Below, one piece after another: positions 1 through 64,000 of a stretch of 64,000 nt of DNA. Position 1 is the first letter of the stretch, and every line of letters starts with the position of its first letter. Made by a program: the position numbers and the translations under genes. Source of the stretch: Desulfomonilia bacterium (GTDB lineage: Bacteria > Desulfobacterota > Desulfomonilia > UBA1062); contig CAXXDQ010000003.1 in assembly GCA_963664325.2 (NCBI GenBank), forward strand, positions 512,001 through 576,000, written 5' to 3'. Under the pieces are notes generated by a model. That model ran no database searches. It was not told the DNA's origin and worked only from the letters and a program-made list of their open reading frames with translations.

Positions 1-2
1 CC

Positions 3-638
3 ATTTTCAACAGACTTTCGGATTATACTGACAGCAGGCCTGTTTTCGTAAAGCTCGACGAACCGACCCGCTTTTCCGGAAAAACAGTGGACAAGGTGGT
101 CAGGGGGATAAACGAGAAGAGGAGACTGATATTTAAATATATGGGGGGCAGGAAAAAAGAGCACCCCGTAAATGCGGAGCCTTACCGCATAGTCTATTTT
201 GACGGTTTCTGGTACCTTGTTGCAAAGGATATGGCCGATGGGACGATTAAGAAATATGCGCTGGACAGGATGAGAGAGATAGCCCTCACAGAAATCAGAT
301 TCAGAAGAGTGCCTGACGGCATGGATGATATGCTTAAAAACAGTGTAAACATCTGGTTCACTACGAACAGGAATATCAAGGTGATAATTGATGTTGATTG
401 TTTGTGGGCGGACTATTTTAAGAGAAGGGGGAACATACTTCCGCTTCAGGAAGTTATTGAGGAAAGATCGGATGGTTCCCTGAAAGTTTCCTTCATGGCC
501 TGCAACAGGGAAGAAATCTTAATGTGTATAAAACCCTGGATTCCCCATGTACGGATTATAGAGCCTGGTGAAATAAAGGATGATATCATCAGAGAAATGA
601 AAGAATGGCTCAAATGGCAGGAAAAGGGGCAGGGATGA
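3..638 (+). CDS. WYL-domain transcriptional regulator (WYL + C-terminal WCX), 5' end runs off the window
   Basis: Motif EPYRIVYFDGFWYLVA...KKYALDRM, followed by a WCX-like tail (WIPHVRIIEPGEIK). The frame is open from base 3 into the ORF called at 87. Confidence 0.85.
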   Translation: MFNRLSDYTDSRPVFVKLDEPTRFSGKTVDKVVRGINEKRRLIFKYMGGRKKEHPVNAEPYRIVYFDGFWYLVAKDMADGTIKKYALDRMREIALTEIRFRRVPDGMDDMLKNSVNIWFTTNRNIKVIIDVDCLWADYFKRRGNILPLQEVIEERSDGSLKVSFMACNREEILMCIKPWIPHVRIIEPGEIKDDIIREMKEWLKWQEKGQG

Positions 639-656
639 CATGTTGCCGGGACTCAG

Positions 657-929
657 TCACTCTTTTTTCGAACTGTTGTCCGTAACGCCGGTGCCTTCTT
701 CCTCTATCCCCTTCCGGGCTTTTTCAGCCTCGTTTTTATAAATCCGGTCCAGCTGCTTCTTTGCCTGCTCTTTCTTCTTTACGGCATCCATTCCTGCAGC
801 CGAGTTCACTGTATCATTAATTGCCTTTCTGGATTCGGTTCCCTCGCATCCGATGTTAAAAAGGATCATTGCGGGCAGGAAAATACAAATGAGTGATAAA
901 AAAACCGTCTTTTTCAAATACTTTCTCAT
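657..929 (-). CDS. Small putative lipoprotein
   Basis: Basic N-terminus, hydrophobic stretch, lipobox-like NIG-C, then a charged helical region. Confidence 0.6.
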   Translation of the reverse strand: MRKYLKKTVFLSLICIFLPAMILFNIGCEGTESRKAINDTVNSAAGMDAVKKKEQAKKQLDRIYKNEAEKARKGIEEEGTGVTDNSSKKE

Positions 930-944
930 AGTGTAAATCTCAAT

Positions 945-1730
945 TTATGATCTGGCCTTTATGACATCTTTCAGTTTGATTTCAGGATGCCGGTATCTTT
1001 CATATTTTGGGGTATTCCTTCCATATTCCAGAGCCTGTTCAGGACACCACTGAAGACAGGCATAACACTGCTGGCATCTGTGGTTCCATTTAGGTTTGTC
1101 TTCAATAAAGCTGATATTTTCAGTAGGGCAGACCTTGGCGCAAATGCCGCAACTGTTGCACTTTTTATTGACCCAGAAATTTTTATCCATTCCCGGCACC
1201 ATTGAAAAGCTCATCCTGTATATGGCCGAGAAGACAACCCTCTGCCATAGCGGCCCTTTTTCCACTTCTCTCACCTCTTTATTTTTAATGACCGATGCAA
1301 CGTTTAATATTTTTTCACCGGCAGCTTCATAGAGTTCCCGGCAATGTTCCTCGGTGCCGGGGCCACCCCAGGGAATATAATTTGAGGGCATCTTGATTTG
1401 GAAACCGGATGACAGTTTCAGTCCATGCAAGGCCATATACGTTTTAAGCTGTACCAGGGTGTTTGAAACCTGGCCGCCGTTGACCGCGACTGCAAAAATA
1501 TAATCACTCTTTAAAGCTGTGGCCTTTTTAACAAAGTCAAGAACGGGTGCAGGGACGCCCCAGATGTATACAGGGAACACAAGACCAACAACATCGTTGA
1601 CTGCCTCGGGTTTTTCTTTCGGCCCGATCATGGAAATTATGCTGACGGTATCTCCAAGGTGTTCTGCAATCTTTCTTGCAGCCCAGAGCGAGTTGCCTGT
1701 ACCTGTGTAATAGAATATTGTTCCGTACAT
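945..1730 (-). CDS. EFR1-family ferredoxin (flavodoxin fold + 2x[4Fe-4S])
   Basis: N-terminal YTGTGNS and FPVY..G.P; C-terminal CNSCGICAKVCP and CQQCYACLQWCP. Confidence 0.9.
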   Translation of the reverse strand: MYGTIFYYTGTGNSLWAARKIAEHLGDTVSIISMIGPKEKPEAVNDVVGLVFPVYIWGVPAPVLDFVKKATALKSDYIFAVAVNGGQVSNTLVQLKTYMALHGLKLSSGFQIKMPSNYIPWGGPGTEEHCRELYEAAGEKILNVASVIKNKEVREVEKGPLWQRVVFSAIYRMSFSMVPGMDKNFWVNKKCNSCGICAKVCPTENISFIEDKPKWNHRCQQCYACLQWCPEQALEYGRNTPKYERYRHPEIKLKDVIKARS

Positions 1731-1879
1731 AGATGTCTCCTTTATATTAGTAAAAAGATAATAACCGTATTCTTATGCAGCTTTCAACACGCATCTTGTG
1801 AAGAGTTGTAAGAGATATGCACATGCCGGCTGTACAAAGTTATTATCAATGTTTCTTATCGCGGAAGCCTAGGAAAATA

Positions 1880-1909
1880 AAAACTCCCGCAGTAGAAAGC
1901 GGGAGTTTT
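1880..1909. terminator. Rho-independent terminator downstream of hup
   Basis: AAAACTCCCGC-agtagaaa-GCGGGAGTTTT hairpin with A/T tails, about 20 bp past the hup stop. Confidence 0.8.
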
Positions 1910-1930
1910 AAAAAAATTTTTAAAATTAAA

Positions 1931-2221
1931 TTATTTCTTTTTCTTTTTGCCGGCGACAAGTTCCTTAAGCCCTTTTCCTGCCTTAAACTTGGGTGCTTTT
2001 GTAGCTGCGATCTTTATCGGTTTCTTTGTCTGCGGATTGACACCCTGTCTGGCTGCCCTTTCGACAACCTCAAATGTTCCGAAGCCGACAAGTGTTACCT
2101 TGTCTCCCTTTTTGAGCGCGCCGCTGATTCCGTCGATTACTGCATTTACTGCTTTTTCGGCTGCCGCTTTGGAACCGCCTGCCTTTTCAGCTACAACTGC
2201 CACCAGATCCGTCTTTGTCAT
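1931..2221 (-). CDS. hup: Histone-like DNA-binding protein HU
   Basis: MTKTDLV...VTLVGFGTF...RAARQGVNPQT...PKFKAGKGLKE; GGAGG RBS upstream. Confidence 0.95.
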   Translation of the reverse strand: MTKTDLVAVVAEKAGGSKAAAEKAVNAVIDGISGALKKGDKVTLVGFGTFEVVERAARQGVNPQTKKPIKIAATKAPKFKAGKGLKELVAGKKKKK

Positions 2222-2416
2222 CCTTTGTTCCTCCTTCTTTTATTTATATTCTTTAGTTTTAAAAACCTTGTCTTTAGCTGGGCAAACAGGTTGAAATCAG
2301 CGTGGTGTGTATCTGCTCTTTTGCCATTCTTATACTTCTCGGCCAAAGAAATCTGCAACTTGAGATGTTTTTCAAAAAATCTTGTCTGTGAATACTCATA
2401 AACAGCATATGTATGA

Positions 2417-2444
2417 ATAATATAGTAGTATTTCTATCTGTCAA
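2417..2444 (-). promoter_or_regulatory. Putative sigma70 promoter for hup
   Basis: TTGACA-16 nt-TATTAT on the minus strand. Confidence 0.5.
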
Positions 2445-2542
2445 TAAAAATTGTTAAAAAAATATAAGATATTGCTTTCAAAAGTCACTCATTGTAATTT
2501 TAATAATTATATTATTATCGTCATAAACAAGGGGAGAATGCT

Positions 2543-4297
2543 ATGAGGGGAATGATAAAATTTCTTTGTATCTTAATTCTACTTGCAGCGGCGTTCGGAT
2601 TCGGGTGTGTTGAAAATGGCTCCATTCCTACAGATACAGCCGATGTGCAATCAAACATAAATAGCATACAGGGTACGGATACAGGCCTGCAGACAATTGA
2701 TCCGGGAACCCTGACAGCTCAGCCCGGACGCTATGTTTTGAATATGTACCACTTCAATCTGCAGTATGTAGCCGGCTGTGATATCTGCTATCAAAGGGTA
2801 ATTCAAAGTTTCGAACCCCTTGTGGATTTCTATATTGCCCATCCTGAATACGGTGCAGACTTCGAAATGCAGGGGGTGATGATTGAATACATGGCTGAAA
2901 ATTATCCCGCCGTTCTTGATAAGTTCAGGATGATCGTAAATTCCGGCCAGGTCGATCTCGTTTCCTTTCATTACTCCGACCAGCTTCTGATGGCTTATCC
3001 GGCTCACGACCAGCAATGGTCGATAGACATAAACAATAAGGTATTTGAGAAGTACGGCATAAAAAGGTCCGGGACGATATTCGCGCAGGAGGCCATGTTC
3101 AGCGAAGGGATAGCCGACATGGGCGCAAAAAACGGGTTCAATGTTGCAGTAATGACAGGCAGCATCTACGGCTGGTTCCAGGATTCATCCGAATTGCCCT
3201 ATTACACGTGCAGAGGGCTGGATGTCCTCAGGCAGGGCGGTGCCGTTTTCCCGAATTCCGGCATCGAAGTCGACTGGGAGTTTGTCGGAGATGGAGAAAC
3301 AGTGACGAGCTTCGATCCTTACTTCCCCGTTCTGAAATGGTATGTGAAATATTCGATAAACCAGCTTGAGAAGAAATTCGCCGGTTATGCGAATAACGGC
3401 TATACGATATCAACGGTCAGTAAGTATGTCGATGCCTTAAGGGCTGCAGGTGAAATACCGACTCCCCTTAAACCGATCCTTGACACCCCCTGGCGTCCCA
3501 GCGACGGAAGCGGCGTTTATCAATGGATGGGCAAGTACGTATTCCCGTGGGAGGAGGACTACACTATACTGACGGGTAATTGGACTGTCCGCTCGTGCCT
3601 CATGGCGTTCGAACGCAAATACGGATCGATATATCCTGATAAACTCGAAGAAGCATGGAAAAACATGCTTGAGGCCGAGGTTTCGGACAGCACCGGCTGG
3701 CGGCCGTTCCCTTCAGAAATTGAATATTCAAAGGAGCATGCCGATGCGGTCCTGGCGATTATACAATCCGTTGACCCGTCGCTCCTGACAAATGCCTGGA
3801 CAAGGCCGGAACTGACTCCTGAAGCATCAGGCCCGGTCGCAATCAAGATAAGCGGCAGTCTTCTGAAAAAACAGATAAAATGGTACAGCTTCCCCGGCCA
3901 GGAAGACGTGTGGGTTGCAGATGTTAATCTGAAAAAAATTCCTTTAATCCCGTCAGGACTCATCAGCATCGATTTCCCCTATGATTCCGACCTTATTGAA
4001 TACAGCCCTGCAATGCTCGAAAACGAGGTCAGGACAATAAGCATAAACGATATCAAGCACAACCCCATACACCTGGGCATTCCGAACGGGCTGATCGGGC
4101 TTGGTGACGGACTGTACCTTATCCGTGACAATAATTTCGGAGTACTTGCGGCGAGGCTGGATATAGACGGCAAAAAGATCAGCTATCAGGCGCTCAACCC
4201 GACGGAAAATGAACTTAACATGAGGTTCTATCTGGTTAAAGGGGATCAGGCTACGGCTCTTACCTGGGCTAATATGATAAACAATATCAATTTGTAG
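2543..4297 (+). CDS. Lipoprotein with GH57-like (alpha-galactosidase-type) glycoside hydrolase domain
   Basis: Lipobox GFG-C. Motifs HFNLQY, FAQEA, GDGE and AEVSDSTGW resemble the GH57 conserved regions of archaeal alpha-galactosidases (HGNLQY / ENSDARGW). Confidence 0.6.
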   Translation: MRGMIKFLCILILLAAAFGFGCVENGSIPTDTADVQSNINSIQGTDTGLQTIDPGTLTAQPGRYVLNMYHFNLQYVAGCDICYQRVIQSFEPLVDFYIAHPEYGADFEMQGVMIEYMAENYPAVLDKFRMIVNSGQVDLVSFHYSDQLLMAYPAHDQQWSIDINNKVFEKYGIKRSGTIFAQEAMFSEGIADMGAKNGFNVAVMTGSIYGWFQDSSELPYYTCRGLDVLRQGGAVFPNSGIEVDWEFVGDGETVTSFDPYFPVLKWYVKYSINQLEKKFAGYANNGYTISTVSKYVDALRAAGEIPTPLKPILDTPWRPSDGSGVYQWMGKYVFPWEEDYTILTGNWTVRSCLMAFERKYGSIYPDKLEEAWKNMLEAEVSDSTGWRPFPSEIEYSKEHADAVLAIIQSVDPSLLTNAWTRPELTPEASGPVAIKISGSLLKKQIKWYSFPGQEDVWVADVNLKKIPLIPSGLISIDFPYDSDLIEYSPAMLENEVRTISINDIKHNPIHLGIPNGLIGLGDGLYLIRDNNFGVLAARLDIDGKKISYQALNPTENELNMRFYLVKGDQATALTWANMINNINL

Positions 4298-4301
4298 CGT
4301 G

Positions 4302-4331
4302 AAGGATGGCCGGTTTCAGCCGGCCATCCTT
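4302..4331. terminator. Hairpin between convergent genes
   Basis: AAGGATGGCCGG-tttcag-CCGGCCATCCTT, a perfect 12-bp stem. Confidence 0.8.
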
Positions 4332-4341
4332 ACTGGTTCAA

Positions 4342-5862
4342 TCAGGATATAAACAGGTTCTTCGTTGCAAAATCAGGGTCGCTCGTTACATTAACGCCAA
4401 GCCTTCTCAATCCAGCCTCGTCTCCCGGTGTAGGAATGTGAGTCATATGCACCTCGCAGCCCTTGAGCTCCTTGAGCTTTTCAACTGCAAGCTGGGCCGC
4501 AGGATTTGTTGCGGCACTTATGCTCAGCGCTACGAGGGCTTCCTGAAGGTTAAGACTCACTGCATGTTCTTCAAGGATTTCCTGTTTGAAGTGACTTAGT
4601 GAATCGGTGATGCTCGCAGGCAGAAGCTTTATTTTTGCCGGAATTTCGGCGAGGTGTTTTGCAGCATGAAGCACGACGCTCGATGCGGCATGCATGAGGG
4701 GTGAGTTGCAGCCGGTTACTATCGTGCCGTCTTTGAGCTCGATGGCGGCACCGCAGAATATGCCCTCATTGCCTTTCATCTGTGTAACCTGAGCTTCAAA
4801 GGCTGCTTTCCTGGCTGGTTCAACAACCTTTCTGTATTCGGGTATAAGATCGAAATCCTTTACAAGCAATTCGGCACGCTGAACGGTTTCCCTGTCGGTA
4901 AAGCCCATGGCATACTCGCACTGGTAGCGGAAAAAGCGCCTTATAACCTCTTGCTTTGCCGCTTCCTGCACTATGTCATCGTTCTTGATGGCAAAGCCTG
5001 CCCGGTTTACGCCCATATCAGTCGGTGACTTATAGAAACTTTCTCCGCCTGTAATCCTTTCCAGAATGCGCCTGACAACCGGGAATACCTCGACGTCCCG
5101 GTTATAGTTTACCGAAACTTCATTATAGGCGTTGAGATGAAAAGGGTCGATCAGGTTAAAATCCCGGATATCGGCAGTGGCTGCTTCATATGCAATGTTC
5201 ACGGGGTGCTTCAGCGGTATGTTCCAGATAGGGAATGTCTCGAATTTTGCATATCCGGCCCCCAGTCCCCGCCTGTGGTCATGGTAAAGCAGCGTCAGGC
5301 AGGTTGCAAGTTTGCCGCTGCCGGGGCCCGGTCCAGTCACTACTACAAGCGGCTTTTTTGTCTCGATATACTCATTCGCCCCGTAACCTTCGTCGCTTAC
5401 TATCTGTTCGACATCGGTTGGGTAGCCTTTTGTAAAGCGGTGGGTATATACCCTTATACCGCGTCTTTCCAGCTTGTTTTTAAAAAGTATTGCCGAGGGC
5501 TGGGAATCGAAGCGTGTTATTACTATTCCTGCGACATCGATATCCCAGTGTTTGAGGTCATCCATCATTTTCATGGCATCGGCGTCATAGGTATGGCCGA
5601 AGTCCGCACGGATCTTTTTTCTTTCGATATCACCCGCATATATGCAGAGCAGTATATCCGCCTTGTCCTTGAGCTTCTGCAGAAGCCTCATTTTCACATT
5701 AGGGTCATATCCTGGAAGCACCCGCGCGGCATGATAATCCCAGAGAAGTTTTCCGCCGAATTCCAGATAGAGTTTGTGATTGAAGCGATTGACCCTCTCA
5801 AGGATGTAATCCGCCTGCTCGCTCAGATACAGTTCATTATCAAAACCAAAGCAGCTGTTCAT
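4342..5862 (-). CDS. DUF1846 (UPF0371) family protein
   Basis: KLYLEFGGKL..DYHAARVLPGYDP, P-loop-like GPGPGSGKLATCL, YAKFETFP, SPTDMGVN. Confidence 0.9.
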   Translation of the reverse strand: MNSCFGFDNELYLSEQADYILERVNRFNHKLYLEFGGKLLWDYHAARVLPGYDPNVKMRLLQKLKDKADILLCIYAGDIERKKIRADFGHTYDADAMKMMDDLKHWDIDVAGIVITRFDSQPSAILFKNKLERRGIRVYTHRFTKGYPTDVEQIVSDEGYGANEYIETKKPLVVVTGPGPGSGKLATCLTLLYHDHRRGLGAGYAKFETFPIWNIPLKHPVNIAYEAATADIRDFNLIDPFHLNAYNEVSVNYNRDVEVFPVVRRILERITGGESFYKSPTDMGVNRAGFAIKNDDIVQEAAKQEVIRRFFRYQCEYAMGFTDRETVQRAELLVKDFDLIPEYRKVVEPARKAAFEAQVTQMKGNEGIFCGAAIELKDGTIVTGCNSPLMHAASSVVLHAAKHLAEIPAKIKLLPASITDSLSHFKQEILEEHAVSLNLQEALVALSISAATNPAAQLAVEKLKELKGCEVHMTHIPTPGDEAGLRRLGVNVTSDPDFATKNLFIS

Positions 5863-5932
5863 ATGTTTCCTCCATGTAACGAATTAAATTTTAAAAATGC
5901 GGCAGATAATTCACCTGCCGCATCGGTGATCT

Positions 5933-7138
5933 TTAGAGTGCTGTCAAAACATTTTCGATATGCGTCATCGCCCAGTCGATTTCATCCTTTTTTATGATAA
6001 GAGGCGGGGCGAATCGTATGACGTGCTGATGGGTTTCCTTGCAGAGAAGGCCTTTTGCCATGAGGGCTTCGCAGAAACGCCTTGCGCCGCCTGCCGATGG
6101 ATAAAGTTCCACGCCGATGAGCAGCCCCCTGCCGCGGACCTCTTTAATATGCGGGCTCTTAATCATGGAAAGCCTTTCCATGAGATATGCGCCCATCTTT
6201 GCTGAATTCTCAACCATTCCCTCTTCGATGAGTACCTTGAGCGCCACGCGCGCCACTGCGCAAGCAAGCGGATTGCCTCCGAACGTGCTGCCATGGTCGC
6301 CTGGCTGGAAAACTCCGAGAACTTCCTTGTTTGAGAGAACTGCAGAAATCGGATAATAGCCTCCCGAGAGCGCCTTTCCGATAAGCGTCAGGTCGGCCTC
6401 AACACCTTCATGCTCTTCCGCAAGCAGCCTTCCGGTGCGGCCCAGGCCGGTCTGTATTTCATCGGTTATCATGGCGATATTCCGTTCAGTGCAGATGCGT
6501 CTGATTTCTTTCAGGTAGCCCATTGGCGGTATGATGATTCCGGCCTCGCCCTGGATAGGCTCGAGGAGAAATGCAACTGTGTTAGTCGTAATGGCATCTT
6601 CGAAGGCCTTTGAGTCGCCGAACGGTATTATTTTAAAACCCGGCGTGAATGGCGCATAGCCGTCCCGGTACTGAAATTCTGTGGAGAAGCCTACAATTGT
6701 GATTGTCCTGCCGTGAAAATTATTTTCGCAGACGATTATCTCGGCCTGACCCTCAGGCACGCCCTTTTCCCGGTATCCCCACTTGCGAACTGCCTTGATG
6801 CAGGATTCGACCGCCTCGGCCCCGCTGTTCATGGGCAGGATGGTATGAGAATTGGTGAGTTCGCAGAGTTCCTTATAGAAAAGCCCCAGCTGGTCATTCC
6901 TGAAAGCGCGTGATGTAAGTGTGAGCTTGTCCGCTTGCTCCTTCATCGCTGCTGCAATCCTGGGATGGCAGTGTCCCTGGTTTACGGCCGAATATGCAGA
7001 AAGGAAATCAAGGTATTTTCTGCCGTCGACATCCCAAACCCAGATGCCCTGGCCTTTTGTAAGGACGACATCAAGTGGTTTGTAGTTTGTTGCGCCGAAG
7101 GCGCTTTCAAGCTGGATATAATCTTTTGTATGCAGCAT
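5933..7138 (-). CDS. rocD: Ornithine--oxo-acid aminotransferase
   Basis: [64 protein letters not shown]. Confidence 0.93.
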
Positions 7139-7272
7139 AATTACCTCGAATGTCAGGATTTTTAGTTAAAAAAGAACATAATGTCTTTAAAAATTATGTC
7201 AAGCGGATGGTTTTGTTGACTTGCTTTTCTGTTATATGGCAACCTGCATTCATAACAGTTTCTGGAGGGATT

Positions 7273-8079
7273 ATGTACGCAATCGGATTCCTTGGTGCGG
7301 GAAACATGGCTGAGGCGATTATCGGCGGCATCATAAAAAAAGGTCTTTACCACTCTGCGGGTATTTCCGCCTATGACATAAGCAGCCAGCGCATGGAGCA
7401 CATGCTTTCACGATTCGGGCTGGTTGAGGCCGCCACCCCGCAGGACCTTGCAAAAGATGCGCGTACTATCGTCATTGCCCTGAAACCTGCCCAGGTGGCA
7501 ACAGCACTGGAACCCATAAAGAACGAACTTAAAGGCAAGCTTATTATAAGCATTGCAGCCGGCATTCCTATCAGGGCCATACAGTCTGTGCTTGGCGAAA
7601 AGGCAAAGGTAGTGCGTGTAATGCCCAACACGCCGGCCCTGGTGCTTGAGGGTGCAACCGCTATTGCCGGCTCATCAACATGCACTCATGAAGACCTGGG
7701 TATTGCCCGGGACATATTCTCAGGCATAGGCATATGTGTTGAGCTTGAAGAAAAACAGCTTGATGCCGTAACCGGGCTTTCCGGGTCCGGCCCCGCATAC
7801 TGCTTTGCCCTTATTGAGGCCATGGCGGACGGCGGAGTCCGTGCGGGCATTCCAAGACCTGTTGCATTGAGGCTGGCCGCCGCAACATTGAAGGGCTCGG
7901 GTGCCATGGTGCTCGAAACAGGCAAGCACCCTGCCGAGCTGAGAGATATGGTGACATCTCCTGGAGGCACAACTGCCGAGGGGCTAGCCGTGCTTGAGGG
8001 ACGGGGATTCCGCTCGGCGGTTAGCGATGCAGTGTGGTCTGCCTACAAACGTGCAGTTGAGCTGAGTTCAAAGGCATAA
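7273..8079 (+). CDS. proC: Pyrroline-5-carboxylate reductase
   Basis: GFLGAGNMA, RVMPNTP, TGLSGSGPAY, VTSPGGTT. Start moved to ATG 7273, behind a GGAGG RBS. Confidence 0.95.
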   Translation: MYAIGFLGAGNMAEAIIGGIIKKGLYHSAGISAYDISSQRMEHMLSRFGLVEAATPQDLAKDARTIVIALKPAQVATALEPIKNELKGKLIISIAAGIPIRAIQSVLGEKAKVVRVMPNTPALVLEGATAIAGSSTCTHEDLGIARDIFSGIGICVELEEKQLDAVTGLSGSGPAYCFALIEAMADGGVRAGIPRPVALRLAAATLKGSGAMVLETGKHPAELRDMVTSPGGTTAEGLAVLEGRGFRSAVSDAVWSAYKRAVELSSKA

Positions 8080-8081
8080 TA

Positions 8082-9200
8082 ATGAAGGATATAGCGTTCA
8101 GGCTGCTTGCCGAAGACGGCCGGGCAAGGCGGGGAGAATTTGCCACCGAACACGGTACTGTTCAGACACCTGCGTTCATGCCGGTCGGCACTGCCGGTTT
8201 CGTTCGCTCCACGCCAGCAAAGGATGTGGCTGAAACGGGTTCGGAAGTTATCCTGGCCAATACGTATCATCTGTCGCTGGGCGAGAGGCTTTTTTCGGTC
8301 AAGCACCTTGGCGGGCTTCATAAGTTCATGGGCTGGGACAAGACCATCCTGACGGATTCCGGAGGATTCCAGGTGTTCTCGCTTCCCGAACGGCAGATTA
8401 CCGAAGAAGGCGTTATTTTCAGTTATGAGGAAGGCGGTGAAAAGGTCACGCTTTCTCCCGAGCGCTCGATGGAGATACAGCGCGACCTTGGAGCGGATAT
8501 TGTCATGGCCTTTGACGAATGCGTGGCGTACCCCTCCGAGCATGACTACGTGAAGCGTTCGGTGGAGCGCACGACACGATGGGCAAGAAGATGCCTGGAC
8601 TTCAAGCTTGCCAAGCACCAGTTCCTGTTCGGTATCGTCCAGGGTGGTGTTTACGAGGATTTGCGCAAGAAGAGCGCGAAAGACATCACCTCAATGGGTT
8701 TTGACGGGTTCGCCATCGGCGGGGTGAGCGTAGGCGAGGGCCATGACCTGATGAAGCAGGCGGTAAGGTTTGCGGCACCCCTGCTGCCAGGGGACAAACC
8801 CCGGTATCTTATGGGTGTGGGACTGCCCGAAGATCTTATTGCAGCGGTTGGCCTGGGCATGGACATGTTCGACTGCGTCATACCTACGCGGTTTGCAAGG
8901 AATGCCACACTCTTTACACGCACCGGCAAACTGCGCATAAAAGACAAGTCATACAGGAAAGACCGCTATGCGATTGATACGAAATGCGGCTGCTACACCT
9001 GCCGGACGTATCCGCGGATGGTGCTCCGCTACATGTTCCATATCGGCGACCCACTGGCCGAGACTCTTGCCACCATACACAACCTTACTTTCTACCAGGA
9101 CCTTATGCGCGACATGAGGACAGCAATCGAAGAAGGCCGTTTCTACCGCTTTGCCGAGACATGGCTGGGGACATATCTGAACAAGGGGAAGAAGGAATAA
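8082..9200 (+). CDS. tgt: Queuine/preQ1 tRNA-guanine transglycosylase
   Basis: TPAFMPVGT, LANTYHL, DSGGFQ, YLMGVG, DMFDCVIPTR and the zinc site CGCYTC...HN. Confidence 0.95.
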   Translation: MKDIAFRLLAEDGRARRGEFATEHGTVQTPAFMPVGTAGFVRSTPAKDVAETGSEVILANTYHLSLGERLFSVKHLGGLHKFMGWDKTILTDSGGFQVFSLPERQITEEGVIFSYEEGGEKVTLSPERSMEIQRDLGADIVMAFDECVAYPSEHDYVKRSVERTTRWARRCLDFKLAKHQFLFGIVQGGVYEDLRKKSAKDITSMGFDGFAIGGVSVGEGHDLMKQAVRFAAPLLPGDKPRYLMGVGLPEDLIAAVGLGMDMFDCVIPTRFARNATLFTRTGKLRIKDKSYRKDRYAIDTKCGCYTCRTYPRMVLRYMFHIGDPLAETLATIHNLTFYQDLMRDMRTAIEEGRFYRFAETWLGTYLNKGKKE

Positions 9201-9287
9201 TATTGGGAATATCATTTTTTATAATCGTGTTAAAAGTTTCTGTCCTGAGCGGGCTTCAGATGATTTGATACTAAGATGTGATAGAAG

Positions 9288-9306
9288 GTAAATGATATTC
9301 ATTTTC
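9288..9306. promoter_or_regulatory. Fur-box-like operator
   Basis: GTAAATGATATTCATTTTC matches GATAATGATAATCATTATC at 15/19 and has an AAATGA-N3-TCATTT dyad. The AT-rich context lowers significance. Confidence 0.35.
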
Positions 9307-9398
9307 AAGATAATAAAATTTGTTACTGTTTCTAATTGATTATGAAACTTTCCTGCTGTAATTAATAAAATGTTTTTTTAATAATGGGAGGTGCAAAA

Positions 9399-10667
9399 AT
9401 GTCATCTTCACCTGAAATTATCAAGCAGCAGGCCTTAAAGGATTTTGCCGAATTCATCAACCCCATGAAGGTCAGGACAATGAAAAGCGCCGGCATTGAC
9501 ATCATCGAGGAAAAGCGCAGCGGTGCGTGTTCGTGGGACATTACAGGAAAACGCTATATAGACTGCCAGACTGGCTCTGGCATCATGAATGTGGGAAGAG
9601 GCAATCAGGAGATAGCGGAAGTGCTCAAAAAAGCTCTCGACACCTACGACATCGGCGTGTTCCTGCTCTGCTCCAAGCAGAAGGCTGATCTCGCAAAGAG
9701 GCTCGCCGAGATCACTCCCGGCGACCTTGCCTGCACGATGTTCGGTGTTGGGGGCGGTGAGGCGATAGACGCAGCCATCAAGATTGCACGTGGCTTCACG
9801 ATGAAACCGGGAATCATCTATGCCGATAAGGCCTATCACGGCCATACCGGATTCGCGCTGTCAGCAATCGGCAGGGAGGCATATAAGGAGTCGTTCCATC
9901 CTCTGATGCCTGGTTTCACAATGGTCCCCTTCGGTGATGCCGATGCAATCAGAAAGGCTGTCAACAAGGATACGGCCGCAGTCATCCTCGAAACCATACA
10001 GGGCGAGGGCGGCATCAACATCCCGCCGGACGGATATCTGGCCGAGGTCAGAAAAATATGCGATGAAAACAATGTGCTGCTGATCCTTGACGAGATACAG
10101 ACCGGCTTCGGCCGCACCGGAAAGATGTTCGCCTGTGAGCACTGGGAAGTGGTCCCGGACATAATGACTGTAGCCAAGTCGCTTGGCGGCGGCATTTACC
10201 CGATATCGGCGACGATATTCAAGGAGGAGATCAACGACTTCTTCATCCCGCATCCATTCGTCCACCTTTCGACGTTCGGAGGCTCCGATCTTGGCTGCAT
10301 AGTTGCGATGGCTGCAATCGACTACATCATTAAAAACGATTTGCCGGCCAAAGCGGAGAGAATGGGACAGCGTTTCAGGGCAGGGTTTGACAGGCTTTTA
10401 AAGGAATATCCCGACCTGCTGCTTGAAGTCAGGCAGAAGGGGCTCATGATGGGCCTGCAGTATACAAATGAATCCATCGGACCGAGGATGACGAAGAAGC
10501 TTTCCGAAAGGGGCGTGCTGGCTGTTTATACAGGCAACGACCCGAGCATTTGCAGGTTCATGCCGCCGCTGGTCATTTCCCCTGAAGAAGTGGATGAGGT
10601 GCTGAATGCACTCGAAGACTCAATGAAGGAACTTTCGAAAGAAAAGGGCATCGGTAAAAATGACTAA
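9399..10667 (+). CDS. Class III PLP aminotransferase (putrescine/acetylornithine aminotransferase-like)
   Basis: AYHGHT, ETIQGEGG, DEIQTGFGRTG, AKSLGGG, HLSTFGG. GGAGG precedes ATG 9399. Confidence 0.88.
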   Translation: MSSSPEIIKQQALKDFAEFINPMKVRTMKSAGIDIIEEKRSGACSWDITGKRYIDCQTGSGIMNVGRGNQEIAEVLKKALDTYDIGVFLLCSKQKADLAKRLAEITPGDLACTMFGVGGGEAIDAAIKIARGFTMKPGIIYADKAYHGHTGFALSAIGREAYKESFHPLMPGFTMVPFGDADAIRKAVNKDTAAVILETIQGEGGINIPPDGYLAEVRKICDENNVLLILDEIQTGFGRTGKMFACEHWEVVPDIMTVAKSLGGGIYPISATIFKEEINDFFIPHPFVHLSTFGGSDLGCIVAMAAIDYIIKNDLPAKAERMGQRFRAGFDRLLKEYPDLLLEVRQKGLMMGLQYTNESIGPRMTKKLSERGVLAVYTGNDPSICRFMPPLVISPEEVDEVLNALEDSMKELSKEKGIGKND

Positions 10668-10734
10668 AAGAAAGATTTTTAACTGTTCATAAAACCGTAC
10701 GTATAGATCTTATATAAAAGGGGAGGATGAAACA

Positions 10735-11094
10735 GTGGCAACTTCACAGGAAATCTTGGATGCACTGGCTGATTATCAGGTGAACTGCAATGACAACAAA
10801 AGGCTTCGCCGCATGCAGCGTGACTGGACAAAGCTGCTGCACTTTAATGCCGAAGACACCGGCGACTGGTTCACCATGAATGTCATCAACGGTGAAATAG
10901 TGTCTTTCAATGCCGGCGCCGATGGTACTCCGGACATTATTGTTACGACAAAAAGTGAGAACCTGTGCGATATGTTCTGGGGCGATCTGAACCCATCGCA
11001 GAAATATCTCGAGGGTGAAATCCGCGTGAAGGCGACACAGGAGGATGTTGTGCGGCTGGACGCCATCACCATGATAATATGGCCGGACGCCTAA
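10735..11094 (+). CDS. SCP2 (sterol carrier protein 2) lipid-binding domain protein
   Basis: 119 aa with PDIIV...L.DMF.GDLNP...YLEGEIRV, an SCP2-like signature; RBS GGAGG. Confidence 0.7.
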   Translation: MATSQEILDALADYQVNCNDNKRLRRMQRDWTKLLHFNAEDTGDWFTMNVINGEIVSFNAGADGTPDIIVTTKSENLCDMFWGDLNPSQKYLEGEIRVKATQEDVVRLDAITMIIWPDA

Positions 11095-11220
11095 GTTCCG
11101 GTATGCATTCAAGCCCTGCCTTTGTCGGCTGCGTCGGAATGCTCCTCGGAGTACGTAACAGAGTACACCTCGTCGCTTCCTCCTTGCCTCCTCGGCATGA
11201 TCTTGAATGCAAGCCGGAAC
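11095..11220. repeat. About 126-bp long imperfect palindrome (MITE/REP-like or structured RNA)
   Basis: GTTCCGGTATGCATTCAAG (11095-11113) pairs with CTTGAATGCAAGCCGGAAC (11202-11220) at 17/19. Inner complementary blocks: TGCC/GGCA, GGAA/TTCC, GTAC/GTAC. Confidence 0.65.
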
Positions 11221-11339
11221 AGGAGCGGCAAAATAGAAACATAATTTCTTCCTTGTCGCTCCTTGGTCTGTTTTGTTCTGACATGTCCTATTTTTCGGAA
11301 AGGCATTCAAGCCATGACAAGGGCAAGCAGCAGGTATTG

Positions 11340-11369
11340 CTCACCACTCACCACTGACCACTCACTACT
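11340..11369 (+). repeat. Heptamer tandem repeat (CTCACCA-like x4)
   Basis: CTCACCA CTCACCA CTGACCA CTCACTA, just upstream of the permease RBS. Confidence 0.8.
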
Positions 11370-11385
11370 TGTTTTGGAGGGTTAA

Positions 11386-12789
11386 ATGACCACATTAAAA
11401 AAGGTTCTGAAACTTCGGACTGTGACATCGGCTTCCGCCGGGATGGCATTGGCGACATCATGTTATATCGCCGGTTTCCAGATAGCGACCATACTGGTTG
11501 GAGAACTGGCCTGGATATCCGTACTTGTTGCCGGAATGCTCTGTTTCTTATCCGCCATGTGCTTTGCAGAACTAACCTCCCAATATCCGACAGCGGCAGG
11601 CATAAAGCTTTTCATTCAGAAGGCGTTTAATGAAAAGGCCGCAATTATCATAGGAACCTTTTACGTAATGCTCGGGATATCCATGGTCGGTGCTGAAAGC
11701 TACCTGCTTTCCAGCGTCATGTACAATGCGTTTCCTGTTTTCGGGCCTCTGGTTGACAAGCTTTTCTGGATGCTGTTCTTTATCGTATTCGTTGCCGCGG
11801 TTAACTACAGGGGTGTGCAGCTCACGGGGTTTGTCCAGGATGTCATGACCTATGTAATGATAAGCTTCCTTATTCTCGCTTCGATATATTCCATCTTTAA
11901 GTACGGGGTGGATATCAAACCTGCATTTGCCAGCCCTAAATTCACGCTTGGCAACATAATAAATGCCGCAGGGGTCGGCGTATTTCTTTTTGTCGGCTTC
12001 GAGTGGGTGACGCCCCTGGCTGAGGAAACGACCGATTACAGGCTCATCGGCAAGGGCATGTTCATTGCAATCGGTCTTTTGACCGTTACTTATGCTCTCT
12101 TCACGGTCGGGATGTGGGTAGCCCTCACGCCCGAACAGAGACTTTCGGGTACGCCGATTCCACACATTCTTTTCGGTCAGAACCTTCTGGGCAAGGCTGG
12201 TGTCGTCCTTTTCATGATAATGAGCATCCTCGCGTCGGCCACATCATTTAATTCGGGATTGCTTAACACTTCGCGGTTTGCATACGCCATGTCGCGCGAC
12301 AATGTCCTGCCTGCATCCTTCAGCAAGCTGCACCCCGATTACGCCACGCCCTGGGTGTCAATCCTGGGGCTGATGATTCTTGCAATCCTTGTGAGTCTTT
12401 TTATCCAGATCACGGGTAAATACCTTTTCCTCATCGTGATGGCTGCTGCGCTTGAATGCTTCATCTATGTAGTTATGGCGGTGTGCGTGATAAAGCTGAG
12501 GCGGAAGCTCCCTGATAACCCCAGGGATTTCAAAGTTCCCGGAGGCTATGTCATTCCGATAATAACTATTATTGTCTTTGCAGGGCTGCTCATAGGAATA
12601 TTCCTGGATAAAAGCAAAGATTATGCAGGCAATGTCCTGTTCGCAAACTACTGGGTGGCTGTCGTAATGGCAGCATTCTTCGGCCTTTGCGCCATTTACA
12701 CGATACTGGTTGTACCGGTATTCAAGAAAAAGGCAGCGGCAAAGGCGGCAACCAGAGTTAAGAGAAGACCGGGGAAAGCTGCGGAATAA
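11386..12789 (+). CDS. APC-family amino acid/polyamine permease
   Basis: About 12 TM segments; FAEL...P.AAG, FLFVGFE....AEE, SRFAYAMSRD.VLP..F.KLHP...TP. Confidence 0.9.
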   Translation: MTTLKKVLKLRTVTSASAGMALATSCYIAGFQIATILVGELAWISVLVAGMLCFLSAMCFAELTSQYPTAAGIKLFIQKAFNEKAAIIIGTFYVMLGISMVGAESYLLSSVMYNAFPVFGPLVDKLFWMLFFIVFVAAVNYRGVQLTGFVQDVMTYVMISFLILASIYSIFKYGVDIKPAFASPKFTLGNIINAAGVGVFLFVGFEWVTPLAEETTDYRLIGKGMFIAIGLLTVTYALFTVGMWVALTPEQRLSGTPIPHILFGQNLLGKAGVVLFMIMSILASATSFNSGLLNTSRFAYAMSRDNVLPASFSKLHPDYATPWVSILGLMILAILVSLFIQITGKYLFLIVMAAALECFIYVVMAVCVIKLRRKLPDNPRDFKVPGGYVIPIITIIVFAGLLIGIFLDKSKDYAGNVLFANYWVAVVMAAFFGLCAIYTILVVPVFKKKAAAKAATRVKRRPGKAAE

Positions 12790-13069
12790 GCCTGTTCTCC
12801 AATTGTTCCGACAGGCAGAAATATTGCTGCCCGATACAGGCATTCTACAGTACGCCTGATGTTGAGGCTTGAGTTTAGTAGTTTTCTCTTTGAGACGAGC
12901 CCGGTAAAACATTCACTTATTCGAAAGCTCTGCCGATAATAGAATTTATGGGCATACCGTATACCGTTATGAACAAGACCCGCATACAGACAAAGTTGCT
13001 TGCTTTAAATTCAGGCTGCACAGACATGCCCGATGCGATTATGGTAAAAAATGTTTTGAAAGGGAATGA

Positions 13070-14494
13070 ATGATCAAGGGCAATCCCCCCGACATCATTT
13101 TTTTCCAGGTAGTCGTCATCTCTATATTATGCGCATTTCTTTTTTCCCTGGACGGGAGCATCGTAAATATCGCCCTGCCTGAAATGGCGCGTGCCTATAA
13201 CGCATCTGTCAGCGATATCGCTTTCATCCCCACGGCATACATGATCACGGTTTCATCGACGCTCCTGCTTGTATCAACCCTTTTTAACCGTTTCGGGATG
13301 AAAAGGGTTATAATTGCCGGGTATGTAATATTCATTACGAGCACTTTATTATGCGCTCTGGCTCCGCAGTTATGGCTCATGGTAGTGCTTCGCATCATGC
13401 AGGGATTGGGCGGCAGCGTGCTCTTGATGGCTGCCTTCGCCGTTGTACCCAAGTATATAGGACCTGCAAAAATGGGCCGGGCGCTAGGTTTCTCTTCTTC
13501 GGCGCTGGCTTGCGGCATAGCGGCCGGATATCCCGCCGGAGGATTTGTCACCGACTATCTCGGCTGGAATTACGTCTTTCTTCTTGTCGCCTTCATGACG
13601 GTTCCAGCCCTTGTTTATATCCAACGGGTTTTGCCTGATGATGAGCCTCTTGATGCAGGCTCCGGTATCGATATCCCGGGAGCGGCCGTATTTTTCGTTG
13701 CCTTTGCAATGCTTACATATGTCCTTCAGTATGTCGAATATGCAGGCTTTGCACCCACAAAGGTTTTGTTTTGCATTCTCGGCTTTTGCATGATGTCAAC
13801 GCTGTTCATTATCTTTGAAAAAAGGAAAGAGAACGCCATAATCGACCTGTCCCTTTTCAGATCCAGGGAGTACGGCTTTGCCATGCTGTCAAGGCTTTTC
13901 GTCGCCATGCTGCAGTACGGGAACCTGTTCATGCTGCCTTTTTTCCTCGGAATAATAAGGAAGATGTCCCCTTCGAAATCGGGACTCCTGATTGCGGTCT
14001 ATTCGGTTTTTTATATCTTTCTCGCCCCTGTTTCGGGTTATTTCACCGATAGGTTTTCCCCGCAGAAGATGAGTGTTTTCTCGACTCTGGTTCTTTTAGG
14101 CGTCTCGTTCTTGTTTCCGTTCATTATGGGGGATTCCGGTTTTGTCCCGATAGTCGCATACCTCGTATTTCTCTCGATAGGCTTTGCCTTCTTCTATCCG
14201 GCGAATAACAAATTCTGTATTCTGGCCGTACCGCCCGGCAGGCAAGGCATGTCCATAGGCATATTCCTTACAGTATGGGTTGCCGGGATGTCTATTGGAA
14301 CGTCCTTTTTTGAAATGGTGTTTTCGGTGACTCTTATGGGTGAGGAACAGGGCCTCTCGTCATTAAAAGAGCTTGTCAAAGGCATATCTGAGGAAAGGTT
14401 GTTTGACGCATTCAGGAACTCATACACGGCAGGGTTCGTTATCATCCTCACGGCGCTTGTCTTTCTAGTCATCTCATTAATGAATAAAAAATAA
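13070..14494 (+). CDS. MFS drug:H+ antiporter (DHA2/EmrB-like)
   Basis: LDGSIVNIALP, RIMQGLGG, IDLSLF; about 14 TM segments. Confidence 0.85.
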   Translation: MIKGNPPDIIFFQVVVISILCAFLFSLDGSIVNIALPEMARAYNASVSDIAFIPTAYMITVSSTLLLVSTLFNRFGMKRVIIAGYVIFITSTLLCALAPQLWLMVVLRIMQGLGGSVLLMAAFAVVPKYIGPAKMGRALGFSSSALACGIAAGYPAGGFVTDYLGWNYVFLLVAFMTVPALVYIQRVLPDDEPLDAGSGIDIPGAAVFFVAFAMLTYVLQYVEYAGFAPTKVLFCILGFCMMSTLFIIFEKRKENAIIDLSLFRSREYGFAMLSRLFVAMLQYGNLFMLPFFLGIIRKMSPSKSGLLIAVYSVFYIFLAPVSGYFTDRFSPQKMSVFSTLVLLGVSFLFPFIMGDSGFVPIVAYLVFLSIGFAFFYPANNKFCILAVPPGRQGMSIGIFLTVWVAGMSIGTSFFEMVFSVTLMGEEQGLSSLKELVKGISEERLFDAFRNSYTAGFVIILTALVFLVISLMNKK

Positions 14495-14749
14495 AGTCTT
14501 ATGAAGCCGGTCAGGGACAGGATTGCAAAGCGTACCAGGATTGAAAACCTGTATATATAATTGTCATAAAACCTTATCTGCTGCTGGCAGAGATAATATA
14601 ATTATTTTGAGTTAAGCTGCCTAAAAACATTGAAGATACTGCAGCGTTATCAGGACAGGTAAATAAATGAATGGACGGGATAGTCGCATGGATCAATAAT
14701 TATGTTGCAGGTAATTTTGTACCGGGGGATAATTTGAGCGGGTGAACTT

Positions 14750-15073
14750 ATGCCGAAAAACAATGTCCCATTGGAATATACCGACGAAAACGTAAAGCTG
14801 CTGCCCGAGCATGAGATAAAACTGCCGAAGATGTACCGCGTGATCATACACAACGATCACTACACGACAATGGAGTTTGTTGTGGAAGTCCTTATTTCAA
14901 TATTCCATAAGCCTGCAGCAGAGGCCACCATGCTCATGATGGATGTGCATAAAAAGGGACGCGGCATCGTAGGCGTTTATACGCTTGATATCGCCATGAC
15001 CAAAATCGCCCAGGTTCACTCACTGGCAAAGCAGCGCGGATTTCCGCTTAAATGTTCTCATGAAGAAGCGTAA
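14750..15073 (+). CDS. clpS: ATP-dependent Clp protease adaptor ClpS
   Basis: PKMYRVIIHNDHYTTMEFVV, VHKKGRG.VG, GFPLKC. Confidence 0.95.
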   Translation: MPKNNVPLEYTDENVKLLPEHEIKLPKMYRVIIHNDHYTTMEFVVEVLISIFHKPAAEATMLMMDVHKKGRGIVGVYTLDIAMTKIAQVHSLAKQRGFPLKCSHEEA

Positions 15074-15086
15074 GAAGGTACCTACA

Positions 15087-17342
15087 ATGAAAAACAGCGA
15101 AAGCCTTAATCTGGTTCTGATAGCCGCATTCAACGAGGCAAAAAACAGGGAGCATGAATATCTTACCCCGGAACACCTGCTCTATGCGATGCTATTCTCG
15201 CCTGAGAGCCTTGAAATAATTGAGAGCTGCGGGGCCGATACCGAGGTGCTGAAAAACAACCTTACTCAGCATTTTACAGAAAAAATTCCAAAGATAAGAA
15301 ACAGGGAACCCGTCATCTCCGAACAGTTCCACAATATCATGGAGCGTGCATTCCTGCACTCGGCATCGGCGCAAAAAGATAACCTTGATATCGGAGACGT
15401 GCTGGTTTCCATATTCGATGAGGAGGAATCCTTTGCTTCATTCTTCCTTTTAAGCCAGGGCATCACGCGGCTTGATATACTCAATTACATATCCCACGGC
15501 ATATCTCTTATTCCTGACCGAACTCATGAAGCCGGTACGGATTATGGCACTCAGGCCGGCGCAGGAACAACTGCAGAAAGTGGGAAAAAGAGTTTCCTTG
15601 AAATTTTTACTACCGAACTTGTGTCAAAGGCCAGGCTTGGGGAAATGGACCCGTTTATAGGAAGGGAGGATATTTTAGAGCGCACCGTACAGGTGTTATG
15701 CCGGAGGCTCAAGAACAACCCCATACATGTCGGCGAACCCGGGGTCGGCAAGACTGCAATCACGGAAGGGCTTGCCCAGCGCATAGCCGCCGGAACAGTG
15801 CCGAAACCGCTCATCGGGGCAAAAGTTTATCTGCTCGATATGGGAGGGCTGATTGCCGGCACAAGGTACAGAGGCGACTTCGAGGAACGGCTGAAGAGGG
15901 TCCTTGCCGAACTCGGCAAAATGGAAAATGTGATACTCTTCATAGACGAGATCCATACGATAGTAGGTGCGGGCGCCGTATCCGGCGGCTCGATGGATGC
16001 ATCCAACATTTTAAAGCCTGTGCTTGCATCCGGCAGGATGCGCTGCATAGGTTCCACTACATTCGACGAATACCGCAAGCATTTCGAAAAGGACCGTGCC
16101 CTGTCGAGGCGTTTCCAGAAAATAGACATATCCGAACCTACAATTGATGAAACCAGGAATATCCTTATCGGACTTAAAGAGCGCTACGAGAAGCACCATG
16201 ACGTTGTTTATGATGACGATGCCATCCTTGCGGCTGCAGAACTTTCGGCAAAATTCATCAATGACCGACATCTGCCTGACAAGGCAATAGACGTAATCGA
16301 CGAGGCCGGAGCCTATGCAAGGATGAACCGTCCCGACAATCTTGCCGGGAAAGTAACTATTTCGCGCGAAGCTATTGAAAAGGTCGTATCAAAGATAGCG
16401 AGGATTCCGGAAAGGAGCGTTTCTTCATCCGAAGCATTCAAGCTCAAGAACCTTGAAAACGACCTTAAAGCGCAGATATTTGGCCAGGACAATGCCATAG
16501 AAGCCGTGGTTTCGGCAATCAAGCGCTCGCGAGCCGGGTTCAGTTCGTCAGACAGGCCGGTTGCTAACCTTCTTTTCGTAGGTCCGACCGGGGTCGGCAA
16601 GACCGAGCTTGCGCGTCAGCTTGCAGCAAGCCTGGGTGTGACCATTCATCGCTTCGACATGAGCGAATACCAGGAGAAACACACGGTCGCCCGGCTTGTC
16701 GGCGCACCGCCTGGTTACGTCGGATACGAAGAGGGTGGCCTGCTGACCGAAGCGATACGCAAGACCCCTTATGCGGTTTTATTGCTGGATGAAATCGAGA
16801 AGGCCCACCAGGACATCTTCAATACCCTGCTGCAGGTAATGGACTATGCCACGCTCACAGACAATGCAGGAAAGAAGGCAGACTTCAGGAATGTTGTCCT
16901 GATCATGACTTCGAATGCGGGAGCCAGAGAAATCGGCAAAAAAAAGGTCGGGTTCACACACGATGAGACAGCCGGAAACAGGGTCGTTGCTGAAGCGGTC
17001 AACCGGATATTTTCACCGGAATTCCGCAACCGCCTTGACGGCGTCATTAGCTTTAACGGCCTTGACATAGGCATAACCGAATTGATTGTCCGCAAGGAGA
17101 TAGGCATATTCTTAAAGCAGCTCCAGGAAAGGAATGTTTCAGGCGAAGTAACTGATTCGGCTTATTTCCACCTGGCGCAAAAAGGGTTTTCCACAGAATT
17201 CGGTGCACGCCAGATTGCAAGGCTGGTGCAGGACGAAGTCAAGTCATTCTTTGTCGATCAGGTCCTGTTCGGAAGGCTTGCCGGCGGCGGCCGTGTCCTC
17301 ATAGATGTCAGGGAAGACCGCATCGTAATAGAAGTGCTTTAA
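15087..17342 (+). CDS. clpA: ATP-dependent Clp protease ATP-binding subunit ClpA
   Basis: [10 protein letters not shown]; two AAA+ modules ([16 protein letters not shown]); no middle coiled-coil; lies between clpS and aat. Confidence 0.93.
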
Positions 17343-17347
17343 AGATT

Positions 17348-18007
17348 ATGCCCGTTTACCTGCTGACGGACGAACTCGTATTTCCTGATGCAGAAAATGC
17401 AACAGAAGAAGGGATTCTGGCTGTCGGCGGTGATCTGAGGCCCGAACGTCTTCTGCTGGCCTATTGTTCAGGTATCTTTCCCTGGTATTCTGACGGCGAG
17501 CCGATCATCTGGTGGTCGCCCGATCCTAGATTTGTGCTTTTCCCCGGTGAACTCAAGGTATCCAGGTCTATGCGCAAGATTCTCAGGCAAGGGGTTTTCA
17601 GCATCACTTTTGACAAGGCATTCGAGCGTGTGATTGCCGAATGCAAGAAGATGAAACGCAAAGGCCAGCGCGGGACCTGGATAACACCTGAAATGCAGAA
17701 GGCGTATATAAGACTCAACAAACTAGGGTTTGCCCACTCGGTCGAGGCATGGAAAGACGGTGAACTGGCCGGAGGCCTCTATGGTGTTTCACTTGGAAAG
17801 GTGTTTTTCGGAGAGTCCATGTTTTCACGCGTAAGCAATGCATCAAAAACGTGCCTTATAACGCTTGTGGAACATCTCGCAAAAGACGGTTTTGAACTCA
17901 TAGATTCGCAGATCTACACCCGGCACCTTGAAACACTTGGAGCCCGTGAAATCCCCCGGAGTGAATATCTGATCCTTATAAAAAATCTGCTCGTTACTAA
18001 ATGCTGA
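17348..18007 (+). CDS. aat: Leucyl/phenylalanyl-tRNA--protein transferase
   Basis: AVGGDL..ERLL.AY..GIFPWY, WWSPDPR, AHSVE.W, GGLYG, FFGESMF. Confidence 0.95.
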
Positions 18008-18107
18008 TTGGCGGTTTTAAAAGGCTGATGGCATTGCAGGTTCAAGTTGCTTCCCGATGATGCCGATGGATACCGGTAATAAATTGTTTTTCAGGAGGGT
18101 GAACGTG

Positions 18108-19028
18108 ATGGATATAAAAGGTCCTAAAATAAAAAAATATATGGAAGAATTTATTGTATCCCCGGGCAGGGAAGTAAAGCTCAGGAAGTTTAAAACCGGC
18201 TGGGCAATAAATGATGCACTGAAGACCCTGGATGATAATAAGGCAAGGGCCATGGCTGCCGAAATACTGAACAAAGACCGCAACAGGCTGGCCAAAGCCC
18301 AGGAACTCCTTTATGCAGACAAGAGCTATTCATTGCTGATAGTTCTTCAGGGCATGGATACGGCGGGCAAGGACGGGGCTATCCGGCATGTCATGTCCGG
18401 GGTCAATCCACAGGGGTGTTCGGTATCAGGATTCAAGGTGCCGACATCGACCGAGCATGCACATGACTTTCTCTGGAGATATTCAAATTGCCTGCCCCAG
18501 CGGGGAATGATCGGGATATTCAACCGGTCCCATTATGAGGATGTTCTGGCGGTGAAAGTCCATCCCGAGAGGATGGAGATGCTCCCCGCCAAGCTTGGCA
18601 AGCCTGAAAGCGATACCTTCTGGGACTGGCGCTACAGCGATATCAGGAATTTCGAGAAGCACCTCGTGAGAAACGGAACGGTTATTCTGAAGTTCTTCCT
18701 GCACATATCAAAGAAGGAACAGAAAAAGAGGCTTATGGACAGGCTTAACAATAAGGAAAAATACTGGAAGATATCTCCATTCGATGTTGCGGAAAGGGCT
18801 TTCTGGAACGACTATGAAAAGGCATATGAAGAAATGCTTGCAGCAACAAGTACGGAGTATGCACCATGGTTTGTCATTCCGGCCGATTTTAAATGGGCGG
18901 CCAGGACATTCGTTGCAGAGGTGATTGTCAATGCAATCGAAGGGCTTAATCTCAAATATCCGGAAGTAACCGAGGAACAGGTCAACAAGCTTTTGGAGGC
19001 GAAAAAAAAGCTTTTAAACGAGAAGTGA
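18108..19028 (+). CDS. ppk2: Polyphosphate kinase 2 family (class III-like)
   Basis: QGMDTAGKDG, GVNPQG, FNRSHYEDVL, KFFLHISK, APWFVIPAD.KW. The start codon is approximate. Confidence 0.9.
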   Translation: MDIKGPKIKKYMEEFIVSPGREVKLRKFKTGWAINDALKTLDDNKARAMAAEILNKDRNRLAKAQELLYADKSYSLLIVLQGMDTAGKDGAIRHVMSGVNPQGCSVSGFKVPTSTEHAHDFLWRYSNCLPQRGMIGIFNRSHYEDVLAVKVHPERMEMLPAKLGKPESDTFWDWRYSDIRNFEKHLVRNGTVILKFFLHISKKEQKKRLMDRLNNKEKYWKISPFDVAERAFWNDYEKAYEEMLAATSTEYAPWFVIPADFKWAARTFVAEVIVNAIEGLNLKYPEVTEEQVNKLLEAKKKLLNEK

Positions 19029-19099
19029 AGAATTGAATATCAGTGATATATTGGGTTTCAGTCCGGATTTTTCAATAGGAGTCAGAGGAATAAGTGAGT

Positions 19100-19480
19100 T
19101 TAGGGGATAACCCCTGCATCGCGAAGCCGCCGCTCCTTCTCGATCTTTTCAAGCATATCCCTGAGCTCCTTTTCTTTGAAACGCTTGAGGAATTTAGGTG
19201 TCTGCATATAAGAGAGCGTACTGGCGAGGTATGATTCGGCGAGAGAGTCCCTCACTTTGTCAAGACTGCCCTGATGCACGGCTGGACGTTCGATGAGTTT
19301 AGTCCTTACAATTTTCTCGCCAAAGAACCGGCGCAGTTCTTCATCGGCGTTATCGAGATAGCAGGTTATGGTGACCTCAAGCCTGACGAACCAGAGATCG
19401 CCTGAGAGGATCTTGCTTTTGTCCTTTATTGTTAATACCAGGCCGTTTTTGAGGATGTGCTCTTCTTTTTCAAAGCTCAT
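19100..19480 (-). CDS. Hypothetical protein
   Basis: 126-aa ORF overlapping the stop of the FmdB gene; plausible composition. Confidence 0.65.
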   Translation of the reverse strand: MSFEKEEHILKNGLVLTIKDKSKILSGDLWFVRLEVTITCYLDNADEELRRFFGEKIVRTKLIERPAVHQGSLDKVRDSLAESYLASTLSYMQTPKFLKRFKEKELRDMLEKIEKERRLRDAGVIP

Positions 19481-19958
19481 AAAGTGTTTCGTCCACTTTC
19501 GGTTTTAGTTTATGTGATTTTATCCCGGCTGAAGACGCCTGCAGAAACGGATCTTCACCGTCAAAAAGATCGCCCATTTCCTGCTCGATTGTCTCAGGGG
19601 CTTCGCCCCGCTCAAGCCTGCACAGCGCTTCCTGAAATCCCGGGCCGAGATTCAGCCCGGCGGCATCTGAGAGTTTTCTGAGCAGATTGGCCGCCTGCTT
19701 CGGGTCGTCCTCATTGATAGAGCCCGCTTCACGTCCCAGCATTGCCAATGCCTTTTCAAGACGGCTTTCGTCAATATTCGGCATTCCGTCTTCAGTCTCT
19801 TTTGCCTTCCCTGAAGGTGTGTTGAACATTGAGATTTTTTTCTTTAACTTTACCCCTTGGCATTTAGGGCATTGCGGAACTTTCTCATTGTTTATCTTTC
19901 GTGAAAGGAAGTTATAGATCGTGTTGCAGTTGTCGCAGTAGAATTCATATACAGGCAT
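19470..19958 (-). CDS. FmdB-family zinc-ribbon protein
   Basis: MPVYEFYCDNC...CPKC N-terminus. Confidence 0.88.
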   Translation of the reverse strand: MPVYEFYCDNCNTIYNFLSRKINNEKVPQCPKCQGVKLKKKISMFNTPSGKAKETEDGMPNIDESRLEKALAMLGREAGSINEDDPKQAANLLRKLSDAAGLNLGPGFQEALCRLERGEAPETIEQEMGDLFDGEDPFLQASSAGIKSHKLKPKVDETLYEL

Positions 19959-20016
19959 ATTTTATCCTCTTATTAATGCAGTTTCCAATCTGAAATAGTG
20001 TCTGCAATCCGATTTG

Positions 20017-20889
20017 TCAATCTTCTAAAGAAAGCTTCCAGAAGCCGTTTTCAAGGATGGCTCTAGACGGTTCGCCGGGCCGTGGCGGTTGTTTAAGTGC
20101 GGCGTCTGAATATCCCGGGTCATACGGCAGCCTGACACCGGTGATTGTTTCTTCGGTAAATACTTCGGGCTGGATTGAGGGGATATCCTTCGTTGCTGCA
20201 TAAACGAAAAGCTCATTTATCGTACCGAAAGAGGAAAGTTCCCTGAGAGTCATGAGCGTTGGCGGCATAAGCAGTATTTCACGTTGCCCGCTGAGCCCGA
20301 TAGCCTCATGGGGATTCATCCATTCTGCGCTTGTGAGCTCTTTATTGTCATGGAGGGCTTCCTGGCCGGAGGGGAAGCGGGCAAGGAAAAACCATGTGTC
20401 AAACCGTGTCTTCATAATTGCAGGCGTTATCCAGTGAGCGAAGGGGGTGAGGTCTTCAGGCGTGAAGATAAGACCTTCTTTTTGAGCCATTTCAGCAAGC
20501 GTGATTTTCCCGTCATGTATGTCCTTGCGATATTCTTTGAAGCGGCTTGATGCAGGTTCAACGGACAAGTTGAGCGTTCCGCCGAAAGCGTTTTTCGCAA
20601 GCAAGATGGAAGACTCCTCGAAAAGTTCGCGGATTGCGGCAAAGAAAAAACCGGATGCAGTTCTTTCATCCATATCATCAGTTTTCAGCATCGCTTTTGC
20701 CTTATTCCCGTTAAACTCCCTGCAAAAGCTCATAAGCACTTCATCTTTATCCGTTTCTTCTACAGCACCGCCAGGATAAACCGTGGCCTTGGCTATGAAA
20801 GAGTCATGCGTGCTTCTTTTCATGAGCAGGGTTTCCATCGGCTCCCTTATTACAATTACTGTGGATGCTTTCCTGGGCTCGGCAACCAT
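20017..20889 (-). CDS. Nudix hydrolase (NUDT19/acyl-CoA diphosphatase-like)
   Basis: VYPGG.V, AAIRELFEES, HWITP....RFDT.FF, PPT. Confidence 0.85.
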   Translation of the reverse strand: MVAEPRKASTVIVIREPMETLLMKRSTHDSFIAKATVYPGGAVEETDKDEVLMSFCREFNGNKAKAMLKTDDMDERTASGFFFAAIRELFEESSILLAKNAFGGTLNLSVEPASSRFKEYRKDIHDGKITLAEMAQKEGLIFTPEDLTPFAHWITPAIMKTRFDTWFFLARFPSGQEALHDNKELTSAEWMNPHEAIGLSGQREILLMPPTLMTLRELSSFGTINELFVYAATKDIPSIQPEVFTEETITGVRLPYDPGYSDAALKQPPRPGEPSRAILENGFWKLSLED

Positions 20890-20892
20890 AAC

Positions 20893-21552
20893 CTACAGTT
20901 CTCCATCGTGTTCTTTCAGAAAGCGCTCGAAAAAAGCCTCCATAAAGGCATGCCGGCCTTCAGCCATCCGCCGCCCTTCTGCCGTGAGCATCTTTTCATG
21001 TATCTTTGATAGCTTGACGACGTATTCCCGGTAGCCCGTGTCATCTTTTGTGTAAGGCAGCGTATCATAAGGGTCGACATGCGGATTATGGAGCACAGCA
21101 CCTATCTCGCCTGCAAACAGGAAGTCCCTTGCAATGCCTACGGCGCCTATTGCGTCGAGCTTGTCGGCGTCGAACAAGACTTTAGCCTCGATGGTCTCCG
21201 GCTCGTGGCTGTTCCTGTAACGATGGCATAGTACCGAGTGGACGATGTTGTCTTTTTTCTCCTTGGCGATGTCATAATTTTCAAGGACCTTTGCAGCTAT
21301 CCCGGCACCGACTTCAGCGTGGCAGATCTCGCCTTTTGCATTGTCCTGTGAGGCCCTGCCGATGTCATGCAGATAAGCTGCTATTGCAAGCACATCGAGG
21401 TCTGCGCCTTCGATTACGCCGATGTGCATGCAGAGCTTATAGACCCGCTCGGTATGATCCCAGTTATGGCTGTGTTTTGCTTCTCTGAAGGCCTTTTCAC
21501 AGTGGAGGCGGATGCCGTTTATTATTTCTTTCATGTCAATCTTCGCTAGCAT
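20893..21552 (-). CDS. HD-domain phosphohydrolase
   Basis: H...H..RV, LHDIGR, HA..GA, H, DADKLDAIGA.GIAR. Confidence 0.9.
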   Translation of the reverse strand: MLAKIDMKEIINGIRLHCEKAFREAKHSHNWDHTERVYKLCMHIGVIEGADLDVLAIAAYLHDIGRASQDNAKGEICHAEVGAGIAAKVLENYDIAKEKKDNIVHSVLCHRYRNSHEPETIEAKVLFDADKLDAIGAVGIARDFLFAGEIGAVLHNPHVDPYDTLPYTKDDTGYREYVVKLSKIHEKMLTAEGRRMAEGRHAFMEAFFERFLKEHDGEL

Positions 21553-21871
21553 AGAAGGCGATCTTCCACAAGCACGGGAGGTTATGGTATCGCATGTCCC
21601 GGTCTTGGCGCGACAGTTATTTTATTCAAAGTGAAGATGGTGCACCAGGGTCGCGGCTGTTACTTGAAAACCGGGAGTGATCTGAATAAAAGGTATGCGG
21701 AATCATGGCCCGATATTGATTGAAAGCAGTATTTCAGTTCAAGGAATATCCGGTCCGTTTCTCACCGTATCATTGGCTATGCAGCAGAGGATATTCACAC
21801 CGGCTTCCTCCTCAGTAATGCTTTTTCAAATGTTTCCGATAAGTTCGTCATAACCATTTTGGAGGCATGCT

Positions 21872-22954
21872 ATGAAAAAGATTACTTTTACAAGGATATT
21901 ATCCGTATTTACATGTATATTGTTTATGAGTATGTCAGGCTGCGGCGGTGGCGGTGGCGGCGGCGGAAGCAGTGACAGCAGCCCGAGCAGCGGGACCCCT
22001 GAACTGCTCAGCACATTTGGTGATGATGTAGCCGCATGCACACCCCAAATCCAGAGTAGAGGTAAAACCATTCCCGGGGCCGAGGGCGTAGGTACCATAA
22101 CAGATTGGACCGGATGGGATGTGACTCAAGAGAACACCATTTTCTATAATCTGTTCACTACCGATTGCATCGAAGGCCTATTCGATCCGATAGATAAAGC
22201 GGACATGTTCATCACGATCATCAACAGCTTCAGTGATTACTGGCAGACAAGCGGCGAATACAATGACGTCATACTGCCAATATTCAATACAACGGCAAAC
22301 CTGACGGTAGATACGAGCGTAAACAGTGTGAACATCCCGTTCTTCGGAGGCAATCAGGCTGTCGACCGGCTTATAACGGTTGAAGGTACGCTTGACGGGC
22401 TGACAGGCTTTGAAGCCCAGATGGCTTTCACCACGAGTGCTGACGGAGAGGCTATTGTTGTGTGGACACACTTTCCCGGCAAAGGTGAAACAAGCATGTT
22501 CTTCGGGAGAAAGGATGCTGCAGGCGAGATGGATGCATGGGCCGCATGCTTTGTTGACCAGGAAACACCGGACACCTCTGATGACTTCCAAATGGCTCTA
22601 AAATGGAAGGGCAATCCCAGCGAGAAACAGTTTGCAGTAACCCAGTATAAAAGCGGCGGCATCACTGCCCAGATACTGGCCGGGGGTTCTCCGGAAAGCG
22701 ACATGGCTTTCCTGGCCAAACTTGACAGTGCTGACGATGTCGCAGCAAACGGCGATCCGTATTACCTTGTCTGCACCAATGAAGACATTACTGAAAATAC
22801 ATTGCCTCACCCTGATATAGTCAACGGGACATTAACGCCTCCGTATGAGGTTGATAATGATGTACTCAAATATATTGAAAATGGTAATGACTACTGTCTC
22901 GGTTATCTCACTTCATACCCGGAACAGGCATCTGATGTGCAAGCCCTGAATTAG
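21872..22954 (+). CDS. Acidic lipoprotein of unknown function
   Basis: Lipobox MSG-C followed by a G8 and Ser-rich linker; RBS GGAGG; terminator downstream. Confidence 0.75.
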   Translation: MKKITFTRILSVFTCILFMSMSGCGGGGGGGGSSDSSPSSGTPELLSTFGDDVAACTPQIQSRGKTIPGAEGVGTITDWTGWDVTQENTIFYNLFTTDCIEGLFDPIDKADMFITIINSFSDYWQTSGEYNDVILPIFNTTANLTVDTSVNSVNIPFFGGNQAVDRLITVEGTLDGLTGFEAQMAFTTSADGEAIVVWTHFPGKGETSMFFGRKDAAGEMDAWAACFVDQETPDTSDDFQMALKWKGNPSEKQFAVTQYKSGGITAQILAGGSPESDMAFLAKLDSADDVAANGDPYYLVCTNEDITENTLPHPDIVNGTLTPPYEVDNDVLKYIENGNDYCLGYLTSYPEQASDVQALN

Positions 22955-22997
22955 CTCTTTCTCTCGGTCGGGCATAGGACAATCCTTTTCGATCCGA

Positions 22998-23035
22998 AAT
23001 GGGCGAGATCGGCATTTATGCTGATCTCGCCCATT
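22998..23035. terminator. Strong hairpin / terminator
   Basis: AATGGGCGAGATCGGCAT-tt-ATGCTGATCTCGCCCATT. Confidence 0.8.
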
Positions 23036-23405
23036 GATTTCAATATCTGGTCTTTTCTCCGGCCAGCCTTACATAAGCACCTTAAGAAAATACTGTGAAA
23101 GGACTGAGTAAGGATCATAAGCAGAACAGTTATAATCGCCTGTACTCTTTTTTCACCGGCACCGAATGATATGTTTCCATGTCCTTGTGTAATCCTGCTC
23201 CTGGGGCATCCCTGTAAATTACAAGCTCGTGTTTCCTGGCGACGCCTTCTTCCCTGGCTTTACTGGATTTTTCAACCAGTTCATTACGTTCTTTTCTGTT
23301 CCCGGCGTTTTCCATGAATATGCCTGCAAAGCCCGGGGTCCTGGACTTTTTTCGTGGAGCTCTTTGTCGGTCTTGAAAACGGCGTTATCTCTCATGTTAA
23401 TTGCG

Positions 23406-24173
23406 CTATTTCAATTTCCCGATGAAAAGCCTTGTTTCATATTCGAACATGACATGATTGTCTTGCGAATGCATCTCGAACAATGCTTTCAATCCGGCCA
23501 TCAGGGAACCATATCGGGGATTGTCAGGAGTTGGCGTATATGATGAAGAGAGCATTCTTCCCGCAAGGCCTTCAAAGTCAAAGCGCTGAACATTATAGAA
23601 TATGAATAACTTGAAGGAGTCATTACCAAAGAACTTTCTGATCACCGTATCATCTATATTCCTATGATTGGCTGAACCGTATTCGGGCACATATTTTTCC
23701 AGGAGCCGGTCATAGGCATTTTGAAAAGGTGAATCCGTTTTTCTCTGGTTCCAGATAAGGGCTGAAAAACCATCCGGTTTAAGAATCCGTCGGAATTCCT
23801 GCCTGCAGATATCCAGGTCAAACCAGTGGAAGGACTGCGCAGCGGTGATAAGGTCTATTGATCGGGCATCCAGACCTGTATTCTCAGCCGTACCGGAAAT
23901 GCTTTCAAAAAGCTTGTTTCCGTTGAACCTGTCTTCTGCGGCAAGCCTCATTTCATTGTTGGGTTCAACCGCAAAGACCCTTAATCCTGCATTTATCAGA
24001 AGAGCCGTAAATATTCCGGTTCCCGATCCGATATCTGCAATCAAGGAATTTTTATCAATGCGGCAGTTTAATATCAATGTATCGATGGCTTCTGTCGGGT
24101 AAGATGGTCGATACTTAACGTAATTTTCTACACGGTTGGAGAACCTTTCTGTCGGATAATTTCCTGTCTTCAT
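23406..24173 (-). CDS. Class I SAM-dependent methyltransferase
   Basis: RFS....Y..YRPSYP, ADIGSGTG, AVEPN..M, DLITAAQSFHWFD. Confidence 0.9.
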   Translation of the reverse strand: MKTGNYPTERFSNRVENYVKYRPSYPTEAIDTLILNCRIDKNSLIADIGSGTGIFTALLINAGLRVFAVEPNNEMRLAAEDRFNGNKLFESISGTAENTGLDARSIDLITAAQSFHWFDLDICRQEFRRILKPDGFSALIWNQRKTDSPFQNAYDRLLEKYVPEYGSANHRNIDDTVIRKFFGNDSFKLFIFYNVQRFDFEGLAGRMLSSSYTPTPDNPRYGSLMAGLKALFEMHSQDNHVMFEYETRLFIGKLK

Positions 24174-24367
24174 ATCACACCTTACTTTTCTCGGAGTAAT
24201 AACCATGTGAAATAAACCTGTAAAGCAGTATCTTTTACAATTTTTGAGGGATATGTCCTGCGGATTTTCTTGAAGCCTTAAGTTACCTGTTATTTAAATT
24301 TCTTGACAGTGATTTACCGCATATTATACGCATTCGGCTATTATTCTTGCAGTACCGGAGGCATAAA

Positions 24368-25570
24368 ATGTGGAGAGACAAGGGAAAAACATTCGGTAAG
24401 ATGTCAACACGAGCAGTTCACGCAGGAGAGGGGAGACTCAAATATGCGGATTCCCTGACCACGCCGATTGTCCAGACTTCGACATTTACATTCAAGGACA
24501 GCAAGGAAATTCAGGCTTATACAAAAGAAAAGAAGGAAAGGTTCGAGTACGGCAGATACGGCAATCCAACAGAGAAGATCGCCGAAAACAGGCTGGCCGA
24601 TCTGGAGGGAGCAGAAGATTGTGTTGTTTTTTCTTCTGGTATGATGGCGATAACGACCACCATACTTTCACTTGTCCATACAGGTGATCATATCATCATG
24701 ACGGATGACTGCTACAAGAAAACTCTTGAATTCTGCAATAAGTATCTCAAGCGCTTCGGCATAGAGTGTACAATAGTGCCCTTCGGTGACTATGAAGCAC
24801 TCGAAAATGCCATAAAGGTAAATACCCGGTTCATATTCTCTGAATCGCCTACAAATCCTTATCTCAACGTGTTCGATCTCGAAAAGTTCAGGGACATCTG
24901 CAAAAGGCACGACCTGATATCAATAATAGACAGCACTTTCGCGACGCCTTACAATCAGAGACCGATCGAATTCGGCATTGACCTGGTGATACAGAGCGCG
25001 ACGAAATACCTGGCCGGCCACAACGACATCCTGGCAGGCGCCGTTCTTGGTTCAAAAGAGCAGCTTGACAAAATCCGGGCACTCCACAAATCAATGGGGG
25101 GGCTTATAGATCCTCATTGCTGCTACCTGCTGCTCAGGGGATTGAAGACTTTCCCGCTCAGGGTCAGATACCAGAATGAAAGCGCTTTGAAGGTCGCTGA
25201 ATTCCTTGAATCTCACAACCTCGTCCAGAAGGTATATTATCCGTTTCTGCCCAGCCACCGGCATTATTCCATAGCCAAAGCACAGATGACAGGCGGCGGA
25301 GGCGTAGTGTCGTTCGATATCAAGGGTGACCTCGATACAGCGAAACGCTTCATGGATGCTCTTGAAATGATCTATATAGCTCCAAGTCTGGGCGGCGTCG
25401 AAACGCTGATTACACATCCTGCGATCGTCAGTTATTATGATTATTCCAGGGATGAGCGCTACGAGCTTGGCATAACTGATACCCTGTTCAGGCTCGCCGT
25501 AGGCATCGAAGACACAGACGATATCATCCGTGATCTTGAAAACGCTCTGAGCAAGACAAAAGGGTTATGA
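24368..25570 (+). CDS. metB: Cystathionine gamma-synthase / Cys-Met metabolism PLP enzyme (plant-CGS-like)
   Basis: YGRYGNPT, ESPTNP, DSTFATP, SATKYLAGHND (PLP Lys), PSLGGVE. GGAGG precedes ATG 24368; TTGACA at 24303. Confidence 0.75.
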   Translation: MWRDKGKTFGKMSTRAVHAGEGRLKYADSLTTPIVQTSTFTFKDSKEIQAYTKEKKERFEYGRYGNPTEKIAENRLADLEGAEDCVVFSSGMMAITTTILSLVHTGDHIIMTDDCYKKTLEFCNKYLKRFGIECTIVPFGDYEALENAIKVNTRFIFSESPTNPYLNVFDLEKFRDICKRHDLISIIDSTFATPYNQRPIEFGIDLVIQSATKYLAGHNDILAGAVLGSKEQLDKIRALHKSMGGLIDPHCCYLLLRGLKTFPLRVRYQNESALKVAEFLESHNLVQKVYYPFLPSHRHYSIAKAQMTGGGGVVSFDIKGDLDTAKRFMDALEMIYIAPSLGGVETLITHPAIVSYYDYSRDERYELGITDTLFRLAVGIEDTDDIIRDLENALSKTKGL

Positions 25571-25750
25571 CAGGCATAGCCCCGTCGGCGGTGCAACCCG
25601 GTCTTTCTTGAGGCTGCCATGATTGTATGCCGGATTCTAATGCGGATAATGCCGGCGAAAGAATAAAACTCTTTTATATGATGGTATATTTGTGCAATAA
25701 TTTGGAGGATTATCATTTCGTGATTATAAATAAATTCTGAGGAGTTGCTT

Positions 25751-27080
25751 ATGTCCAGGGCAAAAATGAGTAATCGTGATCTAATAACATTGATAATGTT
25801 GTTTTTAATGACAACAATTCTCTATGCGGACCAGAGCATCATGTCGGCAATTATTCCTGAACTCTCAAAGACATTTGGTGTCCGATGAAGGCACTCTAGG
25901 TTATGTAGGTTCAGCATTTGTCATCGTAGGTGCAATAATGAGTCTTACCTTCGGTTATCTTGCAGACAAGAAATCACGCAAGATGCTTTTTGTTTTGGCA
26001 ATATTAGTTGGAGAAGTTCCCTGCATATTAACAGGCATAAAATATTTTACACCGGATATATACTGGTTCACTGGTCTCAGAGTGCTTTCAGGAATAGGGT
26101 TAGGCGCATTGTTCCCTCTTACTCATTCTGTTTTGGCAGATTACTTTACTGAAGAACACAGAGCATTTGCCGCCGCATGGATGGGTGCTGCCTGGGGGAT
26201 TGGAAGCACAATTGGAGTTGCTGTTGCGGGTTACCTGACAAATATGGATCTCTTCGGACTTGGCTGGAGAATTTCTTTTATTCTGATTGGCGTTCCGAAC
26301 ATACCTCTTGTTCTTGCATTCTGGGCATACGCAAAAGAACCCGAAAAAGGCAGGGCTGAGGATGCCTTGGAGGAGCTTAATCAGGAAGGAGTGGTGTACA
26401 AACAGACAATAAAATGGAGCGACTTCAAGATCATTGCTTCAAACAAAACCAACATATTCACAATGATTCAGGGTATTCCCGGCTCCATTCCCTGGGGTAT
26501 CTTTGCATATTGGCCTGATCACGTATTTCAGGACAGTCCGAGGTGTTTCTCAGGAAATGGCTACCACTATTTTTCTGGTTTTAGGTATTGGAAGCACTCT
26601 GGGTGGTGTATTCTGGGCTTACATCGGTGATAAGCTGTACAAAAAAGATCCAAGGTATATGCCGATTTTATGTGGAGTAGTTGTACTTTTAGGAATTGTT
26701 CCAACAGGAATCATACTTAATGTGCCGATTGAGCAATAATGTATATATGATATTCGGTTTCCTTACAGGATTTATTGTTTCCGTTGCTGCTGCCCAATTA
26801 TAAAGCAATTCTCATGAATGTTAACAGACCAGAGAACAGGGGAAGCGTTTTTGCTGTTTCAAATATCGTTGCCGACAACATAGGAATGGGACTTGGACCA
26901 ATGGTCGGAGGGCTTCTTCTGTCCCAAGGCTATCAGTTCATGATGAATTTTGCTATATCCTGGTGGATACCTTGCGGCCTGCTTTTCCTGATGGCAGCAA
27001 AATATATTACTAGGGACAGGGATGTTCTTCAGGCTTATCTGACAGAGCAGGCAAAGTTTATGGAGAAAGAGAAGGCATAG
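25751..27080 (+). pseudogene. MFS transporter, interrupted by four +1 frameshifts (probably sequencing errors)
   Basis: One continuous MFS protein (MSRAK...YADQSIMSA...GYLADKKSRK...NVNRPENRG) is restored by removing one base each at CC 25882, CC 26514, TT 26729 and CCC 26793. Confidence 0.8.
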
Positions 27081-27089
27081 TGCAACAGT

Positions 27090-27115
27090 CGCCGCAGGGG
27101 TTTAAACCTGCGGCG
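27090..27115. terminator. Hairpin between convergent MFS and nth genes
   Basis: CGCCGCAGG-ggtttaaa-CCTGCGGCG. Confidence 0.75.
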
Positions 27116-27117
27116 GT

Positions 27118-27771
27118 CTATCTTGATTTAGTTACACCGATTCTATTGCAATAACCCGTTATTTTACATTTTGAACAGAACGGGCTAACCGGCAAACACA
27201 GATTCTGGCCGTAGGGCACAAGCAGGTTATTAATTTCCTTCCAGTGTTTTTTAGGGAGTTTTTTTCTAAGGGCCATTTCTGTTTCATCTGGATTTTTAGT
27301 CTTAACATATCCCCAGCGGTTCGTAATTCTGTGGACATGAGTATCAACACAAATTCCCATTTTATCAAAACCGAGGATCAGTACAAGGTTTGCAGTTTTT
27401 CTTCCCACACCAGGAAGATTCAATAACTCATCAAGATTGTCAGGTACCCTGCCGCAATATTTGACTAATATTGTCAGTGAGGTTTCTATAATATTTCTGG
27501 CCTTGGTGTGATAAAAACCTACAGGAAATATAGCCTTTTCAATTTTATCAACAGGTACTCCAATCATTTTATCAGGGCTGCCTGCAATTGAAAAGAGTCT
27601 GTCGGCAGCTTCATGCGTTGTTGAGTCTTTTGTTCTGAGGCTCAGGATTGTTGATATAAGGACTTTATAAGGGTCATGTTCTCTGGCAACTATTCCCACG
27701 ATAGGCTCCTGCCAGAATGATATCTCTTTTCTGAGTATGCTGAAAACTTTACTGATATTCGAGTTATGCAT
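27118..27771 (-). CDS. nth: Endonuclease III
   Basis: HhH motif LPGVGRKTAN, VDTHVHRI, Fe-S motif C-X6-C-X2-C-X5-C. Confidence 0.93.
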   Translation of the reverse strand: MHNSNISKVFSILRKEISFWQEPIVGIVAREHDPYKVLISTILSLRTKDSTTHEAADRLFSIAGSPDKMIGVPVDKIEKAIFPVGFYHTKARNIIETSLTILVKYCGRVPDNLDELLNLPGVGRKTANLVLILGFDKMGICVDTHVHRITNRWGYVKTKNPDETEMALRKKLPKKHWKEINNLLVPYGQNLCLPVSPFCSKCKITGYCNRIGVTKSR

Positions 27772-27908
27772 AAAAATATTTTACCGATATTCCCAATAAG
27801 GCTCAATCAATTATTATTTTTTACAAGATGAAATTAAATTCAGAGACATAGGAAAAAAATTTCCGTATAAATCCTGAATCATGTTAAATTAAACACTATC
27901 AATCTTAA

Positions 27909-27921
27909 TAACCGATTGATA
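27909..27921 (-). promoter_or_regulatory. IHF binding site
   Basis: The minus strand reads TATCAA-TCGG-TTA, an exact match to WATCAANNNNTTR. Confidence 0.55.
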
Positions 27922-27948
27922 TTAAATTAACAATTTAATATAAGTAAT

Positions 27949-27964
27949 AGGCATGGTTCATGCA
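27949..27964 (+). promoter_or_regulatory. Putative sigma54 (-24/-12) promoter of the NRPS operon
   Basis: AGGCATGGTTCATGCA versus the consensus TGGCACG-N4-TTGCW; GG-N10-GC spacing is exact; about 70 bp upstream of the ATG. Confidence 0.55.
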
Positions 27965-28035
27965 AATAAATATAGTTTAATAAATCATAAAATATTTTAT
28001 ATTGATTCAAACTAACCGGATTACGGGGGACGCGA

Positions 28036-31000
28036 ATGATGGAATATATTTATTCAAAAGATTCAATCAGCAAAGGGCCTGAACTTAATATTCTTCCTTA
28101 TTTTGCAAACACCCTTCCTGAGCTTTTGAAAAATGCAATTACAGTAGGCGTCAACAAGGGGATTATTTTTGTTGAAGCCGACGGGTCCGAAACGACATTA
28201 CTCTATAAAGACCTGCTGGAAGAAGCGTCCAGAGTATTAACCGGTCTCAGGTCAAACGGGATGAAGGCCGGGGACAATGTTGTGATACAGGTTGACAATG
28301 ACAGGTATTTCCTTCTGGCCTTTTGGGGCATTGTTCTGGGAGGCGGTATACCTGTTCCACTTGCAATTCCAAACAGTTTTCCAATAAGTGAAGGTTCTGA
28401 AAAGGTTGCGAGCGTCTGTTCTCTGCTCAGGAATGCTTTTATTGTTACGGACCAGGACCCGTCGGGATACAGGGATGTTGTTTCAAGGGCAGTGCTGATT
28501 GTCAGCGATCTTGCAGACAATGAACCTGACAGGAATTATAATGATCCTGATCCTGATGATATCGCATATGTGCAGTTTTCTTCGGGATCGACAGGCGATG
28601 CCAAGGGGGTTATACTCACTCACAGGAATATACTTGTCAACATTTATGCAATAATAGAGGCATCAGGCAATCCGGAACAGCTAAGAATAAGAGACGAGCT
28701 GCTGGGCAAACCGTTAGAGGCGACTGACATACCATACAGCACATGCAGCTGGCTGCCCTATTCCCATGATATGGGGCTGATCGGTTTTCATCTTACACCG
28801 ATGGCCGGAAGCATCATGCAGATCAAGATGTCCACGACCACTTTTGTTATCAATCCGACATTAAACCTTCTTCTGATTGACAAATACAGGATAACACAGA
28901 TACCGAGTCCCAATTTCGGTCTGCTGTGGATGCTGTACATGATTAAAGATGAAAGCATAAAGGGCATCGACCTTTCATGTGTTGACGCTCTTTTTAACGG
29001 TGCTGAACCTATTTCCCCGATGGCTGTGAGGCTGTTTATCGACAGGTTCAGGCAATACGGATTCAACCCCAAGTCCATGTTCCCCGTTTACGGAATGGCC
29101 GAAGCGTCACTATTGGTTACCGCACCGCCAAGGAATAGTGAAACTTTATATCACATGCTGGACAGGGGATCCTTCACTGAAAATCATGTTGCCGTTGATG
29201 CAAAGACAGACCTTCCAGTCATCGAATTTGTTGATGAAGGTTACCCTGCAATGGGGATGGAGCTGAGAATTGTCGATAGCGAAGATAATGTGGTCAATGA
29301 AGGAAAAGTTGGTCATATACAAATCAAGGGACCGAATGTAACCAGCGGCTATTACAAAAAAGAAGAATTGAATTCGGAGCTGTTTTGTGACGGATGGCTC
29401 AGGACCGGAGACCTTGGATTCCTTTTAAATGATAGGCTGACTGTTACGGGCCGTCATAAGGATGTTATATTTGTCAACGGTCAAAATTATTATTCACATG
29501 ACATCGAAGAAGAGCTTCAGCAGTTACCATTTGTGGGTTTTAAAAATATGGCTGTTTGCGGGGTTACGGACCATGACAGAGGCACTGAAAATATAGTGCT
29601 TTTCATTAAGACTAAAAAATCCAAGGAAAGCCTGATTGAATTGCTTGAAAAGATTAACAAGCATCTCGGAGTAAAGATCCGGGTGGGAATTGAAGCCATT
29701 GTTCCGATGCATGACATACCAAGGACAACCAGCGGCAAGGTCCAGAGATTTATATTAAGGGAAAAATATGAGGCCGGAGGTTTCAGAGACAGGGAAATCA
29801 AAAGACTGGATCAACGTATATCTCCTTACAGTGACCAGAGGACAGAACGCAAACATTCGAATCTTTCGATCAGCAAAGGGCCTGAACTTAATATTCTTCC
29901 TTTTTTTGCAAACACCCTTCCTGAGCTTTTGAAAAATGCGATCACAGTAGGCGTCAACAAGGGGATTATTTTTGTTGAAGCCGACGGGTCCGAAACGATA
30001 TTACTCTATAAAGACCTGCTGGAAGAAGCGTCCAGAGTATTAACCGGTCTCAGGTCAAACGGGATGAAGGCCGGGGACAAGGTTGTGATACAGGTTGACA
30101 ATGACAGGTATTTCCTTCTGGCCTTTTGGGGCATTGTTCTGGGAGGCGGTATACCTGTTCCACTTGCAATTCCAAACAGTTTTCCAATAAGTGAAGGTTC
30201 TGAAAAGGTTGCGAGCGTCTGTTCTCTGCTCAGGAATGCTTTTATTGTTACGGACCAGGACCCGTCGGGATACAGGGATGTTGTTTCAAGGGCAGTGCTG
30301 ATTGTCAGTGATCTTGCAGACAATGAACCTGACAGGAATTATAATGATCCTGATCCTGATGATATCGCATATGTGCAGTTTTCTTCGGGATCGACAGGCG
30401 ATGCCAAGGGGGTTATACTCACTCACAGGAATATACTTGTCAACCTTTACGCAATAGTGGAGGCATCTGGCAATCCGGAACAGCTAAGAATAAGAGACGA
30501 GCTGCTGGGCAAACCGTTAGAGGCGACTGACATACCATACAGCACATGCAGCTGGCTGCCCTATTCCCATGATATGGGGCTGATCGGTTTTCATCTTACA
30601 CCGATGGCCGGGAGCATGTTGCAGATCAAGATGTCCACGACCACTTTTGTTATCAATCCGACATTAAACCTTCTTCTGATTGACAAATACAGGATAACAC
30701 AGATACCGAGTCCCAATTTCGGTCTGCTGTGGATGCTGTACATGATTAAGGATGAAAGCATAAAGGGCATCGACCTTTCATGTATCGATATTCTTTTTAA
30801 CGGTGCTGAACCTATTTCCCCGATGGCTGTGAGGCTGTTTATCGACAGGTTCAGGCAATACGGATTCAACCCCAAGTCCATGTTCCCCGTTTACGGAATG
30901 GCCGAAGCGTCACTGATGATTACCGCACCGCCAAGGAATACTGAAACTGTGTATCATCTGCTGGACAGGGAGTCATTTTCAAAAAAGCATATAGCGGTTA

Positions 31001-34000
31001 ATGCCAAAGAGGATCTCCCTGCCATTGAGTTTGTTGACGAAGGTTATCCGGCTATGGGCATGGAGATCAGGATAGTCGATGACGATGATGACGTTGTAAA
31101 AGAGGGAACGGTCGGCCATATACAGATAAAAGGACCGAATGTAACCAGCGGCTATTACAAAAAAGAAGAATTGAATTCGGAACTGTTCTGTGACGAATGG
31201 CTCAGGACCGGGGACCTTGGTTTTCTATTAAAAGGGAGACTTACGGTCACCGGGCGTTTCAAGGATGTCATTTTCGTTAACGGCCAGAATTACTATTCCC
31301 ATGACCTGGAAGAAGAGCTTCAGCAGTTACCGTTTGTAGGTTTTAAAAATATGGCTGTTTGCGGGGTTACGGACCATGACAAGGGATCAGAATCTATCGT
31401 TCTTTTTATTAAAACAAAGAAACCCAAGGAAAATTTGATTGAATTGCTTGAAAAGATTAATAAGCATCTCGGAGCAAAGATCAGGGTGGGAATTGAAGCC
31501 ATTGTTCCGATGCATGACATACCAAGGACAACCAGCGGCAAGGTCCAGAGATTTATTTTGAGGGAACGTTATGAAGCAGGTGACTTCAGAGACAGGGAAG
31601 TCAGAAGGCTTGATCAGCGTATATATCCTGAAAATGACCGAAAAATTGAGCATGAAATCATAAAAAAGGAAGAGGTTCACTACAAAACTAAGGATATTGA
31701 TCTAAAAGGATTATTGAGTGATATGCCTTATGCCCTTGCAGAATCCAACGTGCATCAGTTTCTGCCGCATATAGTAAAAAATCTTCCTCAGGTACTTAGG
31801 ATAGCAAGCCTGATTGCGCCAGATAGCGGAATATTGCATGTGGACGAATATGGGAATGAAAATCTCCAGACTTATTCCGAGCTGATGAATTCGGCTGAAA
31901 GAGTTTTGGGCGGACTTAGGGCTAAAGGTTATAAATCAGGTGATCAGGCTATTCTTCAGATAGAACAATCAAGGAACTTTCTATCTGCTTTCTGGGGGAT
32001 AATATTAGGGGGCATAATCCCTGTTCCCCTTCCTATTCCGGGTTCATTTCCGATCAGTGAGGGAATGGAAAGAATTACAAAAGTCTGCGAAGTTCTTGAC
32101 AGGTTCTGCATAATAACCGACCAGCCTGCACAGAATTACAGATCTCTTGGAAATGTTGATCTGCTCGAAGTTAAGGAATTGCTTGAATTTGCCCCGGACG
32201 GGAATCATCACAATCCCAAACCGGATGATATAGCCTATCTCCAGTTTTCTTCCGGCTCGACAGGAGACCCCAAGGGTGTAATGCTTTCCCATTTCAATCT
32301 GGTTTATACGATTGATGCATCGGCTAAATGTGTTTTTGATGTCAGGGGGAATGATATAAGGCCGACACTTGGCTATGGTATTCATATCCTGAAGCACAAG
32401 CTGTCAATGAATGACAGGCTCGGCAGCATAGCAAAGTTTATATCTTGGGTATCCAAAGGATCTCTTGGTAAAAATATACGCTCCTCAAAAATTGGGAACG
32501 ACATTTTAGATACACTGCTAATTTTCAGCGGAAACAAAATATCCGCTTACACTGATATGCGTTTTAACGAGATAAAGATCGTAAACTGGATGCCATATTC
32601 CCATGACATGGGGCTTATCGGTTTCCATCTGGCGCCGACAATGGGCGGAATGGATCAGGTGAAACTCGAACCAAAGACATTTGTGCACAGTCCGGCGCTT
32701 TTCCTGAAGCTTATTGACAAATACAGGGCGACTCATGTTCCTTGTCCAAATTTTGCAGTTCAGTGGCTGACAACGCAGGTCAATGAAGATGATATAAAGG
32801 GTATTGATCTGTCGTGCATAAAGTGTCTTGGAAATGGTTCGGAACCTATATCACCATCGGTTTCAAGGAATTTCATACAAAAGTATGAAAAATTCGGATT
32901 TGATGAAAGGGCCATGTTCATGAGCTATGGAATGGCCGAGGCGTCACTTCAGGTTACTGCTCCTCCAGTATTTACAAAACCTGTGTTTCACAAGGTGCAC
33001 AAGGATGTTTTTATAAAAGACCAGATAATACTTCCTGTTTCATCAGATGAAGACAGCATTGAAATAACGGATCTTGGCGCTCCTGTTGCCGGTATGAAGA
33101 TAAGGATTGTTGATGACAATGATAATCTTGTCCATGAAAACACGGTAGGTCACATACAGTTGCAGGGATCCAATGTAGTCAGTGGTTATTATAAGAATGA
33201 TGCTGCAAATAAGGATCTGTTCTGTGGACCATGGCTACGTACCGGTGATATGGGATTTATGAAAAACGGCCGTATCACGTTAACGGGAAGACGCAAGGAT
33301 ATTATCTTTGTTAACGGCCAGAACCTTTATGCCCATGATATAGAAGAACAGGTAAGGCGTGTTCCCGGTATGGCATTCCGGGAATTTGCAATAACAGGAC
33401 TTAGGCATTTGGACAGCGACAGCGAGAAAGTTATTCTTTTCATAAACACTACCGAGTCAATAACATCACTTTCGTCTCTTTTATCAAGACTTAATGAAAA
33501 CCTTGTATCATCCATAGGAATCAAGATTGATTTTATCGTCCCGGTCCATGAGATACCCAGGACACCGAGTGCGAAGGTCAAGCGCTACAGTCTCAGGGAT
33601 AAGTTTGAAAAGGGCATGTATGAAACCGTTATTTCGTTAAATGATATAGTCGGGCATCTATCAGCTTCAAAGGATGAAAAGGGATTTGAACTTACTGGGG
33701 TCGAACATCGCATTATTGAAATCTGGAGGGACGTCCTCGGGGTAGATTCAATATCCAAGATTGACAACTTTTTCGACCTCGGCGGCAATTCACTTCGAGC
33801 AACAAAAGTTACATCGAGAATACGTGAGGAATTCGGCATTGAGTTGGGACTGAAGGCCGTCTTTGAAAGCCAGACGGTTGAAGCTCTGGCTAAAGTTGTT
33901 GAATCCTTGACACGAAAGGAACCGGAAGACTTTTCAAAAATCAAACCCCTTGAAAAGGCCCAGAATTATGAACTGTCCCATGCCCAAAAAAGGTTATGGC

Positions 34001-37000
34001 TACTTGATAAAGTGGTTCCAGACAGTCCGTTTTACAACATCCCAGGAGCAGTCCTTATTGACGGAATTGAACTCGATCTTGCTCTCCTTGAGAAATCTCT
34101 TCAGGCTGTTACTGACAGACACGAGACACTGAGAACGGTTTTCAGGACCATAAATGATGAGCCTGTGCAGGTCGTAAATGAGTCATACAAGATTGAAATG
34201 CCGATATATGACCTGACGCACGAAGTCGATAAGCATGAAAAGCTTCAGGCAATAATATCTGAAGAAAAGATCAGGCCGTTTGACTTGGAATCCGGCCCGC
34301 TGTTCAGGACTATGATCATAAAACTGTCAGCTACAAGTAATGTGTTCATGACAGTAATGCACCATATTATCTCTGACGGCTGGTCCATGGCCCTTCTTGT
34401 TCAGGAGGTTATAGGAAATTATTTGGGATTCAGTTCGAAGAATTCATCACCTTATCCTGAATTAGCTATACAATACAGAGATTTTGCATTCTGGCAGAAT
34501 CGCCTGCTTGAAGGAGATGGCATAAAAGAACAGGAAAAATACTGGCTTGAAAATCTATCTGGAGCTTTGCCCGTATTGAATTTGCCCACCGACAGACCCA
34601 GGCCAACCATTCAGACACAGAGAGCTGGCACTGCAAGAATCAAGATTGACCAGAAAACACTGAAGGGCATCAAGGAACTAGCAAGGAAAGAAGATGTAAC
34701 AATGTTCATGATGACACTGGCCCTTTTCGATGTGATGCTTTCAAAGCTTTCTGGGCAGGAAGATATCATAATAGGCTCCCCGATCGCCGGCCGGAACAAT
34801 ACTCAAATTGAACCGTTAATAGGATTCTTTGTAAATGTCCTGCCTATGAGGATTAACCTTTCCGGAAACCCGAATCTTTCAGAACTTCTGAGGCGTGTAA
34901 AGGAAATGTCAATAGGCGCCTACGCGAACCAGGAATATCCTTTTGACAGGCTTGTTGAGGTTATTAATCCGGTGAGGGATCTAAGCAGGACTCCTATTTT
35001 CGACATTACTTTTGAATATCGTGAGGCATCGGCGAATCCTTTTGCAGGAATATCCGGGATATCAATAAAGGATGTCACCGGAGACGATCCGAATTCCAGA
35101 TTTGACATGAGTGTTACGGGTTATGAGGAAGCTGACGGAATAACCATGCGCTTCGAATATAATGCCGACCTATATGAAAGATCGACTATTGAGCGTTTCA
35201 TGGATTATTATAAGAATATAATCAATGATGTTATTAAAAATCCCCAAAAGACAATTTCTGAAATAGCAATACTTGGAGAGATTGAAAAGAAAAGGGTTCT
35301 TCTGGATTTCAACAATACTTCAAAAGAGTATCCTGAAGCTAAGTGTATTCATAGTATAATTTCAGAGAGAGCAAATGAATTCAAAGACAAGGTTGCATTA
35401 ATTAGCAGAGATCGTGAAATCAGCTATTCCGAGATGGAGAGATTATCAGGGAACCTGGCTGTTTATCTAATGTCACATGGAATAGGCAAAGGCGATACGG
35501 TATGTATCCTTTCTGAAAGGTGTCCAGAACTTATCATGGCAGAGATAGGAATATGGAAAACCGGTGCTATGTTCGTTCCGGTTGATCCTGATTATCCTAC
35601 TGAGCGTATCCGATACATGATTGAAGATTCAGGAGCGAAGATGTTCCTGACAACATCTGAGATGCTGCAGTATGCACCGAAAGGTGAAATTGAACTTGCA
35701 TTAATTAATACAGATTCAAAGGTCTGGGAATCAGATAGTATAATGGACAAATATAATCAAGACCCTGATTCCATAGCTTATGTAATTTACACATCGGGAT
35801 CTACAGGAAGACCCAAGGGGGTCAAGATACGACACAGAAATTTGGCAAATTTTATACACCTTAATCTTGATTTATATGGTATCAATTATCAGGATAGATC
35901 GTCAAACTTGGCAGGTGTTGCTTTTGATGCATCTGCGTGGGAGATATGGCCATATCTGTGTGCAGGTGCGATAATTGTATGCCTTGACAAGAATCTTGGC
36001 AAGATGATGCCAGAGGATCTTGCTGAATGGTTCTCAAAATACAATATAACACGTTCATTTATACCAACAAAATTTGCTGAAATATTTGTCAGTGAACATT
36101 TCGAAGGGTTGACTTTAAAAACACTATTTACAGGTGGTGACAGGTTAAGCTTTGTTCACTCTGGTGGCAGCTACGAGTTGATTAACGCATACGGTCCTAC
36201 TGAAACAACAGTTATTGCATCGGCCTGTGATGTAACTCACTGGGACAACACCAGAGGCGTACCTCCAATTGGAAAACCTTTGCCGAATATAAAAATATAC
36301 ATTCTTGACAAATATTTGAATCCAGTTCCCGTAGGTGTTACTGGCCAAATTTACATTGGTGGTGCTGGGGTAGGTGCAGGATATGTTAATGACCCCGAGA
36401 AGACGAAGCAGGTATTCATACCAGACCCATTTACAGAAGGAGCAGAGCTAATCTATGCAACCGGTGACTTGGCGCGATGGCTCCCGGATGGCAATATAGA
36501 TTTTATAGGAAGAAACGATTTTCAGGTAGAAATAAGAGGGTATAGAGTTGAACTTGGAGAGATTGAAACTGTTTTATCTTCCTATACAGGAATAAAAGAA
36601 TGTGTTGTTATAGATAAAAAGGATGATGAAGGACAAATCAGACTTGTAGGTTTCTATGTTTCTGATTTTGTCCTCAATGAAAATGAAATCAAGGATTATC
36701 TTCGTGAACACCTGCCACCTTACTTGATACCTTCAAGAATTATCTATCTCGAAGCATTTCCTCTTACTTCTAACGGAAAGTTAGACAGGACGGCTCTGTC
36801 GTCAATGATTGACGTGACTGTCGATGCTCTTAGGGAGTTTATTGAACCGTCTACACAAACAGAGAAGGAACTTGAAGCATTCTGGAGGGTGTCCCTCGGA
36901 GTAGAAAAAATAAGTGTTAATGATAATTTCTTTGATATAGGAGGAAATTCATTAAGGGCGACGAGGATAGTTTCCTGGGCAAGAGAAAAATATCGTATCG

Positions 37001-40000
37001 AACTGCCGCTAAAAGCCATATTTGAAAACCAGACCCTTGGTCAGCTGGCTTCAGAAATTGATAACATTAAATCGTTTGGATTAAAGTCCGTACTGCCGGC
37101 AATTGAAAATATTATTCCGGCTGAATATTATGAAGTCTCACATGCTCAGAAAAGACTTTGGTATATAGACAAGATTGTTCCGAACAGCCCATTCTATAAT
37201 ATTCCAGGCGCCGTATTGATTGAAAATACACCTATTGACTTGGAATTATTAAAAGAGGCGTTTCAGGCTGTTGTAGATCGGCATGAAAGCTTAAGGACAA
37301 CAATTGTAACGATAAATGAAAAACCGTTCCAGAAGATATCAGATAAGATGGATCTCGATATCGAAATCTTCGATTATCGTAACAGCAATGAAAAAGATGT
37401 TAAGCTTCGTGAATTGATTGAAAAAGAAAAAACTAAGCCATTCAGCATCGAAAATGGTCCATTGCTAAGGATAAGCGTGGTGAGGCTTACGGAATTGTCC
37501 AATGCGCTGATACTCAATATGCACCATATAATTTCTGATGGATGGTCCATGGGTATTCTGGTCAGAGAGGCTTTTGCGAATTACATAGCATTAGCCCAGG
37601 GAAAATCATCTCCTTTTGAAGAACTTAAAATTCAGTATAAGGACTTTGCTGACTGGCAGAACAAACTTCTTGAAGGTGAAGAGATTAAAGAACAGGAGAA
37701 ATTCTGGGTCGATAAGTTGTCCGGTGAACTTCCTGTCCTTAACATGCCTACAGACAGGGTTAGGCCTGCCGTGCAGACGCAAAACGGTGCAGTAAAACGC
37801 TGCAATCTTTCCCTGGATGAATCTGTTATGCTCAGGAATTCTGCAAAAGATCTAAATATAACGCCATTTATGCTCACACTCTCAATGTTCTTGGTATTCT
37901 TGAACAGAATTACAGCGCAAGAGGATATTATTGTTGGAACACCTGTTGCAAACAGGAATAATGCACAAATAGAACCGCTCATAGGATTTTTTGTAAACAT
38001 GCTTCCCATTCGTGTTGATATTTCAGGTAACCCTTCATTTAGTGAGTTTGCAAAGATTGTAAAACAGACATGCATTATGGCCTATGCGCATCAGGACTAT
38101 CCTTTTGATAAGCTTGTTGAAGCGATAAATCCAGCAAGAGACCTCAGCAGGAATCCTATATTTGATGTTGCTTTCGATTTTCACGAAATATCGGCAAATC
38201 CTATTGCGAGTGTAAATCTTGGAGGTATGAAGTTAAAGGATATAACCGGAGATGATACAACTTCAAAGTTCGACTTTTTAGTGACTGGATATGAATCGGA
38301 TGAAGGTGTAACATTTACTTTTGGTTACAATACAGATCTTTTCAATGACAATACTGTTGAACGCTTGATAACATATTTTAAGAATCTTCTAGAAGACGTC
38401 ATTGTCAGTCCGAACAAGAAATTATCTGAGTTCTCTTTAATTGATGATCATGAAACAAATCGGATACTTTATGGGTTTAATGATACCGTCAGAGAATATG
38501 ACAAAGAAAAACCTGTTCACGTTCTATTTGAAGAAATTGCCAAACGATTCCCTGACAAAGAAGCTCTTGTGTTTGAAAACAAAAGCATGAGTTACAGGGA
38601 TCTCAATGAACGTTCCAATCGAATCGCAAAATATCTCAGAGATAACGGAGTGGAAAAGGGCACATGCGTGGCAGTAATGGTAAAGCGCTCTTTCGATATG
38701 CTAGTAGCTGTTCTGGGCATACTGAAAGCGGGTGGAGCCTATGTCCCGATCGAATCGGAATATCCTATGGAAAGAATCCAGTATATGTTGACTGACATTA
38801 AGACCCCTGTTGTTGTTGTCAATGAATCATTGATTGGAAGCCTTAAAGGATATGAAGGCCATGTGCTTTGTCTTGAAAGATTCTGGGATGATTTTACATC
38901 AGAAGGAAACTCGGATCTTCCCAATGTTAATACTTGCGATGACCTTGCGTACATAATCTATACCTCGGGTTCAGCGGGAACTCCTAAAGGTGTCATGGTA
39001 CCTCATGTCGGAATTACGCGCCTTGTCAAGAATACGAATTATGCCGAGATCACTGATGCTGACAGATTCCTGCAGGTCGCAACCATTGCATTTGATGCCG
39101 CTACAATGGAGTTCTGGGGTCCTCTTTTGAATGGAGGAACACTTTTCCTCGTCTCCAGTGAAGATTCGGTGAATCCAGACCGGATTGGCGAATTAATTAT
39201 AAAACATGATATTTCCATTCTTTTTATTACTACGGTCATGTTTAATCAACTTGTAGATATAAGGCCAGATGCGCTTGCCAATCTGAAGAGTCTTCTAACA
39301 GGTGGAGAGATGCAGTCTATTACACACATGAGGAAGGCATTCAGCCAGGTTCGTCCCGGAGTTCTTACACATGTTTACGGACCGACTGAAAACACTACTT
39401 ATTCAACTTATTACAAAGTTACGGCAATACCGGAAGACATAACCGGTGTACCTATTGGCTATCCTCTGGCTAATTCAACTGCATATATACTAGACAAGTA
39501 CCATAATCCGGTCCCGATCGGCATTCCGGGTGAGATATATGTAGGAGGTCTTGGACTGGCTAAGGGGTATCTCAATGACCCTGAAAAAACTTCGGGTGTT
39601 TTTATCCCCAACCCCCTTGCCGGAGTGTCTGAAAATATCCTTTATAAAACAGGCGATATCGGTAAATGGCTTCCGGACGGTGCTATTGAAATAATGGGAC
39701 GCATCGATCAACAGGTGAAAATCAGAGGTCACAGAATTGAACTTGGGGAAATTGAAACCACAATAAGGAAGCATGAACTGGTCAGGGACACAATAGTTGT
39801 AGTTAAAGACATGGGCTTGAACAGCAAGATGCTTCTCGCCTATTATGCAAGTGACAAGGAAATACCGACAGATGTTTTCAGGACCTTCTTGCGGGAGAGT
39901 CTTCCGGATTATATGGTGCCGAACATATTCATCAGACTGGATTCCCTTCCTCTTAAGAAAAGCGGCAAAGTGGATAAAGCTGCCTTGCCTGAGCCCAAGG

Positions 40001-41628
40001 GATTGCGTCCTGAAATGGCTACCGAATATGTCGAACCGAGAAATGAGATAGAGGAAATAATTGCCAGGGCTTGGCAAGAAGTCCTCGGAATTGACAAAAT
40101 AGGTATATTTGACAACTTCTTTGATATAGGGGGAGATTCAATAGTAAGTCTTCAAGTCGTAAGCCGTCTGAACCGTAAAGGATTCAATCTTCAACCTAGA
40201 GATATCCTGCAATATCAGACAATCGCGGAACTCGGATCCGTTATTGTATTTACAAAAGGGATTGAAGCCGAACAGGGTGCTGTAACAGGCAGTTCAACTC
40301 TGACGCCTATTCAGCGCTGGTTCTTCTCGCAAAAACTTCATAATGAAAATCATTTCAATCAGGCATTGCTTTTTTCTTCCCAGTCAAGACTTGACGAGGA
40401 TGCACTTAAAAAAGCTTTCCAAGCTCTAATTGATCATCATGATGTATTGCGTTCGCGTTTTGTGGACAGCAGTATTCAGGAATTTATTGCTTTGGGAGAA
40501 GAAGTAGCATTCAGAGTTGTAACGCTTGAAAACGATGCGCTTATGGGTGAAGAGATACTGAAATTGCAGGCATCGCTGAATATAAATGAAGGTCCAATAT
40601 TCGCTGCCGGACTTCTTCATGCAAGTGCTGAAGACTATTTAGTTGTTGCCTGCCATCACCTTGTAGTTGATGGAGTATCATGGAGAATTTTGATGGAAGA
40701 TCTGATGACTGGCTACTTCCAGGTAATCGGAGGAGGTAATGTTGAACTACCTGAAAAATCGACATCATTCAAAGAGTGGGCAAACAAGCTTTCTGAATAT
40801 GCGCTTGAGAGTCAAGTAGCTGCAGAAGAAATATGGTGGAAGGGTATACTCAGTGATGAATTACCGCAAATCTCAATAGAGCAGGATTTAGGTCCGAATA
40901 ATATAGCATCTGTCTCTGCAGCAACAGTCGAGTTAAATGAAAAAGAAACATCACAACTTCTGAAAGAGGCACACCATGCATACAATACTGATGTAATCGA
41001 TCTCCTTATCGTTGCTTTGAGTGAATCGATATCATTATGGACGGGTTCTGACAAGGTTGCTTTTGTTCTTGAAGGGCATGGCCGGGAAAATGTTATTGAA
41101 GATATTGATGTTTCAAGGACCGTGGGCTGGTTTACAACCATGTATCCGGTTGTACTGAATGTATTTCCAGACATGAAAGATAAGATAAAGAATATCAAAG
41201 AGACACTTCACAGGATACCTCATAAAGGGTTTAATTATGGGATATTGAGATACCTTAATTCGATTGAACTGCCGTTCACCAGTGACATCAGCTTTAATTA
41301 CCTCGGGCAGTTATCAAATCCTACCTTTGACGGATTCAAACTCGCAACAACCGACGTATCAGGAATTATGGATGTAAGTAACTTGAGGGCCAATCTGATT
41401 GATATCGTAGCGATGGTCGTAAATGGAAAGCTCAGAGTTAACTTTATTTACAGCCAGAACAAGTTTACGATGTTCACAATCAATTCTCTAGCCATTTCAT
41501 TCAAGAAGAGATTGTCCGAAATAATAGCACATTGTATGGATCCATCAAATTTTGATGTCACGCCAAGCGATTTCGAGCTTATTGATCTTGGTCAGGAGCA
41601 ATTAGATAAATTGATAAATTTCGAATAA
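28036..41628 (+). CDS. NRPS-A: FAAL-FAAL-FAAL-T-C-A(Leu-like)-T-C-A(Ile/Val-like)-T-E
   Basis: Three QFSSGSTGD.KG / W.PYSHDMGLIG / YGMAE / RTGD.GF / PRT.S.KV domains. T motifs GGNSL, GGNSL, GGDSI; two C domains (HHIISDGWS); E domain HHLVVDGVSW; C-terminal TPSDF COM helix. Confidence 0.95.
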   Translation: MMEYIYSKDSISKGPELNILPYFANTLPELLKNAITVGVNKGIIFVEADGSETTLLYKDLLEEASRVLTGLRSNGMKAGDNVVIQVDNDRYFLLAFWGIVLGGGIPVPLAIPNSFPISEGSEKVASVCSLLRNAFIVTDQDPSGYRDVVSRAVLIVSDLADNEPDRNYNDPDPDDIAYVQFSSGSTGDAKGVILTHRNILVNIYAIIEASGNPEQLRIRDELLGKPLEATDIPYSTCSWLPYSHDMGLIGFHLTPMAGSIMQIKMSTTTFVINPTLNLLLIDKYRITQIPSPNFGLLWMLYMIKDESIKGIDLSCVDALFNGAEPISPMAVRLFIDRFRQYGFNPKSMFPVYGMAEASLLVTAPPRNSETLYHMLDRGSFTENHVAVDAKTDLPVIEFVDEGYPAMGMELRIVDSEDNVVNEGKVGHIQIKGPNVTSGYYKKEELNSELFCDGWLRTGDLGFLLNDRLTVTGRHKDVIFVNGQNYYSHDIEEELQQLPFVGFKNMAVCGVTDHDRGTENIVLFIKTKKSKESLIELLEKINKHLGVKIRVGIEAIVPMHDIPRTTSGKVQRFILREKYEAGGFRDREIKRLDQRISPYSDQRTERKHSNLSISKGPELNILPFFANTLPELLKNAITVGVNKGIIFVEADGSETILLYKDLLEEASRVLTGLRSNGMKAGDKVVIQVDNDRYFLLAFWGIVLGGGIPVPLAIPNSFPISEGSEKVASVCSLLRNAFIVTDQDPSGYRDVVSRAVLIVSDLADNEPDRNYNDPDPDDIAYVQFSSGSTGDAKGVILTHRNILVNLYAIVEASGNPEQLRIRDELLGKPLEATDIPYSTCSWLPYSHDMGLIGFHLTPMAGSMLQIKMSTTTFVINPTLNLLLIDKYRITQIPSPNFGLLWMLYMIKDESIKGIDLSCIDILFNGAEPISPMAVRLFIDRFRQYGFNPKSMFPVYGMAEASLMITAPPRNTETVYHLLDRESFSKKHIAVNAKEDLPAIEFVDEGYPAMGMEIRIVDDDDDVVKEGTVGHIQIKGPNVTSGYYKKEELNSELFCDEWLRTGDLGFLLKGRLTVTGRFKDVIFVNGQNYYSHDLEEELQQLPFVGFKNMAVCGVTDHDKGSESIVLFIKTKKPKENLIELLEKINKHLGAKIRVGIEAIVPMHDIPRTTSGKVQRFILRERYEAGDFRDREVRRLDQRIYPENDRKIEHEIIKKEEVHYKTKDIDLKGLLSDMPYALAESNVHQFLPHIVKNLPQVLRIASLIAPDSGILHVDEYGNENLQTYSELMNSAERVLGGLRAKGYKSGDQAILQIEQSRNFLSAFWGIILGGIIPVPLPIPGSFPISEGMERITKVCEVLDRFCIITDQPAQNYRSLGNVDLLEVKELLEFAPDGNHHNPKPDDIAYLQFSSGSTGDPKGVMLSHFNLVYTIDASAKCVFDVRGNDIRPTLGYGIHILKHKLSMNDRLGSIAKFISWVSKGSLGKNIRSSKIGNDILDTLLIFSGNKISAYTDMRFNEIKIVNWMPYSHDMGLIGFHLAPTMGGMDQVKLEPKTFVHSPALFLKLIDKYRATHVPCPNFAVQWLTTQVNEDDIKGIDLSCIKCLGNGSEPISPSVSRNFIQKYEKFGFDERAMFMSYGMAEASLQVTAPPVFTKPVFHKVHKDVFIKDQIILPVSSDEDSIEITDLGAPVAGMKIRIVDDNDNLVHENTVGHIQLQGSNVVSGYYKNDAANKDLFCGPWLRTGDMGFMKNGRITLTGRRKDIIFVNGQNLYAHDIEEQVRRVPGMAFREFAITGLRHLDSDSEKVILFINTTESITSLSSLLSRLNENLVSSIGIKIDFIVPVHEIPRTPSAKVKRYSLRDKFEKGMYETVISLNDIVGHLSASKDEKGFELTGVEHRIIEIWRDVLGVDSISKIDNFFDLGGNSLRATKVTSRIREEFGIELGLKAVFESQTVEALAKVVESLTRKEPEDFSKIKPLEKAQNYELSHAQKRLWLLDKVVPDSPFYNIPGAVLIDGIELDLALLEKSLQAVTDRHETLRTVFRTINDEPVQVVNESYKIEMPIYDLTHEVDKHEKLQAIISEEKIRPFDLESGPLFRTMIIKLSATSNVFMTVMHHIISDGWSMALLVQEVIGNYLGFSSKNSSPYPELAIQYRDFAFWQNRLLEGDGIKEQEKYWLENLSGALPVLNLPTDRPRPTIQTQRAGTARIKIDQKTLKGIKELARKEDVTMFMMTLALFDVMLSKLSGQEDIIIGSPIAGRNNTQIEPLIGFFVNVLPMRINLSGNPNLSELLRRVKEMSIGAYANQEYPFDRLVEVINPVRDLSRTPIFDITFEYREASANPFAGISGISIKDVTGDDPNSRFDMSVTGYEEADGITMRFEYNADLYERSTIERFMDYYKNIINDVIKNPQKTISEIAILGEIEKKRVLLDFNNTSKEYPEAKCIHSIISERANEFKDKVALISRDREISYSEMERLSGNLAVYLMSHGIGKGDTVCILSERCPELIMAEIGIWKTGAMFVPVDPDYPTERIRYMIEDSGAKMFLTTSEMLQYAPKGEIELALINTDSKVWESDSIMDKYNQDPDSIAYVIYTSGSTGRPKGVKIRHRNLANFIHLNLDLYGINYQDRSSNLAGVAFDASAWEIWPYLCAGAIIVCLDKNLGKMMPEDLAEWFSKYNITRSFIPTKFAEIFVSEHFEGLTLKTLFTGGDRLSFVHSGGSYELINAYGPTETTVIASACDVTHWDNTRGVPPIGKPLPNIKIYILDKYLNPVPVGVTGQIYIGGAGVGAGYVNDPEKTKQVFIPDPFTEGAELIYATGDLARWLPDGNIDFIGRNDFQVEIRGYRVELGEIETVLSSYTGIKECVVIDKKDDEGQIRLVGFYVSDFVLNENEIKDYLREHLPPYLIPSRIIYLEAFPLTSNGKLDRTALSSMIDVTVDALREFIEPSTQTEKELEAFWRVSLGVEKISVNDNFFDIGGNSLRATRIVSWAREKYRIELPLKAIFENQTLGQLASEIDNIKSFGLKSVLPAIENIIPAEYYEVSHAQKRLWYIDKIVPNSPFYNIPGAVLIENTPIDLELLKEAFQAVVDRHESLRTTIVTINEKPFQKISDKMDLDIEIFDYRNSNEKDVKLRELIEKEKTKPFSIENGPLLRISVVRLTELSNALILNMHHIISDGWSMGILVREAFANYIALAQGKSSPFEELKIQYKDFADWQNKLLEGEEIKEQEKFWVDKLSGELPVLNMPTDRVRPAVQTQNGAVKRCNLSLDESVMLRNSAKDLNITPFMLTLSMFLVFLNRITAQEDIIVGTPVANRNNAQIEPLIGFFVNMLPIRVDISGNPSFSEFAKIVKQTCIMAYAHQDYPFDKLVEAINPARDLSRNPIFDVAFDFHEISANPIASVNLGGMKLKDITGDDTTSKFDFLVTGYESDEGVTFTFGYNTDLFNDNTVERLITYFKNLLEDVIVSPNKKLSEFSLIDDHETNRILYGFNDTVREYDKEKPVHVLFEEIAKRFPDKEALVFENKSMSYRDLNERSNRIAKYLRDNGVEKGTCVAVMVKRSFDMLVAVLGILKAGGAYVPIESEYPMERIQYMLTDIKTPVVVVNESLIGSLKGYEGHVLCLERFWDDFTSEGNSDLPNVNTCDDLAYIIYTSGSAGTPKGVMVPHVGITRLVKNTNYAEITDADRFLQVATIAFDAATMEFWGPLLNGGTLFLVSSEDSVNPDRIGELIIKHDISILFITTVMFNQLVDIRPDALANLKSLLTGGEMQSITHMRKAFSQVRPGVLTHVYGPTENTTYSTYYKVTAIPEDITGVPIGYPLANSTAYILDKYHNPVPIGIPGEIYVGGLGLAKGYLNDPEKTSGVFIPNPLAGVSENILYKTGDIGKWLPDGAIEIMGRIDQQVKIRGHRIELGEIETTIRKHELVRDTIVVVKDMGLNSKMLLAYYASDKEIPTDVFRTFLRESLPDYMVPNIFIRLDSLPLKKSGKVDKAALPEPKGLRPEMATEYVEPRNEIEEIIARAWQEVLGIDKIGIFDNFFDIGGDSIVSLQVVSRLNRKGFNLQPRDILQYQTIAELGSVIVFTKGIEAEQGAVTGSSTLTPIQRWFFSQKLHNENHFNQALLFSSQSRLDEDALKKAFQALIDHHDVLRSRFVDSSIQEFIALGEEVAFRVVTLENDALMGEEILKLQASLNINEGPIFAAGLLHASAEDYLVVACHHLVVDGVSWRILMEDLMTGYFQVIGGGNVELPEKSTSFKEWANKLSEYALESQVAAEEIWWKGILSDELPQISIEQDLGPNNIASVSAATVELNEKETSQLLKEAHHAYNTDVIDLLIVALSESISLWTGSDKVAFVLEGHGRENVIEDIDVSRTVGWFTTMYPVVLNVFPDMKDKIKNIKETLHRIPHKGFNYGILRYLNSIELPFTSDISFNYLGQLSNPTFDGFKLATTDVSGIMDVSNLRANLIDIVAMVVNGKLRVNFIYSQNKFTMFTINSLAISFKKRLSEIIAHCMDPSNFDVTPSDFELIDLGQEQLDKLINFE
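28062..31623 (+). repeat. 1803-bp-period tandem duplication encoding FAAL1 and FAAL2
   Basis: ATCAGCAAAGGGCCTGAAC at 28066 and 29869. The antisense ORFs 28203/30006 and 28788/30591 recur at the same 1803 offset. Near-identical over the first ~1 kb, with diverged patches afterwards. Confidence 0.95.
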
Positions 41629-41635
41629 GGAGTTC

Positions 41636-44600
41636 ATGATGTCATATTTGACAAAGCAGAATATTGCCGACATTTATCCTCTGTCCCCGATGCAGCAGGG
41701 AATGCTTTTCCATACCCTTTATGACCAAGACTCACCTGCATATTTCGAACAGTTCTTCTGTATCATTGAAGGAGAGCTTGTATATAAACATATAGAAAGT
41801 GCCTGGAACCACCTTATCGATGAACATCCGGTTTTCAGGACTGTTTTTAATTATAAGGAATTGAGCCAGCCTGTTCAGATTGTTTTGAAGAAAAGACCAA
41901 TTAACATTAATGTGTACGATTTTAAAGATTACAGCGGTGAGGAACAGAAAAAGAAGATTGATGAATTTATGGAAGCTGACAGGTCGGAACGTTTTGACCT
42001 GTCAAAAGGTCCCCTCCTTCGAATAAATATATTCGAACTTGCCGCAGGCAAAATTTTCTTTCTCTGGAGCTATCACCATATTCTGCTTGACGGATGGTGC
42101 CTTGGCCTTATCCTTATCGATTTTTTTACAACATATCTGGCTTTAAAAGATAACAAGCCATTACCCCACTTCAGCAGGCCCCCGTTCAAGAACTATATTG
42201 CATGGCTGAATAAACAGGACAAAGAAAAACCGAAGGCATTTTGGACTGAACTTCTTAAAGGATTTAGTGCGACCACGCCGCTTCCCTGGGATTTTACCCC
42301 TAAAGATCGCAAATTGAAGGCGGACAAAAGAGAAATCACACTTAACAGTGAAGCTACAAAAAAAATAGAAGAATTTGCTCGTATGCAAAGGATTACATTG
42401 AGTACACTTTTGCAAGCCGCATGGGGTGTATTACTTGGAAGGTACAGCGGAAATGATGATGTCGTATTCGGTGCTACGGTTTCCGGAAGGCCTGCAACTT
42501 TGCCCGGGGCCGATCAGATGGTCGGAATATTCATTAATAGCCTGCCTCTTAGGGTTAAACTTGGCGGTATCGTTGAGGACATGCTTAGAAACCTTCAGGA
42601 TCAGTCTTCAAAAGTCCAGGAATACGGGTATTCATTTCTTCCCGATGTTAAGGCGGCAAGTCAGGTTTCAATAAAAGACTCTCTTTTCGACAGCCTTGTC
42701 GTGTTTGAGAATTACCCCATTGACCCCAAGCTGCTGACGGCTACGGAAGGAATAAAGGTATCGGAAATAAGCGGGTTTGAGCTTACAAACTTTGATTTAT
42801 GCCTGGTTGTTGCACCTGGCGAGGAAATGAAACTTTCCCTTACCTATATGATTGACCGTTTCCGCCCTGAAACAATAGATAAGATGCTGAAGCATCTCTC
42901 GAACATACTTACAAGCATGTCGGATAATCCGCGCATTCAGGTATCGAAAATAAAGATGTTGGATGATAAGGGAAAGAGACATGCTGTTGAAAAGCTTTAA
43001 TGATACAAGCGTACCTTTCCCTGACAGGAAATGCATACAGGAATTTATAGAAGATACGGTTGATAAATATCCGGAACGCATTGCTGTCAGTAGTTTTTAA
43101 CGGCAGTCTTACATACAAAGAACTTGATGAACGTTCAAATTCACTGGCACATTATCTGAAAGAAAAGGGAGTAGGACCGGGGGAAAACAGCCGGTATATT
43201 CATTGACCGTTCGATTGATATGATCGTTGCTGTACTAGGGATAATAAAAGCTGGTGGCGCATATGTACCACTTGAAACTGAATATCCCAAGGCAAGGCTT
43301 GAATACATGTTGTTTGACTGTGATGCGGGTATAATAATAACCCATTCTTCATTAAGTGGCAGGCTCCCTTCATACGGTGGAGAAATCCTTAATCTGGATG
43401 AGTCGAGAAAAGAGATATCCGACAGACCTAAAACAAGGCCATCTCTTGTTAACAAGAGCTCAGATCTTGTTTATTTGATTTATACATCGGGATCAACCGG
43501 AAACCCCAAAGGTATTCAGATTGAACATCGCGGACTTGTTAATTATATTATATGGGCTCTCGATTATTACAAGGCGTATGATCACGGGTCATTTCCATTG
43601 TATACGTCAATGTCTTTCGACCTTACAGTTACAAGCATGTTCGTACCTCTTATTGCCGGTGCATGTATTAATATTATGCAACCGGGCTTGGACCCGACAA
43701 CACTGGTTGAAAAGGTGATAACTAGTGAAATCGACATCGCCAAGCTTACCCCTGCCCATCTGGAAATTGCAGATAAGCTTACAGCCTCGGGTGTTAAAAT
43801 GAACCCAAGACTGAAACGTATGATCTTAGGCGGTGAAGCACTTTCAGCAAAGACATCCCGTTCGATGCAGGAAAGGTTTCCAGGTCTTATAATCGACAAC
43901 GAATATGGACCGGCAGAGACGGTAGTCGGTTGCATTGTGTATACATTTGAAAACCTGCCTGAAGAATTAGCATCTGTGCCCATAGGCAAACCGATTGCTA
44001 ATACGATAATTTATTTACTTGATAAAGATATGGAATTAGTTCCTGTCGGTGTTCCCGGTGAGATATACATTTCAAGCCCCGGGGTTGCAAGGGGTTATTT
44101 AAACAATGATGATGTGACGGCAAGGAGTTTTCTACCGAATCCATTCATTGAGGGTGACAAGATTTACCGTACAGGTGATCTTGGTCGCTGGAGGTATGAT
44201 GGGGTAATGGAATACCTCGGAAGGGTGGATTATCAGATAAAAATTCGGGGATACAGAATAGAGCTTGGTGAGATTGAATCAGCATTGCTAAAGCATCCGT
44301 CAATCCATGATTGTGTGGTGACTGATAAAACCAGGTCAGGGGACGACAGATATATTGCAGGATACTATGTTTCTGATACTGAATTGGATGAAACCGAATT
44401 AAAAGATTTTCTCAAGGGTTTTCTTCCCGAATACATGGTGCCTTCCTATATCGTAAGGCTTGAATCGTTGCCGCTTTCTCCAAACGGCAAGGTAGACCGC
44501 AATGCCCTTCCTGATATTGATGCATGGCAAATCAGGGTCTCAGCTGAATATGTTGCACCGAGAAATGATGTTGAGGAAAAAATAGCCGTTATTTTCCGGG

Positions 44601-47600
44601 ATATCCTGGGTATTCCAAAAATTGGAGTTTATGACAATTTCTTTGAACTTGGGGGGCATTCCTTAAAGGCTACTCAGGCAGTTTTCAGGATACGAAAAGA
44701 GCTCGGAATAGACATGCCGTTAAGGACCATATTCGATGAACCAACTATTGATAAGATTGCACATGCAGCTGGTGTATCTTCACATTTGCGGCCGATAGAA
44801 ATCCTTGAAGAAGCACCAAGTTATGTTTTATCCCAGGCACAACAGAGGTTGTGGTTCCTTGACAGGCTGATTCCGGATTCTGCATCATACAATATTCACG
44901 GTGATGTCCTTCTTGAGGGAAAACTGGATATCGATGCTGTAACAAGAGCTTTGCAGCTGATTGTTGACAGGCATGAAAGCCTTCGGACAACTTTCAGCTT
45001 ACAAGATGACATGCCTGTCCAGATAATTGCAAAGAACCTGGAAGTCATACTTCCCGTTGAGGATGTTAATGAGAATGATCTTGATGGAATATTAAAATCG
45101 GAGCCCTGCATTCCTTTCAAGCTTGATACAGGTCCTCTGTTCAGGCTCAGACTCTTAAGGCTTGCAGCACAGAAGCATATCCTGATGCTAACAATGCATC
45201 ATATCATATCAGACGGCTGGTCCATGGGGATATTGATGAGAGAAGCTGCTGCCGCCTACTCGGCATATGCCAGAGGTGGAAAGCCTGAATTGCCTAATTT
45301 AAGGGTTCAATACAAGGATTTTGCTATCTGGCAGAATTCTCTACTTGATGACGGATCACTTAGGTCACAAGAAACATACTGGCTTGACCGGTTAAAGTCT
45401 CCTCTGCCGATGCTTGATCTTCCAACAGACAGACCAAGGCCGCCAATACAGACGACATCTGGAGCTACATTCCGGTTTAAAGGAGACCCAGAGCTTAATA
45501 AAAAAATTCGTGAACTGCTCAATGAGCGCGATATAACCCTGAATATGCTTTTGCTTTCAGCATATGCAACTATGCTGAATAGGCTTTCAAATCAGGAAGA
45601 TATCATTGTCGGTTCCCCAATTGCCGGGAGGAATCATCCTGATTTGGAAAACATTATCGGATTCTTTGTAAATATGATAGCGCTGAGGCTGGATTTCTCC
45701 CGGGACATTTCAGCATCCGAACTCCTCAAACAGGTTAAACAGGTGTGCCTCGATGCATACTCAAATCAGGAATACCCGTTTAACAAAATAATAGATATGA
45801 TCAACCCTATAAGGGATACCAGCCGTTCACCAATCTTCAATACTATGTTTGTCCTTCAGAACGCCTCGGAAACAGTAACTGAAGCAAGAGTCGGGGATAT
45901 GCTGTTCAAAGATATCACAAAAGAAATGGGCATATCAAAGTTTGACCTGACCCTTTATGCCTTCGAGGCATCAGACTCCATCGACTACTTTTTTGAATAC
46001 AACACCGACCTTTTTAACAGCGATACTGTCGAAAGGTTTGCAGGTCACTTTTCAAATATCTTGAGGCAGATGGTCATGGAAACAGAAAAACCTCTTTCTT
46101 CATATCATGTAATGAGCAGGGAAGAGGAAAAACTCGTGATAGAGGTTTTTAACGACACGGATGTCAGTTATCCAAATGAGAAATGCGTCTTTCAGTTTTT
46201 TGAAGAACAGTCAGAAAAAACACCTGATAGAATTGCGGTAACATTTGCTGACCAAAGCCTCACTTATAAAGTGCTTAATGAAAAGACGAACCAGCTTGCT
46301 CGATACCTGAGGGAGGTTGGAGTCAAGGCCGAGACAATGGTAACCATCATGGTTGAACGCTCAATTGAGATGGAAATTGCCCTCATCGGGATTCTTAAGG
46401 CCGGCGGGGCGTATGTTCCTATCGGTACGGAATATCCCGATGCGAGAATAGATTATATATTGGAAGATACAAATTCTCCGGTTGTCTTAACCCAGAAAAA
46501 ATATGCTGAAAAATTTGCCGGTAAGGACATAAAAATCATTTGTCTAGATTCCAATTGGCCAGATATTGCAGAAAAGGACGTTGCGAACCTTGAGCCTCTA
46601 AGCGGTGCTGATAATTTGGCTTATGTACTTTATACATCAGGCTCAACTGGTGTTCCCAAAGGGGTTGCATGTATTCACAAGGGACTGACGAATCGTCTTG
46701 TCTGGATGCAATCTGCATACGAGTTGGGAGAAGACGATGTTGTTCTTCAGAAGACGCCATATACATTTGATGTCTCGGGATGGGAGTTTCACTGGCCGAT
46801 GATGTTTGGTGCAAGACTTCATTTCCTGAGGCCTGGTGGTGAAAAAGATCCGCTTCATATCCTGGAAGTCATTAATGAGCGCAAGATTACAACACTTCAT
46901 TTTGTCCCTTCAATGCTTGGAGTATTTCTTCAAGTGCTGGATGAGGAAAACAGCAAAACGTTAACATCATTGAGAAGGGTTATATGTTCGGGCGAAGCCC
47001 TGATGGGTTATCACCGTGACTTGTTCTTCAGATACTTGAACTGTGAACTTCACAACTTGTACGGGCCTACCGAGGCTTCAATAGACGTCACTTGGTATGA
47101 ATGCAAAAGAGAAGACACCTCAAGTACTGTACCAATAGGAAAGCCGATTGCCAACACAAGGATTTACATACTTGACAGGAATCTGAGCCCTGTTCCCGTA
47201 GGTGTTGCCGGAGAGGTTTACCTGGCTGGCATACAGCTTGCCCGCGGATATGTAAACAAACCAGAAAAAACAGCTGAAGCCTTCGTAACATTTTCGATAT
47301 TCAAAGACACAAGGCTATACAAGACGGGTGACCTTGGGCGATGGATGACTGATGGCAACATTGACTATCTTGGTAGGATAGACCATCAGGTCAAGATAAG
47401 GGGAAACCGTATCGAGCTAGGTGAGGTGGAATCAGCACTTTCAAAATTTGAGGGGATACATGACTGTGTCGTCATTGATTATGATGACCCTACCGGCAAG
47501 TATCTTGTAGGCTATTACGTATCAGATGCGGAAATTCCGGTAGGTGACTTAAGGACATTCCTTATTGATGCACTCCCTGAATATATGGTGCCCACACGAT

Positions 47601-50600
47601 TTATGTGGCTAGAGAGTCTGCCTTTAAGTCCCAACGGCAAGGTGGATAGGAATTCTCTTCCAAGGGTTGAAAATGTAAGATCTGAAACTGCCGGCGAATA
47701 TGTTGAACCGAGGAATGAAACCGAAAGAGCAATTGCTGAAATATTCAAGTCTGTTCTTGTGGTTGACAAGGTGGGAGTAAAGGATAATTTCTTTGACCTG
47801 GGTGGCCATTCACTCAGGGCAACTCAAGTGATATCAAGGATAAAAAAGGAACTGGGAATAGAGATACCATTAAGGATTATTTTCGAAACTCCAACAGTAG
47901 AAGGGCTCGCCGGGGCAACAGTTTCAGGTTCTGAAATGGGGGATATCCCCAAGCTCGCAGATGCTCCATCCTATCCGCTTTCCCATGCACAAAAGAGGCT
48001 CTGGTTTCTTGACCAGATGATACCAGGATCGCCTGCATACAACATGCCTCTGCCTTTTTTCATCGAAGGATATCTTGATGAAAGCCTAATGGAAAAAGCT
48101 CTGCAGTCTGTTGTTGACAGGCATGAAACACTCAGAACCACATTTATCAATACGGAAGCTGGTCCTTCCCAGGTTGTTGCGGAAAAACTGAATGTTGTTC
48201 TGAAAATCCAGGATGCCTCACAGCTTGATGAATCCGCCATGTTGAAGATCGCGGGAGATGAGGCAATGACTCCATTTGATCTTGCGAATGGGCCTCTTTT
48301 CAGAGCCAGGGTATTTAAGATGGCCGGTGACAAGTATCTGTTTATTCTAACCCTTCACCATATAATATCTGACGGATGGTCACTTGAAATACTTATTAAT
48401 GAACTCATCTCAACTTATACTGCATATTCGGCAGGTAAAGAACCGGATTTCGAGGAACTCAAAATCCAGTACAGGGACTATGCTTCATGGCAGAACTCTT
48501 TACTGAAAGAGGGTAAACTCAGTTTTCAGGAGGATTACTGGAAATCCAAACTCGGAGGAGTCCTTCCGGTAACAGACCTTCCGGCCGACCGGTCAAGGCC
48601 TGCCGTGGCAACTACGAATGGCGCACTGTATGCACTCGGAATTGACAGCAGCACAACTTCATTGCTCAAAGAAATGGCCAAAAAACATGATGTAACGCTT
48701 TACATGCTGATTCTTGCAATACTTGATGCCTATCTTGTCCGTGCAACCGGATCTGAAGATATCATTGTGGGTACGGCCATCGCAGGCAGGAACAACCATG
48801 ATGTTGAAGGGCTTATAGGCTTCTTTATAAATTCGCTGGCGCTCAGAACCGACCTCAGCGGGGATCCTGAATTTTCAAATGTGCTGACAAGTGTGAAGAA
48901 GACCTGCATCGAGGCTTATGCAAACCAGGACTATCCTTTTGACAGGTTGATAGACAAGATTGGGGCGGTTAGAGACACAAGCCGTACACCTGTTTTTACT
49001 ATCATGCTCGTTATGCAGGACGTTTCGAATCTTATGAATGTAGGTTCCAGAGACGCCGTAAGATTCAAACCCGTTGAAGGCCTTTTGAAGCAGAGCAAGT
49101 TTGACCTGACTCTTTTTGCAATAGATACTGGGAAAAATCTTGAACTCAGATTTGAATATAACACCGACCTCTTTGATGCTTCGACAATCGAGAGATACGC
49201 CGGCCATATAAGGAATATCCTTGAAGATGTAATCAGGAATCCTGAGAGGCGCATATCAGAACTTGAACTTTTATCTCATGAAGAAAAACAGCAAGTTCTT
49301 TATGGATTCAATGATACATCTTCTGAGTATCCAAGGGATGCAACAATTGTAGGCCTGTTTGAGGAAACTATATCCAGGCTCCCTAATCATCCTGCCGTAG
49401 CATTTGAAGACAGGGTATATACGTTCTCCGAGCTGAACTGCCGCGCAAACAAGCTTTCAAGAGCCTTAACCGATTGCGGGGTGAAAACAGGAACACTTGT
49501 GGGGCTTATGATAGGGACACCAATGGAAACAATTCTGGGGATTATGGCCATCTTGAAGGCCGGTGGCGCATATATGCCAATCGATTCCGAATTTCCGGAA
49601 AGCCGTATCAGTTTCATGCTTGAAGACAGCTGTACCCCGGTGGTCATTACCAGGAAAGAGCTTCGGGGAAAGCTTCCACGTAACCAGAAAACCATATGCA
49701 TTGACAGCGACTGGAAGAAGATAGACAAGCAGGATGGCGGAAATCCCTTAACCGCTGTAACTGCCGATGACACAGCATATGCGATCTACACCTCGGGCTC
49801 GACAGGAAAACCAAAAGGATCTCTTATACCCCACCGGGGAGTTGTGAACCTGGTGTTTGCCCTGAAAAAGATACTCTATTCATATTACGACGGACCGCTC
49901 AATGTGGCGCAGCTCGCTTCATTCAGCTTCGACGCCTCTGTCCAGCAGATATTCGCCAGCCTTCTTCTTGGTAACACCCTGTTCCCCATTCCGGCTTCTA
50001 TGAAACGAGATATGGGTCAGTTAATCCCTTATATCCTGGACAAGGAGATCGATGTAATCGACGGTACGCCTTCTCTATGGGAGGTTCTTGTCGCGAACGG
50101 CCTCATGGAGGAACACCGCCTTAAACTGAAGCATGTGATTATAGGCGGGGAACCATTGCCGTTATCGCTTGTTGAGGGGTATCATGCTGGAAGTTACGGC
50201 AAACAGACCCGCTGGACAAACGTTTATGGTGTCACGGAAAGCAGTGTCGATTCGACTTACTGCCTCGCCGACGTCAACAGGCTTGCAGGAAGAGTCAGTG
50301 TTCCGATCGGTGCGCCCATAATAAACACCTGGATATATATTCTGGATAAGAACATGAACCCGGTGCCTGTTGGCATTACCGGAGAGCTCTACATAGGGGG
50401 GGACGGGCTGGCAAAGGGTTACCTCAATAATCCCGAACGCACGGCACTCAATTTCATCCCCGACCCATTCAAGCCCGGTGAGCTTATCTACAAAACCGGT
50501 GATATCGGCAAGTGGCTGCCAGACGGGAATATAGATTTCCTTGGCAGGATCGACTTCCAGGTCAAGATCCGTGGTTTCAGGATCGAGCTGGGTGAAATCG

Positions 50601-52459
50601 AAACTGCTTTGTCAGGTTATCAGGAAATCAACGATTGCGTGGTTGTTGCACGAAACGACGGAGCCGGAGGAAAGTACCTTGCAGGGTATTATGTTGCGGA
50701 AAAGGAAATCCCCGTTGGTGACCTGAGGTCATACCTGTCTGCCTCTCTTCCGGATTACATGGTGCCTGCCCGCTTTATGAAACTTGACGCCATGCCGCTT
50801 AATACAAGTGGCAAGGTTGACAGGCTTGCGCTTCCGGAACCGGATGCATTCAGGCCTGACATGGCTGCCGAGTATGTCGAGCCGCGGAATGAAATAGAAA
50901 AAGTACTCTCAGAGGTCTGGCGTGATGTCCTCAGAGTGGACAAGGTCGGTGTTTTTGATAATTTCTTCGACCTTGGCGGAGACTCGATAATCAGCCTTCA
51001 GGTGGTATCCAGGCTGAAGAAATTCGGTTATGAGATAAAGCCGAGGCATATGTTCGAATACCAGACGATCGCAGCTATTGCCCCGGTCGTTGAGTTGATC
51101 AGAACCGTAACAGCGGTGCAGGGGGATGTGACTGGCACTGCCCCTTTGAATCCTGTACAGAGGTGGTTCTTCGACCAGAGTTTTGAAGACGAAAATTTCT
51201 ACAACCAGACATTTGTCCTAAGCTCAGGTGTGAGGATTGACGAGGCGGCCATAAAAAAAGCCGGCGAAGCGGTTGTTATGCATCATGATTCGCTCAGGGC
51301 CCGTTTTGACCGGGAAAAACAGGAGTTCATGCCGGCTGGCCAGGGTCCAATCTTCGTCTTCAAAAATATCAAGGACGTCGATGAACTCAAAGGCGAGGTC
51401 ATGTTGCTTCAGTCATCGCTCGACATCAGTAATGCAAGGGTCTTTGCCATGGGTTTATACAGGCAGGACAAGTCCGATTACCTGGCCGTGACCGCACACC
51501 ACCTGGTGGTCGACGGCGTTTCTTGGAGGATATTGTTTGAAGACCTGTTCAAGGCCTACAGCGATATTCTTTCAGGCGCCAGTGTAAAGCTGCCGGATAA
51601 GACGTCCTCATTTAAAGACTGGTCAATGAAGGTCAGCGCATATGCCCCGAAAGTGCTTGAGGAATTTGCATGGTGGGAAAATATTCTGACGGGAGGGGTA
51701 TTCAGTATACCTGTTGAACATGAAAACGGGCTTAACGATGCCGGATCTGCACTTTCAATAAGTGTTAAACTTGATGAAGAAAAGACAGACCAGCTAATTA
51801 AAACCGCTCACCGGGCATATGGCACGGAGATAAACGATCTGCTCCTTACTGCATTAATGAGATCGATATCAGGATGGACAGGTAATTCCAAGGTGACATT
51901 CGATCTTGAAGGCCATGGCAGGGAAGACATATTTGACGACATGGATATAACAAGGACCGTAGGATGGTTTACCACTATATATCCTGTTGTTCTTGATGCA
52001 GGGAAAAATAAACTTTCTGAACAGATCAAACATGTTAAGGAAGCATTAAGGGCGATTCCTGATAAGGGATTTAACTACGGAATATTGAAGTATATACTTG
52101 GTCAGGATCTGCCATTGTACAGCGGTCTGAGCTTCAATTACATGGGTCAGATTACAGCAGACATATCGGGATTGCCTGTAAAATTTGAGGATATTGGACT
52201 GAAAACAACTCATGGCAAGAATCACAGACCAAATCTAATTGACATCATCGGAATAGTATCGGACGGCAAATTCAGGGCGGATTTCATCTACAGCCCGAAC
52301 ATTCACGAAAGGGAAACCATTGAATGTCTGGCAAACAGCTTTATAAATGAAATCAGCAATGTGCTTGAGCACTGCATGGATCCTGCAAGCTTTGATATAA
52401 CTCCTTCGGACTTCGGTCTTGATGTGGCTCAGGAGGAACTGGATCAGATTTACGAATGA
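41636..52459 (+). CDS. NRPS-B: C-A(Asn)-T-C-A(Ser)-T-C-A(Gln)-T-E; split by three +1 frameshifts at about 42970-43183
   Basis: ORFs 41636-43000 and 43220-52459 are in the same frame. The intervening NRPS sequence (FNDT..PFP..KCI, LTYKELDERSN.LA.YL) is recovered by removing one G (42970-72), one T (43094-98) and one G (43179-83). Confidence 0.9.
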
Positions 52460-52476
52460 TATTAAAGGAGTCATAG

Positions 52477-55400
52477 ATGTCGTTTGTTACGAAAGAGAAT
52501 ACGCAGGATATTTATCCATTGTCGCCCACACAAAAAGGGATGCTGTTCCATTCGGTACTTGAGCCGGATGCGCCAGTATATTTCGAGCAGTTCTCATTTA
52601 CTATCGCAGGTAACCTTGATGAAGATATTTTCAGAAAATCATGGGAGCATCTGGTAGCTTCAACTCCTGTTTTCAGGACCGTGTTCAGATGGTCAAAGCT
52701 TAAAGATCCTTTACAGATTGTCCTTAAGGAACTTCCGGTAGACATAGCCCTGATAGACTTGTCCGGGATGGATCAGCCGGATCAGTATCCTAGGATTGAT
52801 GAATTCATGGTTAAGGAAAGATCATCACCATTTAAGCTTGAAGAATGGCCTTTGATGAGGCTGACCCTTTTCAAGCTTGGAAATGAAAGGCATCATTTCC
52901 TCTGGAGTCACCACCATATCCTCATTGACGGCTGGTGCATGCCGCTTGTTCTGAAAGACCTTTTTGAGACTTATCTTTCGTTGATGACAGGCCAGACGCC
53001 TCCAAGACCAATGCGCCGCGCATACAAAGACTATATCAACTGGCTGGCAAATCAGGATCAGGACAAAGCCAGGAGTTTCTGGATCGGGATGCTTGATGGT
53101 TTTGAAACCCCTAATATTCTCCCATATGATTACAGGCGAGGGGAAATTGATGAAACAGGTTCTTCGATGGTACGACTGTCTCTTCCAGCGGATATGTCGG
53201 ACAAGCTTAAAGAAGTTGCCAGGAAAGAGCGTATTACTATCAGCACTCTGCTTCAGGCTGCCTGGGCAGTATTGCTTAGAACATACAGTGTCCAGGATGA
53301 CGTGGTATACGGGACAACGGTTTCAGGCAGACCTGCTGATTTGAAGGGATCGGAAGATATAATAGGGCTTTTTATAAATACGCTTCCTGTAAGAGTGAAG
53401 TTCGATGATCAGACGACACTCTCGGGTGTATGCAAGCAGATTCAGGATATCTCGGTGGGCATGAGAGAATTTGAGTATTCATTGCTGCCTGATGTAAAAG
53501 CCGCGTCTGGTATTCCAAGAGATCAGAATCTTTTTGACAGTATCTTTGTGTTCGAAAATGTACCAACGGATGCCGTCTCCGGAATGAGAAATAATGGCCT
53601 GGGCATTTCAAACGTTAAGGGTTTTGAAATGACAAATTTTCCCATTACGATCATTGCCGTACCCGGAGATATCCTGAATATAGACATTCACTATCATAAG
53701 GCCCTTTTCAGCAATCTTACAGTTTCTCGGATGACTGGTCATATGCGGCAGGTTCTTAATGCAATGGTCGATAATCCGGCAAAGAAAATTTCTGAAGTTG
53801 ATATACTTACACTTGATGAGAGAGAAGAAATACTTATAGGTTTCAACAAAACAGACTCGTATTGGCCTGAAGATAAGTGTCCCTACCAGTCATTCGAAGA
53901 GCAAGTGTTGAAAACTCCTGATAAGACTGCATTATGGTTTGATGGAAAATCCTTGAGCTATATGGAGCTGAATTCCAAAGCAAACTGTCTGGCAAATTTC
54001 TTGAAAAAGAAAGGACTTGAAACAGAAGGTAAAGTTTGTCTTCTCATGGAACGCTCCCTTGAAATGATCATATCCATACTTGCTATACACAAGGCCGGGG
54101 GATGTTATGTGCCGATGGACCCTGAATACCCGAAGGCAAGGCTGGAATACATGCTTGAAGATTCCGCAAGCAGGTTTCTTTTAACACAGGAAAACCTTGC
54201 GGCAAGACTAAACAGGTTGCCTGCCGATGTTGTTCTCATAGACAAAGAGTCTGTTGAAATTTCAAATGAAAATAATATGAATCCGGCTCCATCGGCAACT
54301 CCCTCAAACCTGTCTCATATAATCTATACCTCAGGTTCGACCGGTTTACCTAAAGGGGTAATGATAGAACACAGCAACGTGACTGCATTTCTTTCCTGGT
54401 GTCAGGAAGAATTTCAATTTGAAGAGTATGAAGAGATGATAGCCTCGACCTCGATGTGCTTTGACTTGTCCATCTTCGAGTTTTTTTTGCCGCTTGTTAC
54501 AGGGGCAAGGGTGATCATACTTAAATCATCGCTGGAAATTAATGACTACTTGAATGAACATTCTGCAACAATGATTAATACGGTGCCTTCAGCCATTCGT
54601 TATTTATGCACCGTTGCTGAAAAAAAGCACAGAGTTAAAGCGGTTAATCTTGCTGGTGAACCGCTCAAGCTCGACTTGGTGAAAGATATCTACAGCAACC
54701 TGGATGTCGGTATAATTAGGAATCTGTACGGACCGACAGAGGACACGACATACTCGACGAATTTCAGGGTACCAAAAGACTTTAACAGACAACCTCTTAT
54801 CGGCAGGCCCTTGTCCAACGGTCAGGCATACGTACTGGATAAAAACCTGAAGCCGGTACCCATAGGTATCAAAGGAGAGATCTACCTTTCTGGTGCCGGC
54901 CTTGCACGAGGCTATTTCAATGCACCTGAAAAGACGGCTCAGAGGTTTATTCCCCATCCATTTTCAAATAAATGGAAATATATATATAAGACAGGTGATC
55001 TTGGCAGCTGGCTTCCAGACGGCAACCTCGATTTTCATGGCAGGGTTGACTATCAGGTTAAAATCAGGGGCAACCGTATTGAAATGGGCGAGATCGAGGC
55101 AAGGCTTGCTCTTCATGAGATGATCAAGGATGTGGTAATCGCTGATAAGGATGACAGTGAAGGCAACAAGTATCTTGTCTGTTATTATGTATCTGAAAAT
55201 GAAATTCCTGTTGCCGAATTGAGAACCTTTATTCAGGAAAAGCTCCCTGAATATATGGTCCCATCCCGGTTTATCAAAATGGAGGAACTGCCACTGACTC
55301 CGAATGGCAAGGTCGACCGGAAGGCCCTTCCTGACCCGGGTGATGTCAGCATGCAAGTTTCATCGGAATACATACCACCGGCAGGACAGATTGAAGAGGC

Positions 55401-56778
55401 AATCGCACAAGTTTGGATGGAAGTGCTGGGAGTGGAACGAATCAGCAGGCATGATAATTTCTTTGATCTGGGAGGACATTCACTTCTTGTTATGAAGGCA
55501 CTCGCGAAGCTTAAGTTCAGTTATGAACTGACTATGCAGGATTTTTTCGATTGCCAGACAATTGCCGAAATATCAACAAGACTTGAAGACAGGAAAAACG
55601 CGGTTAAAACTTCCGAACATATATTGAAGGAAGAACAGCCTGAAAAGATAACAGTTGATATAAATGTCTCTGAAGAGAGAGAAGAGCCTGAGCTTATTGT
55701 GCTTACCGGCGTCACAGGTTATCTTGGCGCCCATCTGCTCTATGAAATGTTGATGCGTACGAATGCTCATATCTGCTGCCCTGTAAGGGCTGCCGGCAAG
55801 GATGAAGCCTATGAAAGGATATTGTCTGCATCCGGGTTTTATTTCGGTGATAATCAAATCGACGTTAAGCGATTGATCCCTGTTTGTGCAGATATCTCTC
55901 TCGACGGGCTTGGTCTTGATGAAGAGGGCAGAAGGATTATACGTTCGGCGGATTGCGTGATTCATTCTGCTTCAGATGTAAGTCACTATGGTGAATATTC
56001 TCATTTTAAAAATGTTAATGTGCTTGGTACAATGCGTTTGATGGATTCTTTAAATCAGGAAAAAATAAAAAGATTCCATTATATATCGACATTAAGCATT
56101 GCCGGAGACGCGATCCCTGATTATTCAAAGGCGTTTTTCAGAGAGACTGATTATGATAGAGGGCAGACACTGGGCAATGTTTATGCAAAAAGCAAGTTTG
56201 AAGCGGAGGGTCTTATAAGGGCTGCCCGGGCAAAAGGTTTAAATGCTACAGTTTACAGGATTGGTAATCTTGTTGGTTCAACGGATAACGGAAAGTTTCA
56301 GCGCAATATAGCTGATAATGCATTTTATGGCCTTATCAAGGCAATCTCGGAAATTCAAACGCTGCCCCAAGGGATGGATTCCAAATTCGATATGACTCCA
56401 ATTGATTCGTGTAGAATAGCCCTTGCAAATCTCATGCTGATGCCGCAGACATCAAATCTGTGTTTTCACGTGTTCAATCCCAACATGGTAAGCATCTATG
56501 ATATTGCTGCAGGTCTGAAACTGGAAGGTTTTGACATAAATACAATACCTGCAATAGATTTTATGGAAAGCATTAAAAACAGCGAAGAAGCAAGTAAACT
56601 GATGATGCCGCATCTTTCAGGAAGTCATTCCCCGAAAACATTCTTTGTATATGATAACAGCTATTGTGAGCACTTCCTGAAAAAGGCCGGTTTTGCCTGG
56701 CATAAAATTGAAGGTGATATTATGCAAAAAATTGTCCATTACTGCATTTTGACGGGATTTATAAAATCCCCGGTTTAG
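52477..56778 (+). CDS. NRPS-C: C-A(Ala)-T-R (terminal thioester reductase)
   Basis: HHILIDGWC, YTSGSTG.PKG, GGHSL; R domain with LTGVTGYLG, YISTLS, YAKSK and YRIGN; no GxSxG thioesterase. Confidence 0.93.
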   Translation: MSFVTKENTQDIYPLSPTQKGMLFHSVLEPDAPVYFEQFSFTIAGNLDEDIFRKSWEHLVASTPVFRTVFRWSKLKDPLQIVLKELPVDIALIDLSGMDQPDQYPRIDEFMVKERSSPFKLEEWPLMRLTLFKLGNERHHFLWSHHHILIDGWCMPLVLKDLFETYLSLMTGQTPPRPMRRAYKDYINWLANQDQDKARSFWIGMLDGFETPNILPYDYRRGEIDETGSSMVRLSLPADMSDKLKEVARKERITISTLLQAAWAVLLRTYSVQDDVVYGTTVSGRPADLKGSEDIIGLFINTLPVRVKFDDQTTLSGVCKQIQDISVGMREFEYSLLPDVKAASGIPRDQNLFDSIFVFENVPTDAVSGMRNNGLGISNVKGFEMTNFPITIIAVPGDILNIDIHYHKALFSNLTVSRMTGHMRQVLNAMVDNPAKKISEVDILTLDEREEILIGFNKTDSYWPEDKCPYQSFEEQVLKTPDKTALWFDGKSLSYMELNSKANCLANFLKKKGLETEGKVCLLMERSLEMIISILAIHKAGGCYVPMDPEYPKARLEYMLEDSASRFLLTQENLAARLNRLPADVVLIDKESVEISNENNMNPAPSATPSNLSHIIYTSGSTGLPKGVMIEHSNVTAFLSWCQEEFQFEEYEEMIASTSMCFDLSIFEFFLPLVTGARVIILKSSLEINDYLNEHSATMINTVPSAIRYLCTVAEKKHRVKAVNLAGEPLKLDLVKDIYSNLDVGIIRNLYGPTEDTTYSTNFRVPKDFNRQPLIGRPLSNGQAYVLDKNLKPVPIGIKGEIYLSGAGLARGYFNAPEKTAQRFIPHPFSNKWKYIYKTGDLGSWLPDGNLDFHGRVDYQVKIRGNRIEMGEIEARLALHEMIKDVVIADKDDSEGNKYLVCYYVSENEIPVAELRTFIQEKLPEYMVPSRFIKMEELPLTPNGKVDRKALPDPGDVSMQVSSEYIPPAGQIEEAIAQVWMEVLGVERISRHDNFFDLGGHSLLVMKALAKLKFSYELTMQDFFDCQTIAEISTRLEDRKNAVKTSEHILKEEQPEKITVDINVSEEREEPELIVLTGVTGYLGAHLLYEMLMRTNAHICCPVRAAGKDEAYERILSASGFYFGDNQIDVKRLIPVCADISLDGLGLDEEGRRIIRSADCVIHSASDVSHYGEYSHFKNVNVLGTMRLMDSLNQEKIKRFHYISTLSIAGDAIPDYSKAFFRETDYDRGQTLGNVYAKSKFEAEGLIRAARAKGLNATVYRIGNLVGSTDNGKFQRNIADNAFYGLIKAISEIQTLPQGMDSKFDMTPIDSCRIALANLMLMPQTSNLCFHVFNPNMVSIYDIAAGLKLEGFDINTIPAIDFMESIKNSEEASKLMMPHLSGSHSPKTFFVYDNSYCEHFLKKAGFAWHKIEGDIMQKIVHYCILTGFIKSPV

Positions 56779-56805
56779 AATAATTACATGATAGGGAGTA
56801 GTGAA

Positions 56806-58257
56806 ATGAGGATTGCAATTGTAACCGGGGCATCATCAGGCATGGGTGTTGAATTTGCCCTTCAGATAGACGATGTGATCGAACTGGACGAAATATGGCT
56901 TATTGCAAGGAGAAAGGACAGGCTTGATGAGGTTTCCAGAAAACTGAAAAGGGCCAAAGGTATTCCAATTGTCTTAAATCTGTCCCAAAAAGGTGAAGTA
57001 GAAAAGCTGAGAAACATGATTGCAGACGAGAAGCCTGATATCAAGTTTCTGGTAAATAATGCAGGATACGGCCTTGTCGGCGAATTTGCCCAACAGGAAA
57101 TCCGGCCGCAGCTTGATATGATTAACCTTAATGTTACTGCCCTTGTCGAGATTACTCATTGCTGTATTCCGTTTATGAAAACGGGCAGCCATATAATACA
57201 GGTTGGTTCTGTTTTCGGACATCTTCCAGGAGTGGCAGGATGGGCGGTATATGCCGCGACCAAGTCTTTTGTATCTTCCTTTTCATTTGCTCTTTCCAAA
57301 GAACTTAAAAGTTCAGGCATTAATGTTACTACTGTAACCCCGGCGGGAGTGAAAACCGAATTTGGCGATGTCGCGGGAGCAGGGAGATTCGATCTGGTCA
57401 GCATGGGCTCTGAACCTGCAGTTGTAGTGAAAAAAGCTATTGAAGATGCAATGAATAAGAGGATGCTATCAATTTTCGGATTTGAAGCTAAATTAAGCGC
57501 GTTTCTCCCCCGTATTCTAAGGAAAGAGACCATGCTGAAGATTGTTTCTTCAGGTACGGCATCTAACCAGTCAATAAGTAATTATTATATCAACAGGGAA
57601 GCCAGGATAAAAAAAGATTTTGAAAAAAGCATGTTACTGTTCGGAAGCGTACTGGCAGGAAAATACAACAAGGAAAGGGCTTTGAAGATTGTTTCAGAAG
57701 CGACACAAAAGTATGCCGACATTATTCCGATTCTGCCTTATGTTGGTGGAGACAACCAGCCGATGATGACACAAAGAATTCTATATGCCGCAACCTGTTT
57801 GGCTCTTTATAGGGCTATGAAGGATGACGGGACAGCCTTAACAGAAATCGGGCAGGTTATTTACGATTCGATAAATAAAGAATATTCGACATTCCCCAAA
57901 AATATTCTAACTAAAATAAACAAGAGGCTGCTTTTTTCTGACATGAATAAGAAAGCGCTTAGGAACGCAGCAATAATCTCACAAGAAAGAAGGTTTCCTG
58001 AAAGTGGAGTGATGTTGTATGTTGAAGGAGATGAGAATAACTTTGACTATGGACTTGATATTATTGAATGCCCGATAAAAAAATTCCTTGAAAAACAGAA
58101 TGCTGCCGAATTGACAACATATATATGCAAGACGGATTTCCCAGTCAGCAAAGCTAACTCGTCAGGCCTTTTCAGAACCTCAACCCTTGCTGAAGGGGGG
58201 CGGGTATGTGATATGCGCTGGAAGAAGAATGGACCAGTATCGGATATCGTCGGATAA
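56806..58257 (+). CDS. SDR oxidoreductase fused to an ATC-hydrolase-like (PF14196-type) C-terminal domain
   Basis: N-terminal TGASSGMG, NNAG, YAATK. C-terminal LPYVGG, ECP......, ICKTDF, RTSTLAEGG..CD.RW. Confidence 0.75.
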   Translation: MRIAIVTGASSGMGVEFALQIDDVIELDEIWLIARRKDRLDEVSRKLKRAKGIPIVLNLSQKGEVEKLRNMIADEKPDIKFLVNNAGYGLVGEFAQQEIRPQLDMINLNVTALVEITHCCIPFMKTGSHIIQVGSVFGHLPGVAGWAVYAATKSFVSSFSFALSKELKSSGINVTTVTPAGVKTEFGDVAGAGRFDLVSMGSEPAVVVKKAIEDAMNKRMLSIFGFEAKLSAFLPRILRKETMLKIVSSGTASNQSISNYYINREARIKKDFEKSMLLFGSVLAGKYNKERALKIVSEATQKYADIIPILPYVGGDNQPMMTQRILYAATCLALYRAMKDDGTALTEIGQVIYDSINKEYSTFPKNILTKINKRLLFSDMNKKALRNAAIISQERRFPESGVMLYVEGDENNFDYGLDIIECPIKKFLEKQNAAELTTYICKTDFPVSKANSSGLFRTSTLAEGGRVCDMRWKKNGPVSDIVG

Positions 58258-58290
58258 TATCTTAAGGCATGTTAAGGGAGAAATACACGT

Positions 58291-59034
58291 ATGATGCCCT
58301 GGATAAAACTTTCAAAAGGGGAAAATGATCATTTCAGGGTTTTCTGCTTTCCTTATTCAGGGGCGACGGCTCAGGTTTTCAGACCTCTGACGCAGTTGCT
58401 TCCGGAAGGGGTATCTGTTTATTCATACGAGCTTCCGGGTCGTGGACGCAGGTTTAATGAAGAAATTCCCGGGACACTTGCGGAAATTATCGAAGAAGCT
58501 TTTTTATCTATCAATAGAATTATCGACAGGCCATATATATTTTGGGGGCATTCACTTGGCGGAATAATAGGCTATGAAATGGCCAGACATATAAGAACAA
58601 ATAATCATCCGCTACCCAAACATTTATTTGTTACGGGTATCAGGGCTCCGCAGGTGCCAAAACGGGAAAAGGATGTATATGACCTTCCACGTGATGAATT
58701 TATTGAAAAAATCAAGGAGATGGGAGGGACACCCGAAGAAATCTTTAATCATGAAGAAATGCTGGATATTATGATACCGATCCTGAAAAAAGATTTTAAG
58801 ATATATGAGATGTATCGCTTTACACCGGATATGCCAATGCCGTTTCCAATTACCGCTATTGGAGGACTTGATGATAAATTCGTCTCAAAAGAAGATCTTG
58901 AACAATGGTCTGTGCATACATCATCATTATTCGACATGCATATGTTGGCAGGGGATCATTTCTTTATATTTGATAATATGAATAATATTGCGCAGTCGAT
59001 TGCCAGGGCAATTTTTCGGATGAATCAGAAGTAA
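58291..59034 (+). CDS. Type II (editing) thioesterase
   Basis: FCFPYSG, ELPGRGRR, GHSLGG, GDHFF. Confidence 0.93.
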   Translation: MMPWIKLSKGENDHFRVFCFPYSGATAQVFRPLTQLLPEGVSVYSYELPGRGRRFNEEIPGTLAEIIEEAFLSINRIIDRPYIFWGHSLGGIIGYEMARHIRTNNHPLPKHLFVTGIRAPQVPKREKDVYDLPRDEFIEKIKEMGGTPEEIFNHEEMLDIMIPILKKDFKIYEMYRFTPDMPMPFPITAIGGLDDKFVSKEDLEQWSVHTSSLFDMHMLAGDHFFIFDNMNNIAQSIARAIFRMNQK

Positions 59035-59106
59035 GGGTTTTATTGGAATGCAACAGGATTATCTATGGTTTTATAATATTAGAAAATTAAACTGTAACGG
59101 GGGCTT

Positions 59107-60855
59107 ATGTTTACAGGGAAAAGACATATGATCGTTATTATAATCATTCTGATCTCGATTGCAGCGCTGTCAATTGCTTACCGTTTTTATTCAGCCGGCC
59201 AGATCATCCCCTGGAAAGTACCATCTGACAATTTTGATGAAGATATTGTGCAAACACTCAGACAATACAATGTGCCTTCTCTTGTCGCCTGTATTATAAA
59301 GAAAAATGAAAGCGGTATCTGGGAAATAGTATGGGAGAGTGCCTATGGTTACAGAAAGGCATTTTTTCCAAGAGCAAAGGCGTCTTTGGATACAATCTAT
59401 CCAATAGGTTCAATAACGAAAACATTTTTGGCTACAGCCATAATGCAACTCAAGGAGAAAGGGCTTATTGATATTGACGCAGATATTAGCAATTATCTTC
59501 CTTTTCAGCTCCGAAATCCCGGCCTGAATTACAATAATCATGACGTCTCTGTTCCACCAATAACAGCACGGATGCTTCTTTCTCACCGTTCGGGTCTGCC
59601 CTCGACCGATATGAATTTTTTTGCCGATCATAAAAGTTTTTCCAAAATGGATTTTGGAGTTTTCAAGGATATTAATGACCTCAAGACATATCTTTCAGAT
59701 AAAAATTCATGGGCGCATGTTGATCCCGATAACCCCAGTAAGCTATATTTTTACAAGCCCGGGGATATATACAGCTATTCAAATGTCGGATACCTTATTC
59801 TTGGTTATGCCCTTGAGAATATAATTAACAAAAATAAAGAGCACCTTGGATTTTCTCAGAAGTATGTGACATGGAAAGATTTTATAAGGGAAAAGATTCT
59901 TGCTCCACTTGGTATGGAAAACACAAGATTTTCGTGGAGTGATTATGGTTGGCTTCATTATAACCAGGCTCAAGGGTATCTTGAGAAAAAACATGTGTAC
60001 AGCTTCAATCCGGATTACCCTGCAACCTCTGAGAATAGCAAAAATCCCCCGAGTTATGCCCCCGGTATACCCATACCCAAGGAGATATTGATTCCAAGAA
60101 AGCCTCCTTTGCGTAATCCCACGCTGGGTTTTCTTTATAATTGCGGTGGGCCTGCTGGCGAAATGAAATCTAACATCAGTGAGATGGCTTATTTTTTGAT
60201 CGCATTTCTCAATGATGGTATTGGTTATAAAAGAAATAAGAATGGAGATATAATAATTGATAAAAATGGCAATCCTGTTGCTGTCAGGATTTTATCCCCT
60301 GAGTCAGTAAAAGAAATGAAATTTGTTGATGATCCGAGGCTTTGTTCCATTAATGTTAACCAGTTCAAGAAAGATAATACGGGACTTGGGAGTCTGACAG
60401 GGTACGGCCTGGGATGGATGAGTTCGGAAAGGGGAGGGCGTTATTGGAATTATCCCTGGTTTTCCAAGGCCAGTGAGACCCTGTTGGTCAACTGGGAGCC
60501 TCTTTTAAAAGCAGGACTTAAAAAGAAAGACAGAATATTGTCAAACAATGGAGTTTCCTGCGGCGGGCTTGAAGTATCCGGAAATGAAGGAGACCTGCCG
60601 GGTTATCGTTCGGCAATGCTGAAACTTTCAGATGACCTTGCGATCATCTATTTTATGAATGAATTCTATTCAGATGAAATCAGGGATGAATCCAGGATTC
60701 AGCCAAGAAGGTTCAGATATTATAACTCTGCCTGTGACGGTGCGCCTGAATTAAGAAAAACAGACGGTGCATTTCCGAATGACAGGGTAAAGGTAAGCGA
60801 ACTGGAATATATTTTAATAAGAAAAGCGGCCGATCTCTTGAATGGCAAAAGGTGA
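59107..60855 (+). CDS. Membrane-anchored serine hydrolase, beta-lactamase/AmpC (S12) family
   Basis: N-terminal TM segment; SxxK (GSITK), LLSHRSGLP, YxN (YSYSNVGY), PLGM, GYGLGW, G.LPGY. Confidence 0.88.
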   Translation: MFTGKRHMIVIIIILISIAALSIAYRFYSAGQIIPWKVPSDNFDEDIVQTLRQYNVPSLVACIIKKNESGIWEIVWESAYGYRKAFFPRAKASLDTIYPIGSITKTFLATAIMQLKEKGLIDIDADISNYLPFQLRNPGLNYNNHDVSVPPITARMLLSHRSGLPSTDMNFFADHKSFSKMDFGVFKDINDLKTYLSDKNSWAHVDPDNPSKLYFYKPGDIYSYSNVGYLILGYALENIINKNKEHLGFSQKYVTWKDFIREKILAPLGMENTRFSWSDYGWLHYNQAQGYLEKKHVYSFNPDYPATSENSKNPPSYAPGIPIPKEILIPRKPPLRNPTLGFLYNCGGPAGEMKSNISEMAYFLIAFLNDGIGYKRNKNGDIIIDKNGNPVAVRILSPESVKEMKFVDDPRLCSINVNQFKKDNTGLGSLTGYGLGWMSSERGGRYWNYPWFSKASETLLVNWEPLLKAGLKKKDRILSNNGVSCGGLEVSGNEGDLPGYRSAMLKLSDDLAIIYFMNEFYSDEIRDESRIQPRRFRYYNSACDGAPELRKTDGAFPNDRVKVSELEYILIRKAADLLNGKR

Positions 60856-60912
60856 TTTTTGTATTTTTAAAGCATGAAATTGCTTTGCAGATTCGGGGAT
60901 TAAATATCAAAA

Positions 60913-62345
60913 TCAGCCCAGAAGTTTTTTCAGGGGCTCTTCTTCCCTCGATACCTCAACATTATCGTTGTCCGATTTTCTCCTGCTTATCAGAAAACGT
61001 TTAAGCCTGTAATGTGCTTCAGCACTCAGTGGAAAGTTCCTCATTGAGGCAATACTTGCAAGCAGAAAGATAACCGGGATAAAAATAAACATTACCCTGA
61101 GCGTAATAATAAAGGATTGGTCCTGCAGTTGCGGGATATTTCCAATTGGAGGTTTATAACCGGCGAACTCCAGGGCTAGTGAAAGAAGGAAAAGTATTGA
61201 GGCTGAACTCAGTTTCCGGATGAATATGAATATCCCGGCATAAAGGCCTTCCCGTCGTTCCTTTGAAAAAAGATCATCAATATCCGGCATGTCAGGGTAA
61301 ATTGCATATACCATTGCCATCACTCCGGCCATTCCTAAGCCTATAAAGGCAGTATAGAAATAAAAAAGCTATTACTGGGAAGCCAGGTTTCAGGATTATG
61401 CCTGCAACCATTATAAATGCCCAGAATGCAGCACCGGTAATGAAGGCGAATCCCTTGCCCTTTCTTTTGCTTATCATTACGTAAAATGGAATCATGAGTA
61501 TCTGAATAGCTACGAGTGTTCCGATCATGTAGTTTGTTATGCCGGGTTTATTTATATAATAGGACATATAATAAACAATCAAAGCCATTATCAAATCAAG
61601 TGCAAGGTAGATGAATGTGACACTTATAATGAACTTTCTGAAGGTCTTGATTTTAAACGGCTCAAAAAAATCTGTAAATCTGAACGATTTTTTTATGGGA
61701 GGCAATATTTGTACGCCTTTCTTTTGTTGAGAGAAAGACTGCAATGTATGGCAGCGCAAAGGCAATGCCGAATATTAAAGACATTACCCAGTATCCAGTG
61801 GCTTTGTCATAAAAATGTTTAATTATTTCCATCGGAATAACCGCACACAAGAGCACCGAACCCATACCGAAAACCATTCTGATAGACATGGCGGAAGTGC
61901 GCTCGTGGTAGTCCATTGTTATCTCGGTTGAAAAGGCATTGTATGAAGTTGTTACAATACCCATGACAGTTGTAAAGATTATATAGGTGCATAGTGAATA
62001 GGCAAAGCGTGATAATGAGTTCTCAAATCCCGGGGAATACCACAGGAGGAAAAAGCTTAGAGCAATCAGCGGAATGCTGATAAGGAAAAAAGGTCTGCGG
62101 CGTCCCATAGGAGTTTGCATCCGGTCGGTGTAATGGCCGAAGAAAGGGTCAAATACCGCCCCCCATATTTTGCTTGTGAGCAGGATTATTCCGGCCAGGA
62201 ATGGGCTGATCCTGACAACATCGGTAAGAAATATCAGGTAAAGGGTGCCGACAATGATCATTGACCCGCCCAGGATATCACCAGAACCGAAGCATATTTT
62301 TGTCATGAGGCTGAGTCTGTCTGCCGGGTTGGTGTCTTTATACAT
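60913..62345 (-). pseudogene. GPH/MelB-family (MFS_2) transporter, two +1 frameshifts (probably sequencing errors)
   Basis: DPFFG..TDR....GRRRPF, EIT.DY.ERT....RM, PD..D.D......RREG.Y. The frame is restored by removing one base at 61718-20 and one at 61362-67. Confidence 0.8.
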
Positions 62346-63586
62346 TATGAGTTCCTGAAAGGGATTTTCGTAAAGTAATGGGTGATGCCTATGAATCCTG
62401 AAGGTTTGCCAAATTTATCAATATGGATCATCAGGAACAGTTCCCCTGTAAGTTTTCTTCCAACTCTGTCAAACTGTTCGACAGGAATCACCTCTTTCCA
62501 TTCAAAATCATTTTTCTTCAGGGCTGACATGCCGTTTGAAAAGGATTCAGCCAGTCTGTTGAGCGTCTTTTTTGAAAGGGTAAGTCCTGCAACCAGTTTC
62601 ATGGCCTCGTCCGGTGTATATCCGAGAATTGTTTTAATCGATGGGCTGACATAGGTAAAATTCAACTCCATGTCTGTTACCCAGACCAGTTCGGAGCAGT
62701 TATTCATGACAACGCTCATCGTATGCAGTTTTTCTTCGGCGATCTTGTAATTGTATATATCGAAAAGAAGGCAGATAAAGCCGGTGTGTACACCCTGTTT
62801 GCGTGATGGCGTCGTGGCAATCATTGTCCAGTAGTTGAAGCCGCTCTTGAGTTTAAGCCTGAAATCATCTGCAATGTTTTTTTCGTTTTCGAATTCCAGG
62901 GAACGCTTTAACTGACGCTCCATCCGGGGCCAGTCGTCGCTAAAGAAAAACTCACTGATATGATGGCCGATGATTTCGTCCTCAACATACCCGCCAAGCT
63001 TCAATATGCGTCCTCCGGCACTTGTCACCATCCAGTTTTCATTAATTGTGACAATTCCCTGCGTAATAAAATCCAGGAGATACTTTAAACTCTCGTCATT
63101 ATGTTTGATTTCAAGCAGAGTCTCGCTAAGGATAATCGAATAGGTTATGTCAATTGTTTCCTGCAATACCATTGACAGTTCTGAACTTTTCCATCCGCGT
63201 TTTGTCTTTTCGCTGACGCAACACATGAAGCCCCAAAGCTTGCCTTCATGCTGCAACGGGATGAACATGACAGACTTGGCGCCGAGTTTCTTCAATATGC
63301 CCGCCTGCTGTTCAGGCAGGCTTTCAACCGGGTCGAAAAACGGCATGAAAGACTTAAGGCAGAAATATATATTGGGAAGGTCACCAGATAAATTTATGTT
63401 TTTCCATTTTTCATCAGAATGATTACCGGGCGGGGTAGTTTGTGGCCATGTGTATTTAAGCATATTCCCGTCGTCGGCCAGCTGTATTACAGATATCCTG
63501 TCGATCCGTACAGTTGATGCTATCTTTCCGAGATGCGAAACAATCTTCGCATTGAGGTTAACGACAAAATCAAACAAATGCTCCAT
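62345..63586 (-). CDS. GAF + two PAS domain sensor protein without a recognisable output domain
   Basis: GAF-like GAKSVMFIPL...GKLWGF....RGW...E; PAS-like GY..DEIIG and YVSPSIK.ILGYTPDE. The stop overlaps the transporter ATG (TAATG). Confidence 0.75.
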   Translation of the reverse strand: MEHLFDFVVNLNAKIVSHLGKIASTVRIDRISVIQLADDGNMLKYTWPQTTPPGNHSDEKWKNINLSGDLPNIYFCLKSFMPFFDPVESLPEQQAGILKKLGAKSVMFIPLQHEGKLWGFMCCVSEKTKRGWKSSELSMVLQETIDITYSIILSETLLEIKHNDESLKYLLDFITQGIVTINENWMVTSAGGRILKLGGYVEDEIIGHHISEFFFSDDWPRMERQLKRSLEFENEKNIADDFRLKLKSGFNYWTMIATTPSRKQGVHTGFICLLFDIYNYKIAEEKLHTMSVVMNNCSELVWVTDMELNFTYVSPSIKTILGYTPDEAMKLVAGLTLSKKTLNRLAESFSNGMSALKKNDFEWKEVIPVEQFDRVGRKLTGELFLMIHIDKFGKPSGFIGITHYFTKIPFRNS

Positions 63587-63636
63587 GGGTATGAGAAATT
63601 ATATTAACATCAATTTAAAGTAAAGGCCAATTTACT

Positions 63637-63691
63637 AATAGCGAATAAATAATATAAAATACGCTAAAAAAATTAAAATAGCGAATAAATA
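63637..63691. repeat. 15-bp direct repeat, 40-bp period (operator-like)
   Basis: AATAGCGAATAAATA at 63637 and 63677, immediately before TTGACA (63694). Confidence 0.75.
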
Positions 63692-63731
63692 TATTGACAG
63701 TCGCTTGGCAGGTAAGTCATATATTTATATT

Positions 63732-64000
63732 ATGAACCTGAAATCATGGATAGGCATTATGGGGCTTAAGCAAAAGGTTGTGGCTGAGAACCTCGGCATA
63801 TCAACAAGCTATCTTTCAGAGATACTGACAGGGAAGAAAAAACCCACAATCGAGCTTGCCCAGAGAATTGAGGAATATACCAACAATGAAGTGCGGCGTC
63901 TTGATGTGCTGTACCCTGTGAAAAAGCAGCAGACTGAAGACATTTTGGAGCAGCAATCTAACATGTTTATTTCAAGAGGAACGCCGCTTACGCCCGAATT
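63732..64000 (+). CDS. Cro/XRE-family HTH protein, runs off the window
   Basis: Translated by hand: MNLKSWIGIMGLKQKVVAENLGISTSYLSEILTGKKKPTIELAQRIEEYTNNEVRRLDVLYP...; no stop before the window end. Confidence 0.8.
   Translation, partial: MNLKSWIGIMGLKQKVVAENLGISTSYLSEILTGKKKPTIELAQRIEEYTNNEVRRLDVLYPVKKQQTEDILEQQSNMFISRGTPLTPE

Follow-up and report, generated by a model that had tools for sequence, protein, structure and literature searches.

Whether a block of nonribosomal peptide synthetase (NRPS) genes really encodes the peptide that can be read from its domains depends both on how far the domain order can be trusted and on whether the synthetase is intact. The locus considered here raises both points. 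An original prediction, made from a 64,000-nucleotide stretch of DNA (hereafter, the window), proposed that the block at 28036-60855 directs synthesis of a new lipohexapeptide that is released by reduction. We find that the cluster is real but of an ordinary bacterial kind, predicted for a fatty-acid-capped six-residue peptide, and that its main oddity is the three fused FAAL-like domains of its loader. It is probably a single-operon NRPS cluster whose product is, or was until a short time ago, a linear hexapeptide with an acylated N-terminus. Should the cluster be intact in its host, the predicted compound would be an undescribed acyl-hexapeptide aldehyde or alcohol from a lineage with almost no characterised nonribosomal peptides. 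This does not overturn current understanding, and uncharacterised NRPS clusters are very common in metagenome-derived genomes. Overall, the first interpretation stands in its modules, its D positions, its reductive release and its Asn, Ser, Gln-type and Ala codes, but its residue calls were too firm and module 3 is broken in the sequence as given. The original prediction did not cover the triple loader, the three closely spaced frameshifts of module 3 or, downstream, the rare SDR/ATC-hydrolase-like fusion, the type II thioesterase and the S12 hydrolase.

Gene layout and predicted peptide

The ORF list shows the NRPS genes as one co-directional block with exactly the bounds first proposed and with tight gene spacing of 8-72 nt (Table 1). 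Pfam matched Condensation, AMP-binding, PP-binding and NAD_binding_4 domains, with E-values as low as 0, and a motif scan found six P-loops in amino-acid A domains, seven carrier serine motifs and eight HHxxxDG motifs. The repeating C-A-T order with HHxxxDG, SGSTGxPKG and GGxS is that of a modular (type I) NRPS, and the domain order and core motifs uphold the six-module architecture; an unbroken frame through all modules was not found, three +1 frameshifts lying between C3 and A3. PPTase, MbtH and ABC transporter families had no match in any ORF scanned, in agreement with the earlier statement that neither a PPTase nor an ABC exporter is visible in the window. The absence of a PPTase counts against the proposed pathway. 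On each side of the cluster lies an MFS transporter gene that is broken into three ORFs.

Table 1. Features of the NRPS block, with the ORF in which each lies (positions are those of the window)
Feature	Position	Strand	ORF	Basis
FAAL-like domain 1 (NRPS-A residues 1-605)	28036-29850	+	28036-41628 (4530 aa)	PRK09192, HDMGL, P-loop, A10 lysine
FAAL-like domain 2, tandem duplicate of domain 1	29851-31680	+	28036-41628	Sequence identity
FAAL-like domain 3, diverged type, ~60-aa insertion after P-loop	31681-33690	+	28036-41628	NCBIfam, alignment
Single acyl carrier domain (LGGNSL), common to the three FAAL-like domains	33691-33930	+	28036-41628	Motif, Pfam PP-binding
Module 1: C1 (HHIISDG) - A1 (DAWFFGAVIK, Leu-like) - T1	33931-37080	+	28036-41628	Motifs, code alignment
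Module 2: C2 - A2 (DAMFLGVTYK, Ile-like) - T2 (GGDSI) - E1 (HHLVVDG)	37090-41628	+	28036-41628	Motifs, code alignment
C3, condensation domain of post-E type (HHILLDG), separate ORF as assembled	41636-43000	+	41636-43000 (454 aa)	Pfam Condensation 1.4e-111
Module 3 break, three +1 frameshifts, net shift +3	42970-43200	+		Frame-by-frame comparison with intact junctions
NRPS-B, first part: rest of A3 (DLTKIGEVGK, Asn) - T3 - C4 - A4 (DVWHISLIDK, Ser) - T4	43220-52459	+	43220-52459 (3079 aa)	Pfam, motifs, codes
NRPS-B, second part: C5 - A5 (DAQDIGVVDK, Gln or Glu) - T5 (GGDSI) - E2	43220-52459	+	43220-52459	Pfam, motifs, codes
NRPS-C: C6 (HHILIDG) - A6 (DLFNNALTYK, Ala) - T6 - R	52477-56778	+	52477-56778 (1433 aa)	Pfam, motifs, codes
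Classical SDR (residues 1-~260) fused to ATC_hydrolase-like domain (~270-489)	56788-58257	+	56788-58257	adh_short 3.4e-32, PF14196 7.6e-14
Type II thioesterase	58291-59034	+	58291-59034	PF00975 2.5e-40
S12 (beta-lactamase-fold) serine hydrolase, predicted exported or membrane-anchored	59107-60855	+	59107-60855	PF00144 3e-35

Specificity codes were obtained by aligning the six A domains with MAFFT and reading the GrsA-equivalent columns, which were fixed through core motifs. All six codes that had been read by hand were reproduced identically, and four of the six are equal or near-equal to canonical ones. The assignments of A4 to Ser and of A6 to Ala are upheld, and A1, which had been placed near Leu, matches the Leu code DAWFLGNVVK at 7/10 positions and is Leu-like only. 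The call of A2 as Ile- or Val-like can be narrowed a little, as its code differs at one of 10 positions from DAMFLGCTYK, given in a passage of PMC12283262 among the commonest Leu/Ile/Val codes, in a sentence whose order implies Ile. The Asn code of A3 is borne out, with the qualification that passages of the same source make it compatible with beta-cyano-Ala too (PMC12283262). For A5 the Gln-type code holds, but Gln and Glu are not separable by code, DAQDLGVVDK being used for both where that source discusses it (PMC12283262). No occurrence of the A1, A2 or A5 code strings was found in the literature searched.

D-residues had been proposed at positions 2 and 5, and the E-type domains (HHLVVDG) indeed follow T2 and T5, with 48% identity between E1 and E2. 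Comparison of the cluster's domains with each other showed that C1, C2, C4 and C5 share 41-51% identity, whereas C3 and C6 are 42% identical to one another and either is only 22-28% identical to those four, C3 being at 22-27%. The C-domain sequences form three groups matching the E-domain positions, and each E domain is followed by a C domain of the matching subtype. In this internal comparison C1 groups with the L-acceptor-type C domains and was not seen as a distinct starter type. From the observed domain order, motifs and codes we infer every substrate and every chemical step, as follows. C1 would couple the acyl group to the Leu-like residue 1, and five further modules would add D-(Ile-like), Asn, Ser, D-(Gln or Glu) and Ala, with the D configuration set by the two E domains together with the two matching downstream C domains. 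The product predicted from the sequence is acyl-(Leu-like)-D-(Ile-like)-Asn-Ser-D-(Gln or Glu)-Ala, leaving as the aldehyde or as alaninol.

The break in module 3

A frameshift in NRPS-B had been suspected in the original prediction, which named confirmation of a true one as grounds for abandoning its reading. Because module 3 has three +1 frameshifts, those grounds exist at the level of the sequence; the break is real in the sequence as given and counts against an intact synthetase. The shifts crowd into a stretch of about 220 bp. Homopolymer runs coincide with or adjoin all of them, the candidates being G3/A3 at 42970-42975, T5 at 43094-43098 and G5/A4 at 43179-43187. Reading the C-A linker and the A3 N-terminus takes frame 3 for 42972-43091, then frame 1 for 43096-43173 and then frame 2 from 43196, and each wrong frame carries stop codons. 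The NRPS-B ORF begins ~56 residues inside the A domain, with the P-loop at residue 90 compared with about 146 in an intact module. Since C3 lies in a different ORF from A3, which is without its N-terminal ~56 residues, the line as assembled cannot pass module 2.

The three extra bases are probably homopolymer-length errors of the assembly, real mutations being a less probable but considerable possibility. The alternative that survives best, which is plausible although we do not favor it, is a decaying pseudogene locus, in which the shifts in module 3 and in both MFS genes are genuine and the hexapeptide is not produced. Breaks affect three genes in or adjoining the cluster (25824-27080, 42970-43200 and 60913-62345), while among the other ORFs of at least 150 aa that were scanned none looked split; the division of both flanking MFS genes is consistent with decay of the whole locus, and slippage at homopolymers is a natural mutation route as well. 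Against decay, the three shifts of the NRPS are confined to ~220 bp, and no stop interrupts the remaining ~33 kb of the operon. Neutral loss would scatter the shifts, and by our own arithmetic two further hits in the same 220 bp would have a chance of ~(220/33000)^2. Further, the residues encoded in the broken stretch are still conserved (36-65% identical to the intact junctions), and all three shifts are +1, at least two of them at runs of 5, as is typical of homopolymer miscalls. The contig is 1,210,899 bp long, which suggests to us a long-read assembly.

A loader of three FAAL-like domains

The first protein opens with adenylating domains for which FAAL family models take first rank in NCBIfam, yet at 330 and 302 bits against a curated cut-off of 600; for domain 1 the 330-bit match is to PRK09192 (fatty acyl-AMP ligase), its best model. 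A P-loop (SGSTGDAKG) and an A10 lysine are both found in this domain, the HDMGL motif lines up with that of the FAAL structures from E. coli and Legionella, and the region gapped in McyG is present in the FAAL-like domains. Domains 1 and 2 are 91% identical as proteins (547/601 aligned residues), with a repeat period of 1803 nt, and their DNA is 96-100% identical over roughly alignment columns 151-1050 and 81-87% identical over the last ~750 nt. Domain 3 shares 46% identity with each of the other two, FAAL families lead its NCBIfam matches, and its type is kept in relatives P0241, P0243, P0247, P0249 and P0253. In a motif scan of NRPS-A, the LGGNSL carrier motif was located at residue 1915, and none was found between the FAAL-like domains. 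One or more of the three domains would adenylate a carboxylic acid and load this single carrier. The "lipo" label rests on these domains, and the predicted acid is most likely a fatty acid.

A cap other than a fatty acid is distinctly unlikely. The FAAL-like domains would then be 2-keto-acid, aryl-acid or other ligases, and the SDR would reduce a 2-oxoacyl to a 2-hydroxyacyl group, a cap found in bogorol-type peptides. What speaks for it is that, among solved structures, the alpha-ketoisocaproate-selecting domain of StsA (6ulw, 6ulx; 267 bits) is the best match and phenylpropanoid-loading McyG (247 bits) also outscores a true FAAL, that of E. coli (224 bits), and that a separate, stand-alone SDR gene lies within the operon. 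The domains also share a Gly-Met motif (YGMAEA) with the 2-keto-acid AMP ligase (KAL) domains of StsA and Dol15D-M2. Such domains are recognized, in the relevant passages of two papers, by a hydrophobic residue at the Asp235-equivalent position (StsA I306, Dol15D V219; PMC11253843, PMC13643306), and V219D in Dol15D is reported in a passage of the second to abolish keto-acid activation (PMC13643306). All three domains here instead have Asp at this position, within SHDMGL, and at this diagnostic residue do not match KALs; no in-cis KR adjoins them, and the first rank of the FAAL models likewise argues for a fatty acid.

Two adjacent FAAL-like domains occur in 5 of the best 150 library representatives, and three adjacent ones in none of these 150. 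FAAL-ACP lipoinitiation modules, as presented in parts of a FAAL review, likewise have an adenylating domain directly before a carrier that feeds an assembly line, whereas here three FAAL-like domains precede one carrier (PMC11837247). The passages searched in that review cover only stand-alone, didomain and multidomain FAALs, and in them we found neither the word "tandem" nor the triple loader, nor the conserved two-domain version seen in relatives (PMC11837247). Tentatively, and as a reading that we consider rather unlikely, the multi-FAAL cassette may be functional instead of a remnant, with two kinds of FAAL-like domain, a plain kind and a kind with the conserved ~60-aa insertion, loading different starters on one carrier; relatives keep the pair. 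There would then be three domains because the plain kind was duplicated in this window and, since the two kinds share one carrier, lipid-tail diversity would be built into the first protein. If true, the loader and the SDR/three-cysteine fusion would together mark reductively released lipopeptides of a new family, made by an uncultured lineage that is possibly related to Spirochaetota. The triple-FAAL loader on one carrier is a direct test case for acyl starter choice.

Release and the downstream genes

The reductive release that had been proposed is supported by the R domain that ends NRPS-C. The Rossmann nucleotide-binding motif TGxTGxLG and the catalytic YxxxK expected of a terminal thioester reductase are present and align with those of its best solved relative, the MxaA reductase (4u7w, E 8.6e-36); the domain matches PF07993 at 147.6 bits (cut-off 20.1), while its TIGR01746 score of 185.9 bits falls short of the curated 213.35. 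In myxalamid, MxaA reduces Ala to the amino alcohol, the glycopeptidolipid core ends in alaninol and bogorol ends in valinol, and peptide aldehydes are often protease inhibitors. Here the R domain, using NAD(P)H, would free the chain with alaninal at its C-terminus; if the R domain itself or the adjoining SDR reduced this end once more, alaninol would result instead. Linear lipopeptides released in this way, such as glycopeptidolipid, myxalamid and bogorol, resemble the predicted product in an acylated N-terminus, D-residues, a last C-A-T-R and Ala last, but they differ in residue sequence and length, no sequence relatives of those clusters were retrieved, and loading here is via three fused FAAL-like domains. 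The glycopeptidolipid core is described in the abstract of PMC3537567 as a tripeptide-amino-alcohol, and the bogorol cluster, according to a passage of PMC9231227, likewise contains a D-stereospecific peptidase.

Two of the genes that follow fit an accessory role. The type II thioesterase (a stand-alone PF00975 protein at 139.6 bits, with GxSxG as GHSLGG) would clear misprimed carriers, and the secreted S12 hydrolase may act outside the cell on the D-residue product, in self-protection or maturation. A hydropathy scan of the latter showed a single N-terminal hydrophobic segment. Motif I (S102-I-T-K105) and motif II (Y224-S-N226) are present, and manual reading of the sequence did not find motif III, (K/H)(T/S)G, with NEG at the expected place. 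Solved relatives include the PBP-related 2qmi, alkaline D-peptidase 4y7p, the lipopeptide DL-peptidase Lip3 (9sn1), ClbP and Ulm16. ClbP has three C-terminal membrane helices and an N-acyl-D-Asn substrate motif, and prodrug activation of its type is a precedent for cleavage of a pro-form. The hydrolase here has an N-terminal segment only, and the predicted D-residues are Ile-like and Gln/Glu-like, not Asn; we do not class it as a ClbP-type prodrug peptidase.

It is quite doubtful that the acyl-peptide is a pro-form from which the secreted hydrolase frees an active fragment by cleavage behind a D-residue (D-2/Asn-3 or D-5/Ala-6). The predicted peptide contains two D-L junctions, and BogQ, TriF, Lip3/Lip7 and ClbP resemble the hydrolase in the S12 fold, SxxK, YxN, an export signal (here an N-terminal export or anchor segment) and an adjoining NRPS that makes D-residues. 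The similarity is weak and partial, though: the ClbP (E 4e-6) and Lip3 (E 1e-7) matches span only ~80-90 residues around the active-site serine, motif III is divergent, and the protein is without ClbP's C-terminal membrane helices or a demonstrated Lip3-like C-terminal domain. Passages of PMC12903863 describe S12 enzymes that cut D-L bonds of lipopeptides, with Lip3 and Lip7 remodelling as a precedent for such cleavage, Lip3 cutting D-Gln/L-Val and D-Leu/L-Ala and thereby converting lipopeptides to active agents. S12 D-stereospecific peptidases also sit in D-residue peptide clusters, e.g., those of bogorol and tridecaptin, and a self-resistance role, as described for BogQ and TriF in passages of PMC9231227, is equally fitting.

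In both sequence and fold, the SDR part of the fusion comes closest to alcohol and aldehyde reductases that depend on NADP. It is improbable that the aldehyde is instead trapped intramolecularly, for example, as a hemiaminal with a Gln/Asn side-chain amide, or processed by this SDR/ATC-hydrolase-like fusion into an end group that contains a ring. In favour of such a route, the fusion is family-specific, with at least four other full-length copies (only 4 among the 120 proteins listed), about as many as there are close C-A(Ala)-T-R relatives, and its ATC_hydrolase-like domain holds three cysteines (C428, C447 and C474) invariant in 6/6 sequences. Against it, the peptide is predicted to have no free amine, its N-terminus being acylated, and nothing significant was matched when the fold of the fusion's C-terminal domain was searched.

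The relatives found for the cluster's proteins are all environmental; the last module reaches 80% identity to them and the loading region about 80%, and no characterised protein was among these relatives. Relatives with FAAL-FAAL-ACP-C-A... and with C-A(Ala)-T-R both occur; the sharing of both architectures therefore indicates a family and not a one-off product of assembly. Literature on Spirochaetota and NRPS, by titles and abstracts, yielded only surveys. For ClpA, the nearest named relatives are Spirochaetota MAGs, at 64-67% identity.

A nonribosomal assembly line and its predicted peptide

The locus is a well-known kind of system, and the compound that it would make is probably one not described before. 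Domain order was taken from motif scans and internal alignments (table). When the six A domains are aligned with MAFFT, their codes at the ten specificity positions are A1 DAWFFGAVIK, A2 DAMFLGVTYK, A3 DLTKIGEVGK, A4 DVWHISLIDK, A5 DAQDIGVVDK and A6 DLFNNALTYK. All six codes that had been read by hand in the original prediction were thereby reproduced. The condensation-type domains form three groups, namely C1, C2, C4 and C5, with a common HHIISDG (41-51% identity); C3 and C6, each of which follows an E domain, with HHIL(L/I)DG (42%); and E1 and E2, with HHLVVDG (48%). Carriers that precede the E domains have GGDSI and the remaining carriers GG(H/N)SL. This internal consistency of C, E and carrier domains supports predicted D-residues at positions 2 and 5. 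C1, which lies behind the acyl carrier, is 51% identical to C2 and does not form a starter type of its own.

A2 differs from DAMFLGCTYK at one of ten positions and A1 from DAWFLGNVVK at three of ten, where the residue belonging to each code is implied by the order of one sentence in the source (PMC12283262). Passages of the same paper give DAQDLGVVDK as serving Glu as well as Gln, and beta-cyano-alanine as also compatible with DLTKIGEVGK (PMC12283262). A text search of the literature found no paper containing the A1, A2 or A5 code strings. The putative backbone is therefore best written in softened form, as acyl-(Leu-like)-D-(Ile-like)-Asn-Ser-D-(Gln or Glu)-Ala.

Features of the window and of the assembly line
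Feature	Position	Strand	Content
WYL/WCX-domain protein	3-638		cut by left window edge
Flavodoxin/4Fe-4S protein	945-1730
ORF	1817-2401		no Pfam match (threshold used), no NCBIfam match
ORF	10744-11310		no Pfam match at threshold used
clpS-clpA-aat row, then PPK2	14750-18007		housekeeping; aat, Leu/Phe-tRNA protein transferase
ORF	20017-20889		no Pfam match (threshold used), no NCBIfam match
ORF	21872-22954		no Pfam match (threshold used), no NCBIfam match
MFS_1	25824-27080	+	upstream; three ORFs, by frameshifts
Cluster	28036-60855	+	seven ORFs
NRPS-A		+	FAAL1-FAAL2-FAAL3-ACP-C1-A1-T1-C2-A2-T2-E1
FAAL1 and FAAL2	28036-31680	+
C1, region	33931-38475	+
Separate ORF		+	C3
Shift at or beside G3/A3	42970-42975	+	+1
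Frame 3 stretch	42972-43091	+	part of linker and A3 N-terminus
C3 stop	42998-43000	+
Shift at or beside T5	43094-43098	+	+1
Frame 1 stretch	43096-43173	+	part of linker and A3 N-terminus
Shift at or beside G5/A4	43179-43187	+	+1
Frame 2 stretch	from 43196	+	part of linker and A3 N-terminus
NRPS-B ATG	43220	+	same frame as C3 stop
NRPS-B		+	(A3 without N-terminus)-T3-C4-A4-T4-C5-A5-T5-E2
NRPS-C		+	C6-A6-T6-R
SDR/ATC_hydrolase-like fusion	56788-58257	+
ATC_hydrolase-like domain	57598-58254	+	C-terminal part of fusion
MFS_2	60913-62345	-	downstream; three ORFs, by frameshifts
HTH_3 protein	63705-63998		cut by right window edge

The seven co-directional ORFs are spaced by 8 to 72 nt, except for a single 220-nt gap. 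By Pfam, the first four contain Condensation, AMP-binding, PP-binding and NAD_binding_4 domains, the fifth joins an SDR to an ATC_hydrolase domain, the sixth is a thioesterase and the seventh a beta-lactamase-family protein. The neighbors on the other strand are an endonuclease III gene upstream, and genes for an MFS protein and a PAS-domain protein downstream; thus, the borders first proposed for the cluster are right. G+C content in the cluster (28001-60000) is mostly 0.39-0.46, with a single 2-kb bin at 0.49, and in most of the left flank (4001-22000) it is 0.47-0.53; the lower value in the cluster is compatible with acquisition from elsewhere. Promoter and terminator scans of the two cluster ends yielded no more than weak consensus matches at the upstream end and no match at the downstream end. 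Rfam and tRNA scans found no RNA genes in the window. The four ORFs without a Pfam match encode 188-360 aa.

A triple FAAL-like loader and the nature of the acyl cap

The cluster's one unusual feature is its loader: the first 1885 residues of NRPS-A are three FAAL-like domains in series, followed by a single carrier domain. FAAL1 and FAAL2 are 91% identical as proteins, and in the alignment of their DNA identity is a mosaic, at 96-100% in approximately columns 151-1050 and 81-87% in the final ~750 nt. The two are separate copies whose 5' part was homogenised recently, as opposed to a simple assembly duplication, and the mosaic suggests gene conversion between tandem FAAL copies. FAAL3 shares 46% identity with each of them and contains an insertion of ~60 residues past the P-loop. 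A full-library HMMER search with FAAL1 was used to collect the 150 best representatives, all of which were typed by BLAST against the domains of the window. Among these 150, one FAAL-like domain was found in 135, two in 15 (directly adjacent in only five) and three in none. The four closest proteins (P0241-P0244), at up to ~80% identity, share the order FAAL (plain)-FAAL (insertion type)-ACP-C-A..., so the pair of types is conserved in a small family, and in the window the plain type is present twice; three other relatives (P0247, P0249 and P0253) have the insertion type alone. The main text of a FAAL review does not contain the word "tandem," and passages of it concern stand-alone, didomain and multidomain FAALs (PMC11837247).

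The likeliest cap is a fatty acid. Fatty acyl-AMP ligase models top the NCBIfam ranking for the loader domains, with scores under their cut-offs. We took seriously the reading of these domains as keto-acid ligases, since among solved structures FAAL1 and FAAL3 match StsA best (6ulw, 6ulx; 267 and 258 bits), a domain described in PMC11253843 as selecting alpha-ketoisocaproate, and since StsA and McyG (247 bits) outscore the FAALs of E. coli (224) and Legionella (197). At the level of residues the alignments are mixed: Gly-Met is common to the window domains, StsA and McyG, whereas the HDMGL motif is common to the window domains and both FAALs. However, the position of StsA I306 is Asp in the window domains, and the equivalent change, Val219 to Asp, is reported in PMC13643306 to abolish keto-acid activation. 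The keto-acid reading is therefore ranked lower, and an acid other than a fatty acid is an unlikely cap.

Interruption of module 3

The original prediction had raised doubt over a frameshift in NRPS-B. Module 3 is indeed interrupted in the sequence as given. The observations behind that prediction are confirmed, and the interpretation drawn from them is supported in part. The NRPS-B P-loop is at residue 90, compared to about 146 expected. The break was mapped by tblastn with the intact C-A junctions of four other modules, which recovered the missing linker and A3 N-terminus (36-65% identity) in frame 3, then frame 1, then frame 2, and this succession implies three +1 shifts. Runs of at least 5 occur at ~5 per kb across the window; thus, the location of two of the three shifts at such runs is not chance.

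We lean toward a local homopolymer-length error of the assembly over a real mutation. Three same-sign single-base insertions lie within 220 bp of an operon of ~33 kb that is otherwise open, a pattern unlike neutral decay, and conserved residues remain in the broken stretch. Real mutations in a locus that is being lost are a somewhat less probable but serious explanation, which fits the state of the flanking MFS genes, both of which are split. The first junction has G4, T5 and T4 runs in MFS_1 and A7 and T7 runs in MFS_2; no run of at least 4 is present at the second junction of either.

Chain release, accessory enzymes and relatives

The R domain forms the last 384 residues of NRPS-C. It matches PF07993 (147.6 bits) and TIGR01746 (185.9 bits, under the cut-off of 213); its best solved match is the MxaA reductase domain (E 8.6e-36), and TGxTGxLG and Y-x3-K are kept. 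The product would leave as an aldehyde or an alcohol, and the choice cannot be read from the sequence. The nearest relatives of the adjacent SDR, by sequence and by fold, are NADP-dependent alcohol and aldehyde reductases, a kinship that would fit a second reduction by this enzyme.

Proteins that fuse an SDR to an ATC_hydrolase-like domain are rare. Of 395 matches at E <= 1e-10, the 120 listed include four full-length copies besides that of the window (69, 48, 48 and 46% identity to it) and one protein with the C-terminal domain alone. Close C-A-T-R relatives of NRPS-C (80, 57, 55 and 53% identity) are similar in number, which suggests that the fusion and these modules may travel together. C428, C447 and C474 of the C-terminal domain are invariant in 6/6 sequences. 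In the predicted structure of the whole fusion (pLDDT 70.4), the PDB fold search matched the SDR half only. The C-terminal domain modeled alone (pLDDT 73.6, pTM 0.77) had no PDB fold match at E <= 0.001; its best folds, short of this threshold of significance, were Bet3/TRAPP (E 0.056, TM 0.38-0.46) and H-NOX proteins, and they hint weakly at a ligand-binding fold.

In the S12 protein encoded by the last ORF a single hydrophobic segment lies at the N-terminus; SxxK and YxN are present, and the third motif is non-canonical. Its solved relatives, all at weak E-values, include an alkaline D-peptidase, the lipopeptide DL-peptidase Lip3, ClbP and the cyclase Ulm16. The clusters for bogorol and tridecaptin hold D-stereospecific peptidases that are reported to act in self-resistance (PMC9231227), and Lip3 and Lip7 are described as activating lipopeptides through cleavage of D-L bonds (PMC12903863); either role may apply here. 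Queried with the S12 protein or the SDR fusion, the ESM Atlas yielded generic SDR and beta-lactamase clusters only.

Relatives of the cluster proteins have nothing beyond generic annotation. Terminal modules of relatives have Ala codes in five of the eight checked and Ser, Asn or Gly in the rest, and in the protein with the closest loader (P0241) the modules that come next are Ile-like and Gln/Glu-like; the family would thus make related yet different peptides. Two relatives, P0243 and P0247, have the Ile-like A domain and then E directly in the first module behind C1, so that the line in the window seems to have acquired one more module at its start.

A scan of 185,579 species genomes with C3 returned 80 loci, the window's own genome not among them; the best, L006, has 50% identity in C3, and none exceeds this. 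When SDR_ATC (the fusion), its ATC-like part, TEII (the type II thioesterase), S12, R, FAAL1 and FAAL3 were compared to these 80 loci by tblastn, there was no SDR/ATC-like match and nothing above 36% identity, and we reject all 80 as the same cluster. The flanking ClpA is 79-83% identical to unnamed proteins and 64-67% identical to its nearest named ones, which are mostly from "Spirochaetota bacterium" MAGs with a few from Syntrophales and Deltaproteobacteria, at best a phylum-level hint to the host. A flavodoxin/4Fe-4S protein is encoded near the left window edge, and with it the anaerobic lifestyle supposed at the outset would be plausible.

Follow-up and report, generated by a model that had tools for sequence, protein, structure and literature searches.

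One to four FAAL-like ligase domains precede a single carrier in the loading heads of a family of nonribosomal peptide synthetases

Assembly-line enzymology takes it for granted that each carrier has one activating domain. The window analysed here, a stretch of DNA of 64,000 nt from an uncultured bacterium of predatory type, contains a synthetase gene with a different layout. NRPS-A is a single open reading frame (28036..41628, forward strand; 4530 aa), and its N-terminus consists of three complete fatty acyl-AMP ligase (FAAL)-like adenylating domains in tandem, in the order a1-a2-b-T1, where T1 is a carrier. The features of the loading head are as follows.

28036..29838, forward strand: a1, FAAL-like ligase (aa 1-601; Pfam AMP-binding 5.9e-44; motifs A3-A10 intact)
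28063..29133, forward strand: homogenised tract of a1 (codons 10-366; a2 partner 29866-30936)
29839..31671, forward strand: a2, FAAL-like ligase and paralogue of a1 (aa 602-1212; motifs intact)
31672..33687, forward strand: b, FAAL-like ligase (aa 1213-1884; Pfam AMP-binding 4.1e-46; motifs intact)
32335..32571 (approximate limits), forward strand: b-specific insert of ~74 aa between A3 and A4
33691..33930, forward strand: T1, sole carrier of the loading region (aa 1886-1965; Pfam PP-binding; FFDLGGNSL)

Pfam AMP-binding has one match in each of three consecutive segments of NRPS-A (aa 1-605, 606-1215 and 1216-1888). The PF00501 scores are 150.9 bits for a1, 150.6 for a2 and 158 for b (gathering cut-off 29.9). 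PP-binding is absent from these segments by Pfam, the first PP-binding match begins 4 residues into the fourth segment, and the linkers between the ligases are much too short for a hidden carrier domain. A separate domain map places a1 at aa 1-600, a2 at 602-1205, b at 1216-1880 and T1 at 1886-1965. The Pfam segments and this map agree with the first-pass annotation, which had described three full acyl-ligase domains with no carrier between them. It had also placed the GGNSL of the first T domain at 33781, and the same position is found here (aa 1916 = nt 33781; the serine is at 33790-33792). The P-loop motif occurs as QFSSGSTGDAKG twice and as QFSSGSTGDPKG once. YGMAE and RTGD each occur three times across the three ligase domains, PRTTSGKV twice and PRTPSAKV once, so every catalytic motif that had been quoted as kept is located. 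In the A3-A10 nomenclature as we assign it to these domains, the P-loop A3, A5 YG.AE, A7 TGD, the A8 hinge and the A10 lysine (predicted K568, K1169 and K1847) are all present in a1, a2 and b, and with the PF00501 matches they place all three in the ANL superfamily. Inactivity of two of the three domains, which had been named as grounds against the first-pass reading, is not seen, and a1, a2 and b all appear intact by motif. T1 lies directly after a ligase and is followed by C1 with HHIISDGWS, the arrangement of a lipoinitiation or loading module.

The best NCBIfam match of these domains is PRK09192, fatty acyl-AMP ligase, at 302-334 bits (a1 330) against a curated cut-off of 600, and every NCBIfam FAAL model is below its curated cut-off for a1, a2 and b. 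The top PDB sequence matches are the keto-acid A domain 6ulw and McyG, followed by the E. coli and Legionella FAALs. The same four are matched by fold with the b+T model, together with an olefin-synthase FAAL, FadD32 and FadD23, and a2 aligns full-length to the E. coli and Legionella FAAL structures. All three ligases have 74 aa between A5 and A6, versus 49-51 aa in canonical A domains, the latter taken from the two A domains of the cluster that were caught by motif patterns. The FAAL-specific insertion of the N-terminal domain lies between A5 and A6, and the longer spacing in a1, a2 and b agrees with its presence. The alignments to 3pbk and 3kxw cover this stretch, and McyG is gapped there. 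Because the substrate class is unreadable from sequence, fatty acids are a plausible substrate rather than an assigned one, and acyl chain length is not predictable with confidence from sequence (2025 review). An aromatic (a) versus a small (b) residue before NGAEP was considered as a chain-length gate and rejected; the Legionella FAAL shares the a-type F-N. The b-type relatives occur in fatty-acid-like settings, which we count in favour of the multi-starter reading given below. In P0126, b-T is fused to a class I/II aminotransferase-fold domain, and another b-T adjoins an MFS gene.

The three ligases fall into two classes. Domain b shares 45% identity with a1 and a2 and forms a clade apart from a. 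Its ~74-aa insert splits the Pfam AMP-binding match into two stretches and is found in all b-type domains, the stand-alone b-T included. The a-type domains have +18 aa at this site relative to single FAALs. In the AlphaFold2 model the b insert is helical, with four helices at model residues 230-285. The fold search with the b+T model gives whole-domain FAAL matches only and none for the 74-aa insert. The a-type appears to be a second, older-diverged FAAL-like class, and every example found is fused upstream of a b domain.

The two a copies are 95% identical in DNA and 91% identical in protein, and their mismatches (~5% of bases) are clustered. Over codons 10-366, dS is 0.048 and amino acid identity is 97%, with 11 residues different. 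Over codons 367-539, the middle part, dS is 1.38 and dN/dS is 0.06, which indicates that a1 and a2 are both under purifying selection. In the tree of the middle part, a1 clusters with the single a of relatives and a2 is basal. The N-terminal cores of a1 and a2 were recently homogenised. The acyl pocket sits in this core (aa 10-366). The first-pass annotation had proposed three ligases of different specificity; since the cores of a1 and a2 are almost the same, there are two ligase classes here (a and b), and the acids activated by a1 are most likely those of a2 or very close to them. A specificity difference between a1 and a2 was considered from pocket positions, with 6 of the 11 differences in three short stretches after A4, before NGAEP and after A5. 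This argument was discarded: the stretches were picked after the differences were known.

The near-identity of a1 and a2 also raises the possibility that the second a is a mis-assembled repeat and that the real gene has two ligases. Long identical stretches are common to a1 and a2, and two species of the same genus (G007 and G008) have a-b-T only. Against this, a 175-nt Logan contig spans 29724-29898, from the end of a1 into the start of a2, and a second runs from the 5' flank of a1 into the shared repeat, so that the junction is bridged and both repeat contexts are found. Across three runs of one sample, k-mers common to both copies are about twice as deep as unique ones (in X14, unique parts are at ~7 and shared parts at 12.6-15). 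The contigs support the a1-to-a2 junction in this one sample; its runs may be the assembly's own source and so do not count as independent evidence. Raw reads of X18, a run with the same species label, have no match in 29100-31000 and bear neither way on the copy number, and the soil, wetland, peat and permafrost runs X1-X13, with 4-9% of the sampled words, were left out. Independent evidence is provided by a second species of the genus (L002 = G009) with a-a-b-T at the syntenic locus. The middle third of a1 and a2 is saturated at synonymous sites, and at least two a-type domains are present in G009 and at least six other relatives. The a1/a2 duplication is not an assembly slip, and a real gene with two ligases is extremely improbable.

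The relatives, whose records are titled Bacteriovoracaceae, share a core unit, b-T, with 0, 1, 2 or 3 a-type domains fused upstream, giving 1 to 4 ligases. The layouts are as follows.

b-T-C-A-T: P0124
b-T alone: P0125, L007, L008
a-b-T: P0004, P0005, P0006, P0008
a-a-b-T: this NRPS-A, L002, P0003, L005
a-a-a-b-T: P0002

The variable-ligase head is a conserved trait of one family of uncultured bacteria. The one-off architecture implied at first pass is instead one state of a 1-to-4-ligase series, and the next-best database matches are single FAAL-T-C-A-T proteins. Core motifs A3, A4, A5, A6, A7, A8 and the A10 lysine are kept in 30 of 30 aligned a and b domains, the b of P0007 excepted, and all catalytic motifs are kept in 18 of 18 aligned a-type domains. 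In the a-type tree, P3_a1 pairs with P7_a1, P3_a2 with P7_a2 and L5_a2 with P123_a2 at 99-100% bootstrap support, which indicates that these paralogues are older than the species splits. The deep nodes have 32-45% support only, too little for a count of independent duplications. An a-type domain with its own T and without b was not found in the homologue searches. Among proteins of 30-2490 aa, only P0122 and P0123 exceed 44% identity, and both contain b.

Three relatives (P0007, G019 and G020) contain a dead b. Their b has a ruined P-loop (SKRDSRG), YDLAE for YGMAE and a ~100-aa deletion in which the C-terminal subdomain and the A10 lysine are gone. Their a1 and a2 have all motifs intact, and T1 keeps FFDLGGNS[LI], with L in two of the three and I in G019. 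Between G019 and G020, dN/dS is 0.18-0.22 and is alike in a1, a2, dead b, T1, C1 and A. The whole gene is therefore under purifying selection, including the dead b itself (dN/dS 0.18). With b dead and a1, a2 and T1 intact, the T1 of a working gene has only a-type ligases in cis, and the a-type domains most likely load the same T as b. Alternatively, a ligase whose gene lies elsewhere could load T1 in these relatives. Two natural variants, b-T without any a and a-a-dead b-T under purifying selection, lend support to the view that each class can stand alone as a loader.

Puwainaphycin-type assembly lines reportedly take alternative starters through separate FAALs, each with its own ACP. The present head resembles these and NocH, where a single FAAL-ACP loads two different acids (PMC11837247, accessible part), in that more than one acyl starter would enter one assembly line. 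In those systems separate proteins or a single promiscuous ligase account for the variety, whereas in the present head several ligases joined in cis to one carrier would do so. In FAAL-carrier loading units (PMC11837247), a ligase and a carrier are followed by a C domain and the peptide begins with an acyl group, and b-T is exactly that unit. Unlike FAAL-carrier units (stand-alone, didomain or fused), the heads with a-type domains have 2 to 4 ligases before one carrier. The accessible part of PMC11837247 lists stand-alone, didomain and multidomain FAAL forms; the word 'tandem' does not occur in it, and two FAAL-like domains are mentioned for eukaryotic DIP2C only. Eukaryotic DIP2 and fungal CPS1 also have tandem FAAL-like domains, and they consist of a DMAP1-binding domain and two FAAL-like domains with no carrier and no NRPS context (PMC8460268, in part). 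The same portion of that paper states that the DIP2-type tandem architecture is not seen in prokaryotes.

In bacteria, the head also resembles PyrG (pyridomycin) and AulA (auriculamide), both A1-A2-KR-PCP, in which consecutive adenylating domains share one carrier. Consecutive A domains are called 'a very rare feature' (Braga et al.). In both PyrG and AulA, A1 is dispensable or has lost essential residues, alpha-keto acids serve as substrates and the A domains are followed by a KR. The pattern of one A domain that lacks catalytic residues or is dispensable is not found in the NRPS-A head, where all three domains are intact, with A3-A10 kept, and there is no KR. The first copy is the degenerate one in PyrG and AulA, whereas the T-proximal copy is degenerate in P0007, G019 and G020. 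A multi-ligase, one-carrier layout was not found described for bacteria in the literature searched, bacterial tandem FAALs go unmentioned in the available portions of FAAL reviews and surveys, and a paper search on Bacteriovoracaceae and nonribosomal peptides yielded nothing on the subject. The earlier statement that no example had been described is thus borne out for fused ligases in the literature searched, but tandem A domains as such are published (PyrG and AulA).

The reading that we favour, with little more than even confidence, is that the head is an in-cis multi-starter module in which several ligases serve one carrier, with two specificity classes and not three. Of the multi-starter module proposed at first pass, the three intact ligases and the one T stand, and the three specificities give way to two classes. 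The b-T pair would be the core, a ligase with its own carrier; it also occurs by itself, and in a related NRPS it is the only loader. Each ligase domain would form an acyl-adenylate and hand the acyl group to the phosphopantetheine of T1, and C1 would couple whichever acyl group sits on T1 to the first amino acid. The expected output would be at least two N-acyl product series, one from a-type and one from b-type substrates. A second a copy would alter the share or rate of a-type starters and would add no third kind. We infer that all domains load T1, that a and b differ in substrate and that both classes activate fatty acids. Against this reading, an active site lying two domains (~1200 aa) upstream would have to be within reach of T1, and alternative starters leave the two a copies in this genome, with their 11 differences in aa 10-366, unexplained.

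The ligases may instead be used in sequence. In this case b alone would load T1, and the a-type acyl-adenylates would be used to acylate the starter on T1, or the growing peptide, directly at a hydroxyl or amino group without a condensation domain, with the number of a domains setting the extra acyl units. In streptothricin biosynthesis, a beta-lysine chain bound to a carrier is lengthened in a comparable way by the stand-alone A domain. In favour of sequential use, every a-type domain found in the relatives lies upstream of b, with none alone or as a-T, b-T exists without a, and a varies from 0 to 3 copies while b stays single. It is nevertheless quite unlikely: the three dead-b sequences keep a1, a2 and T1 intact and so argue against dependence on a b-loaded starter, there is no sequence sign of a starter with a free nucleophile, and the a-type over its full length resembles ordinary carrier-loading FAALs. 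The dead-b forms also bear on a third reading, in which loading falls to the T-adjacent ligase alone and the copies before it have a structural or regulatory role or none, on the pattern of PyrG and AulA. In the dead-b forms the T-proximal domain has lost catalysis and the distal ones are intact, but the dead b is kept (dN/dS 0.18) and shows that a ligase body can persist for a non-catalytic role in this family. Both published bacterial tandem-A cases have one non-functional or dispensable copy. We regard loading by the T-adjacent ligase alone as unlikely, given the catalytic motifs kept throughout the a-type domains, the dN/dS of the old part of a1 and a2, and the retention of the paralogues across species splits.

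The long chain distance from a1 to T1 is also consistent with a-type domains that load another carrier in trans (a free ACP, or a T domain of a different module or subunit), either to add a second lipid or to acylate a side chain, with b alone serving T1. No free carrier gene is present among the annotated ORFs of at least 150 aa in the window, a limit below which small ACP genes fall. Under this reading the dead-b forms would lack any cis loader for T1 and C1, which are nevertheless both conserved, and loading in trans is very unlikely. A more unusual reading, which we consider rather unlikely, is that up to four active ligases serve one carrier in cis as a fixed head and that the number of a domains (0 to 3) is an evolvable dial, either for the starter mix or, more boldly, for an oligo-acyl cap. 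Such a cap would be built stepwise on the carrier without a condensation or ketosynthase domain. If true, a starter-mix dial or an oligo-acyl cap would be a loading logic not described for NRPS/PKS lines.

The lipid tail strongly affects lipopeptide activity. If the ligases can compete, that tail could be diversified or steered simply by fusion of additional FAAL domains. The two published exceptions to one activating domain per carrier, PyrG and AulA, have a dead copy. The forms b-T, a-b-T, a-a-b-T, a-a-a-b-T and a-a-dead b-T make up a natural series with either all or selected ligases intact, and the series makes carrier reach and ligase competition for one carrier directly testable.

Downstream of the loading head, the cluster continues on the same strand.

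33961..41628, forward strand: rest of NRPS-A, C-A-T-C-A-T-E (phmmer domain map, HHxxxDG motifs)
41636..43000, forward strand: free-standing condensation domain protein (Pfam Condensation 1.4e-111)
43220..52459, forward strand: NRPS-B, A-T-C-A-T-C-A-T-E (Pfam and domain map)
52477..56778, forward strand: NRPS-C, C-A-T-R, with a terminal reductase (Pfam NAD_binding_4 4.7e-43; domain map)
56788..60855, forward strand: probable tailoring or editing genes (Pfam; cluster membership from position and strand only)

The last domain of NRPS-A has the motif HHLVVDGVSW, which we take to be of the epimerase type. The genes in 56788..60855 encode an SDR-ATC_hydrolase fusion, a type II thioesterase and a 582-aa beta-lactamase-fold protein. 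The cluster is best explained as a six-residue lipopeptide synthetase, and with release by the terminal reductase it probably makes an N-acyl hexapeptide that ends in an aldehyde or alcohol. The family marks a conserved cluster of lipopeptide-aldehyde type in uncultured bacteria titled Bacteriovoracaceae.

NRPS-A encodes three FAAL-like ligase domains (a1, a2 and b) ahead of its first carrier, T1. In the phmmer map these are placed as follows:

28036..41628, + strand: NRPS-A, one ORF, 4530 aa
aa 1-600 of NRPS-A, + strand: a1
aa 602-1205 of NRPS-A, + strand: a2
aa 1216-1880 of NRPS-A, + strand: b
aa 1886-1965 of NRPS-A, + strand: T1

After T1, the map continues as C-A-T-C-A-T and ends with a domain that carries the motif HHLVVDGVSW and is read as an epimerase. 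When NRPS-A was scanned with Pfam as four in-frame pieces, the first three each contained one AMP-binding domain and no PP-binding match; the first PP-binding match starts 4 residues into piece four. The GGNSL serine motif of T1 begins at aa 1916 (nt 33781), exactly where the first-pass annotation had placed it, and every ligase motif cited there is found in NRPS-A.

The three ligases look FAAL-like in their best NCBIfam model, their structural matches and their A5-A6 stretch. The model is 'fatty acyl-AMP ligase', with a score below its curated cut-off. Among PDB sequences, they match a keto-acid-selecting A domain and McyG first, followed by the FAALs of E. coli and Legionella; the fold matches of the b+T AlphaFold2 model (mean pLDDT 84.3) are this set plus an olefin-synthase FAAL, FadD32 and FadD23. 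The A5-A6 stretch, which we take to be the site of the FAAL-specific insertion, is 74 aa long in a1, a2 and b, compared with 49-51 aa in two canonical A domains of the cluster; the alignment to the FAALs of E. coli and Legionella continues across it. Relative to single FAALs, there is an extra piece between A3 and A4 (18 aa in a, 74 aa in b), modelled as four helices in b. Stand-alone b-T proteins have the b insert as well, so it does not serve to hold a-type domains. Among 18 a-type and 12 b-type domains aligned, the b of the related protein P0007 is the only one that departs from motifs A3, A4, A5, A6, A7 and A8 and the A10 lysine.

The DNA sequences of a1 and a2 are 95% identical, with unevenly distributed differences. 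The first 1100 nt are near-identical and nt 1100-1600 of each copy are far more diverged; by the Nei-Gojobori method, dS is 0.048 over codons 10-366, and codons 367-539 have a dS of 1.38, a dN of 0.084 and a dN/dS of 0.06. Because the middle third is synonymously saturated, the second copy is not an invention of the assembler. Logan contigs from three runs of one sample contain 89-97% of the sampled words of 29100-31000; one 175-nt contig spans 29724-29898, from the end of a1 to the start of a2, and another runs into the repeat common to both copies at 29865, its preceding bases matching the a1 5' flank and start codon. Depth in one run (X14) is 7 on unique pieces versus 15 or 12.6 on pieces common to both copies. 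These runs may have been the source of the assembly, and their agreement is one of consistency, not independence. A raw-read run under the same species label gave no reads on 29100-31000 and carries no weight here. The independent support for the duplicated layout is that of the related sequences, and an assembly artefact is very unlikely.

A search with aa 1-1890 of NRPS-A against 5.8 billion proteins of 2491-7928 aa recovered seven close relatives. Beyond these, identity is 43% or lower and the matches carry a single FAAL-T. Across the family, the number of ligase domains per carrier forms a natural series from 1 to 4.

Table. Ligase layouts in the window and related proteins (P), loci (L) and genomes (G).
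b-T-C-A-T..., without an a-type domain: P0124
b-T alone: P0125, L007, L008, L032
b-T fused to a class I/II aminotransferase-fold domain: P0126
a-b-T: P0004 (=L001), P0005, P0006, P0008, P0122
a-a-b-T: window, L002, P0003 (=L004), L005
a-a-b-T with degenerate b: P0007, G019, G020
a-a-a-b-T, four ligases: P0002

Trees split the ligase domains into an a-type and a b-type clade, with 37-51% identity between the two. The relatives' records are labelled as uncultured Bacteriovoracaceae, 'Deltaproteobacteria' and Thermodesulfobacteriota MAGs, and taxonomic placement puts their genomes in the same family as the window. Within this family, 11 of 52 genomes and 6 of 14 genera contain a b-type domain (E <= 1e-60). 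Across 401 genomes sampled evenly from the phylum, 3 have it (E <= 1e-150), all from the window's family; the other 394 genomes gave no match to the b query. A HMMER search with this query covered all of 1.84 billion cluster representatives. Only nine of the best 150 matches belong to the lineage (P0005, P0122, P0008, P0123, P0124, P0125, P0126, P0128 and P0177). Five of the nine cover the query end to end, insert included; P0123 matches residues 4-450 through the insert up to its own C-terminal cut, P0125 and P0126 match from residue 25-26 on, insert included, and two fragments, P0128 and P0177, show 57-58% identity. In the other 141, the best stretch begins at query residue 287-302, past the insert. 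As sampled by these searches, the a/b ligase lineage is rare.

The a-b-T layout occurs in two species of the window's genus (G007, G008), and a-a-b-T in two others (G000, G009). The same flanking genes (Cys/Met PLP enzyme, MFS, HhH-GPD) surround the two-ligase locus L001 and the three-ligase locus L002. A stand-alone b-T protein of 772-775 aa, with 50% identity to the window b, is also encoded by the three congeners of the window species (L007, L008 and L032 in G007, G008 and G009; e.g., L008:9893-12211). It directly follows an MFS_1 transporter gene and lies outside any NRPS cluster; the b query (E <= 1e-30) did not detect it in the genome of the window.

In the a-type maximum likelihood tree, P3_a1 groups with P7_a1 (100%), P3_a2 with P7_a2 (100%) and L5_a2 with P123_a2 (99%), which indicates that, for at least two lineages, the two a copies predate the species carrying them. 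Support is 100% for the clade of the window's genus and weak (32-45%) for the deep nodes. Over aa 367-540, L2_a1 and the single a of P4 and P5 share 90-91% identity with the window a1. The window a2 and L2_a2, 82% identical to each other, branch below this a1/single-a group. Over aa 10-366, a1 and a2 are 73% identical in L002 and 97% in the window. The simplest reading would be that an old duplication was followed by the loss of one copy in some species and, in the window genome, by recent gene conversion across the N-terminal core.

The P0007, G019 and G020 sequences are 93-97% identical to one another. Their b has a P-loop altered to SKRDSRG, HEMGL instead of HDMGL, YDLAEAC instead of YGMAEAS, an altered A8 and a deletion of approximately 100 aa that removes the C-terminal subdomain and the A10 lysine. 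Both a1 and a2 retain all motifs, and T1 retains FFDLGGNS[LI] (L in two of three, I in G019). Between G019 and G020, dN/dS is alike (0.18-0.22) in a1, a2, the dead b, T1, C1 and the next A domain, which argues that the gene is in use and the dead b is retained as a body. This b (P0007 aa 1215-1890; L033 = G019:C176; L034 = G020:C17) has the form of a conserved pseudo-enzyme, with a dN/dS of 0.18. In a gene under selection, a dead b leaves the a-type domains as the only ligases in cis for T1.

From these forms and the b-T forms without a, we infer that either class can load T1. Since both classes are intact in the window, both most likely do so there. The proposal that several ligases feed one carrier in cis is the best-supported reading. 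The accompanying proposal of three different specificities is not supported: a1 and a2 have the acyl-pocket region in common, with 11 differing residues over aa 10-366, and to judge from sequence the window ligases are two classes. A sequential scheme, where a-type domains acylate a starter already loaded by b, is congruent with the finding that, in the searches made, a-type domains never occur without b, but is contradicted by the dead-b forms. The additional ligases could instead be spare or structural copies not needed for loading. This fits the two published precedents, PyrG and AulA, whose consecutive A domains include one that lacks key residues or is dispensable (passages in an NRPS structure review, the pyridomycin preprint and the AulA paper). 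In the window, by contrast, both ligase classes are intact, and intact motifs and strong purifying selection do not fit a spare copy. A less likely alternative is that the a-type domains load a different carrier in trans. Loading of T1 by both classes remains the preferred reading. The contexts of b relatives (aminotransferase-fold fusion, MFS neighbour) hint at fatty acids as b-type substrates. For FAALs, chain length is not predictable with confidence, according to a 2025 review (PMC11837247).

As judged from its relatives, the window module is a real, conserved variant of the FAAL-initiated NRPS loading module, and the multi-ligase variant is apparently undescribed so far. Full-text literature searches on tandem, consecutive or sequential adenylation or FAAL domains yielded PyrG, AulA and eukaryotic DIP2/CPS1. 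The passages on DIP2/CPS1 in Patil et al. (PMC8460268) describe two FAAL-like domains and state that the layout has not been observed in prokaryotes; the supplement of that survey could list prokaryotic multi-FAAL layouts. A term search of the 2025 review gave no instance of 'tandem' or 'multiple FAAL'. In the main text of the 2026 FAALPred survey (33,222 genomes), the terms 'tandem', 'two FAAL', 'multiple FAAL' and 'consecutive' are absent; its supplement could list such layouts. A literature search that combined Bacteriovoracaceae with 'nonribosomal peptide' gave one paper, on another subject. The main interest is that the 1-to-4 series opens carrier reach and ligase competition to experiment.

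P0126 (1199 aa) has an Aminotran_1_2 match (Pfam, 1.5e-51) beside its b-type ligase and carrier; this domain is presumably one of those that condense amino acids with acyl-carriers. P0347, a match of the a-type search, is built similarly and has the source name 8-amino-7-oxononanoate synthase. Among distant matches, P0129, P0134, P0010 and P0017 have the in-module order C, FAAL-like domain, approximately 500 aa, T, so the FAAL-like clade is not confined to starter positions. Ketoreductase-type Pfam families are recorded for P0010 and P0017; this would be the keto-acid module type.

The genes upstream of NRPS-A are housekeeping genes, which places the cluster start at 28036. The cluster continues as follows:

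41636-43000: free C domain protein, 454 aa
43220-52459: NRPS-B, A-T-C-A-T-C-A-T-E
52477-56778: NRPS-C, C-A-T-R
56788-58257: SDR fused to an ATC_hydrolase domain, single ORF downstream of NRPS-C
59107-60855: beta-lactamase-fold protein, 582 aa, last gene of the cluster

A type II thioesterase is also encoded after NRPS-C. This domain layout implies an acyl starter, six amino-acid modules and a terminal reductase. The free C domain is that of module 3, between NRPS-A (E at its end) and NRPS-B (A at its start), and is retained as a separate protein in L001, L002, L004 and L005 (50-54% identity). The ATC_hydrolase part of the SDR fusion belongs to the L-2-amino-thiazoline-4-carboxylic acid hydrolase family; directly after a reductase-terminated NRPS, the fusion may process the released aldehyde. 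The Pfam match of the beta-lactamase-fold protein covers residues 45-525 for a 329-position profile, indicating large inserts; the protein may act as a peptidase or confer self-resistance. Two MFS ORFs look short for their families and may be truncated or frameshifted genes: 25824-26630 (268 aa, MFS_1 positions 28-203) and 61662-62345, with 61292-61765 (227 aa, MFS_2 positions 1-199).
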